This document shows positions 1 to 54,863 of a DNA stretch of 54,863 nt, one piece after another. Numbering within the stretch: the stretch's first letter is position 1; each line of letters opens with the position of its first letter. The DNA is taken from NCBI GenBank assembly GCA_903851235.1, contig CAINNR010000028.1, positions 1 to 54,863 of the forward strand, given 5' to 3'. The notes beneath the pieces are model-generated. The model was not told the DNA's origin. It ran no database searches and saw only the letters and a list, made by a program, of their open reading frames with translations. The position numbers and the translations under genes were made by a program. The stretch is from an uncultured Candidatus Berkelbacteria bacterium (GTDB lineage: Bacteria > Patescibacteriota > UBA1384 > XYA2-FULL-43-10 > CAINNR01).

Positions 1-140
1 ATACTTTTTAACCTTGTTTGAACCACATCTCTGACAGTTTTTTTAGCCATGATTACAATTCCTTGTAGATAAATACTTAATTATCATTTACAGGATATGA
101 TAATCAGCTACTTTTAGCAACAATTTTTTGCAATTAAGCC
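1..140 (-). mobile_element. Partial IS copy: inner end plus 5 end of a transposase gene, in inverted orientation relative to the copy at 54577..54863. Transposase ATG rc at 48-50, reading leftwards out of the window.
   Basis: 1..140 is the reverse complement of 54577..54716 with one substitution. Translation gives MAKK then, after a +1 shift in an A7/T7 run, NCQRCGSNKVKQYGKSLGKQRYTCLECGKFYQ, an InsA/IS1595-type zinc ribbon. Confidence 0.6.
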
Positions 141-2250
141 ACATATCCCAGTTTTTTGGTTTGGTTGTCAGCTCTTCATCGACTCGATCAGAGGTTATAG
201 GAATTTGAGAGAGATCATATAAGCCATTTTCCAACAATATCTGAGCCGGCGACATCGGCAGAAACGGTAGGAAAAAAGATGCACCGGCTGCTGAGAGCAT
301 TTCACCAAAATTGGAGCCAGCCCCCATTAATATGTATTTCAGAGTATTAACAAAAGTTCGGCGTCCCTCTTCGATACCAGAAACTATTACTCCGAGGTCT
401 TTTCGAAGTAAAACCACTTGGGCTGCATCCTTGGCCACATCAACGGCCGTATTAACGGAGATACCTACATCAGCACAATGGAGTGAAGGCACATCATTAA
501 CACCATCACCGATAAAACCGACAGTATGACCGTTATCTCTCAGTGTTTTTAATATTAAGAGTTTTTGTTCCGGCGATATGCGGGCAAAAACATTGATTTC
601 ATTTACAGTTTTTGCCAATTCAACGTGGGAAAGTCGTGCCAATTTTTCACCCGTAATTACTCCAGTGACTTTCATACCTACTTCTTTGCATACGGCTTCG
701 GCAACAATCTCATTGTCACCGGTTATTACCTTGATTCCAACACCCAGCAGATTAAAACGGTCAAGAGCCGACTTGACCGAGGCTTTAGGAATATCGGACA
801 GAATTATAAAACCCCTAAAAGTAAGATCTTTCAAATCATCAAAACTGTATCTGTCCTGCAACTTGATTTCCCGTGTTGCCAACGCAATGACCCGAAGTCC
901 TTGTTTGCTTAATTCAGTAAAACGCTCATTAACTTTTTTTTCAGCCAAATGGCTTTCCATGCATTTTTTGATAATCTTCTCTGGCGCTCCTTTGACAATC
1001 AGAAGTGGTTTTCCGCCCGGTTTTTTGACAACCGAATACATAACTTGAGTTTCAAAATTAAATGGCTCTTCAAAGATTTTCTGCCAAGCAGGAGCTTTTA
1101 TCTTCTCTTTAATGGCATGTTGACAGAGCGCCACATCAATTGAATTACCGGTAATCTTGTGGCGAACTAAAGCACTATTGCAAAGCAGAGCAAGTTCCAA
1201 AAGGTGCGCATCATCCTTTCCAGCCAAATCAAAGTGACCGATAACTTTGATTGATCCTTCAGTTAAAGTTCCGGTTTTGTCGGTGCAGAGAATATCCATA
1301 TTGCCTAAGTTTTCAATTGCCACAAGTTGTTTTGTGATCACCTCTTTCTTAGCCATTTTTTTTGCACCACGGGACAACCCGACTGTCACTATGATAGGTA
1401 AGAGTTCCGGCGTCAAGCCGACCGCAATAGCCAAAGAGAAAAGGAGAGAGGTAAGCCACTGGTGTCCCAAAAAGGCGTTAACAAGGAAAACAATGATTGT
1501 GAGAACAATAATTGTTTTAACAATTAATACGCCGAAACTGCCGAGTCCTTGCTGAAATTTTGTAACCGGCCTAGCGGTAGCCACACTCTTGGCAATTTTG
1601 CCAAACTCAGTGTCTTGCCCAATCGCAACAACCATACCAATTCCCGATCCTTCTGTTACTGCCGTTCCCATAAAAGCCAAATTGAGTAATTTAGTGATCT
1701 CCTGTTCTTTACGGAGTAGGGGGTCTGAATTTTTGAAGAGTGGAAGAGATTCGCCAGTAAGGGCAGACTCATTGATCTCTAAATTTTCCGTTTGGATCAA
1801 TCTTAAGTCGGCGGGCACAATACTTCCAGGTGAAAGTAAAACAATATCACCAAGAGTTAACTTGGATACCAGAATTTCTCTCTTATCGCCATTTCGCAGT
1901 ACTAAAGCGGTCAAAGATATTTTTGCCAAAAGCGCTTCGACTGTTTTTTCAGCTGAATATTCATTCCAAAACCCCAAAAAAAGACTAAGTATGACCATAC
2001 TGATTACATAGTATGCCGTGTTGTGGTCTCCAGTGAAAAAAGAAACAGCGGCAGCGACAGACAAAATTAGGGCAAGGGGATTGCCAGAAATCTGTCGCCA
2101 AAAGATCAGAAAAACAGTAGGCCGATAATCTTTTAATTGATTTCGGCCATATTGTTTATTTCTCTGAGTCGCTTCAGTCTCCGAGAGTCCTTCTAACCGA
2201 CTTTTACCTTTTTGTAGAACTTCCTCGTTAGCAATTGTCGAATATTCCAT
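88..2250 (-). CDS. P-type cation-transporting ATPase (P2-type, Ca2+/Mg2+-like). It is 3-truncated: only about 137 aa follow the GDGVNDVPSL motif, so TM7-10 are missing. The last ~17 codons and the stop lie inside the IS-derived repeat, so this is probably a pseudogene.
   Basis: Motifs DKTGTLT (phosphorylation site), TGDN and GDGVNDVPSL are present. The product is 720 aa against roughly 880-900 aa for intact homologues. The ORF runs into the terminal IS copy at 1..140. Confidence 0.75.
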   Translation of the reverse strand: MEYSTIANEEVLQKGKSRLEGLSETEATQRNKQYGRNQLKDYRPTVFLIFWRQISGNPLALILSVAAAVSFFTGDHNTAYYVISMVILSLFLGFWNEYSAEKTVEALLAKISLTALVLRNGDKREILVSKLTLGDIVLLSPGSIVPADLRLIQTENLEINESALTGESLPLFKNSDPLLRKEQEITKLLNLAFMGTAVTEGSGIGMVVAIGQDTEFGKIAKSVATARPVTKFQQGLGSFGVLIVKTIIVLTIIVFLVNAFLGHQWLTSLLFSLAIAVGLTPELLPIIVTVGLSRGAKKMAKKEVITKQLVAIENLGNMDILCTDKTGTLTEGSIKVIGHFDLAGKDDAHLLELALLCNSALVRHKITGNSIDVALCQHAIKEKIKAPAWQKIFEEPFNFETQVMYSVVKKPGGKPLLIVKGAPEKIIKKCMESHLAEKKVNERFTELSKQGLRVIALATREIKLQDRYSFDDLKDLTFRGFIILSDIPKASVKSALDRFNLLGVGIKVITGDNEIVAEAVCKEVGMKVTGVITGEKLARLSHVELAKTVNEINVFARISPEQKLLILKTLRDNGHTVGFIGDGVNDVPSLHCADVGISVNTAVDVAKDAAQVVLLRKDLGVIVSGIEEGRRTFVNTLKYILMGAGSNFGEMLSAAGASFFLPFLPMSPAQILLENGLYDLSQIPITSDRVDEELTTKPKNWDMWLNCKKLLLKVADYHIL

Positions 2251-2369
2251 GCCATAATTGTAACATTATAGAGATATTTTATAAAATAGATGTCCGTTCC
2301 AGATTTGGCCCCTAAACGGTCTAAAACCTTATCGCCAAAACATTCTTCCTAATAGCAACTCCCGAATAG

Positions 2370-3380
2370 TTAATTTAATTCAAGTCTTGAGAAAAAATAA
2401 AAGCCGGGGAAAAGTGGAAGCCAGTACAATAGGGCCCGAAAAGCCAGTGTGATAACAGCAGCCACAGGGACCTCCAGCCCAAATGAATGAAGGGTGGCTA
2501 TTATTACTGCCTCTGCCACACCAACACCTTGAGGTGTTATCGAAATAATCGTCAGAAGCAAACCTGCGACATAGCCAGCCAATATTGCCAAAATATTTAG
2601 TTGTCCGGTGAAAGCGAGAAATATAAAGGCAAATGTAGCAATATTTACTATGTGAGTAATGAAACCGCAATATAATGATGGTAATACTTTATCTTTATTA
2701 TTCTTTAAATCTTTCCCGATTACTTTAATAATATCGGCTATTACTGCCATATCAATGGAGCCCTGGCCTGCTAATTTCGCAATTAACCGAATCGGCCAGA
2801 GAAGTACTTTATTCTGTAACTTGCCGCCTGAACGGGTTATTCTTAAAACAAGCAAAGCCAAAACCAACAAGAAGACCGTCAGCAACATTAGGGGAATGAA
2901 AAGATAAGCTCTTGATTGATGAAAGGCAAAAAGGACTAAAATTATGATCCATGATAGTAAGACGAAGGAAAGAAGTTCAAACAGCAGAACAAGGGTAACG
3001 CTAATTCCGCTGCCTAAGGCAGATACATTTTTCTTTTTACCGTATTTTACAAAAATGGCAATCATGCCTAATGTAGAGATTGGGAGGGCTATATCTGTAA
3101 ACTTGGATGCAATGTAAATTGGAAGAATTTCCTTTCTACTTAGATCAATCTTAAAAATTTCAAAGATGTTTTCTGCAAAATATGCGTAAAACGGATAATA
3201 AAATAATTGGCACAAAACTGCCAGAATGATCCAGTACCATCTTCCAGCCGAAAGCACCTCCAAGATATGTTTGGTTTGGGCAAAGTATGTAACCGCAATC
3301 CAAAAAAATACTGCAAAGAAAATCCAAAAAAATAATTTACTAGTTGAAACTTTGTTTTTCATCACTTTTTTTCCAATCAT
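2370..3380 (-). CDS. Polytopic integral membrane protein (UPF0104 / lysyl-phosphatidylglycerol-synthase-TM-like flippase-type fold suspected).
   Basis: 336 aa with about 8 predicted TM helices and no soluble domain. The family call is tentative. Confidence 0.4.
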   Translation of the reverse strand: MIGKKVMKNKVSTSKLFFWIFFAVFFWIAVTYFAQTKHILEVLSAGRWYWIILAVLCQLFYYPFYAYFAENIFEIFKIDLSRKEILPIYIASKFTDIALPISTLGMIAIFVKYGKKKNVSALGSGISVTLVLLFELLSFVLLSWIIILVLFAFHQSRAYLFIPLMLLTVFLLVLALLVLRITRSGGKLQNKVLLWPIRLIAKLAGQGSIDMAVIADIIKVIGKDLKNNKDKVLPSLYCGFITHIVNIATFAFIFLAFTGQLNILAILAGYVAGLLLTIISITPQGVGVAEAVIIATLHSFGLEVPVAAVITLAFRALLYWLPLFPGFYFFSRLELN

Positions 3381-3669
3381 TAATTGCTATCGTTTATATT
3401 ATATCATTGATGAATATTAAGTTAACTACCTTTAACAGATCCAAAGAAAAAACGCCGTTTTCACAGAGTTTTTCTTGGCTTCATATAGTAGAGGATGTCA
3501 GAACCATTCATTGTTCAGCTATTGTATAATTTATGACATTGTGCCATCATGTAGGCAGCAATGCGCTTTATCCTTATTCGGTGGTGGCTGAGCTTGACGA
3601 TTTCGATCGTCTGGACAAATACTGCCACCGAAGCCAATAAGCTTGCGGGTGAGCAAACAAGGGGAGACA

Positions 3670-3957
3670 ATGATGTCCAAATCTTCTGGTTCGCGTAGCT
3701 GGAAAAACTCTTTGATTCTCTTAGTTAAGGTGATCGTGACGTTTGCTTGTGGAATAGCAACGCTGTTTATCCCTCTTTCCCTAAAAGACGAGGGTATGGT
3801 CTGGTATCAGTCCGGACAGGGTCCTAATGCACAAGAATGGGTTCTTGGTCAGGGTGCTACCCCAAATACCACCTGTCATTTGGTGTTGCTATTAGGGGTC
3901 CCTTTAGTGGTTGGTATTATCTTGTTCCTTATCATAAAACAACCTGAAGACGATTAG
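3670..3957 (+). CDS. Small membrane protein (2 TM), hypothetical.
   Basis: ATG preceded by AGGGGAGA RBS. Two hydrophobic helices. A terminator hairpin follows at 4022..4056. Confidence 0.4.
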   Translation: MMSKSSGSRSWKNSLILLVKVIVTFACGIATLFIPLSLKDEGMVWYQSGQGPNAQEWVLGQGATPNTTCHLVLLLGVPLVVGIILFLIIKQPEDD

Positions 3958-4021
3958 AAGAACCTTAACTGTTATGTGAATATCAATGAACTTTGGGTGC
4001 AATGTCTGCCAACGCCAACAA

Positions 4022-4056
4022 GGCCTCGAACATATTGTCCGAGGCCCTCTTTTATT
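4022..4056 (+). terminator. Rho-independent terminator.
   Basis: GGCCTCG ... CGAGGCC stem followed by CTCTTTTATT. Confidence 0.45.
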
Positions 4057-4262
4057 AAAAATGGTCCAGCCTTGTTTTCAGTGATTAAAAAAAGACTGCC
4101 TTCAGGCTAATCTTTTTTATTACGACTCTGGACAGTAGCAGAAGTTCGAACTGGAATTACATAACAAAATTGAAATATTGTTGGTTCGTTTGGTTTAATT
4201 TATTGAAAAAAATATAATGTTGCAATTCAGAACTTTTAGTTTAAATGCAAACGGCTACCGGG

Positions 4263-5117
4263 TTATTTATTTTGAACACTAAAATCAATATCCTTGGTAT
4301 AATCAATCGTTCCGGCATGAGTGCCAATTGCATGCTCTGATGCCCGAGAAATATATTCCTTAATTTTCTCTTGCCTTTGCTCAGTAGTTAAATTCTGATT
4401 ATTTATTGCTGGTCCGCCTATACAGCCGCCAGGACAGTTAAGAAAATCGAAGAATCGATGTATATTCTCCCCCGACTCCATTAGATCAAGTTCGGTTTTG
4501 AGATTATTAATACTATCAACAATCATCACCTCTCCTTTTTGAAAAAGCCTCTGAATGTGGGATGTCCCAGCAAGTCCGCCAGAAACAGGATAGATTTTTG
4601 TGTATTCTCTTACAAATGAATCAAAGAAATATTTGCGGTTAAAATCCTCCTCTTTAATCTCCTGATTTTCAAATAATAATTTGAGCTCCTTTAATGTGAT
4701 AACGCCATCTATAAACGCTGGGTATTTTGGCGCCTCTATTTTTTGTTTAGCAAAACAGGGCGATATAAAAAATACTTTATAGTCGGGGTGATGTTTTTTA
4801 TTAATCTTTGCCATTGCAACCATCGGAGAAACGACGGGAATTAAATATTTAACCAAATCGGGATATGAGTTTTCGATCATCGTGACGCAAATGGGGCAGG
4901 GGGAAGAAATGAAATACCTCTGTTTTGGATGATTCTTAATATATTCTACATAATGCCAGTTTACGATTCGGGCGCCAAAAGTTAATTCTGTCACTTTATT
5001 AAATCCCAATTCACGAAGCATTCCAATAATGGCTGGATACTTAAAATCAAGTATAAAAGTCGGTGCCAACATGGCAATTGATTTATTGTCTCTGACTAAA
5101 CTAATTTGATCTTCCAT
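4263..5117 (-). CDS. [FeFe]-hydrogenase large-subunit C-terminal (H-cluster) domain homologue. It is a stand-alone minimal form with no ferredoxin-like F-cluster domains, and its N-terminus is shorter than a full H-domain.
   Basis: Aligns motif-by-motif with the Clostridium CpI H-domain. L1 TSCCPGW corresponds to SSPCPIC, with the first Cys replaced by Pro and the cluster Cys kept. L2 MPCxxKxxE corresponds to SPCFAKQKIE. L3 MACxGGCxxGGGQP corresponds to NCPGGCIGGP. Flanking segments also match: LRELGFNKV, SPMVAMAKI, IDGVITLKEL. Confidence 0.7.
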   Translation of the reverse strand: MEDQISLVRDNKSIAMLAPTFILDFKYPAIIGMLRELGFNKVTELTFGARIVNWHYVEYIKNHPKQRYFISSPCPICVTMIENSYPDLVKYLIPVVSPMVAMAKINKKHHPDYKVFFISPCFAKQKIEAPKYPAFIDGVITLKELKLLFENQEIKEEDFNRKYFFDSFVREYTKIYPVSGGLAGTSHIQRLFQKGEVMIVDSINNLKTELDLMESGENIHRFFDFLNCPGGCIGGPAINNQNLTTEQRQEKIKEYISRASEHAIGTHAGTIDYTKDIDFSVQNK

Positions 5118-5127
5118 GTTTGTATTG

Positions 5128-5161
5128 TATCAAAATAAATAGACTGGTTCGAGTCCAGTCT
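5128..5161 (-). terminator. Rho-independent terminator downstream of the GC-rich phosphatase gene.
   Basis: AGACTGG TTCGAGT CCAGTCT hairpin followed on the minus strand by a T-rich tract (rc of caaaataaat). Confidence 0.4.
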
Positions 5162-5328
5162 GGGTAATACAAAAAATATCTAATCATGGACTAGATATTC
5201 TCTTGGTTCCCTGTAGTAGAGAGAGTTAGAATTTTATTTACCCTTTCGTCGTAATTTTCAACGACTCATCAGAACACTTATGTGTTTAGGGGAAGGACGA
5301 ACAGTTGATGCCCGTCCCCTTGTTTGGC

Positions 5329-6114
5329 CTAATACAGCCGCTGATTGTAACGGCTGAGTTGCAACCGCCCGTTATCGCCCACACTCGGATCGCCCTCAAA
5401 GAGTGTCAGCCCGCAGTTGATGGGCTTCGCCACGTTGTCGTAACGGATGAACTCATGCTGGTCCCAGCGCATGACGGCAGCCATGAATGAGAGGAGTGTG
5501 AGATGGTGGGACACGACCATGACACGCCGTTCCGAGTAGTCACGCACTAGCGTACCGATGAAGGAGCGCAAGCGCTCGATAACATCCGGCACGCTTTCTC
5601 CTTGAGGGTAACGATAGTAGTAGGGACCCTCCATGTCCCGAAGCATCTTCTGCTCGGGGTGGAAGGTTTGGAAAACCCTCCAGTCGTTGTAGACAAGAGC
5701 CAGGCCGTGTTCTTGCTCTCGCAGGCGCACTTCTTCGATCACCGGTACGTCCTTGAGCGCGGGCCACCCCTGGTAGAAACCCTCGAGTGTCAGCTTTGTT
5801 CGCCGGTGGGGCGAGACGAAGATGAATTCAGGCGGCTCCAATGTTTCCTTCAGTCCGTAGCCGACAGAGTTGGATTGCCTATGGCCCTCATCGGAGAGAT
5901 CGGTGTCGTGATCACCCACACCCAATGAGTATTTATCCCAGATTATCTTGGCCAGCCTTCTCGTCTCCTCGCTAAGAAAGTCGGCCTCGAATGCAGCGAC
6001 GAAGGCGGTATAGTCTGGGTCTCTGTCCTTGAGGATCTTCAAGTTGTTGTACGCCGACATAGCGTGGCGAAGCCACGCTAGATACTTGGGCCACTTCATA
6101 ACTCTTCTCCTCAA
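5329..6114 (-). CDS. Histidine phosphatase superfamily protein (phosphoglycerate-mutase-like branch), encoded in an anomalously GC-rich segment (~57%).
   Basis: LSDEGHRQS and SPHRRTKLT motifs near the N-terminus and a VSHHLTL motif later. GC is far above the flanking ~38-40%. The shadow ORFs on the opposite strand are typical of high-GC DNA. Confidence 0.6.
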   Translation of the reverse strand: MRRRVMKWPKYLAWLRHAMSAYNNLKILKDRDPDYTAFVAAFEADFLSEETRRLAKIIWDKYSLGVGDHDTDLSDEGHRQSNSVGYGLKETLEPPEFIFVSPHRRTKLTLEGFYQGWPALKDVPVIEEVRLREQEHGLALVYNDWRVFQTFHPEQKMLRDMEGPYYYRYPQGESVPDVIERLRSFIGTLVRDYSERRVMVVSHHLTLLSFMAAVMRWDQHEFIRYDNVAKPINCGLTLFEGDPSVGDNGRLQLSRYNQRLY

Positions 6115-6577
6115 TCGAATATTCTCAGTATCACTGATCTGTTCTTATAATATCATATTTTGGTTATTTGTAAAGGGTTTAGGGTAATGTTTCAATAATT
6201 TTGAAACACTTCACCAGTTCGAACGCCTACTCTCGATATAATAAAAAAGCAAGAACTAGACTTGCTTTTTTATTTGGCTCCCCTTGGCTGATACTTTCCA
6301 AAACAAATATTATCACGAAATAATGGAACTTAGTAATGAATTGAAGATTTTGAAAAATGAATTCAACTTTGCAAATGTCTCAATATAAATTATTGAACTC
6401 CAATTATTTTTTAACCTCTCTCATTAAGTATTTTTTCAATTCTTCTAAATAACGGGTAAATTTCTGCCGATCTTTGGGTCGTTCTGTTTTGTTACCGAGT
6501 TCTTTCCTACGCTCAATCAAATCCAAGTGGATACTTTGCTTTTCTAAAATAAAAAAATAAACAAGTCTAAAACCGCC

Positions 6578-7279
6578 TTACTTCTGCTTTTTTAGAACGA
6601 CAACATAGAAGCGCCTGTCTATTTCTTTGACAGCTTTGATTTCATTTGATTGATCGACTGAAAAACCACTTTCCTGGCCAACTTCGCATAGTAAATCAGG
6701 TTTTACAAATTTGTTTCTGGTATCAGCGTGGTTTATCGCCTTCAATTGATATTCCATAAAACGAGCAACTTCATCATCTGTTACTGAATCTGGGTAGTAG
6801 TAGTCTCCGATAATTATTTTACCCTCCGGGGTTAAAATAGCTGCCATTCTCTCGAAAAAATGTCTCAGATATTCTCGCTGATTGTCTGGCGTATTAATTT
6901 CGTGCAAGGTAGCATTAATAAGTACAACATCAATTGCATCTCCGGTATAACCTTCAATAAATTCATTGGCATCGGCTAGCACAATTCCCACTGCCAGATT
7001 TTCAAATTTTTTTACCCTAAGCTCTTCGAGGGCTTCTTCATCTGTATCTACGCATTCCACATCAAGCGGGCTATCTAGTGTGTCAAGAAAATCTTCCAGG
7101 TTGCCCTTATTAGCTCCCAAATCCAAAACCCGTTGACCAGGTAGGACAGCATCTTTTAGTACACCTTTTATTTCATTATAAGGAGCGTCGAAGAATGTCT
7201 CAAATTTCGAGCCCTTGCTAACAATGGGAGCATCAACACCCTCCGGGGTTGGCTCGTCTACCTGGTCTCCGTCTATCAT
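6578..7279 (-). CDS. Class I SAM-dependent methyltransferase.
   Basis: Motif I VLDLGANKGN, an acidic residue at the end of beta2 (VECVDTDE), and VVLINATLHE post-motif. Confidence 0.65.
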   Translation of the reverse strand: MIDGDQVDEPTPEGVDAPIVSKGSKFETFFDAPYNEIKGVLKDAVLPGQRVLDLGANKGNLEDFLDTLDSPLDVECVDTDEEALEELRVKKFENLAVGIVLADANEFIEGYTGDAIDVVLINATLHEINTPDNQREYLRHFFERMAAILTPEGKIIIGDYYYPDSVTDDEVARFMEYQLKAINHADTRNKFVKPDLLCEVGQESGFSVDQSNEIKAVKEIDRRFYVVVLKKQK

Positions 7280-7735
7280 AGTAATTTTTCCTATGGGTTA
7301 AACTGAACAAGTTTTCCATCTTTAACTATCTTCGGAGAATTACACCTGAACAATATGACAAATATGTAATTAAGGCCAAAGACAAACAATTCGATTTAAA
7401 CTCGCAATTAAAAGATCATATTAAAACAGACAAAACATTCTTATTGACCGTTTCTACTATTATGGACCTGGAAAATCGAGCACCGGAACTATATAAAAAT
7501 TTGAAAGATGATCAAAAACGAAGGCTTGTTGACTTTCTACTTTCGAACTTACGACTGAAAGGAAAAAAGTTTCTCTGGGATTACAAAAAGTCTTTCAACA
7601 CTATAGCTCTTTGTGCTACTCGTCAAGATTGACTCCCAATACTGAGTTTATCAGGAATTTATTGGAAGATTTTGCTTATTGCGCCCGGATGAAACAACTG
7701 ATAATATCTCAATTAATAATTTTGGTTAGTCATCT

Positions 7736-8827
7736 TTAGCGGAAATCGGCGGTATAATAATTTCCGGCAATGCCAATGCCGAAGGTGTTAAAATCGCTCT
7801 CAAGCATAATTGTATTGTGTGGCGGGCTGTTTTTCCAGCCGTTAAATGCTCCGTTTGGACCGGATGAGCCCGTGTAAATTATTTCGCCAGAACAGGTTGT
7901 ACCAACGACAGCGCAACGATTCCAAGGGAGGGATCTGTTTTCTCCAGTGTGACTGAAAATACCAGTTGATGACATCCAGTTTGAATGATTAGCCGCGGCC
8001 CTGCTGATCAGCGGGTCAAGAGATAATTTTGTCAAACCGTTACTTTGGCGATAATTGTTTATTAAATCTGAAAGTTCGATCACCGCCTGACTGTAATTTG
8101 TCGTTGTCGCGCCGCCGCCAGAATCACCACCGGATGGGATGCCACCAGTTGAGCCCATTGAGCCGGTAACTATTTTTTCTAAGTTCAAGTTAACGGTTGT
8201 TTGTTTTTGGCTGATAATGCTAACATTTGTCTTCGCCGCCGATTTATAACCGCTAGCACTAACCGACAGATTATAAATTCCGGCGGCAATACGGAAGGTG
8301 TAATTGCCGGTGACATCGGCTTGAGTGCTGGCAGCGGTATTTTTATCAACCGATAAAGTTAAATTGACGGCAACCTTACAACTAGTACCGGCGCAACTGA
8401 TTTTCCCAAGCAAATCACCTTTTAGCGCCTCCTCGGCTTTTTGCTGTTTATCCGCCAGATACTTAGCGTAGAGTTCATCGAGAGTGGAATTCGCTTCGCC
8501 AATTAAATTATTTGCTAGCGAATAATCTTTGGCCGAGTAAATCGCTTGGTAAATTTTATCTGATTTCTCTTGGACTGCCGTCACATCCATACCGAGTGTT
8601 TGATAAGCAGTTTTTCTCTTCTCCAACTCCTCAAAGGCCGATACCGATCTAAGCGACCGTTCTTGCAAAAGAGCATTTTTTTCAGATTGCCGGTGGATAC
8701 TTATAACTATCAAAACGGTAGTCAAGGAAATTGCGAATAGAAAACCATAAACTATTACTCTAAATAGATTATGCCGAGTCCATTTTTTAATTTTAACGAA
8801 AGTATCTTTGATTCCTTGTCCCCTCAT
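7736..8827 (-). CDS. Membrane-anchored secreted protein with a coiled coil, a carboxypeptidase-regulatory-like beta-sandwich and a C-terminal CAP/SCP (PR-1-like) domain.
   Basis: N-terminal TM (FRVIVYGFLFAISLTTVLIVI). A GNYTFRIAAGIYNLSVSASGYK beta-sandwich signature. C-terminal NNYRQSNGLTKLSLDPLISRAAANHSNWM...FSHTG is typical of the CAP domain. Confidence 0.6.
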   Translation of the reverse strand: MRGQGIKDTFVKIKKWTRHNLFRVIVYGFLFAISLTTVLIVISIHRQSEKNALLQERSLRSVSAFEELEKRKTAYQTLGMDVTAVQEKSDKIYQAIYSAKDYSLANNLIGEANSTLDELYAKYLADKQQKAEEALKGDLLGKISCAGTSCKVAVNLTLSVDKNTAASTQADVTGNYTFRIAAGIYNLSVSASGYKSAAKTNVSIISQKQTTVNLNLEKIVTGSMGSTGGIPSGGDSGGGATTTNYSQAVIELSDLINNYRQSNGLTKLSLDPLISRAAANHSNWMSSTGIFSHTGENRSLPWNRCAVVGTTCSGEIIYTGSSGPNGAFNGWKNSPPHNTIMLESDFNTFGIGIAGNYYTADFR

Positions 8828-9228
8828 TAGATTTTCAAATTAAGATAGTTGATTGAGTCGCATTTAAGCCCTGAAACCGAACTAACAGGATATAGCAAAT
8901 CTTTGCCAGCCAAATTTTCACTAGCTGTGATGTCCCAATTGCCGGAAGGTAAACCGTTTTCAACAATAAAATGATATTTTCCCTCAATAGGGTTGCTTTC
9001 GGCCAATGTCTTGCCGCCAGCGGTGAGAAAAAGTTTTAGGTTACTATTTGTTTCAATGTGAGTCAATTTAATTTCTCCGCTAATATCAATTTTGCAGGTT
9101 TGTGTTGGTTTTGGAAACAATTCATCAGCACCGATAAAGATTTTTGATAAACGGAAATAAAAAATTCCCGCTACCAGCAAAAGTAAGAAAACCGAGATTG
9201 CAAAATAAATAATTGATTTTCGATTCAT
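8827..9228 (-). CDS. Exported hypothetical protein (N-terminal TM/signal anchor), co-transcribed with the CAP-domain gene.
   Basis: Start overlaps the stop of the downstream gene. Hydrophobic N-terminus IIYFAISVFLLLLVAGIFYF. Confidence 0.45.
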   Translation of the reverse strand: MNRKSIIYFAISVFLLLLVAGIFYFRLSKIFIGADELFPKPTQTCKIDISGEIKLTHIETNSNLKLFLTAGGKTLAESNPIEGKYHFIVENGLPSGNWDITASENLAGKDLLYPVSSVSGLKCDSINYLNLKI

Positions 9229-9486
9229 CTTATTTCATATAATAGTGCTAATTTGTAAAAATTTCAACAAAAAAAGTGACCAACAGAAATTAATCACTTT
9301 TTAATGGCTCCCTGGGCTGGACATATGAACCGGTTTTAAAAACCCACGGTTTTTAATATTTTCCTACATGGAAAACTCTCGCCCACAGGGTCACCTTCGG
9401 AAGATTTCTCGACCCCTTCCGCGGTTCTTGTCCAACCATCAAAAACAAACGAAAAAAGCCGGAGAAAAATCTCCCGCTCTTTTCGT

Positions 9487-9561
9487 TGGCTCCCCGGGTC
9501 CGACTCGAACGGACAACATCTTCGTTAACAGCGAAGCGCTCTGCCATTGAGCTACCGGGGA
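9487..9561 (-). tRNA. tRNA-Asn (anticodon GTT).
   Basis: Cloverleaf on the minus strand: acceptor TCCCCGG/CCGGGGA, D-arm GCTCAATGGCAGAGC, anticodon stem CTTCG/CGAAG with loop CTGTTAA, T-arm GTCCG TTCGAGT CGGAC, discriminator G plus CCA. Confidence 0.85.
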
Positions 9562-9712
9562 ATAAATTGTTTTTACATAGAAATGATATCAAATAACTAT
9601 CTCTCTGTAAAGCTGAAATTGTGGGTTGGCATTAATAAATTTTATTCCAATCATCTTTTCGTGTTATACTATTATTGTAAATTATTTAGAGCTAACTCAG
9701 CGAGGGGAGAAG

Positions 9713-10864
9713 ATGAAAAAGATCATTTGGTTCTTGGGGATTTTTTTGGTCGTTGGATCGTTTTTAGTTTCACTACCGATGGCAAAGGCTAATTCATTGC
9801 CAGTTGTCGATTCCGAATTTTTGCCGGATGCTAACTATTACGGCGAATCGTATCCGCCGTTTATCCGGGCTTGCACTCGTTTTGTCCCGACCAGGTCAAG
9901 TTATAGCGGCGCTTTTGATTTGGCGGTCAAAAATGGAAAAGGTGCGAGCCAACCAATTACCGCCAGTCTGCGGAGTTCGGCCGGTGCAATTCCTGGTGAC
10001 GCGGTTAAACTTTATACTCAAACCTCCTTCAACAATTATGCTGATGGTAATAAATCAATGTCGCAGTTTGTTTCGAATGATCAGGAAAATGTCTCGGTTA
10101 CCGTCGGCGCCAAATATTGGCTTTGTATTGAAACGATAGACTCTGATGTGGTCAACTCCGGCTGGTTTTATAAAGCCAATGCGACCGGATATTCGTATCG
10201 TGGCATCAACGCCGATCCGACAACGGAAATGGCCGGAGTTTCTTTTGGTTATCGAACATACGGTTACAATCCAGTAACACCACCACCGGCCGATCCCGGC
10301 AACACCGGAGTTGACACAAATATCGGGACAACGCCGACAACAACCACTGGCAGTTCAAATGTTGCCCAAGGCTCGGTACCATCATCGAATATCTCAAGCG
10401 CAATTGCAAAACCGACCGGTTTGACTGCAGTTTACTCCGCTGACGCGAAAGCTGTGGTTTTGTTGTGGAAGGCATCGACTACCTCAACCATCGGAGGTTA
10501 CAACATCTATCGGTCAGCGGTTTCTGGCAAAGATTATAAGAAAATTGCTGATACCGGTAAAACAACAGTAACTTATTCTAACACAACTATCGTCGCAGGC
10601 ACGACCTATTTCTATATGATTCGAGCCTATAAAGATACCGCTGAGTCGGCAAATTCAGACGAAGCGTCGGCAATTGTACCCGCTGGTGCCGCCGTTACAA
10701 CGGATAATTCAGTAGCTACGACTTCGAGCACTGGAGTTGTTGACAATAAAATTGAAATTACGCCATTGATCTGGGCATTATTGGCGTTTGCCGTTGTTCT
10801 GATCGGTTTGTTAATTTTCTTAGTTGTTAAAAGAAGAAAAGTCTTAGTTCCAAAAAAAGTTTAA
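9713..10864 (+). CDS. Cell-surface protein with signal peptide, fibronectin type III domain, Thr/Pro-rich linker and C-terminal TM anchor with a KR tail.
   Basis: ATG after GAGGGGAGA RBS. MKKIIWFLGIFLVVGSFLVSLPMAKA signal. Fn3 signature PTGLTAVYSADAKAVVLLWKA...YNIYRS. C-terminal hydrophobic helix followed by KRRK. Confidence 0.6.
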   Translation: MKKIIWFLGIFLVVGSFLVSLPMAKANSLPVVDSEFLPDANYYGESYPPFIRACTRFVPTRSSYSGAFDLAVKNGKGASQPITASLRSSAGAIPGDAVKLYTQTSFNNYADGNKSMSQFVSNDQENVSVTVGAKYWLCIETIDSDVVNSGWFYKANATGYSYRGINADPTTEMAGVSFGYRTYGYNPVTPPPADPGNTGVDTNIGTTPTTTTGSSNVAQGSVPSSNISSAIAKPTGLTAVYSADAKAVVLLWKASTTSTIGGYNIYRSAVSGKDYKKIADTGKTTVTYSNTTIVAGTTYFYMIRAYKDTAESANSDEASAIVPAGAAVTTDNSVATTSSTGVVDNKIEITPLIWALLAFAVVLIGLLIFLVVKRRKVLVPKKV

Positions 10865-10932
10865 GAACAAATATCAAGAGCAAAAACAAAAGGCCGGAAA
10901 TATTCTCCGGTCTTTTGCGAGTATTAACATTT

Positions 10933-12204
10933 TTATTCGTATCTAAGGGCGTCAATCGGATTCAAGTTTGCCGCCCTGGCGGCGGGATAGATACCGAAGA
11001 TAATTCCAATAGCGGCGGAGATGCCAACGGCCAAACCGATCGCCGAGTTAGTTAAAACAGCGGCGAAGCCGACAAAATGACCGGCGATTGCGCCCAGCGC
11101 CCAGCCCAAGACGATTCCCAAAAGTCCGCCGACCAAAGTTAGAAGCAGTGCTTCGATTAAAAATTGAACTAAAATGTCAGAGGTTTTGGCGCCGACGGCT
11201 TTGCGCAGACCGATTTCACGCGTTCGTTCGGTGACGGAAACTAACATAATATTCATTATTCCGATTCCGCCAACCAAAAGTGAAATTGCGGCGATTCCAG
11301 AGAGAAGCGCGGTTAAGATCCCGGTGATACTCCCAACGGTCGAAAGCAAATCAGCCGAAGTTGAAACCGAAAAATCGGCCAATTTTTTTTCGGAAATTTT
11401 GTGGTTGGCCATCAGCGTGTTTTCAATTTCGGTTTTTACAGCGTCGACTGAATTTTGGTCTTTGGCATCAAGCGAAAAGTCGCTGAATTTTGTTGTTCCA
11501 AGCGAATCCATTGCCGAAGTGTAGGGGACAAAGGCGCTGGTGTTGGAATTGGAAAAACTGTTTTCAGCAACGGAATTGTAAACACCAACAATTTGGTAGT
11601 TGTCATTGCCGATTTGCAAAGTTTTACCAATTGGATTGTCTTGAGCGAAAAGGCTGGTTTTTAAGTCGGCACCCAAGATTGCAACTTTGTTGTGACTCGA
11701 AACATCGGCATCGGAAAGATTTTTTCCTTGACCGATCGATAATTTTCTCACCCCGATTAAACTGATTGTCGTGCCGGTGACGGAGAACCGCTGACTGGCA
11801 TTATAAATTCCCGAGCCGGAAACTATGCCGGCGACGTTAGAAGCGTCGGGAACGTTCTTCTTGCTAAGTAAAGAATTGTAATCATCGACAGTCAAAGTTG
11901 AAGTTCCGCCGCCAATTCCGCCACCACCACCACCACCGAAACCGCTTCTCTGTCCCGAGGTCGATGAACTTCCTGAAGTTTGGCTGCTGGCATTTGCCAA
12001 TTCCGCGCCGGGTGAAACGATTATTCTTGTCGGCCCCAAACTGTCAATTTGACCGGTGATATAACTTTTCGCGCCGTTGCCGAGCGACATTAAAGCGATG
12101 ACAGAGCCGATTCCGATTACGATTCCCAAAATTGTCAAAAAGCTACGGCCTTTGTTGGCAAAAATCGCTTTTAATGATTGTTTACCAATAACATAGAATT
12201 TCAT
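10933..12204 (-). CDS. ABC transporter permease, MacB/FtsX family, with a Gly-rich periplasmic insert.
   Basis: N-terminal TM plus a large periplasmic domain and three C-terminal TM helices (the FtsX fold). A 4-nt overlap with the upstream ATPase gene. Confidence 0.7.
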   Translation of the reverse strand: MKFYVIGKQSLKAIFANKGRSFLTILGIVIGIGSVIALMSLGNGAKSYITGQIDSLGPTRIIVSPGAELANASSQTSGSSSTSGQRSGFGGGGGGGIGGGTSTLTVDDYNSLLSKKNVPDASNVAGIVSGSGIYNASQRFSVTGTTISLIGVRKLSIGQGKNLSDADVSSHNKVAILGADLKTSLFAQDNPIGKTLQIGNDNYQIVGVYNSVAENSFSNSNTSAFVPYTSAMDSLGTTKFSDFSLDAKDQNSVDAVKTEIENTLMANHKISEKKLADFSVSTSADLLSTVGSITGILTALLSGIAAISLLVGGIGIMNIMLVSVTERTREIGLRKAVGAKTSDILVQFLIEALLLTLVGGLLGIVLGWALGAIAGHFVGFAAVLTNSAIGLAVGISAAIGIIFGIYPAARAANLNPIDALRYE

Positions 12205-12959
12205 TTATTCTCCTTTGCTCTGATTGGAGTCGAAGTTGTGCTTGATTTATCACTGACGATTTTTCCATCCTCCAACTCAATAACTCGCTTGGCGTATTTA
12301 GCGACGCTGGGTTCATGAGTTATAACGATGACTGTTGCGCCATCATCATTTATCTGTTGGAAAAGTTGCATGATTTCTCGCGACTTTTTGGAATCCAAAT
12401 TGCCGGTTGGCTCATCAGCCAAAATGATTGACGGGTCATTTATTAGTGCTCGGGCGACGGCGACGCGCTGAATTTGCCCACCTGAAAGTTGATTGCTTTT
12501 GTGATTTATCCGATCTGCCAAACCGACGCGTTCGATAATTTCCTTAGCTTTGCCGGTAGCATCCTTTTGTTTGCCGTAAATTGATGGTAGTATCACATTG
12601 TCCAAAACTGAAGTCCGTGGTAGTAAATTAAACTGCTGGAAAACAAAACCGATCTCCCGGTTGCGAATTTCCGCTTGGCGATTTTTATTTAATTTACTGA
12701 CATTTTCTCCGGCCAGAAAATATTTGCCGGAAGTCGGAACATCCAGAAGCCCCAAAATATGCATCAGCGTTGATTTGCCCGAGCCAGAAGGTCCCATAAT
12801 TGCAACAAACTCATTTTTTTTAATTATCAGATCAATATCGCAAACAGCAACCGTGTCCTCGTCGCCGGTTTTGTAAACTTTGCGGATTTTTTCCAACCGG
12901 ATTACATCATCTTCTTGATTCAAATTATTCCTTTCATCCAATTGATTATTCTTTGACAA
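12201..12959 (-). CDS. ABC transporter ATP-binding protein (MacB/LolD-like).
   Basis: Walker A GPSGSGKST, signature LSGGQIQRVAVARAL, Walker B ILADEPTGNLD. Confidence 0.85.
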   Translation of the reverse strand: MSKNNQLDERNNLNQEDDVIRLEKIRKVYKTGDEDTVAVCDIDLIIKKNEFVAIMGPSGSGKSTLMHILGLLDVPTSGKYFLAGENVSKLNKNRQAEIRNREIGFVFQQFNLLPRTSVLDNVILPSIYGKQKDATGKAKEIIERVGLADRINHKSNQLSGGQIQRVAVARALINDPSIILADEPTGNLDSKKSREIMQLFQQINDDGATVIVITHEPSVAKYAKRVIELEDGKIVSDKSSTTSTPIRAKENK

Positions 12960-13047
12960 ATTAATTATAGCAGTTTTAGACTTGGTGTTGTAGAGTGAAC
13001 AAAAACCCGAAGAAACTTCGGGTTTTTGCCTGGATTATATAATAGTA

Positions 13048-13344
13048 TCAATTATCGCCTTTGTCTCCGCAGCCGCAGGACTTGCCGTCTTCGCCTTTGT
13101 GTATCATTTGGTGCAAAGTATCGGCATCTTTTTCTGACACCATTTTGACGATCTTGTCCAATTTTTCTTTTGCTTCGGTTTCATCAAAACCACTTTCCTT
13201 CAACGACCACTTGATCTTCATCATACCGAGCGTCAACTTCATCACACCCCAAAGCATTTTGTCATCAATCTGATCCTTCTTGATGCCGACTTTTCCCAAC
13301 TCATCTGCGACCATCTCCAGCATTTTTTCATTTTTCATCATCAT
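13048..13344 (-). CDS. Hypothetical small protein with C-terminal CGCG cysteines.
   Basis: ORF only. Lys/Glu-rich, no recognisable domain. Confidence 0.3.
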   Translation of the reverse strand: MMMKNEKMLEMVADELGKVGIKKDQIDDKMLWGVMKLTLGMMKIKWSLKESGFDETEAKEKLDKIVKMVSEKDADTLHQMIHKGEDGKSCGCGDKGDN

Positions 13345-13411
13345 TTTGTTCCTTTCATTTAATTATTTCTCTAATTAGAGATTATTCCTGGCAGCTGAGA
13401 AAAAGCTTAGA

Positions 13412-15052
13412 TTACTTTGATGTCGATGGTTCGTCGTGACCCATATCGGCTTTTTTAGGCAGAAAAAATGTCAAGAGAAAACCGAGTCCGGTGAAGAGCG
13501 CGGCGTAAATCAGCGCTAATCGATTGGCGTCGGTTGTCGCCTTGTGACTAACAGTGATAATTTCGTTGGCAACATTTGCTGGCAGTTTGGTCGAAATTTG
13601 GGCGCCGCCGCCGAATTCGACGTTGGAGGTTTGGCTCGTGACCGCTGAAGTTATTTGCGGTTTTAATTGATTGGGAATTGCTTGACTTGAGGAGATTCCG
13701 GAATTTAGATTTGTCGCCAGTGCGGTTAAGAGCGCAGCGCCGACGACTGCCGAACCGAGCGATGAGCCGATCTGCCGGAAGGTATTGTTAACTCCTGAGG
13801 CTTCGCCAGCCTCTTCAACCGAAACGGCGGAAAGTGTCAGGTTTGAAAGTGTTGACATTGAAAGTCCGATGCCGGCGCCGTAAATTATCATGCCGAAAAT
13901 GAAGTTGTGAGTGCTGGCATCAATCTGCAAATTGCTTCGGATAATAATCATCCCGACTGTTGAGAACAAAAGTCCGGCTTGAATCAAGCGCTTCGGCCCG
14001 ACTTTTCGGCTGAGAACGGCGGCCGAAAGCGGCGCAACAATTAAAGATGTCAACGATGTCGGCAGAAACGCCAAACCGGTGTGGAAGGCATCTAGCCCGC
14101 GGACGGATTCAAAAAAGATTGGCAGAGCGAAGATCATACCGGTTTGACCGAGGGCCAAAAGTGCGGTAACCGCGACGCCGGAGGTAAATTGGTTGTTTCT
14201 GAATAACTTCATTGAAACCAGTGGTGTCATCCCGCGCTTGTCCATCCGCAACTCCCAGGCGACGAAAAGAATTATAATAATCAAACCGATAATTAGTGCC
14301 GGCGTAACGATAGAGATACCGCCGAGATCAAGTTTATGGCCGAAAAAACTGAAGATGTCTTTGGCTTTGTACCAGCCATAACTTGAGGATTCAATAATGC
14401 CAAAAACCAGCGCCAACAGTCCGATCGACGAAAGAATGACGCCGAAAATATCCAAAGTCGATTTCTCCTTTTCATCGCGTCGCTCCTTTATTATCACCGA
14501 GCCGATTATCAAAATTGCGGCGACGAAAATGTTAATTCGAAACCCCCAACGCCAATTAAAATGTGTGGTTAAAAATCCGCCGAGGATCGGTCCGATCGCC
14601 GCCGCCGCCGCCGCGGTTCCGCCCCAAACGCCCATAGCAATTGCTCGGTCGCGTCCACGATAAGTCGAAATCAGAAGCGACATTGTTGATGGCATCATCA
14701 AAGCCGCGCCGATGCCTTCAATTATCGATTCGCCGGCGATCATTGTGCCAACATTTTTGCTAATTGAAGCGATAAAAGATCCGAGAGCGAAAATTGCCGC
14801 GCCAACGATAAACATCCGTTTGCGGCCCCAGAGATCACCCAACCGTCCACCGGTAATTGTCAGCGCCGCCAATGTTAGGGCGTAAGCGGTAATTACCCAT
14901 TGGATGCTTTGAATATCGGTCTGGAGATCGCGGATGACATAAGCCAGCGCGACATTTAAGAGTGTGGTATCAATAATTATTATCATTAAACCGAGGGCTA
15001 AAACGAAAACCGGCGCCCACTTTCGAAAAAAACTCCAAAATTTTTTCAACAT
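13412..15052 (-). CDS. MFS transporter, DHA2 (EmrB/QacA-like, 14-TM) drug:H+ antiporter family.
   Basis: Motif GRLGDLWGRKRMF (MFS motif A). About 14 hydrophobic segments over 546 aa. Confidence 0.75.
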   Translation of the reverse strand: MLKKFWSFFRKWAPVFVLALGLMIIIIDTTLLNVALAYVIRDLQTDIQSIQWVITAYALTLAALTITGGRLGDLWGRKRMFIVGAAIFALGSFIASISKNVGTMIAGESIIEGIGAALMMPSTMSLLISTYRGRDRAIAMGVWGGTAAAAAAIGPILGGFLTTHFNWRWGFRINIFVAAILIIGSVIIKERRDEKEKSTLDIFGVILSSIGLLALVFGIIESSSYGWYKAKDIFSFFGHKLDLGGISIVTPALIIGLIIIILFVAWELRMDKRGMTPLVSMKLFRNNQFTSGVAVTALLALGQTGMIFALPIFFESVRGLDAFHTGLAFLPTSLTSLIVAPLSAAVLSRKVGPKRLIQAGLLFSTVGMIIIRSNLQIDASTHNFIFGMIIYGAGIGLSMSTLSNLTLSAVSVEEAGEASGVNNTFRQIGSSLGSAVVGAALLTALATNLNSGISSSQAIPNQLKPQITSAVTSQTSNVEFGGGAQISTKLPANVANEIITVSHKATTDANRLALIYAALFTGLGFLLTFFLPKKADMGHDEPSTSK

Positions 15053-15154
15053 TGCTCCTTTTTGTTTTTAGTTAGGCTAAATTATTTTACCATGGATGGG
15101 AAAATAATTATAGACTTGTGTTGCAACTTTGGAAAATCTGTTAAAATAGAGAAA

Positions 15155-16030
15155 ATGGCGAAAAACACGGTGATTGAAGTCAAAAATTTGAAGAAACATT
15201 TTTCCGCCGTCAAAGCGGTCGATGGGATCTCTTTTTCAATTGAAAAGGGCGAAATTTTCGGTTTTTTAGGTCCGAACGGCGCCGGAAAGACGACAACAAT
15301 CCGAATGCTGATGGATTTTATTCGGCCGACAAGCGGTGAAATTACAATTGCCGGCCTCGACTCTCAAGCCAACAGTGTCGAACTCAAGGAAAAGATCGGC
15401 TATCTTTCGGACACCGCTAGGTTTTACAACCACTGGAATGTAAAAAATCATTTGGATTTTCAGCAAAGTTTACGCGGCAAATCAAAAAATCTGGCCGAAT
15501 TAATCAAACTTTTCGGTTTAACCAGCAAACAGAAGTTTGCCAATTTATCCTCTGGCAACAAACGAAAACTATCAATCATTCTGGCGCTGATGAACAGTCC
15601 GGAAATTCTAATCCTCGACGAGCCGACGTCGTCGCTCGACCCGATTTTGCAAAACGCCTTTCTTTCGTATATCGACAATTTTGCCAAAGGTGGAGGCACG
15701 GTCTTTATGTCGTCTCACAATTTGGCCGAGGTTGAAAAGATTTGTAACCGAGTTGGAATTATTAAGGGCGGTAAAATGGTTGCCGTTGAACGAATCTCCG
15801 AGATGAAATTGATGAAAATTTACGACGTTAGTTTTCACTCCGCCGGCGCCGACCCGAAAATTTTCGCCGGCAACAATGTCGAAATTGTCAATCACATCGA
15901 TGGTCTTATTATGCTGAAAGTCAAAGGTGATATCAATCCAATTGTTGAAAAGTTGGCGAAAATCAAAGTCCACGACTTGGAAATTACTCATGCCAGTTTG
16001 GAGGATATCTTTTTGGAATACTATAACTAA
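15155..16030 (+). CDS. ABC transporter ATP-binding protein (ABC-2 exporter type).
   Basis: Walker A GPNGAGKTT, signature LSSGNKRKLSIILAL, Walker B ILILDEPTSSLD. The start is taken at MAKNTVIEV (the upstream part of the ORF has no RBS). Confidence 0.8.
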   Translation: MAKNTVIEVKNLKKHFSAVKAVDGISFSIEKGEIFGFLGPNGAGKTTTIRMLMDFIRPTSGEITIAGLDSQANSVELKEKIGYLSDTARFYNHWNVKNHLDFQQSLRGKSKNLAELIKLFGLTSKQKFANLSSGNKRKLSIILALMNSPEILILDEPTSSLDPILQNAFLSYIDNFAKGGGTVFMSSHNLAEVEKICNRVGIIKGGKMVAVERISEMKLMKIYDVSFHSAGADPKIFAGNNVEIVNHIDGLIMLKVKGDINPIVEKLAKIKVHDLEITHASLEDIFLEYYN

Positions 16031-16094
16031 TGATGATACCAAATCAAATCATTTGAAAATTTGCTCGTCATTAGATATTCTTAATTTAAAAATT

Positions 16095-16898
16095 ATGTTA
16101 AGAATCACCTGGGAAACAATGAAAGAGCGTAAATGGCCGGTCCTGATTTACTCCGGCGCCTCGATTTTGCTTTTGTGGATGTACGTCGCACTTTATCCGA
16201 GTATGCAAGCGCAAAGTCAGCAACTGGCCGAGGTCTTAAAAAGTATGCCAGCCGGTTTGATGAAAGCGCTTGGCGCCAACACCTCGGAAGTGAATTTTAC
16301 TCTGGAGGCGCTTTTGCAGACTAAACAATTTGGCATTGTCTTCCAGCTTTTGGCCGGAATCTTAGCAATTTCGATTGCCGGTAACGATCTCGCCGACGAA
16401 GTTGAAAAAGGGACGATTGAATTTTTGCTCTCCCAACCGGTTTCGCGATTCAAACTTTATTTTGCCAGGTTTACTTCCGGCACGATCTGGCTAACAATTT
16501 TTGCCGCCGCCTCGACTTTGGTCGTTATTCCGTTGGCAAAAATCTACAACGTCGCTTATGTTGCTGAAAGCTACTACAAATTATTCTTTATCGCTTGGTT
16601 GTTTACGATGGCGGTTTATGCTGTGTCATATTTTTTCTCGGCTGCTTTTTCATCCAAGAGTAGGGTTTTCGGTATCGGCGCCGGGCTATTAATCGTGATG
16701 TACTCTGCCTTTTTGGTTTCGGCCCTTAAAGACTCGCTTGACAAATGGAAATATATTTCCTTTTTCCACTACTTTTCGCCCGATTTGTTAACCACCGGAA
16801 CGATTGACAAACTAGGCGTCTGGATCTTTGTCGCTACAATTATTATTTGCACCACAATTGGTGCCGTGGTTTTCAACAACCGCGACATCGCAATCTAA
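16095..16898 (+). CDS. ABC-2 family transporter permease.
   Basis: Six predicted TM helices. It immediately follows its ATPase partner. Confidence 0.6.
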   Translation: MLRITWETMKERKWPVLIYSGASILLLWMYVALYPSMQAQSQQLAEVLKSMPAGLMKALGANTSEVNFTLEALLQTKQFGIVFQLLAGILAISIAGNDLADEVEKGTIEFLLSQPVSRFKLYFARFTSGTIWLTIFAAASTLVVIPLAKIYNVAYVAESYYKLFFIAWLFTMAVYAVSYFFSAAFSSKSRVFGIGAGLLIVMYSAFLVSALKDSLDKWKYISFFHYFSPDLLTTGTIDKLGVWIFVATIIICTTIGAVVFNNRDIAI

Positions 16899-16901
16899 AT
16901 T

Positions 16902-17660
16902 ATGCGCTATTCACATCCGTTACAAAAAAGTCGCGAACATCACATTTTAAAAAACCGCTACGCCAGTAGTGTTGTGAGTTGGGCTTGGGTGATAATCGCT
17001 TTTTTGCTGGTTGGATTCTTTTTCAGTTTTTCCAGTTTGGATATCAAACAGGTTATCAGCGGATTTGCCGTCAGTCTGATCCGAACGACGATCGCTTATC
17101 TACTCGCCGCTGTTCTTGCCGTCGCGATAGCGCTTTCAATTACGGCGAACAAAACTTTAGAGAATCTTTTTTTGCCGATCTTTGATGTCTTGCAAAGTTT
17201 TCCAAGTTTTGCCCTTTTCCCGGTTTTGGTCATCGCTCTGAAAAATTCGCCGGAGACGGTTATCATTTCGGTTTTGGCAATCGAAATAATTTGGCCGATA
17301 CTTTTTTCAATGATCGGCAGTATGAAAAATCGTCGGCGAGACTTGGAGGAAGCGGCGACAATTTTCGGCGCCCGGAGTTGGAAACGGCTGATCTATTTCA
17401 CTTTGCCGCAGCTTTCGCCATCAATTATTACCGGTTCAATCGTCGGTTGGGGTAGTGGTTGGGAGTTTATAATCGGCGCCGAGCTTTTGGTAAAAACCAA
17501 GTTTGGAATCGGCGCTTATCTGGGAACACTTGGCAACAATCAACAAAATGTCGCATTGGCTTTCGGCATAATCATCCTGTTGATGCTTTTATATGTGATA
17601 AATAAACTGATTTGGTTGCCACTTTTGATCCGTTCAACATTATATAGCGCGGAGGCTTGA
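16902..17660 (+). CDS. ABC transporter permease, binding-protein-dependent type (NitT/TauT, SsuC/TauC-like).
   Basis: EAA loop EAATIFGARSWKRLIYFTLPQL. Six TM helices. Confidence 0.7.
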   Translation: MRYSHPLQKSREHHILKNRYASSVVSWAWVIIAFLLVGFFFSFSSLDIKQVISGFAVSLIRTTIAYLLAAVLAVAIALSITANKTLENLFLPIFDVLQSFPSFALFPVLVIALKNSPETVIISVLAIEIIWPILFSMIGSMKNRRRDLEEAATIFGARSWKRLIYFTLPQLSPSIITGSIVGWGSGWEFIIGAELLVKTKFGIGAYLGTLGNNQQNVALAFGIIILLMLLYVINKLIWLPLLIRSTLYSAEA

Positions 17661-18388
17661 TGGAATCTGACATTATGATAAAGGCAAAGGGAATTTCAGA
17701 AGATTTTCAAATTAACTGGAAACATCAATATGTTCTCGCCGACATTAATTTTGAAATTAAAAAGGGGGAATTTGTCTGCATTGTCGGACCGTCCGGTTGC
17801 GGCAAATCGACATTACTGCGCATCATCACTGGCTTGGAAAGGCCAACATCCGGCAATATCAATTTAGCAAGCAAAAAGTTGGCAATGGTTTTTCAAAATT
17901 TTGCCCTTTTCCCGTGGTTGACAGTTGAGGAAAATATCGCTTTTGGACTTCTAATGTCGGGTGTCGAGCGATCAAAAGCGGAAAAAATTGTCAAGGAGCA
18001 AATTTCCGCCATTGGGCTTTCCGGAGTCGAGAAAAAACATCCGAAGGAGCTTTCCGGCGGGATGAGACAACGAGTCGGAATTGCCAGAGCGCTAGCAGTC
18101 GATCCAGAAATTCTGCTTTTGGATGAGCCTTTTTCCGCTCTTGATGTTTTTACCGCCAAAAAATTGCGAGCCGACCTGCTATCAGTTTGGAAAAGCCGGG
18201 GATTGACGGTTTTAATGGTATCCCACCTAGTTGAAGAAGCCGTTGAGCTCTCGGATCGCATCATTATCATGTCGACAAATCCAGGAAAAATCAAAGAGAT
18301 CAAACCGATCAATTTAGAGCGGCCGAGAAATCCTCGGTCGGAGAGTTTTTACACTCTGGTTGACAATATCGAAGGCAAAATTCACTAG
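17657..18388 (+). CDS. ABC transporter ATP-binding protein (NitT/TauT family, SsuB/TauB-like).
   Basis: Walker A GPSGCGKST, signature LSGGMRQRVGIARAL, Walker B LLLDEPFSALD. A 4-nt overlap with the permease gene. Confidence 0.8.
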   Translation: MMESDIMIKAKGISEDFQINWKHQYVLADINFEIKKGEFVCIVGPSGCGKSTLLRIITGLERPTSGNINLASKKLAMVFQNFALFPWLTVEENIAFGLLMSGVERSKAEKIVKEQISAIGLSGVEKKHPKELSGGMRQRVGIARALAVDPEILLLDEPFSALDVFTAKKLRADLLSVWKSRGLTVLMVSHLVEEAVELSDRIIIMSTNPGKIKEIKPINLERPRNPRSESFYTLVDNIEGKIH

Positions 18389-18502
18389 CGGATTAAATGA
18401 TTGTTGTAAAAATTTGTTTTTTGATAAATATCTATGTTTTTTCTAGTGTAAGGACTATTTTTCGGACGAACGCAGATCTGTAACTATCGCAGAACAAAAA
18501 TA

Positions 18503-19210
18503 TTAACTGGCAATACGGATTACCAAATAGATCAATCCGATGCCGGCGATTGTCATAATTGATGTCCAAAGCGTCGGGTGCCGGTGGTGACTCTCAGGAA
18601 TTAACTCGGCGGCGCCGATATAGAGGAATAGTCCGGTGAAAATCGCCAAAATTATTCCGAGAGATTTCTCGCTGACGGAAAAAAATAGCGTTGAAACAAC
18701 ACCGAATGCCGGCGCCAAAGCATCGGCAAATAACCACTTTAAGGCGGTTTTGCGACTGCCGTCATCTTTTAATATCATATTAGCTGTGTTGATACCATCA
18801 GAAAAATCATGAGCCAATACCGCCGCGGCGACAATCCAACCGACAGCCGGCGAAACTTTGAACGCCAAACCGATTCCAAGACCGTCAAGAAAGCTATGGA
18901 TTATCAAAGTTGTGGCGCCGAGTTTGCTTGAATGATCGGGATTTTCGCATTTCTCGTCACCATGTGGGTGGATTGAAAAAAAGCGATCAAAAATCAAATA
19001 AGCTATAAAACCAACTGCAATAAAAATAGCGGTTTTTTTGATGTCAGCGGTGAGACTGGACGCTTCGGGCAGAAGATCGAATAAAGCGACGCCCAAAACC
19101 GCGCCGGCGGAGAAACCCAAAATCAGGTGAAGTTTATCAGAAAATTTTATTGCAAAAAGTCCCCCGAGAATTGTGCTGACAATCGTTGCCAGAATAATTA
19201 AATAAATCAT
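18503..19210 (-). CDS. ZIP family divalent metal transporter (ZupT-like).
   Basis: Eight TM segments. His-rich loop HPHGDEKCENPDHS. AHDFSDG corresponds to the HNFPEG signature. Confidence 0.65.
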   Translation of the reverse strand: MIYLIILATIVSTILGGLFAIKFSDKLHLILGFSAGAVLGVALFDLLPEASSLTADIKKTAIFIAVGFIAYLIFDRFFSIHPHGDEKCENPDHSSKLGATTLIIHSFLDGLGIGLAFKVSPAVGWIVAAAVLAHDFSDGINTANMILKDDGSRKTALKWLFADALAPAFGVVSTLFFSVSEKSLGIILAIFTGLFLYIGAAELIPESHHRHPTLWTSIMTIAGIGLIYLVIRIAS

Positions 19211-19260
19211 ATGTTAATTATTGCACAGTCGGCAGAAGAGTCAACCTTTTTATTGTAATA

Positions 19261-19332
19261 ATACGACCAGGGGGTATAATGTGAAGAACGGGGGGTATGG
19301 CTGTTAATAAGTTTTTAGAAACTTATTAACAG
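19261..19332. promoter_or_regulatory. Candidate operator/promoter region between the divergent ZIP and CsoR-like genes: two G-tract boxes, a consensus TATAAT and a perfect 14-4-14 palindrome.
   Basis: ATACGACCAGGGGGTAT (19261-19277) overlaps TATAAT (19275-19280). ACGGGGGGTATGG lies at 19288-19300. CTGTTAATAAGTTT-TTAG-AAACTTATTAACAG lies at 19301-19332. Confidence 0.5.
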
Positions 19333-19356
19333 AATTTAAAATTAATATTTAAAAAA

Positions 19357-19587
19357 ATGGAGATAAATAAAATCCAAAATCGACTGAAGCGAATTGAGGG
19401 CCAGATTCGCGGGGTCGAAAATATGGTTTCGCTACTTCGCTCAAGCGATGAAATTATTATCCAACTTTCAGCAATCCGCTCGGCGGTGAATTCGCTTTTA
19501 TTAGAAGTTATCGACCAGGAACTGGAATCCGCCGATAAAGATCGACTAATGGAACTTAAAAAAACGATAAAAAGATTATTAAAATAG
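19357..19587 (+). CDS. CsoR/RcnR/FrmR-family (DUF156) transcriptional repressor that lacks the canonical Cys/His metal-ligand residues.
   Basis: LKRIEGQIRGVENMV ... IIIQLSAIRSAVNSLLLEVI matches the family helix-bundle signature. The protein contains no Cys or His at all. Confidence 0.65.
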   Translation: MEINKIQNRLKRIEGQIRGVENMVSLLRSSDEIIIQLSAIRSAVNSLLLEVIDQELESADKDRLMELKKTIKRLLK

Positions 19588-19620
19588 TAGACAAAAAAAT
19601 ATTTTTGTGATATAAAGATA

Positions 19621-20226
19621 TTGAAAGGGGTGAGAGACTTGACAAGTCAGTTTGTCAGAATCGTTTCAGAACGGATTCATTCTCAGGTCTGTTTTTCGAT
19701 GACCGGTGGCGCTTGGCACGAAGGGGTGGAAGCAGCCAAGCAAGGGGTTTCACCTGCCGAAAATCCATACGAAAATCCGCCGTCGGAGTTTGATCATGAA
19801 CTTAGTAACAGCATGTCAACTGCCGCCCAATATTGGGATATCGGTCGGCGACGATTGGAATGGATCGACCGCGATATGTTCGGCGCAATCAAGTTGTTTC
19901 GCAATCACATTCCCGCCGACTGGCCCGAAGGTGTTGGGAAAATCTCAGCAAATTTCGACTTTACCAATCTCTCCATAATCGCGACGAACTGCGTTCCGGA
20001 AATGACTGACATGTTGTTGAGCGATCAGGCGCTTAAGATTTGGATTGGCCTTTGGGATAAAGCATTCAAGAATTTTGACGAATATCGCTTCTTCAATCTG
20101 CCGCTTCGGCTGATGAGAGCCATCGCCGATTATCGCAAACAACCGAATCGAAGAATTCTGCTTCAGTTCGAAAGATTGACCGAAAGGCCGTTTCTTTCTC
20201 AACTCCTTGACCCACCAGCTTGTTAA
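19621..20226 (+). CDS. Hypothetical protein (TTG start at 19621; possible ATG start at MTGGAWHEG).
   Basis: ORF only. Confidence 0.3.
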   Translation: MKGVRDLTSQFVRIVSERIHSQVCFSMTGGAWHEGVEAAKQGVSPAENPYENPPSEFDHELSNSMSTAAQYWDIGRRRLEWIDRDMFGAIKLFRNHIPADWPEGVGKISANFDFTNLSIIATNCVPEMTDMLLSDQALKIWIGLWDKAFKNFDEYRFFNLPLRLMRAIADYRKQPNRRILLQFERLTERPFLSQLLDPPAC

Positions 20227-20283
20227 AAGGCTGGTTTTTTTATCCAAATTTTGCTAATTTGAACATATGAAACAAATTGAAAA

Positions 20284-20538
20284 ATGAATCTCATCCAACA
20301 TAAAACATTGACGCTAAAAAAATGGTTTTCTCTGTCGTTGGCCGAGCAAATGGCAAATATCGGCAGTGAAGTTGAGAGAACGATTATCTGGAAAAGGAAA
20401 AACGATCCAGAGTATTCCCGTTTGGCATTTGAGCGGGCGCTGGAATTAGCCGATCTGACCAAACTCGATCCGGAAAATCATCGCCGGCTTGGCGAGCTTT
20501 GTCGAATGAGGGAAATTTTGGTTGATTGGTTTTTTTGA
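20284..20538 (+). CDS. Hypothetical small protein.
   Basis: ORF only; no recognised motif. Confidence 0.3.
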   Translation: MNLIQHKTLTLKKWFSLSLAEQMANIGSEVERTIIWKRKNDPEYSRLAFERALELADLTKLDPENHRRLGELCRMREILVDWFF

Positions 20539-20724
20539 CAACCAATACAAGTCGTCGGACTCTTCTTGGCAAAAGTATTTTTTGGCTTTTAACTATCTCG
20601 CTCGAATAAATTTGTAAAAAGTTTCTAATTGGAAGTCAAACACCAAATTAAATTAAGCTGGTTTTTTTGCTCATAACCCGCTATAATTGAATTAAAGAAA
20701 AAAATAATAAATAGGAGAAAACCC

Positions 20725-20922
20725 ATGGTCAAAGGCAGTGATTTGGTTGTTGACAGTGAAAAATGTATCGGATGCGGGGCGTGTATATCGTCGTTCAAAG
20801 AATTATTTCACTATGACAAAGTTGGAAAATCGGAAGTTATAAAATCCGGCAAATGTGAAGATTGTGAAATCGACGTAGTGATTGGTATTTGTCCACAGGG
20901 AGCAATCAGCCATAAAAAATAA
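20725..20922 (+). CDS. Small single-cluster ferredoxin ([4Fe-4S]/[3Fe-4S] type).
   Basis: CIGCGAC ... CP cysteine pattern in a 65-aa protein. GGAGAA RBS. Confidence 0.7.
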   Translation: MVKGSDLVVDSEKCIGCGACISSFKELFHYDKVGKSEVIKSGKCEDCEIDVVIGICPQGAISHKK

Positions 20923-21032
20923 TTATGTCAGACCTATAAATTATCTTCCGATAGCTGACTCTATGAGCAAATTGAACTAAAGTACAAATAATTTGTAGTT
21001 TCGTTAAAAAATGCTACTTTTGTAGGAGAGTA

Positions 21033-21431
21033 ATGAAGGAGGGGACGAACAGCTTGATGATTCTATATTTCAGCTGGTGGTATGGTTATTTGCCGCGCCG
21101 GTTGTTTTTGGCGTTTAAGGCTTCGGTTATCACTCTGCTTGATTTATTTTCAGTTAAAATATTATTCAAAACCCTGTTTTCTCCCTGGAAACGCGACTTG
21201 ATTTCGACCGAAGGACTATCAATTCAAGAAAAAATCCAAATTTGGACTTTGAATCTGGCCTCCCGTTTCATCGGTTTTTTGGTCAAAACTTTTGTATTAA
21301 TTACTTTTGTCGTTGTTTTTGCTGTTGCAATAATCGTTTTTGCCGCCTTATTTTGCCTCTGGATCGCTTTCCCGTTGGCAATTATCGCTTTGATTATTCT
21401 CGGACTGGCTAATCTTTCAGGGAGTGTCTAA
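21033..21431 (+). CDS. Small integral membrane protein that overlaps the start of the Clp-like ATPase gene.
   Basis: Hydrophobic segments. An 8-nt overlap with the next gene. Confidence 0.4.
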   Translation: MKEGTNSLMILYFSWWYGYLPRRLFLAFKASVITLLDLFSVKILFKTLFSPWKRDLISTEGLSIQEKIQIWTLNLASRFIGFLVKTFVLITFVVVFAVAIIVFAALFCLWIAFPLAIIALIILGLANLSGSV

Positions 21432-23949
21432 TATGAATCCAAAGCTGAAAATAAATTTTGTTGGCAGTCGAATCAAAAAATTGGTTAATATCAACCGATT
21501 ATTTTCCGGTTTCTTCGGCAGAATTATATCACTTATCTTCTGGTTTTTAGGTTTGATAACGTTAGCTCTCTGGGTTTCTTGGCTGTTTGGCTCCGGTAAT
21601 TACAGCCAGTATTTTGGTCTTGATCAAATCCTTTTGGCGATTTTTCTCCTGTTTCTATCAATCAGAAGTTTTCTCCGCTTTTTTGTTCAACAACCGGAGA
21701 TTTTAACGCCGAAAAAACTTAAAGAATTGGCTACTTCCGGCACGGAGGTTAACTTCGTTGAGGCTTTTTCCGTTCTACTTGCCAGAGCGCTTCTGGCGCT
21801 CGGCAGTGATTTGGAGGAAATCAACATTAGCGATGTACTGTTGGCGCTAGTTAAAGCAGCTGATGCCGATTTTATTTTTTATCGCATCGGACAAACCAAA
21901 GATGAACTTATTTCGCTTTTGGAAAAACAGCCTTCGCCTTCGGCAGTTCGTTTTTTGACTTTGGCAGAGCAAACGCTGGAGATTTCTATTCTCGAAAATC
22001 ACGATCAGATCGAAGTCGGTGATATGTTGGTTGCGTTGGCTGACGCCGATTTGGTTTTTGCCTCCTACCTGTCCAAATTAAATATTTCCAGTAAGGATCT
22101 CGCCAATATCGTCTATTGGAAAACTGAAATCAGCAAAAACTTTGTCGAGGGACACATCAGTTTTGATCCGGATCACTTACATTTGACTGGTGGAATCGGC
22201 AAAGATTGGGCATATGGTTATACGCCGGATTTGGACAAATATTCATTTGATATTACATCTGGGCTCGAAAAACAGGGTTTGGGCTTGGAATTGATTGGTC
22301 ATGACAAAGAAATCGGTTTTTTGGAGCAAGCGTTAAATCGTAGTGTTGGCGCCAATGCGATTTTAGTCGGCGAACCGGGAGTTGGCAAAAAAACCGCGCT
22401 TTTGGGTTTTGCGAAGAAAATCGATGAAGGGCTGTCGCTGCCAAATTTGGCTCACAAACATGTCATTGAATTAAATGTTGATCTCTTAATCTCCGGACTT
22501 TCCGGCCCGGGTGAATTTACCGAGCGAATCACTCGAGTTTTTTCTCAAGCCGCCAATGCCGGTAATATTATCATCTTCATCGATGGAATCGAGAAAATTC
22601 TGACATCGGGCGAAACTGGTCAGGTTGATGCGACTTCGGTTTTAGTGCCGTACTTGTCATACCCGGATATCAGTTTTGTCGGCACAACCGACATTTCAAG
22701 CTACAGTAATTTGATTGCTGGCAACACCGCTTTAGCTCAACGATTTGAAAAAATTGAGATTTCCGAGCCGACCGACGAAGAGATGGTTAGAATTTTGGAA
22801 GACACAGCGCCGCAAATCGAAGGACACTTCGGCATTTTGGTTACTTACCAGGCGATTTCCGAAGTTATTCGATTGGCGAAAAAATATATTTTGGATCAGC
22901 CAAATCCGGAGAAATCAATTTCAATTTTAGAAAATGCCGCTAATACCTTAGCAAACAGTAAAAGTAAAATATTAAATATTGATGTTGTCGATCAATATGT
23001 TTCCGAGCGGACAAATATTCCGGTCAAAGATGCAACCGGTCGGGAGAAGGAAGTCTTGATAAATCTGGAACAGCAACTTAGAAAACGAATTATTGGTCAA
23101 TCAAAAGCGGTTGATGCCGTTTCTGGCGCGCTTCGCCGTTCGCGAGCCGGCGTTTCCGAGAGTTCAAAGCCGATCGGCAGTTTTCTCTTTTTGGGGCCGA
23201 CCGGTGTTGGCAAAACTGAAACCGCTAAAGCCTTGGCCTCAGTTTATTTTGGCTCGGACGAGGCGATGCTTCGTTTCGATATGAGCGAATATCAGAATAA
23301 GGAGGATGTCTATCGCCTGATCGGTTCGCCAACCGGCAGCGGCCAGAAAATCGAAGGCGAATTAATCGCTAAAATTCGCAATAACCCGTTTTCTCTCATC
23401 CTCTTCGACGAAATCGAAAAAGCCAGTCAGGATATACTAAATCTTTTTCTTCAAATTTTAGATGAGGGATTCATCACCAGTTCAAGTGGCAAAAAAGCTT
23501 ATTTCAAAAATTCAATTATTATAGCAACTTCAAATGCCGGCGCCAATTTAATCCGAAAGCTGACGGCTGAAAATACCGAATATAGTCTGGCGAAAAAACA
23601 GGTTGTCGATTTTGTCCAGAATCAGGGAATTTTCCGTCCGGAATTTATTAACCGTTTTACCGAAGTCGTTTACTATTCGCCATTATCAAAAACTGAAATT
23701 ACCGAAGTCGCGAAAATGATGATTCGAAAATTGGCCAAAGAGATCGCTGAAACCAAAGGAGTAATTCTTAAGGTTGAACTTTCGGCACTGGCAAAACTTT
23801 CTGAGTTGGGCTACGATCCGGAAATGGGAGCCAGACCGATGGCGCGAGTTATTGAGGAGCAAATCGAAAACTCTTTGGCGGAGAAAATATTGAAAGGGGA
23901 AGCGGTTAAGGGCTCGGAGGTGATATTTAAATTGGCGGACATAAAATAA
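21424..23949 (+). CDS. Membrane-anchored Clp/Hsp100-family ATPase (ClpC/ClpB-like, two AAA+ modules) with N-terminal TM helices.
   Basis: N-terminal TM (IISLIFWFLGLITLALWVSWLFG). Clp_N-like repeats. D1 Walker A GEPGVGKKTA. D2 Walker A GPTGVGKTETAKALA. Sensor-2 region GARPMARVIEE. Confidence 0.75.
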   Translation: MSNMNPKLKINFVGSRIKKLVNINRLFSGFFGRIISLIFWFLGLITLALWVSWLFGSGNYSQYFGLDQILLAIFLLFLSIRSFLRFFVQQPEILTPKKLKELATSGTEVNFVEAFSVLLARALLALGSDLEEINISDVLLALVKAADADFIFYRIGQTKDELISLLEKQPSPSAVRFLTLAEQTLEISILENHDQIEVGDMLVALADADLVFASYLSKLNISSKDLANIVYWKTEISKNFVEGHISFDPDHLHLTGGIGKDWAYGYTPDLDKYSFDITSGLEKQGLGLELIGHDKEIGFLEQALNRSVGANAILVGEPGVGKKTALLGFAKKIDEGLSLPNLAHKHVIELNVDLLISGLSGPGEFTERITRVFSQAANAGNIIIFIDGIEKILTSGETGQVDATSVLVPYLSYPDISFVGTTDISSYSNLIAGNTALAQRFEKIEISEPTDEEMVRILEDTAPQIEGHFGILVTYQAISEVIRLAKKYILDQPNPEKSISILENAANTLANSKSKILNIDVVDQYVSERTNIPVKDATGREKEVLINLEQQLRKRIIGQSKAVDAVSGALRRSRAGVSESSKPIGSFLFLGPTGVGKTETAKALASVYFGSDEAMLRFDMSEYQNKEDVYRLIGSPTGSGQKIEGELIAKIRNNPFSLILFDEIEKASQDILNLFLQILDEGFITSSSGKKAYFKNSIIIATSNAGANLIRKLTAENTEYSLAKKQVVDFVQNQGIFRPEFINRFTEVVYYSPLSKTEITEVAKMMIRKLAKEIAETKGVILKVELSALAKLSELGYDPEMGARPMARVIEEQIENSLAEKILKGEAVKGSEVIFKLADIK

Positions 23950-24171
23950 GTTCAAAACTAGAAGTCAATAGTATTATTAATAATTCAAAACTAATCTGTC
24001 GATCCAGTGATAATTCGAGATGCAAAAACAAGATATAAAAAAATAAGAATAATTTTTCTCGGTCTAGCTGTGATTACCGGGATTTTTTTCTGATTAATTA
24101 CGAAGAAAATCGAAAATTTCTGGATTACAGTAAATTTTTTTGCTATATTCTACTCAAGCGAAAACAACCGA

Positions 24172-24420
24172 TTGAAGAAAGGGGCGAGCCTGTTGGCGGA
24201 TATTCGGCAGGGAGAATATCGTCGTCGCATAATTGTGGTTGGTGAGGAACCGGACACAACCGTACCGGATCCGTTAGGCGAATCGATTGATGAGGGGGAA
24301 CCAGATGATTCACCGGAGATCGTTGAATTGTTAAGTGAAGTAGCGACTTGGATTGGAAACCTTGACGAGTGGCAACGCAGGAGTTTTCACAAGGCAAAAG
24401 ACAGGTGGGCGAGCAGATAA
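24172..24420 (+). CDS. Putative small acidic protein (TTG start). This could alternatively be a non-coding transcript; the coding status is uncertain.
   Basis: ORF with a TTG start. Locally higher GC. A + strand terminator follows at 24446..24474. Confidence 0.2.
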   Translation: MKKGASLLADIRQGEYRRRIIVVGEEPDTTVPDPLGESIDEGEPDDSPEIVELLSEVATWIGNLDEWQRRSFHKAKDRWASR

Positions 24421-24445
24421 CCAAGTGCCTGTCCAACAAACCCAA

Positions 24446-24474
24446 CCCACTCGGAGTATCGAAGTGGGTTTTTT
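24446..24474 (+). terminator. Rho-independent terminator.
   Basis: CCCACTCGGAGTATCGAAGTGGG hairpin followed by TTTTTT. Confidence 0.55.
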
Positions 24475-24510
24475 AATCAGTCACCATTTTTCTATCATTT
24501 ACGATAACTA

Positions 24511-26007
24511 CTATTTGTGAATAAAAACTTGTGTGCCGTCTGGAGTCCAGTTATAAACAGTTTGCGCCGGGCCGACACCCAATCGGACACAACCGTGAGA
24601 AACCGGAGTGCCGAGGTGAGCCTCGCCCTCTTTGTAACCATTTGGCCACTCTGGTAGCTCGTGAATTCCGTAGCCTCCACCCATCGATAAAAACCAGGGC
24701 ATCCAAAGTCCGGCCTCGCTCGACCATGATCTCGGGTCATGATACTGAACCGTTCGGGTGCCAACCGGTGTTGGAGTCGAGGGTTTCCCACTGGAAACGA
24801 TGTACTGGGCAATCTGTGTTGTACCATCAAATAAGGTTAAGAGTTGATTTGTCAAATCGATATCGATATATTTTCCGGAAAATCTACCAGCGACGATCCC
24901 TTCATTAGGAAAAACTTTGATAATTTGCGAATCTTTCGTTGTTTGAACCAATGCGATTGTTGCGGTTACAGTTGTGGCGCTGATTGCCGCTTTGGTTTTG
25001 TTCAAAGCATCGGATTGGTCAATATAAACACCCTGTCGACCTTGTTGTAAAATTGTCGTATTGTCACTGGCTGAAATTTTAGTATCTATAACTGAAATGT
25101 CGTTTGTTGCCGCGATTTTGGCCAGATAATTATTTATCACTCCATCATTTAGCCATGCAGAGTATTTTCCATTTTGAAGGCCAAAAGAGATCCAGCCGGC
25201 AATCGTTGTTTTGTCAATCGAATATGTTTGCCCGTTTACTGTCAGATTTAATTGATGAGTGAGATAATTTTCGGCTGTCGTTTTGGCGCTGGACAAACTT
25301 TCAGTTAGAAGAGTCGGAGTAATCGGAGTTGTTGGAACCTCAATCGCCACGGTGCTATCCTTGCTAAGAATTCCGCTGGCAATTTTATCTTTCAGATTGG
25401 ATGCGTCAACAGTTACACCATTTGTGCTGGTGTTGGTGACAACGCTGCCAGCGGAGATTGCCAAGCTGGCATTGACCGGAGGAAGATTAAGATTATTTTC
25501 CGTCGTTGTGACATAAGTTTTGTAGTTGCTGTCATCAAATGCCAATTTCGCTGAAAACTGATTTTTTTTGAAGGCGGTTTTTGACAAGGCGTAAAGAGTT
25601 TTGAAAAAGTTATCGCTTCGACCAACCGCAAAAGCATCCGAAACCGACTGATTTGAATCAATGTAGACTCCGGTTTGCGAGAAAGGCGCCTCGAATGTTT
25701 TGCCGACGGCAGTTTTTAGGACAATCTTATTGCCCAGTAGTTGATCGGTTTCGGCCTGAATAATGGTTTTGGCTTGAGCGCGAGTTTTGCCTTCGAGATT
25801 GATTCCATCAAAATAGACGTTGTGGACAATCTCGTTGGCGTATGCTCGTTGGTACAAAAACAGTGATAACGCCAGACAAAAAACAACTGAAAGAATCGTT
25901 GTTGATACTATCAGAAGTCTTTTTTTATTTTTGTAATTTTGTCCCATCAGAGATATTTTATCAGAAATAAAACAACCAATCCATAAAAATCCGATTTCAA
26001 AACTCAA
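24511..26007 (-). CDS. L,D-transpeptidase (YkuD domain) with N-terminal TM anchor and a long extracellular region.
   Basis: C-terminal catalytic motif GTPVSHGCVRLG. N-terminal TM LLIVSTTILSVVFCLALSLFLY. The start may instead be the internal MGQNYKNKK. Confidence 0.7.
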   Translation of the reverse strand: MSFEIGFLWIGCFISDKISLMGQNYKNKKRLLIVSTTILSVVFCLALSLFLYQRAYANEIVHNVYFDGINLEGKTRAQAKTIIQAETDQLLGNKIVLKTAVGKTFEAPFSQTGVYIDSNQSVSDAFAVGRSDNFFKTLYALSKTAFKKNQFSAKLAFDDSNYKTYVTTTENNLNLPPVNASLAISAGSVVTNTSTNGVTVDASNLKDKIASGILSKDSTVAIEVPTTPITPTLLTESLSSAKTTAENYLTHQLNLTVNGQTYSIDKTTIAGWISFGLQNGKYSAWLNDGVINNYLAKIAATNDISVIDTKISASDNTTILQQGRQGVYIDQSDALNKTKAAISATTVTATIALVQTTKDSQIIKVFPNEGIVAGRFSGKYIDIDLTNQLLTLFDGTTQIAQYIVSSGKPSTPTPVGTRTVQYHDPRSWSSEAGLWMPWFLSMGGGYGIHELPEWPNGYKEGEAHLGTPVSHGCVRLGVGPAQTVYNWTPDGTQVFIHK

Positions 26008-26096
26008 ATGTCAAATTACAAATAAAAACCAAACAACTAAATATTAAAAATTTGGCATTTGTAATTTTAGATTTTGAAGCTATCAGGTATGTTTAT

Positions 26097-26171
26097 TGGT
26101 GGGTCTGGATGGATTCGAACCATCGACCAACACCTTATAAGAGTGCCGCTCTACCACTGAGCTACAGACCC
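26097..26171 (-). tRNA. tRNA-Ile (anticodon TAT).
   Basis: Minus-strand cloverleaf: acceptor GGGTCTG/CAGACCC, D-arm GCTCAGTGGTAGAGC, anticodon stem GCACT/GGTGT (two G-U pairs) with loop CTTATAA, T-arm GATGG TTCGAAT CCATC, then ACCA. Confidence 0.7.
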
Positions 26172-26259
26172 ACAACAGGCTAATCATACTAAAAATTGGC
26201 CGGTTTTTCAAGGTCAAAGAATCATTAGTTGCAATTGGACACTTGCAGTATTTCGCTAT

Positions 26260-26829
26260 TTGTATGAAAATAAGATTATGAATGAAACTGAAGTTAAAAT
26301 ATTGCCGGCAGTGACGATTTTGGCGATTATTGTTTTTGGAATTTTTTCTTTTGTTTTGGCAAACGCCTCGGAAATCACGCCGGATAATATTGTTAAACTG
26401 GTTAATGAAGAGCGAACTGCCAACGGATTAAATCCACTAAAAATGAATCCAAAGTTGCAAAGCGCGGCAATTTTCAAATCCAACGATATGATCTATCGGA
26501 ATTATTTTGATCACTACGCTTTCGGTCAAACGCCATGGATGTTTATTATTCGCGCTGGTTATGATTATTCTGTTGCCGGTGAAAATTTGGCCAAAGGTTA
26601 CAGCACTTCGGAGGGAGTTGTTAATGCTTGGATTAATTCGCCCAGCCATCGAGCAAATATTCTAAACCCTGATTTTCAAGATATCGGTGTTGGAGTTGTT
26701 AGAGGAGCATTTACCGCTGACGGTCAAACTGTCGAGACGACAATGACAACGGAGCTATTTGCGACGCCGAAATCGAAAATAGCCGTATTTTTTGAGAGAA
26801 TTTCAAACACCATATTTAGTATTTTTTAA
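26260..26829 (+). CDS. Secreted CAP/SCP (PR-1-like) domain protein.
   Basis: Signal/TM ILPAVTILAIIVFGIFSFVLA. CAP motifs VNEERTANGLNPLKMNPKLQSAA and HYAFGQTPW...GENLAKGY...WINSPSHRANIL. Confidence 0.7.
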   Translation: MYENKIMNETEVKILPAVTILAIIVFGIFSFVLANASEITPDNIVKLVNEERTANGLNPLKMNPKLQSAAIFKSNDMIYRNYFDHYAFGQTPWMFIIRAGYDYSVAGENLAKGYSTSEGVVNAWINSPSHRANILNPDFQDIGVGVVRGAFTADGQTVETTMTTELFATPKSKIAVFFERISNTIFSIF

Positions 26830-26929
26830 ACTAGAATAATACAATTTATTGAAAAATGTCGCATCTATTGCGACATTTTTAATGTAAGAAAATAAATAAT
26901 CCCATTCTTGTTGACAAGAAAAACTCTTG

Positions 26930-27240
26930 TTGGTATTTTGCTTCCGTGGATGCGCTGGTACCTATGGCGAGCGAAAAGTATGACGAAGTATGATAACATC
27001 ATACCATTGTCATACGCTATCACAAACCGTGCGCTATGGGGAGCATTAGGTGAGAAGCCACATTAATAAGAAAATGCCAAAGTTCAAAATCCAAATGTCA
27101 AAGTTCCAGTGACAAGAATCTGAAAGTCTGATCGTTTCAAGATTTGCCAAAGCGAGGGATCGGAGGGTGTTGCCATCTTAAAAAGACATGATTGCGGCTA
27201 CCGAATCAGTCTTTTGGCAAATTAAAAATCTACTTTTAAT
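26930..27240 (+). ncRNA. Candidate structured RNA or long 5 leader between a sigma70-like promoter and the surface-protein gene. Function unknown.
   Basis: TTGACA-N17-TATTTT at about 26912-26940. A nested hairpin GTATGAC-GAA-GTATGAT-AAC-ATCATAC-CATT-GTCATAC. Long-range pairing ATTTGCCAAAG...CTTTTGGCAAAT. No ORF. Confidence 0.25.
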
Positions 27241-27312
27241 TTGAGTTTCTGCACAAGAAATTATTTTTGTCTATATAAAAAATTGAATAAAAAAATGAAT
27301 AAGGAGTAGTTT

Positions 27313-29118
27313 ATGAAAAAATTTCTCTACAAATTTCTGATCGTAACACTGGCGTTTGGAATGTTGACACCGACCTGGCTGACGAAGGTTTGGACGCCGA
27401 TAAAAGCTGAAGCGGCGGCAGTGGTAACTACCAACGTTGCTTCAAATATAACTGCGTTTGATACAACATTGAATGGTACCAACGGAGATACCGCCGCCAG
27501 CGGACATTCGTTCTGGATTTCGAAAGCTACATTTGATGTTTCAAGTCCAACAATTCCATATGGTGTATATTCAACACCTGACCTTGGCCCTGTAGCCGCT
27601 GGCAATTCTTTTAACGCGCAACTTTCGTCTGTCACCACTGCAGGAATTCCGGTCGATCTTTCATCTGTTGAATCAGATACGACATATTATTTTACGGCAT
27701 GGACAAAAACTGGTAGTACCTGGAATCATGGCGACACTCTAAATTTCAAAACCGATAAACTTGGAACTTTGTCACCAGAAGATTTCGGTGTCGTAAATTA
27801 TAACACTGGATTAGGAGTATTAAAGGGTTACACTGCAGGATTTGGCTTAACTAACGCTACATTTACCGGTGCTACTTCCATAATTGAAAAATTGTATTCA
27901 GGCGACACATTATTGCAGACTAACACGGCAATTATCTCGAAAGTGAACGTGGATGTGACAGGAACCCAAATTTCTTCACCTTTTGATGTATCTGGCACTT
28001 TTGATTACACCACTGACGGATATTGGACCAATGTTAGGGAGGCCGAATTCGGTCAAACTGTTCCGGCAAATAAAGTAGAAGCGACAGTTATTTTAGCTAA
28101 TGGGAAAACGGTAACAGCAATAAACACAAATTTGGTTGGCGACCCAACAACAATTATGCCTCCAGTTGATATTGAAAAGCCAGTGATCACATCGATTTCC
28201 GGTAATACTGCGAATATTGGCGGATCAACCACAATCAGTGTTGCGGCGACCGATAATATTGCTCCAGTCTCCGCCACAATCTGTTTCAACGGTGGTGCTT
28301 GGGAGAATATGACCGGCAATGCTTCACCATTTACATATGTCAAAAATATTCCGCTTTCAACAACACCGATTACTTATTATGTAAAAATTTTTGATGTCGC
28401 TGGCAATTGGGCGAAATCGGATAAGCAGACAATCGTTATTACCGATACTCGGCCGATTATTTCAAGCCAAGGTTCGACGAATGTAACTTCAACAACTGCA
28501 ACGATTACTTGGACAACCGATCATGCCTCGACTTCGCGGATAGTTTATGACACGACTTCACATTCAGTAATCGGTTCAGCGCCAAATTATGGCTATGCGT
28601 TTTCGACAGCCGAAAATGCGACTTTGGTTACCAGCCACTCAGTTACAATTTCCGGCTTAACGCCAAGCGTAACATATTACTTCCGCGTTATTTCGCATGG
28701 ATCACCGGAAGCGGTTGGGGTAGTAGAATCCAATTTTGCAACTTTGGCAGCGAAAACTGTGACATCAGTTGCTTCGACAACATCCTCAGTGGTTTCGTTC
28801 TCAACCGGTTCATCGTCGACAACACCAGCGCCAACGGTTACAACGCCGACAACACCGTCTCCGGTTGAACAAGGTCAGATTAAAGGTGCTGAAAATACCA
28901 ACAATCAGGAAACGGAGAAAATTAACTGGACCCCATGGATTATTTTATTCATCTTGATTATCCTTGCAGGTGCGGCGACCGGCGGATACTTTTACTGGTT
29001 CGGTCATGATGATGAAGAGGAGGAGATTGTTAGTAAAGAGGTGATCGTTAAAAGCAAAAAATCGTCAAAAAGTAGTGGCAAACCAAAAGTTGCTCCAAAG
29101 AAAAGCAAACGTTGGTAG
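27313..29118 (+). CDS. Large cell-surface protein with signal peptide, beta-sandwich/Fn3-like modules, a Ser/Thr/Pro-rich stalk and a C-terminal TM anchor with acidic and basic tails.
   Basis: AAGGAG RBS. MKKFLYKFLIVTLAFGMLTP signal. Fn3-like TATITWTTDHASTSRIVYD...YYFRVISHG. Linker TTPAPTVTTPTTPSP. C-terminal IILFILIILAGAATGGYFYWF then KSKKSSKSSGKPK. Confidence 0.6.
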   Translation: MKKFLYKFLIVTLAFGMLTPTWLTKVWTPIKAEAAAVVTTNVASNITAFDTTLNGTNGDTAASGHSFWISKATFDVSSPTIPYGVYSTPDLGPVAAGNSFNAQLSSVTTAGIPVDLSSVESDTTYYFTAWTKTGSTWNHGDTLNFKTDKLGTLSPEDFGVVNYNTGLGVLKGYTAGFGLTNATFTGATSIIEKLYSGDTLLQTNTAIISKVNVDVTGTQISSPFDVSGTFDYTTDGYWTNVREAEFGQTVPANKVEATVILANGKTVTAINTNLVGDPTTIMPPVDIEKPVITSISGNTANIGGSTTISVAATDNIAPVSATICFNGGAWENMTGNASPFTYVKNIPLSTTPITYYVKIFDVAGNWAKSDKQTIVITDTRPIISSQGSTNVTSTTATITWTTDHASTSRIVYDTTSHSVIGSAPNYGYAFSTAENATLVTSHSVTISGLTPSVTYYFRVISHGSPEAVGVVESNFATLAAKTVTSVASTTSSVVSFSTGSSSTTPAPTVTTPTTPSPVEQGQIKGAENTNNQETEKINWTPWIILFILIILAGAATGGYFYWFGHDDEEEEIVSKEVIVKSKKSSKSSGKPKVAPKKSKRW

Positions 29119-29223
29119 GAATGTCATGGGAGTGAGTATGAGGATCTTTTTCACAGAATAATGTGCAGAAAAATCCCTCGGTGAAAATCGAGGGATTTTT
29201 ATTTTAGTGATATAATCAAATTA

Positions 29224-29622
29224 ATGGCTGAAGATAATTTTATTAAACGAACAAGTAAAAATTTGCCGGAGGGTTTTTGGCGGTTTCTTATTATTGGCGT
29301 CATCATCTACGCATTTATCATTGTCGGAAAAGTAATTTACGATAATTACGGTCAAAATAAAAGTATTGATGGTCAGCGAGCGGAAATTACGAATTTAAAG
29401 GATGAAATTGCCAGTTTGGAATTAAACATTGCTTACTATCAAACCGATACGTACAAAGAAAAAATTGCTCGGGCAAAACTTCGCTACGCCCTACCGGGGG
29501 AAACCGTTGTTGCTGTGCCGTATGACAGTGTTGCCATTCAAGCGGCGAAAGCTGCCAGCGCGCCGGCAGTTATTGCCAGGCCAAATATTGAATATTGGAA
29601 GATCTACTTTTTTGGAGAATAG
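29224..29622 (+). CDS. Septum-formation initiator family protein (FtsB/DivIC-like).
   Basis: N-terminal TM, a coiled coil (EITNLKDEIASLELNIAYYQ) and the conserved KLRYALPGE motif. Confidence 0.6.
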   Translation: MAEDNFIKRTSKNLPEGFWRFLIIGVIIYAFIIVGKVIYDNYGQNKSIDGQRAEITNLKDEIASLELNIAYYQTDTYKEKIARAKLRYALPGETVVAVPYDSVAIQAAKAASAPAVIARPNIEYWKIYFFGE

Positions 29623-29711
29623 TTGTAAATGTTATTTTAAACAAAAAAAGCTTTTTCAAGCTTTCTTTTTTTGTTTAAATCTTGTAGCTCTTATCATTTT
29701 GTTGTGTGGGG

Positions 29712-29788
29712 TGGTAGCAGGGGAGAGATTCGAACTCTCGACCCCAGGCTTATGAGTCCTGTGCTCTAACCAACTGAGCTACCCTGCC
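29712..29788 (-). tRNA. tRNA with CAT anticodon (Met, or Ile2-lysidine type); G1-U72 pair.
   Basis: Minus-strand cloverleaf: acceptor GGCAGGG/CCCTGCT, D-arm GCTCAGTTGGTTAGAGC, anticodon loop CTCATAA, T-arm GAGAG TTCGAAT CTCTC, discriminator A, CCA encoded. Confidence 0.75.
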
Positions 29789-29847
29789 GTGCGATACATA
29801 CTATGTTTTAGTATCAATTTGTATAATCTGCTATCTTAAAACTGATT

Positions 29848-29924
29848 TGGTTGCGGGAGTTGGATTTGAACCAACGACCTCGAGGTTATGGGCCTCGCGA
29901 GCTACCGGACTGCTCCATCCCGCA
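29848..29924 (-). tRNA. tRNA with CAT anticodon and an unusual C33 in the anticodon loop (CCCATAA); U1-A72 pair. It is a candidate initiator or a second Met/Ile2 isoacceptor.
   Basis: Minus-strand cloverleaf: acceptor TGCGGGA/TCCCGCA, D-arm GAGCAGTCCGGTAGCTC, anticodon stem CGAGG/CCTCG, T-arm GTTGG TTCAAAT CCAAC, discriminator A, CCA encoded. Confidence 0.7.
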
Positions 29925-30463
29925 TGAACAGTGTAGCAAGAAATCAACCTTGGGTCAACAAAATCTCAGATTTGCATCGATCGATTCAAATCTGAGATTG
30001 GAAATTGGTCTTAAGAATCAAGGTTATTTTTTTTCTGTAACAATCAGCACCGGAAGTAATGGGGGAACGTGGGGTGGGAGAAATATTTAGAGAAAACATG
30101 AAAAATATTAAATCGGAGGTAGTAGTAGAAAGCGCGCAAAATAAAACATCCCCTTTACTTAGAAAAAAAGGCGATAGCTCGCTTAAAAATAAATAATATT
30201 TTTCTCAGTCAGAAAAAATGGATTTTTTTCAACATCCGTTATCCAACATTATGCGACATATTGTCGTTGTCAGGACAAACCGCTGGGATAAAATTTCATT
30301 GGCTAATATTGATGTCAAGCAAAATTTTTGGAAAATTAAATCGAAATATATTTTTTCAAATAAAAAACTCGCCACTCGCTCCCCCGCTCGAGAAAAAAAG
30401 GAGTTGAAAATTGAGGGTAAAGCTGATAGAATTATTGTATCTAATCAAGAGCCAAGGAGAATA

Positions 30464-32296
30464 ATGAAAAATCGCCCCTCAGTTTGGAGTCGCGTCGCAC
30501 TTTATGCCATTATACTAATCATAATCGGCGTGATCGTTTCCGGCTATTACAACCAGAACAGCGCAAAAACGAAAAATGTTGCAATTTCGAATATTGTTAC
30601 TGATGTAACCGACGGAAAAGTTTCATCAATTGATGTCAAAGACAATCAGGTAACTGCCAACTTGAAAGATGGCACGAAGGAAATAGCGACAACGGAAACC
30701 GGCGCAACATTAAAAGATTACGGTATAACGCCGGATAAAATCTCAATCAATGTGACAAATACCAGTAACAGTGTCGCCTGGGTGACAATTCTCTCGACTC
30801 TGATACCAATTCTTTTAATAGGCGGATTTATTTGGTTTATGTTTCGCTCGGCTCAGGGTAATAACGCCAAGGCGATGAGTTTTGGTAAATCGAGGGCCAA
30901 ATTGGTTGGTGACACAAAAACCAGTTTCGAGGATGTTGCCGGTTTGGTTGAACCGAAACAGGAACTTTACGAAGTTGTTGAATTTTTGCGTATGCCATCG
31001 AAATTCAAAAAGCTGGGAGCGGAAATTCCACATGGCGTACTTTTGGTTGGGCCTCCGGGAACCGGCAAAACCCTTTTGGCTAAAGCCGTTGCCGGTGAAG
31101 CTAATGTCCCCTTCTTCTCCATCTCGGCATCGGAATTTGTTGAAATGTTTGTCGGTGTCGGCGCCTCACGGGTTCGTGACCTTTTTGTTAAAGCCAAGCG
31201 CAACGCGCCATCAATTATTTTCATTGACGAACTTGATGCCATCGGTCGTCAACGCGGAGCCGGACTTGGCGGTAGCCACGATGAACGCGAGCAAACTTTA
31301 AATCAGATTTTAGTTGAAATGGATGGTTTTGATACCGATTCATCTGTCATTGTAATCGCGGCAACTAATCGTCCGGACATTTTGGACGCGGCTCTTCTTC
31401 GGCCCGGCCGGTTTGACCGTCAAATCGCCATTGATCTGCCGGACAAAAACGAGAGGAATGAAATCCTGCGCGTTCACACCAAAAGCAAACCATTGGCCGA
31501 TTCAGTCAATCTGGAAAAAATTGCTAAATCAACCGCCGGCTTTTCCGGCGCCGATTTACGAAATCTGATGAATGAAGCAGCAATTTTGGCAGCCAGAGAA
31601 AACAACAAAACTGTCAGTCAGACAAATTTAGATAACGCGATTGAAAAAGTTATGATGGGACCGGAACGTCGAAGTCGAGTGTTATCAACAGAGGAAAAAA
31701 AGATTACCGCTGTCCACGAATCCGGCCATGCAATCGTTTCACACCTGCTCCCCAACTCCGACCCGGTACACAAAATTTCAGTTATTTCTCGCGGCATGGC
31801 GCTGGGCTACACCTGGAGTTTGCCGCAAGAGGATCGTCGGCTGATGTCAAAATCGAAATTCCTTGACGATTTGGCGGCAATGTTGGCCGGACGAGCGGCA
31901 GAGGAAATTTTCTTCGGCGAAATCACCACTGGCGCCCAAAATGATTTGCAACGAGCGACGAAATTGGCCCGAAAAATGGTCACAGAGTTTGGTATGAGCG
32001 ATGCAATGGGTCCTCAAACTTACGGTGAAAAAGAGGAGATGATATTTTTGGGCCGGGAAATTTCCGAATCAAAAAATTACAGTGACGAGGTGGCGGCAAA
32101 AATTGACAAAGAGGTTTCATTAATTATTGACGGAGCATATCGACTGGCGAAAAGAACCATCAGCGCAAATAAAAAAATTCTCGACAAACTTTCTGCTGAT
32201 TTGCTGAAAAAAGAGGTAATCGTCGAAGATGAATTTTTGACCTATTTTCCGAAAGAAGTCCAACGCAAAGTCAAAGCCGAAGAAAAAATTGTCTAA
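30464..32296 (+). CDS. ftsH: ATP-dependent zinc metalloprotease FtsH.
   Basis: Two N-terminal TM helices. AAA Walker [14 protein letters not shown]. Walker [32 protein letters not shown]. Zinc motif HESGHAIV. The start is taken at MKNRPS after an AGGAGA RBS. Confidence 0.9.
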
Positions 32297-32329
32297 CATT
32301 TAAGCTTTAAGTTTTTATATTAATTATAT

Positions 32330-33922
32330 ATGTGGAAACGATTTCAGAATTTCGTTCATAAGGAAAACTCGCTTATCGGAGCGGCGGGAGTTTTGATTGT
32401 CACCACAACACTGTCAAATGTTTTGGGGCTTTTACGTGACCACTACTTGGCAAGAAATATTGCCACGGCCAATCTTGATATTTACTACGCCGCTTTTCGC
32501 ATTCCGGATTTGATTTTCAACGTTTTAATTTTCGGCGCAATCTCGGCCGCTTTTATTCCGGTTTTCACCGAACATTTGGCAAAAAATGAAAAAGAACAAG
32601 CTTTCAAATTAGCAAATTCTTTGATTTCACTCGGCGCCGCAATTCTAATCATTCTAGCCATAATTCTCTATATTTTTATGCCTTGGCTGTCGCACATTAT
32701 TGTCCCTAATTTTGACAGTTTTAGAATGGCAAAAACCGTTCAGCTTTCAAGAATATTGCTTCTGACACCAATCTTTTTCTCAGTTTCCTATTTTATCGGT
32801 GGAATGCTCAATTCATTCAAGCGCTTTATCGCCTACTCTTTTGCACCAATTGTTTATAATCTTTCAATTATCATAGCCGCTATCTTCTTTGCCGGCAGAT
32901 TTGGCGTTGTTTCCGTTGCTTGGTTTGTTGCATTGGGCGCATTTCTTCACATACTGGTTCAAATCCCAACGGCAGTTCGGCTTGGCTGGCGTTTTCGATT
33001 ATTATTTAATTACAAAGATTCTGGCGTGGTTAGAGTCGCCAGATTGATGATTCCGCGAGCGATTGGTATGGGAGCCAACAACATTCTTTTGGTAGTATAT
33101 ACTGCGATCGCTTCAGCTTTGGCTGTCGGTTCAATCGCAGTTTTTAATTTGGCCAATAATATCCAAACAATGCCGACGGTGGTTTTTGCCACCTCATTCT
33201 CAACAGCAGTGTTCCCGACTTTGGCTCACCGAGCATCGATCGGTGATCATGAGAGTTTTTCCTCGTATTTAACCCGTTCAATGCGAGTTATCATTTATCT
33301 TTTGGTACCGTCAACGGTAATTTTTATCTTACTCCGCGCCCAAATTATCCGTTTGATTTTAGGTAGCGGAAAATTCAGTTGGAGTGATACCAGAATGGCG
33401 GCCTTAACCTTGGGTTGGTTCTCATTTTCCTTAGTTGCGCAGGGTTTAATCCCGCTTTTTGCCAAGGCGTTTTATGCAAGGCACGACACGCGCACCCCAA
33501 CAATAATTTCTGTTATTTCAATTATCATCAGCATTGCCGTCGCCTACCCATTGTCAAAATCGATGGGTGTTGCCGGACTGGCATTGTCATTTTCAATCGG
33601 CAGTTATTTTAACGCTTCGGTCTTATATATTTGGCTTTACAAATTAGTGCCGAAAATTTTCAACTTGGAAATCGTTTGGTCGGTGTTAAGAATTATCCTC
33701 GCCGGTATTATTATGGCAGTTGTCGTTCGCTACTTTGGGCATTATTTGTACAACTATTTCAACATGCTGAAATTCTTTGGAGTTTTGGGTCAAACACTTG
33801 TTACGGCTTTAGTCGGATCATTGGTATATATTATTGTTAGCTACTTTCTTGGTTGCGAAGAACTAATTTGGGCGATAAAGCGGAGAGTTAATGTTAAGCC
33901 GGAGCCACAACCACAAGAATAA
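32330..33922 (+). CDS. murJ: Lipid II flippase MurJ (MviN family).
   Basis: About 14 TM helices. N-terminal LGLLRDHYLARNIATANLDIYYAAFRIPDLIFNVL is the family signature. Confidence 0.8.
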   Translation: MWKRFQNFVHKENSLIGAAGVLIVTTTLSNVLGLLRDHYLARNIATANLDIYYAAFRIPDLIFNVLIFGAISAAFIPVFTEHLAKNEKEQAFKLANSLISLGAAILIILAIILYIFMPWLSHIIVPNFDSFRMAKTVQLSRILLLTPIFFSVSYFIGGMLNSFKRFIAYSFAPIVYNLSIIIAAIFFAGRFGVVSVAWFVALGAFLHILVQIPTAVRLGWRFRLLFNYKDSGVVRVARLMIPRAIGMGANNILLVVYTAIASALAVGSIAVFNLANNIQTMPTVVFATSFSTAVFPTLAHRASIGDHESFSSYLTRSMRVIIYLLVPSTVIFILLRAQIIRLILGSGKFSWSDTRMAALTLGWFSFSLVAQGLIPLFAKAFYARHDTRTPTIISVISIIISIAVAYPLSKSMGVAGLALSFSIGSYFNASVLYIWLYKLVPKIFNLEIVWSVLRIILAGIIMAVVVRYFGHYLYNYFNMLKFFGVLGQTLVTALVGSLVYIIVSYFLGCEELIWAIKRRVNVKPEPQPQE

Positions 33923-34553
33923 AAATGTTGACGGCCTGACTCGCAAAACAAGAGTGCGGGACGATTCATTTTTTGCCGATCTCGACCGAGCAAAAAATAA
34001 GTTCGGAGGATTTTGGACTATAACTGTTATAATTTTGCTGATAATTTTTATCGGAGTAATCTACTTTGCAGTTGATTTGAAACGAACGAATATTGAAATT
34101 GGCAATTCAAGCAACAATATCGATGAAAATATCGATCTGTCATTTGCCGATCGATTATCAACAATCGGCAGTCTTGGAGTCACCAACCTATCGTTTAACA
34201 GTCAGGAATTCACCGTTGCCAGTGGCGCCAACGGCTCGGATTTCCCGCTAAAAGACAGCCAATTTAATTTATCAAAAAATCAAATATTTCTGTCGGGGAA
34301 GGTTCGCGATTCTTGGATTCCGATTCCGGTTAAACTAAAAATCGACGCCGTTGTGACCGGGAATAAATTTTTATTTATAGTCGCGCCGAACGACCTGGGA
34401 AACATTGTTGTTTATGGTCAGAATAAAAATAAAATTGAACAAACATTCGATCAAAATATTAACCTTGTATTAAAGGATAATAATATGATTGCCAAAAGTT
34501 TATCAATTTCAGACAACCAAATTGAATTTCAGTTAATTAAGGAGCCGAAATGA
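33891..34553 (+). CDS. Hypothetical membrane-anchored protein (single TM).
   Basis: ORF with TM WTITVIILLIIFIGVIYFAV. The start overlaps the MurJ 3 end, so the true start may be downstream. Confidence 0.35.
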   Translation: MLSRSHNHKNKNVDGLTRKTRVRDDSFFADLDRAKNKFGGFWTITVIILLIIFIGVIYFAVDLKRTNIEIGNSSNNIDENIDLSFADRLSTIGSLGVTNLSFNSQEFTVASGANGSDFPLKDSQFNLSKNQIFLSGKVRDSWIPIPVKLKIDAVVTGNKFLFIVAPNDLGNIVVYGQNKNKIEQTFDQNINLVLKDNNMIAKSLSISDNQIEFQLIKEPK

Positions 34554-35197
34554 AAGCGCTTTGCATTTCTGATGTTCATGCCAAAATTGGTTTTTTGCAG
34601 GTGTTTAAAAATTATTTAATTTCAAAAAAACCGGAGTTGATATTATTTACCGGCGACATTGTTAACGGCGGACAAGAAACCGATTATTTGGCAAAATTTG
34701 ATCAAATTATTAACGACCTCGAAATTCCACTTTTTTGGGTTCCCGGTAACAACGATATAGGGCCGGTACATGAGTTAATGCGAAAGAAAAAATATTCAGT
34801 CGAAGGGAAGTTAGTGGAGTTTGGAAATGAAAAAATTGTTGGCATGGATGGCGTTCCTGATCTTTGGGGTCACGGAATTTCCTATCCGCAGATAAAAGAG
34901 GAAGATTTGCAAGATAGTATATTTCTCTCGCATATACCACCAAAGAATTTTAAAGATCTGCGTAAATTTGATCACAAGGAAATCGATAAAACGGTCAAAC
35001 TAAAACACGCGCCAAAAATTCAAATTTCCGGGCACCAGCATTCTTACTGGGGTGTCGGCTATATCGGCAGAACCAAAATTCTGAAATTGCCGGCCGGCCT
35101 TAATCTAATGGCGGCAACTCTGGACACAAAAAGTCTGAAAGTTGAATTTATTGATTTGTCGAACTACAATAAATTAAATAAAGTGATACTGAGGTAA
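34550..35197 (+). CDS. Metallophosphoesterase (calcineurin-like phosphoesterase).
   Basis: Motifs ISDVHAK, FTGDIVNGG, GNND and GHQH. Confidence 0.7.
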   Translation: MKALCISDVHAKIGFLQVFKNYLISKKPELILFTGDIVNGGQETDYLAKFDQIINDLEIPLFWVPGNNDIGPVHELMRKKKYSVEGKLVEFGNEKIVGMDGVPDLWGHGISYPQIKEEDLQDSIFLSHIPPKNFKDLRKFDHKEIDKTVKLKHAPKIQISGHQHSYWGVGYIGRTKILKLPAGLNLMAATLDTKSLKVEFIDLSNYNKLNKVILR

Positions 35198-35213
35198 AAT
35201 CAAAAGGAAAATT

Positions 35214-36047
35214 ATGAAATTAGGCGCTCACATTTCAACATCAGCTCCATTTTCTGAGACGATAAACCGCGCCCAAAGTTTGGGTTGCGAATGCATGCAG
35301 ATTTTTACCAATCCGCCACAACGTTGGAATCCGGTTGCGATTCCGAAAAAAGAGATGGCGAAATTCGTCGATTTGAATAATAAAGCCAACATTAACCCGA
35401 TAATTATCCATAGCATATACTTGATAAATTTGGCCTCTGACAATCCGTTTTTTTACGAAGCTTCAATTAAATCTTTAATTGATGATATGAAAAAAGCCGC
35501 CGAAATTGGAGCGTTGGGAGTTAACTTTCATGTCGGCTCAACCAAAGGCAAAAAATTTTCCGAAGTAATCGATAAAGTTGCGCTTGGAATCAAAACCGTT
35601 TTAACCGCCAGCGAAAAACCGTTTTTAATTTTGGAAAATTCCGCTGGTGCCGGCGATATTATTGGTGATAAATTTGCCGAGTTGGCGGAAATTATCGACA
35701 AGGTCAAATCCCCGCGGTTGAAAGTAACTCTCGATACGGCCCATGCTTTCGGCTCCGGATATAATCTGGCGACCGCTGATGGCTTGGAGCAAACTTTGGC
35801 TGAATTTGAAAAATTTATTGGTCTTAATAAACTAGTCTGTTTGCATTTAAATGATTCGGCAGTGCCGTTATTTTCCAACCGCGACCGACACGCTAATATC
35901 GGTTCGGGTTTTATTGGGCGCCAAGCTTTTGAGCGAATTATTAATCATCCCAAACTTAAAAATTTACCCGGTATTATTGAAACTCCGGGAATGAAAACCG
36001 CTGAAGAGCAAAACGACTTGGAAATTTTGAAGAGTTTGAGGAAATAA
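35214..36047 (+). CDS. nfo: Endonuclease IV (AP endonuclease family 2, xylose-isomerase-like TIM barrel).
   Basis: MKLGAHIS start, NFHVGS, and the HL.D metal-ligand pattern (LHLNDS); 277 aa. Confidence 0.8.
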   Translation: MKLGAHISTSAPFSETINRAQSLGCECMQIFTNPPQRWNPVAIPKKEMAKFVDLNNKANINPIIIHSIYLINLASDNPFFYEASIKSLIDDMKKAAEIGALGVNFHVGSTKGKKFSEVIDKVALGIKTVLTASEKPFLILENSAGAGDIIGDKFAELAEIIDKVKSPRLKVTLDTAHAFGSGYNLATADGLEQTLAEFEKFIGLNKLVCLHLNDSAVPLFSNRDRHANIGSGFIGRQAFERIINHPKLKNLPGIIETPGMKTAEEQNDLEILKSLRK

Positions 36048-36091
36048 GTCTTACAGTGGTTTTTTGAGCTCAAACGTGATAAGATTGCAGT

Positions 36092-37960
36092 ATGGAACTA
36101 TCAAAAATTAGAAACTTCTGTATAATCGCCCATGTGGATCACGGTAAGTCGACTTTGGCTGACCGAATGTTGGAAATTACTCACACAGTTGAAATGCGCA
36201 ATATGCAGGACCAAATTCTTGACCAAATGGATTTGGAACGGGAACGGGGAATTACAATCAAACTGGCACCAGTGCGGATGGAGTGGATACCAACAAATGT
36301 CGAAATCAGAATTAGGAATGATGAACAAAACTCAAACCTCGACATCCAATCTCCGGATTCAGAAATAATAAATTCAAAATTTGTCTTGAATCTCATTGAC
36401 ACTCCCGGGCATGTGGATTTTTCCTACGAGGTTTCGCGCTCTTTGGCGGCGGTTGAAGGCGCAATTTTGTTGGTTGATGCCTCACAGGGAATCGAGGCCC
36501 AAACACTGTCGACACTTTATTCGGCTCTGGAACACGATCTGGAAATTATTCCGGTACTGAATAAAATTGATTTGCCGGCGGCTCGACCGGAGGAAGTGAA
36601 ACACGAAATTATCAAACTTCTGGGTTGCTCTGAATCAGATATTATTATGGCTTCAGGCAAAACCGGCGAGGGCGTGGAAAATATATTAAATGAAATTATC
36701 AAACGTGTTCCGGCGCCGAAAGGCGACATCAACAAAAACCTCAAGGCTCTAATTTTCGATTCCGTCTATGATCCCTATCGGGGGGTTGTCTCCTATCTGC
36801 GTGTTATTGATGGTCAATTAAAAGATTCCGATGAAATATTATTGATGCAGACCAACAGTCAGGGTAGGGCAGAGGAGGTTGGAATTTTTCGGCCAAAATT
36901 GATCGCCCGTTCTCCCCTATCGGCAGGGGAAATTGGCTACTGCGTCACCGGTTTTCGCGAAGTATCTCAGGCCGCCGTCGGCGACACCGTGACATTAAAA
37001 AAAGCAATTGCCGATTCCCCTCTTCCGGGATACAAAAAAGTTAAGCCCTATGTTTTTGCTTCAATTTATGTCTCCGAGGGTGATAAATACCCAGAGCTAA
37101 AGGATGCGATCGAGAAATTAAAACTAAATGACGCTTCCCTTTCCTACGAAGCCGAGCGTTCAGAAGTTTTGGGCTTCGGTTTTCGCTGTGGTTTTTTGGG
37201 ACTTCTGCATATGGATATTATCCGCGAGCGGCTGGAGCGCGAATTTAATCTGGATATTGTCATTACCAGTCCGACGGTTGAGTATCATATTACGAAAAAT
37301 AACGGCGAGAAAATGATTGTCGAGCGGGCATCCGATATGCCGGAGGCTAACAGTTATCAAACCATCGCCGAGCCGTGGGCGACGCTGGAAATTATAACGC
37401 CGAAAGACTACATTGGCAACATTATGGACATCGCCCAGAAAAAACGGGCGACTTACAAAAATACCGAGTATTTTGACGATGGCCGGGCGCTTCTGAAATA
37501 TCAAATTCCCCTAGCGGAACTTATCATTGATTTTTATGATCAGTTAAAAACCGTTTCTTCCGGTTATGCTTCGATGAATTACGAGATTCTTGATTGGCGT
37601 CAAGCCGATTTGTCCAAAATTGATATTCTAATCGCCGAGGATAGAGTTGATGCGCTCAGTTTTATTGCTTTTACACCAAACTCACAATCAGAAGCGAGAA
37701 GAATTGTTAAACGGCTGAAAGAGTTAATTCCTCGGCAGAATTTCGAGGTCAAAATTCAAGCAGCAATCGGTGGTTCTATTATTGCATCCGAGCGAATATC
37801 AGCGATGCGAAAAGATGTTACCGCCAAATTGTATGGCGGCGATGTTACGAGAAAAAACAAACTTTTGGACAAGCAAAAAAAAGGCAAAAAGAAGATGAAA
37901 CAGATTGGCCGTGTAAACATGCCATCTGACATTTTTATCAAAGTTCTAAAAAACGAATGA
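36092..37960 (+). CDS. lepA: Elongation factor 4 (LepA), carrying a ~20-aa insertion in the G domain.
   Basis: G1 AHVDHGKSTL, G3 DTPGH and G4 NKID. LepA-specific C-terminal domain. The insert is NVEIRIRNDEQNSNLDIQSPDSEI. TGA stop. Confidence 0.9.
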   Translation: MELSKIRNFCIIAHVDHGKSTLADRMLEITHTVEMRNMQDQILDQMDLERERGITIKLAPVRMEWIPTNVEIRIRNDEQNSNLDIQSPDSEIINSKFVLNLIDTPGHVDFSYEVSRSLAAVEGAILLVDASQGIEAQTLSTLYSALEHDLEIIPVLNKIDLPAARPEEVKHEIIKLLGCSESDIIMASGKTGEGVENILNEIIKRVPAPKGDINKNLKALIFDSVYDPYRGVVSYLRVIDGQLKDSDEILLMQTNSQGRAEEVGIFRPKLIARSPLSAGEIGYCVTGFREVSQAAVGDTVTLKKAIADSPLPGYKKVKPYVFASIYVSEGDKYPELKDAIEKLKLNDASLSYEAERSEVLGFGFRCGFLGLLHMDIIRERLEREFNLDIVITSPTVEYHITKNNGEKMIVERASDMPEANSYQTIAEPWATLEIITPKDYIGNIMDIAQKKRATYKNTEYFDDGRALLKYQIPLAELIIDFYDQLKTVSSGYASMNYEILDWRQADLSKIDILIAEDRVDALSFIAFTPNSQSEARRIVKRLKELIPRQNFEVKIQAAIGGSIIASERISAMRKDVTAKLYGGDVTRKNKLLDKQKKGKKKMKQIGRVNMPSDIFIKVLKNE

Positions 37961-38029
37961 GTTATTTTGTGGTAGCAATATCGCAAAAATTATCTGAGAT
38001 TAAAAAAAGGGCCAACTACGGCCCATGGG

Positions 38030-38269
38030 TTAGAGTTCTGGTTTGTCTGAATCGGTAATAATTTTGACTTTGATTGATGGATCATTTTTGTTCCGGGCAC
38101 GAATATCCTCACAGCGTTTTGCAGCCGCTGTCCGGTCGGAGAAAACACACTTTTTATCGCAACGGATGACCCAAGCCGATCCGTTCCAATAACGCAAAGG
38201 ATGACGAGGATCTTCTGGTATTTCCTTACAGATTACCCAGTGCTGTTGATCTTCTGCCACTGACATCAC
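38030..38269 (-). CDS. Hypothetical small protein.
   Basis: ORF only. Confidence 0.25.
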   Translation of the reverse strand: MMSVAEDQQHWVICKEIPEDPRHPLRYWNGSAWVIRCDKKCVFSDRTAAAKRCEDIRARNKNDPSIKVKIITDSDKPEL

Positions 38270-38372
38270 TCCCCTCGAATGATAAAAGCATATACTTTGT
38301 ATAGGTTAATGTCAATCAATTACCTCTAAAAGTTGATTTTGTTCTTGATTTCTGTTAAGATATTTCTATTGT

Positions 38373-38447
38373 GCACCGCTAGCTCAATGGTAGAGCAGTG
38401 GCCTTTTAAGCCATTGGTTCCGAGTTCGAGCCTCGGGCGGTGTACCA
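38373..38447 (+). tRNA. tRNA-Lys (anticodon TTT).
   Basis: Acceptor GCACCGC/GCGGTGT, D-arm GCTCAATGGTAGAGC, anticodon stem GTGGC/GCCAT with loop CTTTTAA, T-arm CCGAG TTCGAGC CTCGG, ACCA. A terminator hairpin lies at 38457..38479. Confidence 0.85.
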
Positions 38448-38456
38448 ATTAAATTT

Positions 38457-38479
38457 GTAGCTCTTGGAGCTACTTTTTT
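38457..38479 (+). terminator. Rho-independent terminator after tRNA-Lys.
   Basis: GTAGCTC TTG GAGCTAC followed by TTTTTT. Confidence 0.6.
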
Positions 38480-38552
38480 AGTAGAGCAGTCTAGCAGTTA
38501 GAGATATTTTCATTTTAGGTTTATGAATAAAAAGTAATTCATCTTTTGTTTT

Positions 38553-38588
38553 AAAAAAAATCCCCTCAGTCGTGAAGACCAGAGGGGA
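38553..38588 (-). terminator. Rho-independent terminator of the MVP-like gene.
   Basis: On the minus strand: CCCCTCTGGTCTTCACGACTGAGGGG followed by ATTTTTTTT. Confidence 0.6.
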
Positions 38589-38605
38589 CGGTTGTGACTT
38601 TGTGG

Positions 38606-48121: not shown

Positions 48122-48905
48122 GATGGTTAAAATGAAATCATTGCATAATATTTTATCCGTTTGTTTGCTTACTATGATGGTGGGATTATTTTTGTTGTTA
48201 CCTGCATCGTTTGTCCAAGCGGCAAATATTAACGAAGTGGCGCCAGGAGAACTTTTACCGATTTCGGTTAAAATATCAAACTTTGGTGCCAGCAGTAGAG
48301 TGGACATCGTGATCAAATATTCGATTCTTAATAACGCCGGAGAAGAAATAACTTCTACCACTGAAACTGCGGCGGTAGAGACGACGGCAAGTTTTATCAA
48401 GTCGGTTCAAATTCCTTTCGCCACGGCGCCGGGAGTTTATACCGCTAAGACCTCCGTTACATATCCGGGTCACGTGGATCCTGCCACCACCCAATTTTCT
48501 TTTACCGTCGAGCGAAAAATTCTCGGAGTTTTCCAAAGTGATTTTTTTCTTTACGGCGGCATTGCGGTCATCGTCAGTATTTTTCTGGTCTTGTTCGGTC
48601 ATATTTTGGTCAAGCGTCGTCGCACCTCAAGATTCAGTCCGTGTGATTACTCAGAAATTTCCGACTGCGATCGCACCTTCTATGAAATTTTGAGCGACAC
48701 GATTATGCAAATGCGCGGACGCGTCGGTGATGATGCGCTTACCATTGCGGCAAATATCCCCGGACTTTCAATTGACAGAAAAACCGGTCGTATCCTTTCT
48801 TTAACTGAGTCGCCGGCGAAGGTTATTGCTGTTTTAGTATCGGAATATGAAAAACGGCTGGGTAAAAAAGTCAGTTTCTCATTAAGAAGAGAGAAAGTAG
48901 ATTAA
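48114..48905 (+). CDS. Hypothetical exported/membrane protein (signal peptide plus mid TM); its 3 end is duplicated downstream.
   Basis: Signal LLTMMVGLFLLLPASFVQA. TM GGIAVIVSIFLVLFGHILV. An 8-nt overlap with the upstream gene. Confidence 0.4.
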   Translation: MSRMVKMKSLHNILSVCLLTMMVGLFLLLPASFVQAANINEVAPGELLPISVKISNFGASSRVDIVIKYSILNNAGEEITSTTETAAVETTASFIKSVQIPFATAPGVYTAKTSVTYPGHVDPATTQFSFTVERKILGVFQSDFFLYGGIAVIVSIFLVLFGHILVKRRRTSRFSPCDYSEISDCDRTFYEILSDTIMQMRGRVGDDALTIAANIPGLSIDRKTGRILSLTESPAKVIAVLVSEYEKRLGKKVSFSLRREKVD

Positions 48906-49125
48906 ATTTTGACGACTTCGAAGAGGTTTATCGGGTATCACCTTTTAGACTGGTTTTATAAAACCAAAAATTGACAAGAAATAAGCTCTGTAATAATATA
49001 AAATTATAATCGATCATAAATTGGAAAAGCTGTCGAAACTCAAGCAAGTTTTTAGAGGGAGTCGGCTTATCATTTCAAACTAGGAAGAATTAGATTGATA
49101 ATCTTATTAACATAAGGAGAATGTT

Positions 49126-49548
49126 ATGGAAAAACTAGAAACCCCAAAGCCAAAGAAGAGCTCAGTGCAGAGCAAGACAATTTTGGTGGTGGAGGACGAC
49201 GAAGACCTTAACAGAGCGATTGCCGATATGCTTCGCCGAGAAAATTTCCTATCCTTTGAAGCAAAAAACGGCAAAGAAGGGGTGGAGATTGCCCTGACAA
49301 AACACCCCGACCTTATTTTGCTTGATCTTCTGATGCCAGTAATGGGCGGTCTGACCGCTCTTAAAAATATTCGTGCCGATGCTTGGGGGAAAAAAGTCCC
49401 TGTCATCATTTTGACGAATTTCAATCAGGCCGATGATCGAATAACGACAGATTATGTGACCTATCAACCGGAAGAATATTTAGTCAAATCGGAGGTGAAG
49501 CTTCGTGACGTGATTAATAAAATCAAAGATATACTAAAAGTCCAATAA
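49126..49548 (+). CDS. Single-domain response regulator (CheY-like REC), copy 1.
   Basis: KTILVVEDDEDL, DLILLDLLMPVMGG (phospho-acceptor Asp), VIILTN and the K of EYLVKS. AAGGAGA RBS. Confidence 0.75.
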   Translation: MEKLETPKPKKSSVQSKTILVVEDDEDLNRAIADMLRRENFLSFEAKNGKEGVEIALTKHPDLILLDLLMPVMGGLTALKNIRADAWGKKVPVIILTNFNQADDRITTDYVTYQPEEYLVKSEVKLRDVINKIKDILKVQ

Positions 49549-49639
49549 TGACAGAAAAAAAAGCCCAAAATAATTGCCAGCAAGCAGAAGTGATAGTTAC
49601 GCAAAGTCAAAAAGTAATTTAGCTGGTTGAGGCCAAAAA

Positions 49640-49723
49640 AGATTATTGCCGCTTGATATCAGAATATGAAAAGCGGCTGGGTAAAGAAGTTGTTTTCTCA
49701 TTTAGAAGAGAGAAAGTAAATTA
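49640..49723 (+). pseudogene. Remnant of a duplicated 3 end of gene 48114..48905.
   Basis: 49640-49723 is about 85% identical to 48822-48905 (…SEYEKRLGKEVVFSFRREKVN* versus …SEYEKRLGKKVSFSLRREKVD*). It has no start codon or upstream gene body. Confidence 0.55.
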
Positions 49724-49745
49724 AACAATAAATTGGAGGAACACA

Positions 49746-50183
49746 ATGGGAACAGAAAAAACCTCAGTATCAGAGCAGAGCTCTCCAAGCGCCGTGCGGG
49801 TGGTACGGGATAAAACAATTCTGGTGGTGGAAGACGAGAAAGATCTCCGCAAAGCAATCACCGACGTCCTTCGTCACAATAATTTCCTGCCATTGGAAGC
49901 AAGTAACGGCGAAGAGGCCATAGAGGTGGCGTTGGCAAAACACCCCGATCTTATTTTGCTTGATCTTTTAATGCCGGTGATGGGCGGAATGGCGGCTTTG
50001 AAGAAAATCCGCGCCGATGTTTGGGGAACGAATGTTCCGGTTATTATACTGACCAACTTAAGTCCAGACAAAGAACAGTTGGTGAAAGATGTGGTGACAA
50101 ATAACCCGATGGAGTATTTAGTCAAATCAGACTGGAAACTTCACGATGTTATTAAAAAAATAAAAAAGGTACTAAAAAAATAA
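49746..50183 (+). CDS. Single-domain response regulator (CheY-like REC), copy 2, a tandem paralogue.
   Basis: About 60% aa identity to copy 1 with the same motif set. GGAGGAA RBS. Confidence 0.75.
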   Translation: MGTEKTSVSEQSSPSAVRVVRDKTILVVEDEKDLRKAITDVLRHNNFLPLEASNGEEAIEVALAKHPDLILLDLLMPVMGGMAALKKIRADVWGTNVPVIILTNLSPDKEQLVKDVVTNNPMEYLVKSDWKLHDVIKKIKKVLKK

Positions 50184-50231
50184 GCTATTTTTGATCGAAA
50201 AATTCTCTTAAATAGAATAGTGACGATAAAA

Positions 50232-50762
50232 ATGGAAAACAATGGAATTCAAAAGAGTTGGCATTACATTTTATTAAAACGCTGGTAGCGGTTGTCAGAG
50301 AATCTTTCTTAATTCTCGATTCCAATCTTCGGGTGATCTCGGCCAATCCGACATTTTAGCAAAATTTTCAGGTAACGCAGGAGCAACGGAGGGAAAACTT
50401 CTTTACGATCTTGGAAATGGTCAATGGAATATTATCGAATTTAGGAGGTTGTTGAAGGAAATTTTACCTGAGAAAAAAAAAGCACAGATTATCTGGTTAA
50501 ACATGTTTTTGAAACGATCGGGGAAAAAACAATAATCTTAAATGCCAAACAGATAGATTCGGTTCAATTGATAATCCTCGCCATGGAAGACCTGACTGTC
50601 AAAAGTCAACTCGCCGATTCAGTTAAAGAATTGAAATCAGTCAGCAAGAGCATGGTTGGAAGAGAATTAAAAATGATTGAGCTGAAGAAAGAGATCGCCG
50701 ATTTGAAAGAGCAAGTCAAAAATTGTGATGGAAAAAATGGAAACGATAATCAGATAGGTTGA
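50232..50762 (+). pseudogene. Fragmented PAS-like sensor gene remnant, with an in-frame TAG at 50357-50359 and a frame change near an A9 run.
   Basis: The three pieces …KELALHFIKTLVAVVRESFLILDSNLRVISANPTF*, then (−1 frame) AKFSGNAGATEGKLLYDLGNGQWNIIEFRRLLKEIL, then a coiled-coil tail LKMIELKKEIADLKEQV lie in three different frames. Confidence 0.3.
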
Positions 50763-51017
50763 ATAATATTTTATTTTTACGGCGATAGGAAAAGTTACTC
50801 TGACAAAGCAAGCCACGAGTTTTATCTTTCAAATGCTAAAGAGAATTTCTATAAATTATATGTTGTTTCTTAGTTTGCAATCAATGCGCCTGTCTGCCGT
50901 CAGACAGGTTATGTAATTCCAGGTTTTTTTATAATTCTTAGATTGAATGAATTTTGAGTTAAAAATATATTGCAGACAATTTTTATTTCATTAAACGAAC
51001 TCATCATCAACTGTCAA

Positions 51018-52760
51018 CTAAAATTTACTGTCGGCCGGACAGGCGGGGTTATCTTTGCCAGTTAGTCTGGTGCTAATGTCAAAGTAGGCGAAAGCTTGCT
51101 CTCTGCCGTTGGTATAGGCGTAACTGCACTCCGGCAAATATGGCAGATCGGTTTTGAAATAAGTATTCAAAACTAAGCGGAAAATATTGACCGAATTTCC
51201 GGCAACGGCAAAATCGTTTTTATTCGCCGCCGGAATATTGTAGGCGGCCAAAATTCCGTATTTCATTTTTAAGTCAGTGTCGGACCATTTGGTCATGTCG
51301 CCGGTATCAAGCTCATCGCCGACTGAGGCGTAATTAAAGTTTTCGCCGTTCAATTCCATCGGGTACGGACCTTCATCGGATTGAATAATCACAACTGCTT
51401 GGTTGTTGCTGTTTTTTCTTACCTCCTGAATCAAATTTTTCATTTGGCTGTTGATAAATTCAACTTGACCGATATATTTTTCCTTTACCGGTTGACCGAG
51501 ATTGTTATCACCGGGAGTTGTTGAAAGCGAGCCGTCGGAGTTGAAATAATATGGATCGTGTGGAACCAGAATATGGGCGAAAACAAATTTTCCGCCAGCA
51601 GGCTCTGCAGCGATATTATTCAGTTGATTTAATTTATATAAAGTCGCATCACTTTCGCCGATTGAACTATATGAAAGAATTTTTAATTTCCCAATTGTAA
51701 GCCCGCGACTGACAAATTGCCAATATAGACTTCGAGTTAAATTATCTTTTGAAAAATTGTTTAAAGTAAAAGTCTGATTTAATATCGTTAATCGTCCCTC
51801 GGGTTGATAATTGTTATCAGCCAACGGCGCTTGATTACTGGCTTCATACCAAGTTCCAAGTTGGTCGTAAGTGTAGCCGAGCGATTTTAATTTTTCAATT
51901 ACCGAAGCGTAGCGAATCGAATCGTGGTAAGGTTCGGTTGTCTGCATCGATGAGCTGGAGAACTTTTTTACCATATCGGAATCATAATCGGCGTTCATTG
52001 TTGAAGCGATCGACATTGTGGTGAACGGGTAATTGGCAACGGCGTTCGGATCAATGGAGAAATTATTTGCTGATAAAAATTTGATAAAATCGGAGTTGTC
52101 ATAATTAAATTGGCTAGAAAGAACACTTTGACTGGTATAACGGTCGAGAACAATGTAGTATATATCCGGCTTGGAGTTTGTCGTTGTGGCGACAGCGGAA
52201 ATTTTTGCCGGTCGATAAAAAAATTGCGGCCATTCAACAACTATGGCGCGGGCGACTGGGTAAAGTTGCAAAATGAAGGCAACAGAGATGACAATAATAA
52301 CCGCTTTGGCAAAAACTTCGATCGGCCATTTTTTTCTTGTTGTTAGCCGATCGATCCAACGGACAAAAAGAAAAATGACTCCGATAATTACTAAAATAAA
52401 AATCAGGCTATAGATTATACTTGGGATTTTTGACGAGTTACCAAGAGGAATTATCGCTTGAAAGATCGGTTTGATTTCGGTTAACCGACTGTCAAAATCG
52501 GGACCGAAAACCAGAGTGCCGATGACGATAACTATGAGTCCGGCGAGTTTATTTTTCTTAAAACTTTTAAAAAATACCAAAGCCAAAACCAGTGAAGTAG
52601 CGAAGCAAATAATCAATGGTAGCACCAGATCGACGAGTGTTACTTGATAGCGATTTTCCGTCCAAGCAGCGAAAACCGGCAGTGTCGACAACATAAAAGC
52701 CGCCAGCATCAGTGCCAGATAACTGAAGAAATCGGATTTTACCAGTTTTTTAAAATTCAC
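51018..52760 (-). CDS. Polytopic membrane protein with a C-terminal extracytoplasmic sulfatase-like (alkaline-phosphatase superfamily) domain. It may be an LtaS / phosphoglycerol- or phosphoethanolamine-transferase family member.
   Basis: About 5 N-terminal TM helices followed by PDIYYIVLDRYTSQ (the metal-binding block of the AP superfamily). Confidence 0.5.
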   Translation of the reverse strand: MNFKKLVKSDFFSYLALMLAAFMLSTLPVFAAWTENRYQVTLVDLVLPLIICFATSLVLALVFFKSFKKNKLAGLIVIVIGTLVFGPDFDSRLTEIKPIFQAIIPLGNSSKIPSIIYSLIFILVIIGVIFLFVRWIDRLTTRKKWPIEVFAKAVIIVISVAFILQLYPVARAIVVEWPQFFYRPAKISAVATTTNSKPDIYYIVLDRYTSQSVLSSQFNYDNSDFIKFLSANNFSIDPNAVANYPFTTMSIASTMNADYDSDMVKKFSSSSMQTTEPYHDSIRYASVIEKLKSLGYTYDQLGTWYEASNQAPLADNNYQPEGRLTILNQTFTLNNFSKDNLTRSLYWQFVSRGLTIGKLKILSYSSIGESDATLYKLNQLNNIAAEPAGGKFVFAHILVPHDPYYFNSDGSLSTTPGDNNLGQPVKEKYIGQVEFINSQMKNLIQEVRKNSNNQAVVIIQSDEGPYPMELNGENFNYASVGDELDTGDMTKWSDTDLKMKYGILAAYNIPAANKNDFAVAGNSVNIFRLVLNTYFKTDLPYLPECSYAYTNGREQAFAYFDISTRLTGKDNPACPADSKF

Positions 52761-54205
52761 CGGTTTTTCCGCTCCATCAAATATAGAGTTCGTTTACTGC
52801 CTGCTATCGCAGAGGTTTTTTTGATTTTGAAATATTGTGAAAAGATTAGTTCAAACATTTTTTGGTTGTAATCGGGGAAAATATCTTGGCGATTGGCCAA
52901 AAGTCGTTTAGTGTTGGAATCGTTTTTGGGCACAAATTCAATGATTAAATATTTTGTTTGGTTGGCAAAAAGTTCGGCGATTTTATTAAGCGGTAAATTA
53001 TTGGTGATCGCCAAGTGATGGATAAAAGCCAAACAAAGTGTCAGATCAAACTTGGCGCGAACCCAAAAGGAATCTCGTTCCCTGTTTTCCCAGCCGATCG
53101 CCGGACTTGGATTGGTTAAATCCAAAATTAAGGGCAAAAGAAATTCATCAGCATCGCTTTTTGCTCGCAAGTAGGCGTGCTCGACGGCGATTGGATCAAT
53201 GTCGCTGGCAACCGTCTGGATTTTTTTCTTCGATCCGAGTCGACCGAAATGACTGTCGTTGGCTCCGGCATCCCAGAGAGTTTCCGGTTGGATTTTTGTA
53301 ATCCATGAGTCAATAATTTCTTCCTTAGTTTTAAGTCCGGCGGATGAATAATTGGTTTTGTTATAATAATCGCCCCAAGTCGTAAGTTGTTTCGGCAATT
53401 TCAAACCGCCTACAGTTGACTTCAAACTGTCAATAATCCCCAGAAGTTGATTTTTGCCGATTTTAACTTTGGCAATTCTTTCACCATCGGCTGCATGCGA
53501 TAGCTGACTTTTGGCGTGAAGAAAAATGTGGCTACCAAGTCCGAGAGAAAAACGAGCTTTGACCGGTAAAAGTTTGGCTGTTAAATCGAGCGGTAGACCA
53601 TCCAAATAAATTTGCGATAATGTTCCAAATCGCAAATCGACGCAAGTCATCAGCGCCAATGGCGCTAAAAAGTGTTGACAAAATTGGCGATAAGCAATCC
53701 ATGGCTTACTTTCCCGATACTTTTCAAATGATAACGTGTCAATTAAAATCGGTTTACTATTCACAAATTGAATGTTGTAAGCTGAGGCGTCCTTTAAACT
53801 CATACCGAATTTCATCGCCGTTGACTGAATTTCCAAAGTCAGAAGCGCAGCATCTTTTAGTTGGCTGAAACACCACTCGTACGGGTAGCTGATGAAAGAA
53901 ATTTGCTCCGGTTTGATGATTTTATAACTCTTAGGCCCGCTATTTTTATTATCAATCTCTTTGTGGTCGACGAGATATTTTTTTCCAACCAACTCGGCGA
54001 ATAATCCGGAGCTTTGGAGAAAATCATAATCTTTTTTATAGATCAAATTTATTTGGCGAAAGTATTGATTATTTTTTTTGAAAACCGTTCCACTTGGATC
54101 GCGAAAAGATGCCGCCACTGCCTTTGAATTATCACTTGTCATTTTTACCTTTGGGTTTTTTGTCACCGGAGCGCAAATTTTTGAAATAGTTGACAATTCG
54201 GCCAC
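52757..54205 (-). CDS. Putative SAM-dependent methyltransferase-like protein with a conserved N-terminal FRDPSG motif.
   Basis: C-terminal DIDPIAVE and LTLCLAFIHHL resemble methyltransferase motifs II/III. A 4-nt overlap with the downstream gene. The family assignment is tentative. Confidence 0.4.
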   Translation of the reverse strand: MAELSTISKICAPVTKNPKVKMTSDNSKAVAASFRDPSGTVFKKNNQYFRQINLIYKKDYDFLQSSGLFAELVGKKYLVDHKEIDNKNSGPKSYKIIKPEQISFISYPYEWCFSQLKDAALLTLEIQSTAMKFGMSLKDASAYNIQFVNSKPILIDTLSFEKYRESKPWIAYRQFCQHFLAPLALMTCVDLRFGTLSQIYLDGLPLDLTAKLLPVKARFSLGLGSHIFLHAKSQLSHAADGERIAKVKIGKNQLLGIIDSLKSTVGGLKLPKQLTTWGDYYNKTNYSSAGLKTKEEIIDSWITKIQPETLWDAGANDSHFGRLGSKKKIQTVASDIDPIAVEHAYLRAKSDADEFLLPLILDLTNPSPAIGWENRERDSFWVRAKFDLTLCLAFIHHLAITNNLPLNKIAELFANQTKYLIIEFVPKNDSNTKRLLANRQDIFPDYNQKMFELIFSQYFKIKKTSAIAGSKRTLYLMERKNR

Positions 54206-54398
54206 TAAAAACTTTTAGAGTATAGGTTGCGCCGAAAATAATTCCGATCGCTACCTGAATGATGTAGCTACCAGTGCCGGGATCCAAATATGCATGAGCA
54301 AGATGAAGCGGCGAGAGAACAATCGGCAGCAAAAGCCAGACACCGAAACTTAGCCACTTTGATTTCCTATTTCTTAGCAAAACAAAAAACTTGGACAT
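54132..54398 (-). CDS. Small membrane protein (2 TM) with a Lys-rich tail.
   Basis: Hydrophobic helices WLSFGVWLLLPIVL and IIQVAIGIIFGA. Overlaps the start region of the next gene. Confidence 0.35.
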   Translation of the reverse strand: MSKFFVLLRNRKSKWLSFGVWLLLPIVLSPLHLAHAYLDPGTGSYIIQVAIGIIFGATYTLKVFSGRIVNYFKNLRSGDKKPKGKNDK

Positions 54399-54576
54399 TT
54401 ATTCTATCCTTAATATTGATATTCCATCATAGCAAATTTTATTTGGTTTGACAAAATAATTGTACAACCGAAAACTGAAATTAGGCTGAATAGTTGGAAA
54501 GAATATTTTTGAAATTAAAAATCTGGTTAGGCCGTATATTCTAAAACGTGGTGCCAAAAAACCCAACGTGTTTTGG

Positions 54577-54863
54577 GGCTTAATTGCAAAAAATTGTTGC
54601 TAAAAGTAGCTGATTATCATATCCTGTAAATGATAATTAAGTATTTATCTACAAGGAATTGTAATCATGGCTAAAAAAACTGTCAGAGATGTGGTTCAAA
54701 CAAGGTTAAACAGTATGGCAAGAGTTTAGGTAAACAAAGATACACCTGCTTGGAATGTGGTAAGTTTTACCAATCAAAAAACCGCCCTGAAAAGCTGGAG
54801 CGGAAAATCTACGAAGAGTACGCCAATGATCGCAAGACATTAAAAGTTTTAGCTAGAGAATAC
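54577..54863 (+). mobile_element. Partial IS copy: inner end plus the 5 part of an IS1/IS1595-like transposase gene (ATG at 54667) that continues beyond the window. A +1 frame change is needed at the A7 run (54673-54679).
   Basis: Inverted-repeat partner of 1..140. Translation gives MAKK(T/N)CQRCGSNKVKQYGKSLGKQRYTCLECGKFYQSKNRPEKLERKIYEEYANDRKTLKVLAREY, a zinc ribbon plus HTH N-terminus typical of InsA/ISXO2-like transposases. Confidence 0.6.

What the first reader, a model, noticed from the sequence alone, without database searches (positions are those of the whole stretch)
1..54863. The whole window is bracketed by inverted copies of an IS-like element whose transposase gene carries an identical A7 frameshift; the left copy truncates a P-type ATPase
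Positions 1-140 are the reverse complement of 54577-54716 with one mismatch. Each copy contains the IS inner end and the start of an InsA/ISXO2-type zinc-ribbon transposase (CQRCG…GKQRYTCLECGKFYQ) pointing out of the window. In both copies the ATG frame (MAKK) and the zinc-ribbon frame are offset by one nucleotide at an A7 homopolymer, so the gene reads through only with an eighth A. This could be programmed frameshifting or slippage as in IS1, a shared inactivating mutation, or a homopolymer sequencing error. The left copy supplies the last 17 codons and the stop of the P-type ATPase, which consequently lacks TM7-10. Inverted IS copies 54 kb apart form a composite-transposon-like unit, or a segment that could be inverted by homologous recombination. 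They could also be an assembly artefact at the contig ends.
Basis: seen in the sequence. Interest (0 to 1): 0.6.

Follow-up and report, generated by a model that had tools for sequence, protein, structure and literature searches.

The report
Insertion sequence with built-in start-proximal frameshift
Both ends of this contig from a tiny uncultured (Patescibacteria) bacterium stop inside copies of a 1-kb jumping gene whose transposase needs a one-base frame slip on a run of seven A's just after its start codon; every one of about 80 diverged relatives checked needs such a slip too, so it looks like a built-in throttle rather than an error or a dead gene.

Summary
Window 1-140 is the reverse complement of 54577-54716 with one mismatch (position 6 / 54711). 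Both copies carry ATG-GCT-A7 one base out of frame with a 4-Cys zinc ribbon. The left copy truncates an MgtA-type ATPase and supplies its last 17 codons and stop.

- **Family:** the element is not InsA/ISXO2. Its closest full-length relatives are 1,033-bp IS elements whose 306-aa transposase is an 'IS256 family transposase, variant Zn-binding type' (NF048019, 300-323 bits).
- **Frameshift:** the A7 offset is neither a sequencing error nor a shared inactivating mutation. In 79 related loci (40-84% aa identity; CPR, Campylobacterota, Deltaproteobacteria, Nitrospirota and others) none has its ATG in frame with the zinc ribbon. Thirty-six need -1 and 43 need +1, always at an A5-A8 run at codons 3-5, and the roughly 300-codon ORF after it is nearly always intact. 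This supports a conserved start-proximal recoding site. Whether it acts by transcriptional slippage or ribosomal frameshifting is unresolved.
- **Composite transposon:** not supported. The 54 kb between the copies is housekeeping chromosome, and the contig simply breaks at a repeat. Independent assemblies show the same junction.

The parts
54577..54863 (+). Right IS copy: the first 287 nt of the element, reading out of the window (left terminal inverted repeat, 5' leader, start of the transposase gene)
   Evidence: It shares its boundary at 54577 with the left copy. It is collinear with complete 1,033-bp elements in L001-L004.
54577..54600 (+). Terminal inverted repeat (IRL) GGCTTAATTGCAAAAAATTGTTGC
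   Evidence: It occurs only twice in the window. In L001-L004 it matches an imperfect inverted copy at the other IS end...GCAACAAGAATTTGATATTAAGCC.
54650..54663 (+). Small hairpin TACAA-GGAA-TTGTA with the Shine-Dalgarno-like AAGGA (54653-54657) in its loop and stem
   Evidence: RNAalifold predicts 5 pairs on 14 diverged elements. The pairs are almost invariant with no covariation, so the structure is unproven.
54667..54729 (+). Frame-0 short ORF from the ATG (MAKKTVRDVVQTRLNSMARV*), the product made if no slip occurs
   Evidence: Read from the sequence. Length and sequence are not conserved in relatives: 6-91 aa, median 14.
54673..54679 (+). A7 run: proposed recoding (slip) site at codons 3-5. 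A -1 slip or one extra A in the mRNA gives MAKKNCQRCG...
   Evidence: T+A7 is invariant in 14 elements whose surrounding columns are on average 70% identical. An A5-A8 run sits at this place in 79 of 79 classified relatives, none of them in frame.
54675..54863 (+). Transposase N-terminus in the shifted frame: 4-Cys zinc ribbon plus the start of a helix-turn-helix-like region (KNCQRCGSNKVKQYGKSLGKQRYTCLECGKFYQSKNRPEKLERKIYEEYANDRKTLKVLAREY), cut by the window end
   Evidence: NCBIfam scores: NF048019 35.6 bits (fragment only), NF048018 34.5 bits, NF050000 34.1 bits. It is 84% and 70% identical to the N-termini of complete 306-aa transposases in L001 and L002.
1..140 (-). Left IS copy: the first 140 nt of the element (IRL at 140-117, ATG at 50-48, A7 at 44-38), reading out of the window
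   Evidence: Reverse complement of 54577-54716 with one mismatch at position 6, which gives Lys here against Gln in the right copy.
88..2250 (-). mgtA-type P-type ATPase truncated by the left IS copy. Codons 1-703 are ATPase; the last 17 codons and the stop (88-140) are IS sequence
   Evidence: TIGR01524 at 632 bits, profile positions 16-731 of 867. Aligns to MgtA 8uy7 residues 48-761. The identical chimeric 720-aa product is on contigs from two other assemblies.

Best explanation
**What the window is.** It is a chromosomal contig of a Berkelbacteria-like Patescibacteria (CPR) bacterium. Each end stops inside a copy of a multi-copy IS of about 1.03 kb. The IS belongs to the group NCBI calls 'IS256 family transposase, variant Zn-binding type'. 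By homology with close relatives it has ~24-bp imperfect terminal inverted repeats starting GGCTTAAT, 8-bp target duplications and a single transposase of about 306 aa. One copy inserted into mgtA and the other into an intergenic region. They lie in inverted orientation, and the assembler could not pass through the repeat.

**What the A7 is.** The 'frameshift' is a designed feature of this IS lineage. Translation starts at a good SD-ATG, reads Met-X-Lys-Lys on a poly-A run, and is then one base out of frame with the zinc-ribbon and DDE transposase ORF. Full-length transposase is made only when a slip occurs on the A-run. That slip is either RNA polymerase adding or dropping an A (transcriptional realignment) or tRNA-Lys re-pairing by one base on the ribosome. 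Most initiations yield only a short, non-conserved peptide, so transposase and transposition stay low.

**Shown here.**
- The anatomy of the start region.
- Its conservation across the relatives sampled, with no in-frame member among them.
- Intact downstream ORFs.
- Multi-copy identical out-of-frame elements.

**Inferred.**
- That the slip actually happens.
- At which level it happens.
- That its role is attenuation.
For: **1. Relatives share the arrangement.** The four closest relatives, from JGI metagenomes (84% and 70% aa identity), all have ATGGCT-A7-(C/T)-TGY with the same offset, followed by an uninterrupted ORF giving a 306-aa transposase. The C/T difference after the run is synonymous (AAC/AAT, Asn) only in the shifted frame.

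**2. No in-frame member.** In the 79 loci with an identifiable upstream ATG or GTG (75 of the 80 GTDB genome loci, the four metagenome loci and the window's right copy; 40-84% identity), none has that start in frame with Cys1. Thirty-six need -1 and 43 need +1.
- The run is A7 in 47, A6 in 15, A5 in 10 and A8 in 7.
- The ORF after Cys1 runs about 299-323 codons to its stop in 70 of the 79. Five are cut short by a stop and four, the window's copy among them, run off the sequence held.
- An SD-like GGAG/AGGA precedes the out-of-frame ATG in most.

**3. A8 members are also out of frame.** L009, L010, L013 and others still need a shift, so the state is not simply 'one A missing'.

**4. Persistence through diversification.** An NJ tree shows at least 10 switches between the -1 and +1 classes. 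The window's clade is uniformly -1 across members that are 55-84% identical to the L002 transposase.

**5. Nucleotide-level conservation.** T+A7 and the Cys1 TG are invariant in 14 elements whose neighbouring columns average 70% identity.

**6. Identical out-of-frame copies at several sites in one genome.**
- L002-L004 carry one identical element with different flanks. These come from three separate metagenome assemblies, so a single genome is inferred.
- Three copies in the complete MAG chromosome OY781066.1.
- Two copies in the Sulfurovum sp. CS9 complete genome.
- Two copies in a Syntrophorhabdus MAG.
This implies that out-of-frame elements transpose.

**7. Finished isolate genomes show it.**
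- Nitratifractor salsuginis Nitsa_0013 spans 943 nt for 313 aa, so the deposited CDS skips one base after AAAAAA.
- In Sulfurimonas, PGAP resorted to an ATC start right before Cys1, while an out-of-frame ATG-A7 lies upstream.

**8. Gene callers miss the N-terminus.** Most of the 120 best of 2,794 database homologues are called N-terminally truncated at about 252-255 aa.

**9. No homopolymer damage elsewhere.** No other A/T or G/C homopolymer in the 54.8-kb window splits an ORF.

**10. Repeat-induced contig ends.**
- Two other assemblies are 100% identical to the window and also end inside the left IS copy, at positions 87 and 83.
- The left end holds exactly 140 nt of IS, which equals k-1 for k=141. 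This last point is inference.
Against: - There is no direct evidence (RNA, peptide or reporter) that the slip occurs.
- A7 is at the short end of runs known to give efficient transcriptional slippage, and some members have only A5-A6.
- No conserved stimulatory RNA structure was found downstream. The only conserved hairpin lies upstream around the SD and shows no covariation.
- The phase of the run is not the classical X_XXY_YYZ of IS1 or IS3 (NNT AAA AAA ACN in the -1 class).
- According to the Atkins 2016 review (PMC5009743), +1 ribosomal frameshifting has not been documented for any IS.
- The loci are phylogenetically related, so 0 of 79 is not 79 independent trials.
- Only the best 80 of 300 genome hits were examined.
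- More distant family members (P0090, P0094, P0133) appear to be in frame.
- The window holds only 287 and 140 nt of the element. Its full length, right end and target duplications are inferred from relatives.
Confidence: 0.75

Rival explanations
1. DNA-level phase switch. The A-run is a mutational ON/OFF switch worked by slipped-strand mispairing at replication. Elements sit OFF, and rare A(n±1) revertants express transposase and jump.
For: Homopolymers are indel-prone. The tree implies at least 10 one-base changes of class in this region, so indels here do occur and become fixed.
Against: None of the 79 loci classified is in the ON state. This includes recently multiplied identical copies, which should be ON if ON copies are the ones that transpose, because transposases generally act preferentially in cis. 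A8 and A6 variants are also OFF.
Confidence: 0.13
2. Dead elements. The offset is a shared inactivating mutation, the copies are pseudogenes, and they are mobilised, if at all, in trans by an intact master copy.
For: Frameshifted transposase pseudogenes are very common. A few relatives are clearly degraded (L056, L058, L065, L072, L076 have short ORFs).
Against: ORFs of roughly 300 codons stay open in dozens of lineages that have diverged to 40-70% aa identity. The disruption is always at the same site and nowhere else. No in-frame master copy was seen in any genome sampled, including complete genomes.
Confidence: 0.05
3. Technical artefact. The A7 is a homopolymer sequencing or consensus error, and the inverted ends are an assembler-made duplication or hairpin.
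For: The window ends coincide with the repeat. The two ends could in principle derive from one collapsed read pool.
Against: - The same offset is found in many independent projects, assemblers and finished isolate genomes.
- No other homopolymer-split ORF exists in the window.
- The two copies differ by a SNP and have different unique flanks.
- The identical mgtA::IS junction occurs in two other assemblies.
Confidence: 0.02
4. Composite transposon or invertible segment. The two inverted IS copies and the 54 kb between them form a mobile unit, or a segment that flips by homologous recombination.
For: Two copies of ~1 kb each, at least 99% identical over the 140 nt both ends share, lie in inverted orientation as in Tn5 or Tn10. 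Recombination between them would invert the segment.
Against: - The content is core chromosome: FtsH, LepA, MurJ, a ClpB-like Clp/Hsp100 AAA+ ATPase, DivIC, five tRNAs and ABC transporters.
- The outer IS ends and any target duplication lie outside the window.
- Any contig bounded by a multi-copy repeat looks like this.
- Other assemblies of the same region also break in the IS.
Confidence: 0.05
5. Non-canonical initiation. The zinc-ribbon frame is translated from its own non-AUG start, so no frameshift is needed.
For: PGAP annotated an ATC start just before Cys1 in Sulfurimonas. L089 and L072 have an in-frame GTG.
Against: In the window and most relatives the shifted frame reads TAA AAA AAY TGY or TGA GTA AAA AAA TGY. 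No ATG, GTG or TTG, and in these two arrangements no ATT, ATC or CTG either, lies between the stop and Cys1. The conserved SD serves the out-of-frame ATG.
Confidence: 0.02

Closest known systems
IS256 family, Zn-binding variant (NCBIfam NF048019; distant to IS1249, NF033544)
   Same: The frame-corrected transposases of the closest complete relatives score 300-323 bits against a cut-off of 150. They have the N-terminal 4-Cys domain (NF048018), one ORF, short imperfect terminal inverted repeats and 8-bp target duplications.
   Different: At 1,033 bp the element is smaller than classical IS256 (about 1.3 kb, from my own knowledge). Classical IS256 transposase (NF033543) matches only weakly, at about 26 bits. 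The start-proximal frame offset is not part of any description of the family that I could find.
IS1 (InsA / InsAB', -1 frameshift at A6C)
   Same: An N-terminal zinc ribbon of the IS1/IS1595 type (NF050000, 34 bits; Pfam Zn_ribbon_InsA is sub-threshold). An A-rich slip site followed by C. Low-level transposase production by a -1 shift.
   Different: - IS1's shift joins two substantial ORFs, InsA (a DNA-binding regulator) and InsB'. Here the upstream 'ORF' is only Met-X-Lys-Lys, and the zinc ribbon lies downstream of the shift.
- The IS1 transposase model scores 30 bits against a cut-off of 100.
- The catalytic domain is of IS256/Mutator type.
- The phase of the A-run differs.
- Forty-three of the 79 loci classified need +1.
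IS elements using programmed transcriptional realignment (Baranov 2005, PMC1088944; IS1447 +1 slippage, PMC6211511; Roseiflexus IS, reviewed in PMC5009743)
   Same: A homopolymer run is conserved among homologues with a disrupted ORF. Both +1 and -1 outcomes are possible. Transposase level is set by slippage efficiency.
   Different: The described cases use runs of about 9 A/T, or a hairpin-assisted T5C5, placed between the orfA and orfB domains. Here the run is mostly A7, sits at codons 3-5, and has no orfA product and no adjacent strong hairpin.
ISMich2 group of Mutator-like prokaryotic transposases (Guerillot 2014, PMC3942029)
   Same: A Mutator/IS256-related transposase with a conserved -1 frameshift, interpreted by the authors as programmed.
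   Different: There the transposase is split into two real ORFs. No relationship in sequence or in site position was shown here.
Composite transposons (Tn5 / Tn10 type)
   Same: Two inverted copies of one IS bracket a DNA segment.
   Different: The segment is 54 kb of housekeeping genes. The outer ends, target duplication and mobility could not be seen. The arrangement is explained by contig breakage at repeats.

Membership tests
IS256 family, Zn-binding variant (NF048019) | Transposase scores above the curated cut-off (150 bits) of the equivalog model | tested here: inconclusive
   The window holds only 63-66 residues, which score 35.6 bits and are the best whole-protein family hit. Complete relatives that are 84% and 70% identical over that stretch score 300.6 and 323.4 bits.
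IS256 family, Zn-binding variant (NF048019) | N-terminal 4-Cys zinc-binding domain (NF048018, cut-off 27) | tested here: met
   34.5 bits on residues 5-33 of the frame-corrected N-terminus.
IS256 family, Zn-binding variant (NF048019) | IS architecture: terminal inverted repeats, single transposase gene, 8-9-bp target duplication | tested here: inconclusive
   Only the left end of the element lies in the window. In relatives the element is 1,033 bp with ~24-bp imperfect inverted repeats. 8-bp duplications were read by eye at L059 (TCAAATGT), L085 (TCAAGTCG) and L002/L003 (ATAAATTC).
IS1 family | IS1 transposase model NF033558 at or above 100 bits, with InsA and InsB' ORFs joined by a -1 shift at A6C | tested here: not met
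   The fragment scores 30.5 bits, and complete relatives score 32-34 bits. There is no InsA-sized upstream ORF.
IS1595 / ISXO2 | Zinc ribbon plus an IS1595-type DDE domain | tested here: not met
   Only the shared zinc domain NF050000 matches, at 34 bits. No IS1595-family model appears among the NCBIfam matches of the closest complete relatives, and Pfam matched nothing beyond the zinc ribbon in the more distant family members P0090-P0142. Instead the closest relatives match NF048019 and, weakly, IS256 and ISH6.
Programmed recoding site (frameshift or transcriptional realignment) in an IS | The slip-prone motif and the frame offset are conserved among diverged homologues while the downstream ORF stays intact | tested here: met
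   0 of 79 in frame. A5-A8 run at codons 3-5. The ORF after Cys1 runs ~299-323 codons to its stop in 70 of 79. T+A7 is invariant in 14 elements that average 70% column identity.
Programmed recoding site (frameshift or transcriptional realignment) in an IS | Stimulatory element: downstream structure, upstream SD at the right spacing, or nascent-RNA hairpin | tested here: inconclusive
   The leader plus start folds no better than shuffles (z = -0.36). Only a 5-bp invariant hairpin around the SD was found, with no covariation.
Programmed recoding site (frameshift or transcriptional realignment) in an IS | Demonstrated trans-frame product or edited transcript | not testable with these tools
   This needs RNA-seq or amplicon sequencing, mass spectrometry or reporter assays.
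Composite transposon | The whole unit is flanked by one target-site duplication and is found as a unit in other contexts, with accessory cargo | tested here: not met
   - The cargo is housekeeping genes.
- The outer ends are outside the window.
- Other assemblies of the same locus are identical and also break in the IS.
- Target duplication and mobility are not testable here.
Mg2+-translocating P-type ATPase (MgtA, TIGR01524) | Score at or above 610.75 bits with full-length coverage, including the C-terminal TM7-10 | tested here: not met
   The score passes at 632.4 bits, but the profile is covered only over positions 16-731 of 867, and MgtA 8uy7 is matched only to residue 761 of 904. This is a truncated member, probably non-functional.

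The most novel reading that the evidence does not exclude
A large subclade of the IS256-family Zn-binding-variant elements is spread across CPR/Patescibacteria, Campylobacterota, Deltaproteobacteria, Nitrospirota, Chloroflexota, Marinimicrobia and others. It has 2,794 database homologues at E below 1e-20. Its members obligatorily express their transposase through a slip on a short poly-A run at codons 3-5. Lineages move between '-1' and '+1' versions but none was found in frame. This would be an undescribed start-proximal form of recoding that acts purely as an expression throttle, with no OrfA product. It is invisible to frameshift finders that need two sizeable ORFs, and it causes systematic mis-annotation (truncated calls, ATC starts, pseudogenes).
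Probability: 0.55. Interest if true: 0.7.

Novelty: new variant of a known kind. Interest (0 to 1): 0.62.

Why it matters
- **Recoding biology.** Recoding in IS elements is textbook for IS1 and IS3, where it fuses a DNA-binding OrfA to a catalytic OrfB. A conserved slip site only three codons after the start, with both +1 and -1 versions on the same A-run, would be a different design: a pure attenuator. It would also be a clean natural system for asking whether short A-runs near initiation slip at the polymerase or at the ribosome.
- **Annotation.** Many transposase genes in metagenome-assembled genomes are currently called truncated, given odd start codons or marked as pseudogenes, and a specific rule could correct them.
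- **This contig.** The inverted repeats are an ordinary repeat-induced contig boundary, not a mobile 54-kb unit. mgtA in this CPR bacterium is disrupted by an insertion that recurs in several samples.

Tried and rejected
- **Searches with the 66-aa corrected N-terminus.**
  - Genome contigs: 161 pattern matches, none confirmed.
  - The search for homologous proteins: no candidates.
  - Viral contigs: none.
- **Exact DNA pattern across ATG-A7/8 in metagenome contigs:** no match.
- **HMMER against 1.84 billion representatives.** The top hits were eukaryotic C2H2 zinc-finger arrays, a spurious resemblance of GKQRYxCxECGKxF to the C2H2 linker. Only the single-stretch N-terminal hits (P0090, P0094, P0133 and others) were useful.
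- **Eleven-sequence alignment A1:** too diverse for the search for related loci. A2 worked.
- **Script looking for ORF pairs joined by a one-base indel at any homopolymer in the window:** nothing found. This argues against a systematic homopolymer error.
- **RNA structure.**
  - Folding of the IS leader and start: not better than shuffles.
  - Consensus folding of 14 elements: only a 5-bp hairpin, with no downstream stimulator.
- **Exact look-up of the protein next to the right IS copy (52757-54205):** not on record.
- **Literature:** six searches and four papers read in part found no description of this arrangement. The library is limited to open-access text, and ISfinder could not be consulted.
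- **Rejected ideas.**
  - rRNA as the cause of the 55% GC block at 38-42 kb: Rfam found only tRNAs.
  - InsA/ISXO2 membership.
  - An assembler hairpin.

Full report
**1. The observation**

The window's two ends are inverted copies of one sequence. The repeat finder reports arms 1-143 and 54574-54716 at 99%. A direct comparison shows the real shared block is 1-140 against 54577-54716 with one mismatch, at window position 6 versus 54711. The 24-nt end GGCTTAATTGCAAAAAATTGTTGC occurs only at these two places, against 0.02 expected by chance.

In the right copy the ATG is at 54667-54669 and seven A's follow at 54673-54679. Frame 0 gives a 20-aa peptide. The frame holding CQRCG...GKQRYTCLECGKFYQ is one base off and opens directly after a TAA, with no possible start codon before the first Cys. 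The right copy runs 287 nt to the window end.

ORF 88-2250 (-) is an MgtA-type ATPase. It scores 632 bits on TIGR01524, covering profile positions 16-731 of 867, and aligns to E. coli MgtA 8uy7 residues 48-761 of 904. Its last 17 codons and stop lie in the IS.

**2. What the element is**

The corrected 66-aa N-terminus matches zinc-ribbon domains shared by IS1, IS1595 and a variant of IS256. Its best whole-protein match is NF048019, 'IS256 family transposase, variant Zn-binding type'. Direct searches for close relatives in genomes, proteins and viral contigs failed.

A protein-guided scan of JGI metagenomes found four loci:
- L001 is 84% identical over the N-terminus.
- L002-L004 are 70% identical and carry one identical element in three different flanks.

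These contain the whole element. It is 1,033 bp, starts GGCTTAATTGCAAAA(A/T)ATTGTTGC, ends ...GATATTAAGCC, and encodes a 306-aa transposase once the frame is corrected. Those transposases score 300 and 323 bits on NF048019, against a cut-off of 150. They score only about 26 bits on classical IS256 and 32-34 bits on IS1.

So the element belongs to the IS256-family Zn-binding-variant group, not to InsA/ISXO2. 8-bp target duplications can be read at relatives: TCAAATGT in Sulfurovum CS9, TCAAGTCG in Nitratifractor, and ATAAATTC across L002 and L003.

**3. The A7 is a family feature**

All four metagenome relatives have ATGGCT-A7-(C/T)-TGY with the same offset. The C/T change after the run is synonymous (Asn) only in the shifted frame.

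A profile-guided scan of GTDB species representatives found 300 relatives, and I examined the best 80 (40-68% identity to L002). Their hosts include:
- many CPR lineages (Berkelbacteria, Collierbacteria, Levybacteria, Falkowbacteria, Dojkabacteria, Saccharibacteria and others);
- Syntrophorhabdus and other Deltaproteobacteria;
- Nitrospirota;
- Sulfurovum and Sulfurimonas;
- Chloroflexota, Marinimicrobia and Cloacimonadota.

Together with the metagenome loci and the window, 79 loci have an identifiable upstream ATG (GTG in one, L012). Their state is as follows:

| Feature | Result |
|---|---|
| ATG in frame with the zinc ribbon | 0 of 79 |
| Need -1 (ATG-to-Cys1 distance 3n+2) | 36 |
| Need +1 (distance 3n+1) | 43 |
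| Run length | A7 in 47, A6 in 15, A5 in 10, A8 in 7 |
| Position of the run | begins at codon 3 in most |
| ORF after Cys1 | ~299-323 codons to its stop in 70 of 79; five cut short by a stop, four run off the sequence held |
| Frame-0 peptide | 6-91 aa, median 14, not conserved |

An SD-like GGAG/AGGA precedes the out-of-frame ATG in most. A8 members are also out of frame, so the state is not 'A7 that should be A8'.

On an NJ tree the two classes interconvert at least 10 times. The window's clade is uniformly -1 across members that are 55-84% identical to the L002 transposase. In an alignment of 14 -1-class elements, T+A7 and the Cys1 TG are invariant while the mean column identity is 70%.

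**4. Checks on apparent exceptions**

Among the 120 best of 2,794 homologues of the Sulfurovum element, most gene calls are N-terminally truncated at about 252-255 aa. I inspected at the DNA level three of the few calls that reach the N-terminus:
- **Nitsa_0013** (finished genome CP002452) spans 943 nt for 313 aa. The deposited CDS skips the G in ATG GCT TGT AAA AAA (G) TGC, so it is a +1-class element.
- **The Sulfurimonas PGAP protein** starts at an ATC just before Cys1, while ATGAGCTGT-A7 lies upstream out of frame, so it is -1 class.
- **P0222** uses an in-frame GTG five codons before Cys1 and also has the out-of-frame ATG-A7.

More distant family members found by HMMER (P0090, P0094, P0133, which are 37-40% identical to the L002 transposase) appear to be in frame. 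The offset therefore characterises a large subclade, not necessarily the whole family.

**5. Mechanism**

The data fit a conserved recoding site. A ribosome starts at the SD-ATG and reads Met-X-Lys-Lys. It reaches the transposase frame only if one base is gained or lost on the A-run. That can happen in two ways:
- in the transcript, by RNA polymerase realignment;
- on the ribosome, by tRNA-Lys re-pairing. In the -1 class this is AAA to AAA one base back, with next codon AAY. In the +1 class it is one base forward, with next codon TGY.

Both routes give Met-X-Lys-Lys-(Asn)-Cys.... The data do not discriminate between them.
- Two points lean towards transcription. Both directions coexist on the same run, and the Atkins 2016 review states that no IS is known to use +1 ribosomal frameshifting, the +1 cases being transcriptional (PMC5009743).
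- Two points lean against efficient polymerase slippage. The runs are short (A5-A7) and there is no adjacent hairpin.

No downstream stimulatory structure was detected. Recently multiplied, identical copies are all out of frame: L002-L004, three in OY781066.1, two in Sulfurovum CS9 and two in Syntrophorhabdus. This argues that out-of-frame elements are the active ones, and it argues against a purely DNA-level ON/OFF switch or dead pseudogenes. The likely role is to keep transposase very low. That role is inferred.

**6. The bracketing**

The host is a Patescibacteria bacterium. Its LepA is 77-84% identical to Berkelbacteria and Patescibacteria MAG proteins. The 54 kb carries FtsH, LepA, MurJ, a ClpB-like Clp/Hsp100 AAA+ ATPase, DivIC, an L,D-transpeptidase, ABC and MFS transporters and five tRNAs. 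That is core chromosome, not transposon cargo.

Two other public assemblies (ERZ18625568 and ERZ27313089) contain contigs 100% identical to the window. They also stop inside the left IS copy, at window positions 87 and 83. So the mgtA::IS junction is real and recurrent, and assemblers consistently break in this repeat.

The left end holds exactly 140 nt of IS, which is k-1 for k=141. That is a typical de Bruijn contig end at a repeat, though this is inference. Under that assumption every k-mer covering the left A7 also includes unique flank, so the two A7 observations are independent. The SNP at position 6 (Lys versus Gln) also marks them as distinct copies.

No other homopolymer in the window splits an ORF. 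A composite transposon is therefore unsupported. Inversion by recombination is possible but untested.

**7. Comparison and novelty**

Programmed frameshifting and transcriptional realignment in IS elements are well known. Examples are IS1 at A6C, IS3 at A6G, A9 runs, IS1447 with +1 slippage, and the Mutator-like ISMich2 group.

Three things differ here:
- The site lies at codons 3-5, so there is no OrfA product and the DNA-binding zinc ribbon lies after the shift.
- The family is the IS256 Zn-binding variant.
- The +1 and -1 versions alternate, with no in-frame member in the sample.

I found no description of this in the searchable literature. ISfinder could not be consulted. At least one GenBank curator silently joined the frames in Nitsa_0013. 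I rate it a new variant of a known kind.

**8. Verdict**

- **Observation:** confirmed.
- **Interpretation:** partly supported.
- **Family and recoding site:** the most interesting outcome is the family-wide start-proximal recoding site. My confidence is about 0.9 that the offset is a selected feature, and about 0.75 that it is expressed by slippage or frameshifting.
- **Bracketing:** the 'bracketing' itself is ordinary.

Noticed in passing
window 38606-41551 (-), with tRNA-Lys at 38373-38447: A 981-aa homologue of the eukaryotic major vault protein. Pfam MVP_shoulder scores 79 bits, and residues 369-894 align to rat and human MVP 274-790 at E = 1.6e-19. It lies in a 55% GC block in a ~42% GC genome, directly beside a tRNA-Lys gene, which looks like a horizontally acquired island in a CPR bacterium.
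   Followed up: partly
window 26097-26171 (-): A tRNA-Ile with anticodon TAT (UAU), which is unusual for bacteria; they normally read AUA with a lysidine-modified CAT tRNA. Two tandem tRNA-Met(CAT) genes lie at 29712-29924.
   Followed up: no
window 54650-54663 (+) and the same place in L001-L028: An invariant 5-bp inverted repeat TACAA..TTGTA encloses the Shine-Dalgarno-like sequence just upstream of the transposase ATG, about 10 nt before the A-run. It is conserved in 14 diverged elements but shows no covariation. It could occlude the SD or affect slippage.
   Followed up: partly
L085 (CP002452.1 14138-15880) and L088 (CP093396.1): Public annotations handle this transposase inconsistently. 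Nitsa_0013 is deposited as a 313-aa product from a 943-nt range, so one base is skipped. PGAP gives the Sulfurimonas copy an ATC start. Most metagenome gene calls are truncated to about 252-255 aa.
   Followed up: yes
window 45020-48121 (+): A 1,033-aa protein built from about ten diverged 147-nt (49-aa) repeats with a conserved ...GTPYVAY.. motif. It gives weak beta-propeller, BNR and AIR9-Ig hits and is probably a secreted or surface repeat protein.
   Followed up: no
window 43624-44517 (+): An ice-binding-like domain protein (PF11999, 83 bits) lies next to the repeat protein.
   Followed up: no
window 48838-50183: Tandem diverged duplication. 49174-49473 and 49812-50111 are 70% identical, and 48838-48906 and 49657-49725 are 88% identical. 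The region includes a response-regulator receiver gene at 49126-49548; the adjacent ORF 49746-50183, which overlaps the second repeat copy, was not scanned, so calling it a paralogue is inference.
   Followed up: no
window ~15050: Gene orientation switches from mostly the minus strand (88-15052) to mostly the plus strand (15062-37960). This coincides with the minimum of cumulative GC skew. The pattern resembles a replication origin, but the intergenic gap is only 9 bp and no dnaA gene is nearby.
   Followed up: no
window 4263-5117 (-): A 284-aa protein consisting only of the C-terminal domain of the [FeFe]-hydrogenase large subunit (PF02906, 133 bits), in a CPR genome.
   Followed up: no
L002 left flank; L003 and L004 right flanks: The three metagenome contigs carrying the identical IS pair up different flanks. 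The 8 bp ATAAATTC ends L002's left flank and begins the right flank of L003 and L004. This suggests that assemblers joined flanks of different IS copies across the 1-kb repeat, giving chimeric contigs.
   Followed up: partly

What the first reader, a model, noticed from the sequence alone, without database searches (positions are those of the whole stretch)
4263..5117. Orphan truncated [FeFe]-hydrogenase H-domain homologue lacking the proton-relay cysteine
The 284-aa protein aligns continuously with the C-terminal H-cluster domain of clostridial HydA. It retains all four cysteines that ligate the [4Fe-4S] subcluster and bridge to the 2Fe subsite (the SPC…, SPCFAKQKIE and CPGGC motifs). The first Cys of the TSCCP motif (CpI C299, the proton-transfer residue) is replaced by Pro. 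The N-terminal ~65 residues of a normal H-domain and all ferredoxin-like accessory domains are absent. No HydE/F/G maturase genes are nearby. This points to a Nar1/sensory-like or degenerate hydrogenase-derived protein rather than a working H2-evolving enzyme. That is unusual for a minimal-genome fermenter and may act as an Fe-S scaffold or sensor.
Basis: partly seen in the sequence, partly recalled or inferred. Interest (0 to 1): 0.55.

Follow-up and report, generated by a model that had tools for sequence, protein, structure and literature searches.

The report
Minimal stand-alone [FeFe] hydrogenase in CPR bacterium
The gene encodes a complete, strongly conserved "ultraminimal" [FeFe] hydrogenase made only of the catalytic domain; it is the bacterial (Patescibacteria) counterpart of enzymes recently shown to be active in DPANN archaea, not a truncated or decaying relic.

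Summary
The ORF at 4263..5117 (-), 284 aa, is real. It matches Pfam Fe_hyd_lg_C over the whole profile (E 1.9e-38). The four H-cluster cysteines are kept, and Pro replaces the proton-relay Cys (CpI C299). No accessory Fe-S domains are present, and no hydE/F/G genes lie in the 55-kb window.

The "truncated, orphan, degenerate" reading is wrong. The protein aligns with CpI from residue 211 to the C-terminus, so it is small because loops are shortened, not because an N-terminal piece is missing. Five in-frame stops rule out an upstream extension. Hundreds of 275-300-aa homologues exist in Patescibacteria (57-83% identity) and in DPANN archaea (about 40%). dN/dS against the closest orthologue is 0.05.

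None of 238 family members has Cys at the C299 position (they have P, V or A), and the whole group-A proton pathway is replaced. Residues that hold the 2Fe subsite (APS/T, K358, E361) are invariant.

The Patescibacteria and DPANN proteins form a clade (94% NJ bootstrap). Their nearest relatives are multidomain sensory hydrogenases. This fits "group E" of Greening et al. 2024, whose member Fm evolves H2 in vitro. In the Dojkabacteria-type branch the gene sits beside 2-oxoacid:ferredoxin oxidoreductase and ADP-forming acetyl-CoA synthetase genes.

The most likely role is ferredoxin-dependent fermentative H2 production. This is a new member of a known kind and of moderate interest.

The parts
4263..5117 (-). 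Complete CDS of a 284-aa stand-alone H-domain [FeFe] hydrogenase (ATG 5117..5115, TAA 4265..4263)
   Evidence: ORF listed. PF02906 at E 1.9e-38 over the whole profile. AlphaFold2 model from a 52-sequence alignment has pLDDT 89.1 and pTM 0.89. Foldseek top hits are all [FeFe] hydrogenase H-domains, TM-score normalised to the query (TMq) 0.7-0.8, E about 1e-14. dN/dS is 0.05 against the L001 orthologue.
5055..5069 (-). L17-A18-P19-T20-F21, equivalent to CpI A230-P231-S232 (backbone contacts to a CN ligand of the 2Fe subsite)
   Evidence: A and P are invariant and S/T nearly so in all clades. The structural role is taken from established CpI literature, not tested here.
4929..4952 (-). Y56..H63: the positions of the group-A proton-pathway residues E279, E282 and R286 are occupied by Y56, Y59 and H63
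   Evidence: Y56 is nearly invariant across the Patescibacteria, archaeal and sensory-type relatives. Y59 and H/N63 are conserved only in the query's own subclade. The HMMER pairwise alignment shifts this stretch by one residue, so the exact pairing is uncertain.
4893..4904 (-). S72-P73-C74-P75: L1 motif (TSCCP in group A). P73 replaces the proton-relay C299; C74 = C300 is a [4Fe-4S] ligand
   Evidence: P is found in 118 of 120 Patescibacteria hits. Archaeal hits have V (85), P (23) or A (10) and never C.
4734..4763 (-). S119-P120-C121-F-A-K124-Q-K-I-E128: L2 motif (MPCxxKxxE). C121 = C355, K124 = K358, E128 = E361, and S119 replaces M353
   Evidence: C, K and E are invariant in all 102 stand-alone relatives examined. 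M353S is the substitution reported for TamHydS (PMC8163306).
4410..4442 (-). L226-N-C228-P-G-G-C232-I-G-G-P236: L3 motif. C228 = C499; C232 = C503, the Cys that bridges to the 2Fe subsite; L226 replaces M497
5141..5161 (-). Terminator-like hairpin plus T-run between the upstream His_Phos_1 gene and the hydrogenase start codon. It suggests the hydrogenase gene is transcribed on its own
   Evidence: This is a consensus scan only; three sites were found against 1.1 expected, so the evidence is weak.

Best explanation
The gene encodes an intact, functional, H-domain-only ('ultraminimal', M1-type) [FeFe] hydrogenase. It belongs to the clade that unites Patescibacteria (CPR) proteins with the DPANN-archaeal enzymes described as group E.

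Shown here:
- The full H-domain fold is present.
- The three [4Fe-4S] Cys ligands (C74, C121, C228) and the bridging Cys (C232) are present.
- The residues that hold the 2Fe subsite are invariant (A18-P19-T20, P98, K124, E128).
- There is no accessory cluster domain.
- Selection is strongly purifying.

Inferred:
- A reduced low-potential ferredoxin, made by a 2-oxoacid:ferredoxin oxidoreductase during fermentation, docks directly on the exposed [4Fe-4S] side, as it does with algal HydA1.
- Electrons pass to the 2Fe subsite, protons are reduced to H2, and the enzyme thereby re-oxidises ferredoxin in a cell with minimal metabolism.
- Protons must arrive by a non-canonical route, because all five group-A pathway residues are replaced (C299P, E279Y, E282Y, R286H, S319I). 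A water-filled path to the solvent-exposed site is the simplest possibility.
- How the 2Fe subsite is made is unknown. No hydE/F/G gene lies in the window or within 10 kb of 79 homologous loci.

My estimates for the separate steps are about 0.9 for clade membership, about 0.75 for binding of an H-cluster, and about 0.55 for net H2 evolution in vivo.
For: Domain and fold. Ligand and pocket residues are mapped to verified CpI numbering.

Family conservation and length. dN/dS is 0.05. No upstream extension is possible.

Clade: DPANN homologues share 39-43% identity over their full length. The best 50%-identity clusters are all stand-alone proteins of 250-316 aa, followed by sensory multidomain proteins. 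In the NJ tree the Patescibacteria + archaeal stand-alone clade has 94% bootstrap support against 35 sensory-type proteins and CpI.

Functional context in the family, within 10 kb of the hydrogenase gene: POR alpha in 19 and POR beta in 24 of 35 Dojkabacteria-type loci, each also in 2 of 10 archaeal loci, and ADP-forming acetyl-CoA synthetase in 27 of 35.

Literature: group E enzymes average 286 aa and contain only the H-domain with condensed loops. [quoted passage not shown] Fm binds one [4Fe-4S] cluster plus [2Fe]adt, shows H-cluster FTIR states, and is bidirectional with a bias to H+ reduction. Most archaeal hosts, including the closed Fm genome, lack HydEFG (PMC11216029).
Against: No member of the bacterial branch has been assayed.

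The active-site signature (no C299, M353S, M497L) is that of TamHydS, a slow, putatively sensory enzyme (PMC8163306).

The POR/ACD synteny is seen only in the Dojkabacteria-type and archaeal branches. It is absent from all 35 loci of the query's own branch and from the window. No ferredoxin gene lies near any of the 80 loci.

No maturase genes were found, so assembly of the 2Fe subsite in vivo is unproven.

I could not obtain the Fm or Na reference sequences. Identity of this clade with 'group E' therefore rests on matching descriptions, not on a direct comparison.

The NJ phylogeny uses a simple distance correction, and the branching order inside the clade is unresolved.
Confidence: 0.6

Rival explanations
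1. It is a low-turnover H2-sensing or H2-oxidising hydrogenase rather than an H2 producer. In this reading it binds an H-cluster but, lacking the Cys relay and both methionines, it works like the group C/D HydS proteins. It would either signal H2 levels through a separate partner or feed electrons from H2 into thiol redox metabolism (ferredoxin to an FTR-like protein to thioredoxin).
For: The closest multidomain relatives are sensory architectures. C299 and the whole proton pathway are absent, and M353S/M497L is as in TamHydS. In about 10 Staskawiczbacteria-type loci of the query's own branch the order is thioredoxin, FTR catalytic-subunit-like protein (PF02943, E 6e-26), Obg, small membrane protein, hydrogenase, all on one strand. 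In L007 Trx, FTRc and the hydrogenase are directly adjacent.
Against: The protein has no PAS, HisKA or MCP domain, no N-terminal F-clusters and no C-terminal PF04060 cluster. No regulator is adjacent in the window; the two receiver-domain genes lie 44 kb away. The Trx-FTRc synteny is absent from the window and from L001, and it may simply reflect shared ancestry within one lineage. The only characterised enzyme of the matching archaeal group is biased to H+ reduction, unlike TmHydS (PMC11216029).
Confidence: 0.2
2. It is a Nar1/CIAO3-like Fe-S protein that carries only the [4Fe-4S] cluster, with no 2Fe subsite, and acts as an Fe-S scaffold or redox protein. This is essentially the first reader's proposal.
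For: No hydE/F/G genes occur in the 55-kb window. A motif prefilter over the ±10-kb flanks of the 79 related loci found none. The four radical-SAM neighbours it did find are HemW, an AmmeMemoRadiSam enzyme, rSAM mobile pair B, and an unclassified MoaA/SPASM-like protein, none of them HydE or HydG. Most archaeal hosts of [FeFe] hydrogenases also lack maturases (PMC11216029).
Against: Residues whose known role is to hold the 2Fe subsite are invariant across bacterial and archaeal members over more than 60% sequence divergence: K358, E361, A230-P231-S/T232, P324 and the bridging C503. The protein lacks the N-terminal Cys-rich cluster motif of Nar1 proteins, having only 5 Cys in total. A homologous archaeal enzyme accepts [2Fe]adt and turns over H2 (PMC11216029). 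A direct sequence comparison with Nar1/CIAO3 was not made.
Confidence: 0.12
3. It is a decaying pseudogene or fragment of a larger hydrogenase gene, produced by a frameshift or truncation.
For: It is much shorter than CpI (574 aa) or HydA1 (457 aa). The neighbouring His_Phos_1 gene has foreign-looking base composition (55.6% against 36.3% GC), which hints at rearrangement.
Against: The whole Pfam profile is covered. Length is conserved across hundreds of homologues in two domains of life. dN/dS is 0.05. Multiple in-frame stops lie upstream and there is no upstream ORF. The same gene with the same neighbours is found in an independent ENA assembly.
Confidence: 0.01

Closest known systems
Group E 'ultraminimal' [FeFe] hydrogenases of DPANN archaea (Greening et al., Cell 2024, PMC11216029; e.g. 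Fm from Ca. Forterrea multitransposorum)
   Same: Both contain only the H-domain and are about 280-290 aa with condensed loops. Both have a single [4Fe-4S] cluster plus the 2Fe site ligands and non-canonical proton-transfer residues. Both are closest to the sensory group C, occur in ultra-small-genome episymbiont-type organisms, and usually have no hydEFG genes. DPANN (Nanoarchaeia, Woesearchaeota, Pacearchaeota) homologues share 39-43% identity over their full length and form one clade with the query.
   Different: The host here is bacterial (Patescibacteria), whereas the paper describes group E as an archaeal monophyletic clade and never mentions CPR. At the C299 position Patescibacteria members have Pro almost exclusively, while archaeal members mostly have Val. 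The query's branch has a one-residue insertion in the L2 motif (CxAKxxxE against CxxKKxE). A direct comparison with the Fm and Na sequences was not possible.
Putative sensory [FeFe] hydrogenases: group C TmHydS (M2f) and group D TamHydS (M2e) (PMC8163306)
   Same: Both lack C299 and all group-A proton-pathway residues. M353 is replaced by Ser and M497 by Leu, exactly as in TamHydS. They are the next-closest relatives by sequence (30-38% identity).
   Different: The sensory proteins carry an N-terminal 2x[4Fe-4S] domain and a C-terminal Cx2Cx4Cx16C cluster (PF04060), and often PAS, HisKA, MCP or sigma-54 modules. They usually sit next to a group A hydrogenase. The query has none of these features.
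Chlamydomonas reinhardtii HydA1 (group A, M1 architecture)
   Same: Both are H-domain-only enzymes without F-clusters that must take electrons directly from ferredoxin. The structural match has TMq about 0.7.
   Different: HydA1 is 457 aa, keeps TSCCP with the Cys relay, the Glu/Ser/Arg proton pathway and both methionines, and depends on HydEFG. HMMER aligns only two partial stretches of the query to it (residues 33-148 and 193-250); identity to the group-A enzyme CpI over the whole H-domain is 21%.
Nar1 / CIAO3 (NARFL) hydrogenase-like proteins of eukaryotes
   Same: Both have the PF02906 fold and occur in organisms without HydEFG.
   Different: From general knowledge, not tested here: Nar1 proteins carry an extra N-terminal Cys-rich cluster and have lost the 2Fe-pocket residues. 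The query has no N-terminal Cys motif and keeps the pocket residues.

Membership tests
[FeFe] hydrogenase H-domain superfamily (PF02906) | Significant full-length match to Fe_hyd_lg_C | tested here: met
   133 bits against a cut-off of 22.1, profile positions 4-245 of 245.
[FeFe] hydrogenase H-domain superfamily (PF02906) | H-domain fold | tested here: met
   AF2 model pLDDT 89.1. Foldseek hits are CbA5H, TmHydA, CpI and CrHydA1, E 1e-14 to 1e-12, TMq 0.69-0.80.
[FeFe] hydrogenase H-domain superfamily (PF02906) | Four H-cluster cysteines (CpI C300, C355, C499, C503) | tested here: met
   C74, C121, C228 and C232; C74, C121 and C228 are invariant in the 121-sequence family alignment and C232 is Cys in 120 of 121, and all four are invariant in the loci and representative sets.
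[FeFe] hydrogenase H-domain superfamily (PF02906) | 2Fe-subsite pocket residues (A230-P231-S232, P324, K358, E361) | tested here: met
   A18-P19-T20, P98, K124 and E128, invariant or nearly so in all stand-alone relatives.
Group A prototypical [FeFe] hydrogenase | L1 motif TSCCP with the proton-relay Cys (C299) | tested here: not met
   The motif is SSPCP; P73 sits at the C299 position.
Group A prototypical [FeFe] hydrogenase | Proton pathway E279/E282/S319/R286 and methionines M353/M497 | tested here: not met
   The equivalents are Y56, Y59, I93, H63, S119 and L226. NCBIfam TIGR02512 scores 61.8 bits against a cut-off of 405.95.
Group B monomeric [FeFe] hydrogenase (NCBIfam TIGR04105 FeFe_hydrog_B1) | Score above the curated cut-off over the full model, including the N-terminal ferredoxin-like part | tested here: not met
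   138.7 bits against a cut-off of 450; only model positions 218-460 of 462 are matched.
Group E ultraminimal [FeFe] hydrogenase (PMC11216029) | H-domain only, about 286 aa, no accessory clusters, condensed loops | tested here: met
   284 aa with PF02906 as the only domain. The deletions relative to CpI fall in loops.
Group E ultraminimal [FeFe] hydrogenase (PMC11216029) | Phylogenetic clustering with the DPANN stand-alone enzymes, sister to sensory group C | tested here: met
   The Patescibacteria + DPANN clade has 94% NJ bootstrap support against 35 sensory-type proteins and CpI. The ranking of hits agrees.
Group E ultraminimal [FeFe] hydrogenase (PMC11216029) | Clusters with the named reference sequences (Fm, Na) | tested here: inconclusive
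   The reference sequences could not be obtained. No supplementary files are held, and no hit is named Forterrea or CABMGN01.
Group E ultraminimal [FeFe] hydrogenase (PMC11216029) | Archaeal host (as the group was described) | tested here: not met
   The closest relatives are Patescibacteria MAGs, at 83% identity to JBAZNP010000001.1. The window carries bacterial genes such as MurJ, FtsH, L,D-transpeptidase and DivIC.
Group E ultraminimal [FeFe] hydrogenase (PMC11216029) | H-cluster binding and H2 turnover | not testable with these tools
   This needs expression, [2Fe]adt maturation, FTIR and activity assays.
Group C/D sensory [FeFe] hydrogenase (HydS) | Loss of C299 and of the group-A proton pathway | tested here: met
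   the defining description is in PMC8163306.
Group C/D sensory [FeFe] hydrogenase (HydS) | N-terminal 2x[4Fe-4S] domain and C-terminal four-Cys cluster (PF04060), with or without a PAS domain | tested here: not met
   No Fer4, FeS or PAS hit even at E up to 1. The protein has only five Cys.
Nar1/CIAO3 hydrogenase-like proteins | N-terminal Cys-rich cluster motif; degenerate 2Fe pocket | tested here: not met
   There is no Cys before residue 74 and the pocket residues are conserved. The Nar1 features are taken from general knowledge; no Nar1 sequence was aligned.

The most novel reading that the evidence does not exclude
Patescibacteria and DPANN cells that carry these ultraminimal hydrogenases may make an active H-cluster without HydE/F/G. 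One route would be to acquire a pre-formed 2Fe precursor, or another cofactor, from their hosts.

A candidate participant is an uncharacterised membrane protein of about 175-190 aa with roughly five transmembrane helices. It sits within 7-165 bp of the hydrogenase gene in 27 Dojkabacteria-type, 2 Parcubacteria-type and 2 archaeal loci. One member weakly resembles an ECF-transporter S component.

This would be a new maturation or salvage route for the H-cluster, shared across domains by episymbionts. The evidence does not exclude it and barely supports it. The membrane protein is absent from the window, and a profile search against solved structures found nothing.
Probability: 0.07. Interest if true: 0.85.

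Novelty: new member of a known kind. Interest (0 to 1): 0.45.

Why it matters
The smallest known hydrogenases were described in 2024 as an archaeal (DPANN) invention. This locus and its relatives show that the same design is widespread in CPR/Patescibacteria, the bacterial counterpart of DPANN.

Several consequences follow.
- It points to inter-domain gene exchange, or an ancient shared origin, among ultra-small episymbionts.
- It gives many CPR lineages a direct way to dispose of fermentative electrons as H2, which matters for hydrogen budgets in groundwater and sediments.
- It provides hundreds of natural sequence variants of a ~280-residue H2 catalyst that works without the canonical Cys proton relay (P, V or A at that position) and apparently without the canonical maturases.

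Both of those last points are open mechanistic questions and could be tested directly with these proteins.

Tried and rejected
1. Frameshift or longer ORF: rejected. There are in-frame stops and no upstream ORF.
2. Single-sequence AlphaFold2: useless (pLDDT 32.6). Only the alignment-based model was used.
3. Obtaining the Fm or Na group E reference sequences failed. The paper's supplements are not held. A profile search with 10 archaeal homologues returned no hit named Forterrea or CABMGN01. A cluster look-up gave no accessions. The 777-kb archaeal contig that carries P0334 is GCA_040961015.1, not Forterrea.
4. HydE/F/G near the gene: none among the window's 39 large ORFs. A motif prefilter of 79 related loci gave six CX3CX2C ORFs. 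The four of HydE-like size (293-354 aa) were scanned and are radical-SAM genes, none of them HydE or HydG. No N-terminal GxxNxGKS GTPase was found. Whole genomes could not be searched.
5. Synteny between the window and the 83%-identical orthologue L001: none beyond the hydrogenase gene itself.
6. Ferredoxin genes next to the hydrogenase: none in any of the 80 loci. The single pattern hit in the window is a spurious antisense ORF.
7. The conserved 5-TM neighbour as an ECF S component: only one sub-threshold Pfam hit and no PDB relative with the family profile, so this is left open. The small membrane proteins TM102 and TM126 are unrelated to it by hhalign.
8. Literature on CPR [FeFe] hydrogenases: the papers checked discuss [NiFe] group 3b/4 or groups A-C only. 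None describes this clade in CPR.
Full report
**Observation**

The minus-strand ORF at 4263..5117 encodes 284 aa. It matches Pfam Fe_hyd_lg_C (PF02906) at E 1.9e-38 over profile positions 4-245 of 245. Among NCBIfam hydrogenase models the best is FeFe_hydrog_B1 at 138.7 bits, far below its cut-off of 450 and matching only its C-terminal half. The group A model scores 61.8 bits.

HMMER alignments to solved [FeFe] hydrogenases put the query's 'ISSPCP' opposite 'FTSCCP', 'SPCFAKQ' opposite 'MPCxxKK', and 'NCPGGCIGG' opposite 'ACPGGCxxG'. To number residues reliably I wrote out the CpI sequence from memory and checked it against the PDB. It is identical to 1feh/4xdc except for one residue, which I corrected.

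In a joint alignment:
- Query C74, C121, C228 and C232 correspond to CpI C300, C355, C499 and C503.
- P73 replaces C299.
- The protein has only five cysteines, so no accessory cluster is possible.

**What is not correct in the observation**

The H-domain is not N-terminally truncated. Query residue 1 pairs with CpI residue 211, which is where the alignment to the CpI H-domain begins, and the alignment runs to the CpI C-terminus. The 78 missing residues are ten internal or C-terminal deletions, the largest being CpI 238-248, 338-345, 430-436 plus 441-463, and 555-567.

A missed upstream exon or frameshift is excluded. The 211-bp spacer has five in-frame stops, the closest five codons before the ATG. 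It has no ORF of 40 aa or more on that strand. A terminator-like hairpin of the upstream gene sits at 5141..5161.

**It is a conserved family, not an orphan**

A search of 5.8 billion proteins gave 421 hits. All 120 listed carry PF02906 as their only domain; apart from an identical copy called from a later start codon (269 aa) they are 56-77% identical to the query, with median length 284 aa and range 245-313. They are named Patescibacteria, Moranbacteria, Parcubacteria, Staskawiczbacteria or Buchananbacteria.

In GTDB species representatives the family was found at 79 loci.
- 69 loci are in Patescibacteria, including Berkelbacteria, Dojkabacteria/WS6 and Microgenomates. The closest is 83% identical, on a 0.80-Mb scaffold.
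- 10 loci are in DPANN archaea (Nanoarchaeia, Woesearchaeota, Pacearchaeota), at 39-43% identity over the full length and 275-303 aa.

A profile of the archaeal members retrieves 2037 proteins at E <= 1e-10. The top 120 have a median length of 279 aa.

Against the 83% orthologue, dN/dS is 0.05, with dS saturated near 2. The same gene with the same neighbours occurs in an independent ENA assembly.

An AlphaFold2 model built from a 52-sequence alignment is confident (pLDDT 89.1, pTM 0.89). Its best PDB matches are all [FeFe] hydrogenase H-domains, with TM-score normalised to the query (TMq) of 0.69-0.80.

**Active-site anatomy across the family**

Invariant or nearly invariant in the Patescibacteria, archaeal and sensory-type relatives:
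- A230-P231-S/T232
- C300-P301
- S323-P324
- P354-C355
- K358 and E361
- C499 and C503, plus the following GG

Systematically different from group A:
- C299 is P in 118 of 120 Patescibacteria hits. In archaeal hits it is V (85), P (23) or A (10). It is never Cys in 238 sequences.
- E279 is Tyr.
- E282 is Tyr, Ile or Leu.
- R286 is His, Asn or Ser.
- S319 is hydrophobic.
- Q325 is Met.
- M353 is Ser or Gly.
- M497 is Leu, Thr or Asn.

Loss of the proton-relay cysteine is therefore a clade trait that comes with replacement of the entire group-A proton pathway. It is not a lesion in this one gene. The M353S/M497L pair of the query is the same as reported for TamHydS, the group D putative sensor. 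C299 and the whole pathway are likewise absent in groups C and D (PMC8163306).

**Classification**

An exhaustive phmmer search of 1.84 billion 50%-identity representatives ranks about 22 stand-alone clusters (250-316 aa) first. After them come proteins of 480-1000 aa in which the match starts near residue 70.

Eight of the longer proteins were scanned against Pfam, and seven have the sensory build. They combine an N-terminal 2x[4Fe-4S] domain, the H-domain and PF04060 with PAS, HisKA/HATPase, MCPsignal or a sigma-54 activator module. The eighth (P0147, 352 aa) has only Fer4 plus the H-domain.

A neighbour-joining tree was built from 263 well-occupied columns and rooted on CpI. It groups all Patescibacteria and archaeal stand-alone proteins together. 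In a subsample with 35 sensory-type proteins this clade has 94% bootstrap support. The query's own branch (CPRa) and the Dojkabacteria-type branch (CPRb) each have 100%. The archaeal branch has 60%, and the order among the three is unresolved.

This matches the published description of group E (PMC11216029):
- average length 286 aa
- H-domain only, with condensed loops
- different proton-transfer residues
- sister to group C
- hosted by DPANN archaea

That paper treats group E as an archaeal clade and does not mention CPR. I could not retrieve the Fm or Na sequences to test the equivalence directly.

**Function**

Direct evidence exists only for the archaeal enzyme Fm. It holds about 4 Fe per protein, accepts [2Fe]adt, shows H-cluster FTIR states, and is bidirectional with a bias to proton reduction (PMC11216029).

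Gene context in the family adds independent support for a fermentative role. Within 10 kb of the hydrogenase gene:
- The POR alpha/gamma subunit occurs in 19 of 35 CPRb loci and 2 of 10 archaeal loci.
- The POR beta subunit occurs in 24 of 35 CPRb loci and 2 of 10 archaeal loci.
- ADP-forming acetyl-CoA synthetase occurs in 27 of 35 CPRb loci.

Together these form the module 2-oxoacid to acyl-CoA plus reduced ferredoxin, then to acid plus ATP, with H2 as the electron sink.

This synteny is absent from all 35 CPRa loci, including the window. The window's neighbours are a P-type ATPase, an LPG_synthase_TM protein, a histidine phosphatase and a methyltransferase. No ferredoxin gene is adjacent anywhere. 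For this particular gene the fermentative role is therefore an inference from homology.

In about 10 Staskawiczbacteria-type CPRa loci the hydrogenase instead follows thioredoxin, an FTR catalytic-subunit-like protein and Obg on the same strand. In L007 it follows Trx and FTRc directly. That leaves open a link to ferredoxin/thioredoxin redox chemistry.

**Maturation**

No radical-SAM or HydF-like gene occurs among the window's 39 large ORFs. In the flanks of the 79 related loci a motif prefilter flagged six candidate ORFs. The four of 293-354 aa are radical-SAM genes: HemW, an AmmeMemoRadiSam enzyme, rSAM mobile pair B and an unclassified one. None is HydE or HydG.

This agrees with the report that most archaeal hosts lack the maturases. 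Whole genomes could not be searched here.

**Verdict**

The sequence observation is largely right. The 'truncated/degenerate/orphan' interpretation is not.

The gene is a bona fide member of the ultraminimal, H-domain-only hydrogenase clade (group E-like), on its bacterial CPR branch. It most likely works as a ferredoxin-dependent H2-evolving enzyme with a non-canonical proton route and an unknown maturation route.

The sensory/uptake reading and the Nar1-like reading remain minority possibilities. This is a new member of a known kind. Its interest is moderate and comes mainly from three things: the cross-domain distribution, the universal absence of the Cys relay, and the missing maturases.

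Noticed in passing
window 38606..41551 (-), with tRNA-Lys at 38373..38447 (+): A 981-aa ORF carries a major-vault-protein shoulder domain (PF11978, E 3.1e-22). Its GC content is 60%, against 43% for the window, and it lies directly beside a tRNA-Lys gene. It looks like a horizontally acquired island encoding an MVP-like protein in a small-genome bacterium.
   Followed up: no
window 5329..6114 (-): The histidine-phosphatase (His_Phos_1) gene immediately upstream of the hydrogenase gene has 55.6% GC, against 36.3% for the hydrogenase gene. It may be a recent foreign insertion. The same gene order is present in an independent ENA contig.
   Followed up: partly
related loci, e.g. L076:9387-9902 (-), L002:10866-11399 (+), L017:1923-2459 (+), L030:9338-9916 (-), L034:1374-1949 (+): An uncharacterised membrane protein of about 172-193 aa with roughly five transmembrane helices lies within 7-165 bp of the stand-alone hydrogenase gene. 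Its motifs are PQxLxGSxxN, LPSI and MGxxQxxTAxxGG. It is found in 27 Dojkabacteria-type, 2 Parcubacteria-type and 2 archaeal loci, making it the most widely shared neighbour across both domains. It has no Pfam family; one member hits the ECF S-component model weakly (E 0.0028). A profile search of the PDB found no relative. It is absent from the window.
   Followed up: partly
related loci L006, L008, L011-L014, L033, L036 (about 1-5 kb upstream of the hydrogenase gene) and L007:9697-9996: The conserved same-strand order is thioredoxin, ferredoxin:thioredoxin-reductase catalytic-subunit-like protein (PF02943, E 6e-26), Obg, small membrane protein, hydrogenase, small membrane protein. In L007, Trx, FTRc and the hydrogenase are directly adjacent. 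This may indicate a redox link, or it may only be inherited synteny.
   Followed up: partly
L001:11020-11898 (-): In the closest orthologous locus (83% identity) a 293-aa radical-SAM gene lies convergent to the hydrogenase gene, 173 bp downstream. It reaches no NCBIfam cut-off (its best hits are SPASM, NirJ and MoaA-like models) and is not HydE or HydG. L001 shares no other gene with the window.
   Followed up: partly
protein P0147 (352 aa): One protein with an N-terminal 2x[4Fe-4S] ferredoxin domain fused to the H-domain nests inside the otherwise stand-alone clade, on its archaeal side. The ultraminimal form may therefore gain or lose a ferredoxin module.
   Followed up: no
window 43624..44517 (+), 7736..8827 (-), 26260..26829 (+), 26097..26171 (-): These positions hold an ice-binding-like protein (PF11999), two CAP/SCP-domain secreted proteins, and a tRNA-Ile with anticodon TAT. 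All are ordinary CPR-style surface or translation features, though the ice-binding domain hints at a cold habitat.
   Followed up: no

Follow-up and report, generated by a model that had tools for sequence, protein, structure and literature searches.

The locus holds a gene for a CsoR/RcnR-family regulator, a ZIP-family metal transporter gene on the opposite strand and an ORF on the 3′ side of the regulator (Table 1). Positions refer to the window, the whole stretch of 54,863 nucleotides (54.8 kb) that was analysed. The two divergent genes of the sequence-only reading were confirmed in the sequence, and the 146-bp spacer between them was located at 19211-19356. It carries predicted promoters for both genes, two G-tract boxes and a palindrome.

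Table 1. Genes and predicted signals around the regulator (window positions)
Feature	Position	Strand	Details
ZIP-family metal transporter gene	18503..19210	-	235 aa; Pfam PF02535
Predicted ZIP promoter	19217..19244	-	TTGACT, 16-nt spacer, TG-extended AATAAT; promoter scan 10 of 12 with TG; outside box 1
Predicted sigma-70-type promoter of the regulator	19253..19280	+	−35 TTGTAA 19253-19258; 16-nt spacer; −10 TATAAT 19275-19280; promoter scan 10 of 12
Box 1, putative CsoR-type operator ATACGACCAGGGGGTAT (ATAC-N9-GTAT, G tract)	19261..19277		Fills the −35/−10 spacer and overlaps the −10
Box 2, putative half-operator GGGGGTAT	19291..19298		Repeats the octamer of box 1, offset by exactly 21 bp downstream
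Perfect 14-4-14 inverted repeat; putative stem-loop within the predicted 5′ leader of the regulator	19301..19332	+	Arms 19301-19314 and 19319-19332
Conserved motif TGTKRAWAA, second copy TGTTAATAA	19302..19310	+	Core of the left hairpin arm; TGT..A.AA invariant
CsoR/RcnR-family regulator gene	19357..19587	+	76 aa, without Cys and His; PF02583 (DUF156)
ORF 3′ of the regulator	19621..20226	+	201 aa from TTG at 19621; 195 aa in public records
Terminator-like hairpin (20214-20235) and T run	20214..20245	+	Likely end of the regulator transcription unit (candidate)

The 201-aa ORF is probably co-transcribed with the regulator. Searches found no homologues and no Pfam domain for it, only a faint, sub-threshold match related to CrpP. 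Genes for CopA, CopZ or HMA-type proteins were absent within 4 kb of the regulator in 12 related loci, the window included, and genes for sulfur detoxification, nickel efflux or formaldehyde detoxification were not found near the regulator. A P-type ATPase of the Cation_ATPase_N type is encoded at 88-2250 of the window. The cumulative GC skew has its minimum near 15 kb, where the gene strand also switches.

Regulator protein and its sensing positions

The regulator is a genuine member of the CsoR/RcnR fold family. It matches Pfam PF02583 with an E-value of 5.7e-17 and 62.3 bits (cut-off 22.8) over profile positions 3-72 of 78. The NCBIfam models RicR, RcnR and FrmR give 30-38 bits against cut-offs of 133-175. 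An AF2 model of the monomer has helices at residues 3-25, 30-58 and 61-75 (pLDDT 93.5), and the top 21 matches of a fold search in the PDB were all CsoR, InrS, CstR or FrmR structures, with TM values up to 0.89. Pfam HMM and predicted fold confirm the helix-bundle membership that had been read from the sequence. Proteins of this family are all-helical, with a three-helix protomer and a dimer-of-dimers tetramer as quaternary structure.

Close homologues (at least 52, with 62-100% identity) are present in Candidatus Berkelbacteria and Patescibacteria. Across 52 homologues, 23 protein columns are invariant, and so is the alpha1 motif N8-R-L-K-R-I-E-G-Q16..R18-G19. Purifying selection on the clade is strong: dN/dS values lie between 0.03 and 0.22, with saturated synonymous sites.

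The protein had been described as free of Cys and His and hence of the canonical ligands. The 76 residues indeed include neither amino acid. Alignment to the solved structures of InrS, CsoR and CstR and to 6ahx places S30 at the position of the X cysteine, E55 at the Y histidine and A59 at the Z cysteine; the N-terminus, MEIN, has neither His nor Pro at the W position. In the 52 homologues, position 30 is occupied by S, A, T, P, N or I and never by Cys. As judged from these alignments, the W-X-Y-Z ligands are absent from the whole clade and their loss is no one-off mutation. A different frame or start that would restore ligand residues was not found: the frame is closed by a stop 10 codons ahead of the ATG, with no alternative start in the interval, and the gene is not overlapped by another ORF of 40 aa or more.

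All characterised classes of the CsoR family retain the cysteine in the X-position (PMC8643695, PMC11672702). The class motifs are H-C-H-H or H-C-H-C for RcnR/InrS, P-C-H-x for FrmR and x-C-x-C for CstR (PMC8643695, PMC11672702, PMC5016687). The regulator carries none of them, nor the x-C-H-C motif of Cu(I)-sensing CsoR. These residues define sensor classes of PF02583, not the fold family. E55 and D31 are invariant among the 52 homologues and D60 nearly so. They are located at or beside the former ligand positions, and their conservation may indicate that some form of site has been kept.

Operator boxes and predicted leader hairpin

Operators of the family consist of G/C tracts flanked by T/A-rich inverted repeats, and two tetramers bind each operator (PMC5016687). 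Box 1 combines a G/C tract with a T/A-rich inverted repeat and lies in the regulator promoter. The sequence-only reading had proposed two operator-like boxes overlapping the TATAAT. Presence and operator type of the boxes stand, but the overlap applies to box 1 only. Box 1 is degenerate in its left half, and box 2, a half-site, lacks the ATAC arm, so the binding mode may differ from that of canonical CsoR. A 21-nt tandem unit (19256-19276 and 19277-19297) includes box 2.

When the window was scanned for the boxes, the octamer GGGGGTAT was found at two sites only, in box 1 and in box 2, and the G/C-rich form of ATAC-N9-GTAT in a single place, the spacer. Canonical csoR genes were represented by 80 loci, taken from among the matches listed in a family-alignment search of genome contigs, a listing of canonical CsoR loci with no Berkelbacteria among them. 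The same operator, ATAC-N9-GTAT, precedes 58 of these 80 genes within 260 nt upstream, with the consensus ATACCCTATGGGGGTAT. In their promoters the box is typically framed by TTGACAA and ATAAT, and another box often follows downstream.

The promoter of the window was aligned without gaps to 13 further distinct promoters, including those of relatives with a protein identity down to 40-49%. Invariant in all 14 are ATAC, GGTAT, the T/A/T..T of the −10, the GGGGGTAT octamer 21 nt later and TGT..A.AA; the register of box 2 is fixed at 21 bp in each of them. A search of metagenome contigs with the degenerate pattern GGGGGTATNNNTGTKRAWAA recovered the full architecture in 5 of 120 stretches among the matches listed. 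Across related loci, the boxes always accompany the regulator's own promoter, and no G/C-rich boxes were found there near ZIP, Fer4 or ClpB genes. Position and conservation support the G-tract boxes as real CsoR-type operators.

The perfect palindrome proposed for the spacer is present, with fully complementary 14-nt arms and a 4-nt loop. It folds at −14.8 kcal/mol, with z values of −3.9 to −6.0 versus shuffled sequences. The first copy of TGTKRAWAA, TGTGAAGAA, is located at 19280-19288. Rfam gave no match on the spacer. An intrinsic terminator was considered and rejected: the stem is poor in G-C pairs, AATTTAAAATT comes after it, and it does not appear in the terminator scan. The reading as a dispersed repeat was also rejected, with only the two arms matching in 54.8 kb.

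Hairpins with z values of −4 to −7 occur in 9 of 13 leaders; they differ in loop size and arm length and have six or more distinct stem sequences. Since most relatives form a hairpin from other stems, the palindrome is not a generic repeat, a possibility that the sequence-only reading had raised against itself. The hairpin is absent from 5 of 16 leaders and thus not essential. By comparison of predicted folds, the palindrome represents the lineage-specific form of a hairpin that recurs in the predicted 5′ leaders of most relatives. It lies downstream of the predicted −10 and on that position belongs to the putative regulator transcript; it is no shared divergent operator.

Proposed autorepression and alternative readings

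We favour a sensor-less CsoR-type autorepressor, which would act independently of a ligand or respond to an input outside the known inducers; the pairing with ZIP would be incidental. We put the probability of this reading at about 0.6. The protein would bind box 1, which fills the −35/−10 spacer of its own promoter, and also the second GGGGGTAT half-site, two helical turns downstream and over the putative transcript start. The bound protein would block RNA polymerase and repress its own gene and the co-transcribed ORF, up to the terminator-like hairpin. Cu(I), Ni/Co, persulfide and formaldehyde should all be unable to release it from the DNA, because each of them requires the cysteine in the X-position. 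The stem-loop in the leader of the mRNA would probably affect stability or expression. The strength of selection is more than a gene repressing only itself would suggest, so further targets are probable; the related DNA covered amounted to about 150 kb.

The acidic residues may instead form a non-thiol sensor. In such a pocket, D31/E32 from one subunit would join E55/D60 from its partner to take up a hard cation or respond to pH, and so release the protein. The conservation of E55, D31 and, nearly, D60 beside the former ligand positions suits this proposal, as do the strong purifying selection and a metal transporter as frequent neighbour. However, distant relatives with the same promoter architecture have lysine or arginine at position 55 and D31 is not conserved in them; the group with the common cis element thus has no conserved pocket. 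The AF2 model covers the monomer only. A sensor of this kind is conceivable but tentative.

A related and rather doubtful proposal starts from the neighbourhood. Regulators of the clade nearly always adjoin a conserved block of genes for a small membrane protein, a ferredoxin, an unknown protein and a ClpB-like ATPase. The small protein is tail-anchored and flanks the regulator in five relatives; a homologue search did not find it in the window. In one relative (L081), its divergent gene has a consensus-like TTGACA-N17-TATAAT clear of the box, as read by eye without a scan. The CPR clade might have swapped thiol sensing for another input, keeping the operator, the GGGGGTAT-N3-TGTGGAWAA element and the leader hairpin, and regulating the ClpB block. 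The input could be an inter-subunit acidic or salt-bridge site, a partner protein or control by the leader RNA, and the protein would be the local regulator of that block. If true, a metal-sensor scaffold would here serve a regulator of stress or proteostasis.

In the sequence-only reading, the protein was a repurposed regulator with control over the divergent ZIP importer, and hence over metal uptake, through the shared spacer and in response to a signal outside the known ones. The transporter itself is a member of the ZIP family (PF02535, E-value 2.1e-21, 76.9 bits, cut-off 35.1). It aligns over its whole length to the ZupT equivalog model, but with 67.5 bits against a cut-off of 252 it is no ZupT orthologue; of the ZupT-like importer first described, the family assignment remains. 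Its predicted promoter ends 7 nt before the ATG, which implies an mRNA of the leaderless type.

Arrangement and promoters argue both ways on control of ZIP. ZIP adjoins the regulator in 7 of 12 related loci, and the two promoters of the window point away from each other, with box 1 located 51-67 nt upstream of the ZIP ATG. A second promoter-like site on the minus strand (19285 to 19258) overlaps box 1. Yet the divergent arrangement is unique to the window among the 12 loci: ZIP is convergent in four (L081, L091, L092, L096), upstream and co-directional in two (L087, L217) and absent in five (L084, L095, L219, L222, L223). A promoter-like site of its own lies a few nucleotides from the ZIP ATG in four of five relatives, and boxes in none of the five. 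Three of these sites (L081, L091, L096) have the form TTGACT/TTGAAA-N17-TAnnnT without boxes, and the window keeps a ZIP promoter of the same type, outside box 1; the ZIP gene of L087 has a TG-extended TATAAT about 30 nt upstream.

The logic is also opposed. Inducers weaken DNA binding in the CsoR family (PMC5016687). On an importer, metal excess would then raise uptake, and the regulator has lost all its metal ligands. With divergence confined to the window, other arrangements or no ZIP elsewhere and box-free ZIP promoters, the pairing is not a conserved link. It looks accidental, probably the product of a local inversion within a syntenic block, and ZIP is probably not a conserved target of the regulator. 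Control of metal uptake through ZIP is thus improbable, and the original claim lacks support. A regulator divergent from a transporter in a single genome is no proof of a regulatory pair.

Sequence conservation of the left hairpin arm extends to cases without the right arm, and the left arm may therefore act as a site at the DNA level. Palindrome and TGTGGAWAA would then be bound by another protein, a dimeric regulator or DnaA. TGTGGATAA is the complement of the DnaA-box consensus TTATCCACA. A perfect TGTGGATAA occurs in 8 of the 14 aligned promoters (L091, L092, L095, L121, L161, L213 and L217 are named) and in L169 too, and L161 and L213 have a second, inverted TTATCCACA. Against such a site, the distance between half-site cores varies from overlapping to 12 nt, unsuited to a rigid dimer, and the version of the window, TTATTAACA, departs from the DnaA box at two positions. 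The window has 17 DnaA-box-like sites with one mismatch versus 13.2 expected, and they form no cluster. The motif is located downstream of the −10, inside the predicted transcript. Binding by another protein is thus quite improbable. A reading of TGTGGATAA as part of an oriC is likewise improbable in spite of the skew minimum and strand switch near 15 kb, as DnaA-box-like sites are neither enriched nor clustered and dnaA and dnaN are not located nearby.

Decay of a copper-sensing csoR into a functionless relic after loss of the cop operon would agree with the complete loss of ligand residues and with the absence of CopA and CopZ within 4 kb in 12 loci, but is hardly credible for a gene with the dN/dS values and saturated dS given above, 23 invariant columns and a promoter and operator conserved down to 40% protein identity.

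Autorepression by a sensor-less protein, the reading preferred here, would make the clade a natural case of the CsoR scaffold minus its chemistry. Conserved, strongly selected and devoid of ligands, yet with an operator, it would show what the scaffold does on its own: the clade may be a fixed autorepressor or carry a new allosteric input. Regulators are very scarce in CPR bacteria, so any that is retained is probably important for their reduced physiology. The clean cis element is directly testable, with an invariant pair of octamers 21 bp apart and a hairpin whose pairing is kept while the sequence changes.

Comparison with known CsoR-family systems

The nearest known system is the Cu(I)-sensing CsoR of the type found in B. 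subtilis, Geobacillus and S. lividans (SSN cluster 1, PMC8643695). Both share the Pfam family and the three-helix fold (TM 0.89 to 4m1p), the alpha1 motif RLKRIEGQxRG and the operator class ATAC-(G/C tract)-GTAT, located between −35 and −10 with a second site downstream. CsoR is longer (about 85-105 aa versus 76 aa) and has x-C-H-C ligands, where the regulator has S/E/A and no copA or copZ nearby. As second site, the regulator promoter has a half-box at 21 bp and canonical promoters a full box at 33-35 bp, and the left half of box 1 is degenerate, unlike that of canonical CsoR. The regulator adds the TGTGGAWAA motif and the leader hairpin; the motif occurs in 1 of 76 canonical promoters.

CstR, RcnR/InrS and FrmR have fold and family membership in common with the regulator. 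They keep the X cysteine together with Cys, His or Pro at W, Y or Z, of which the regulator has none. The ion-pair positions E14-R18′ and R28-D/E32, described for SpCstR (PMC8643695), are conserved in the regulator clade.

Loss of the X cysteine is more widespread. The residue is absent in about 45 of the best 150 PF02583 representatives, several of which are devoid of both Cys and His. Like the regulator, WP_036096739.1 from Listeria floridensis (P0116) and the metagenomic proteins P0084-P0086 and P0092, with 72-81 aa, are free of both. These relatives are 37-49% identical to the regulator, and other residues occupy their former ligand positions, Y carrying K or R. No box lies upstream of the Listeria gene, whose neighbours are LXG/DUF4176 genes. 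Searches of publications found none on these Cys/His-free PF02583 proteins and nothing relevant on CsoR proteins without ligands, on CsoR of CPR bacteria or on CsoR together with ClpB. P0084, P0085, P0086 and P0092 share the promoter architecture of the regulator, and P0084-P0086 also the Fer4/ClpB-like neighbourhood. The CsoR family, its fold and its operator class were already known; new is a CsoR-fold clade that has no ligands and has kept the operator.

Ligand positions of the regulator and its homologues

HMM match, fold and operator type place the regulator in the CsoR/RcnR fold family. The AlphaFold model has three helices (pLDDT 93.5), and its best 21 fold matches in the PDB are all CsoR, InrS, CstR or FrmR. 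As the sequence-only reading had claimed, the 76-aa protein contains no Cys and no His. Alignment with the solved structures InrS, Geobacillus CsoR, pneumococcal CstR and 6ahx placed S30 at the X Cys, E55 at the Y His and A59 at the Z Cys. An alternative start or frame that restores ligands, named beforehand as grounds for rejection, does not exist: no start codon lies between the ATG and the in-frame stop 10 codons upstream, and overlapping ORFs of 40 aa or more are absent. The defining ligand motifs of the characterised sensor classes are absent, so the regulator is outside every one of them. Sensing of Cu(I), Ni/Co, persulfide and formaldehyde needs the X Cys, which excludes all of these as inducers (PMC8643695, PMC11672702, PMC5016687) and agrees with the earlier claim of no canonical Cu, Ni or formaldehyde binding.

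Among 5.8 billion proteins, at least 52 full-length homologues with 62-100% identity were found. They have 76-77 aa, bar a few longer gene calls; the start of homologue P0021 (94 aa) was called too far upstream. Named sources are Candidatus Berkelbacteria or 'Patescibacteria group' bacteria. In the 52-homologue alignment, the X position (30) is S, A, T, P, N or I and never Cys; the alpha1 motif N8-RLKRIEGQ-x-RG19, D31 and E55 are invariant, A59 and D60 nearly so. In a profile search against 1.84 billion representatives, the clade formed three clusters at 50% identity (E <1e-30); the next E value after these was 2.6e-18. Ligand loss is not unique to the clade, since the X Cys is missing in ~45 of the best 150 representatives, several without any Cys or His. 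One Cys/His-free PF02583 protein (WP_036096739.1, 81 aa) is from the cultured Firmicute Listeria floridensis FSL S10-1187 (L221 4001-4246, AODF01000008.1). Its gene adjoins genes of the LXG, DUF4176 and DUF3958 families, and its upstream region lacks a CsoR box. L. floridensis offers a culturable host for the study of a sensor-less CsoR-fold protein. A literature search found no publication treating such ligand-free proteins; clusters 6-9 of the published superfamily network are uncharacterised (PMC8643695).

The acidic residues E55, D31 and D60 suggest that something is retained at the old ligand site, and a new acidic sensing site would explain their conservation. In relatives that share the promoter, K or R takes the place of E55. 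The group therefore has no site in common, and a new acidic site appears doubtful.

The operator-like boxes in the predicted promoter

Both G-tract boxes proposed earlier are present in the spacer between regulator and ZIP gene; the proposed overlap with TATAAT applies to box 1, an ATAC-N9-GTAT site, but not to box 2, a downstream half-site. Beyond these two, the 54.8 kb contain no further copy of GGGGGTAT, and ATAC-N9-GTAT occurs at one other, AT-rich site in the window.

Features of the window and small membrane protein genes of related loci
Feature	Position	Strand	Remarks
ZIP gene	18503-19210	-	235 aa; Pfam Zip E 2.1e-21
Spacer	19211-19356		146 bp between ZIP and regulator
Predicted ZIP promoter	19244->19217	-	extended -10 TG
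Predicted regulator promoter			TTGTAA, 16-nt spacer, TATAAT; scores 10/12; box 1 inside -35/-10 spacer
Box 1, ATACGACCAGGGGGTAT	19261-19277		last bases overlap TATAAT 19275-19280
Box 2, second GGGGGTAT	19291-19298
Palindrome, 14-4-14	19301-19332
Regulator gene	19357-19587	+	76 aa; PF02583 E 5.7e-17, 62.3 bits vs threshold 22.8
ORF directly downstream of regulator	19621-20226	+
Terminator-like hairpin and T run	20214-20245
84-aa ORF	20284-20538	+	stops at T7 run
Ferredoxin	20725-20922		downstream of regulator
132-aa protein			downstream of regulator, listed between ferredoxin and ClpB-like gene
ClpB-like gene	21424-23949		downstream of regulator
CAP family genes	7736-8827; 26260-26829	-; +
Vault-like ORF	38606-41551	-	981 aa; PF11978 E 3.1e-22
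Ice-binding-like protein	43624-44517
Two receiver-domain genes	49126-50183		stand-alone
Small membrane protein genes	L081 3655-3813; L087 4389-4544; L084 4638-4793; L095 4341-4508; L096 3623-3802

The boxes were compared with 80 canonical csoR loci among the matches listed in a genome scan. In 58 of the 80, the 260 nt preceding the gene contain ATAC-N9-GTAT (consensus ATACCCTATGGGGGTAT). The usual layout is TTGACAA-box-ATAAT, with the box filling the -35/-10 spacer, and a second full box often follows 33-35 nt downstream. The window shares this layout, with some deviations.

Fourteen distinct promoters were aligned, 10 from the close clade and four from relatives at 40-49% protein identity (P0084, P0085, P0086, P0092). 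From ATAC onward the alignment is gapless. Invariant are ATAC, GGTAT, key -10 positions, a second GGGGGTAT at a fixed distance of 21 nt downstream of the first, and then TGT..A.AA. This conservation is not neutral, since synonymous sites are saturated. In comparison to the canonical operator, the left half of box 1 is degenerate, the G tract is often continuous on one strand, and the place of a second full box is taken by a half-box at a distance of two helical turns. TGTGRAWAA follows each GGGGGTAT; the motif is almost absent from canonical promoters, with 1 of 76 containing it. Judged by these motifs, the G-tract boxes are a predicted canonical-type CsoR operator in the regulator's own promoter. 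A tetramer would most likely bind box 1 and box 2 on one DNA face, and binding would repress this promoter and the co-transcribed gene. The favoured overall picture, with an estimated probability of about 0.6, is an autorepressor that either acts independently of a ligand or responds to a non-canonical input.

Gene neighbourhood and the ZIP transporter

Within the clade, and likewise in its distant relatives, the regulator stands at the 5' edge of a recurrent gene block, as first gene in the same direction or divergent. The block codes for a tail-anchored membrane protein (51-59 aa), a ferredoxin (Fer4_13/15, 63-73 aa), a protein without assigned function (112-238 aa), a ClpB-like ATPase (837-842 aa) and, in loci with enough sequence beyond it, a C39/C70 peptidase. 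The middle three are beside the regulator in the window (20725-23949), L081, L084, L091, L092, L095, L096, L219 and L222, where the protein without assigned function has 112-170 aa; the block is retained even in relatives whose regulators are 40-49% identical, and despite several local inversions. The small membrane protein, without a Pfam match, has a near-invariant C-terminal membrane segment MSIVAILAVAVGTIYGTILF and flanks the regulator in five relatives, downstream or divergent. It was not found in the window, where its place is occupied by an ORF with no homologue but itself among 5.8 billion proteins and a faint sub-threshold CrpP-related match. The terminator-like hairpin probably ends the regulator's transcription unit. 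The 84-aa ORF has homologues of 110-112 aa in L081 and L087, and the rest of its C-terminal part is readable in another frame within the following ~80 nt; the cause is either a frameshift in the gene or an assembly error at the homopolymer. Neither the ferredoxin nor the ClpB genes are preceded by a box, and the divergent gene of L081 has, by eye, a separate consensus-like promoter that does not overlap the box, so the association of regulator and block is shown as synteny only.

The divergent pair of regulator and ZIP claimed earlier exists, in the window only of 12 loci compared, itself included. ZIP is convergent in L081, L091, L096 and L092 (~650 bp between stop codons in L092), upstream and co-directional in L087 and L217, and absent from the neighbourhood in L084, L095, L219, L222 and L223. 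In convergence, the commonest arrangement, stop codons are 6-14 bp apart in L081 (4234-4241), L091 (4285-4294) and L096 (4231-4246). No terminator was seen by eye in these short gaps, and transcription from the regulator's promoter could continue antisense into ZIP. The boxes stay with the regulator's promoter in every arrangement. In the same three loci, a separate promoter-like sequence stands before ZIP (TTGACT or TTGAAA, N17, TAnnnT); it is free of a box, and 7-8 nt separate its end from the ATG. A promoter of this type is also present in the window, and box 1 is at about -45 to -61 relative to the predicted ZIP start. The short distance from -10 to ATG suggests leaderless-type ZIP mRNAs in these CPR bacteria; no Shine-Dalgarno sequence precedes ZIP in the window (19208-19244, -), L081, L091 or L096.

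The sequence-only reading had the regulator govern the divergent ZIP importer and thereby metal uptake. Effectors of the CsoR family weaken DNA binding (PMC5016687), so a metal-sensing version would induce the importer at high metal, the wrong logic. With the divergence in the window only and the relatives' ZIP promoters without a box, this control is unlikely. ZIP is probably not a conserved target of the regulator; we conclude that the divergent pair in this contig is the product of a putative local inversion; some incidental coupling may exist here.

Elsewhere in the window, the 981-aa ORF with a major vault protein shoulder domain and weak Vault_3 and Band_7 matches sits in a 4-kb stretch of 55% G+C (contig ~42%), for which rRNA was ruled out. 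This CPR bacterium seems to have a vault-protein-like gene whose composition is foreign. The cumulative GC skew minimum is at ~12000-16000 and nearly all genes switch from the - to the + strand at ~15,055; this region resembles a replication origin, but no dnaA, dnaN or DnaA-box cluster is in the window. Two CAP/cysteine-rich secretory protein family genes, an ice-binding-like protein and two receiver-domain genes are also encoded.

The putative leader hairpin and comparison with the CsoR family

The proposed 14-4-14 inverted repeat is perfect; following the -10, it is located in the predicted 5' leader (transcription start to ATG). A scan for generic-repeat copies found no other match of its arms in the window. 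Its stem-loop folds far better than shuffled sequence (z = -3.9 to -6.0). Most relatives have a strong hairpin 3' of box 2 (z -4 to -7 in 9 of 13 leaders folded), one further leader has a weaker one (z = -2.75), and L223, outside the 13, has an inverted repeat. None was found in L091, L092 or L217, nor in L095 and L222, whose leaders are short. Stems vary in sequence (e.g. CTGTTAATAAGTTT, CTGTGGAAAAGTC, CTTTGTGGAC, CCTTGTGGATAA, CTGTGGATAAGC), length (10-14 bp) and loop, and the distance between the conserved cores ranges from overlapping to 12 nt. The window arms TGTTAATAA/TTATTAACA differ from TGTGGATAA/TTATCCACA by two changes, each matched on both arms. Since pairing is kept while geometry varies, a folded single strand fits better than a rigid-dimer site. 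Rfam gave no match; a terminator was rejected, as no T run follows and the terminator scan did not list it.

The left arm is the second TGTGRAWAA copy, and its sequence is conserved also in relatives that lack the right arm. An additional role at the DNA level is therefore probable. That this role is to serve as a site for another protein is very unlikely. The motif is the complement of the DnaA box; this reading was not substantiated. DnaA-box-like sites show neither enrichment nor clustering in the window, whose own version has two mismatches.

The regulator as a decaying leftover can be dismissed, since pairwise dN/dS values of 0.03-0.22 among homologues indicate strong purifying selection.

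Degenerate non-sensing members of regulator families are unsurprising in themselves. The regulator offers a clear and testable example of a metal-sensor scaffold that has been retained in the absence of its sensor, and the organisms concerned have very few regulators. At the DNA end it is like CsoR, with an operator type known here from sequence; at the sensing end it is unlike any known CsoR-family member.
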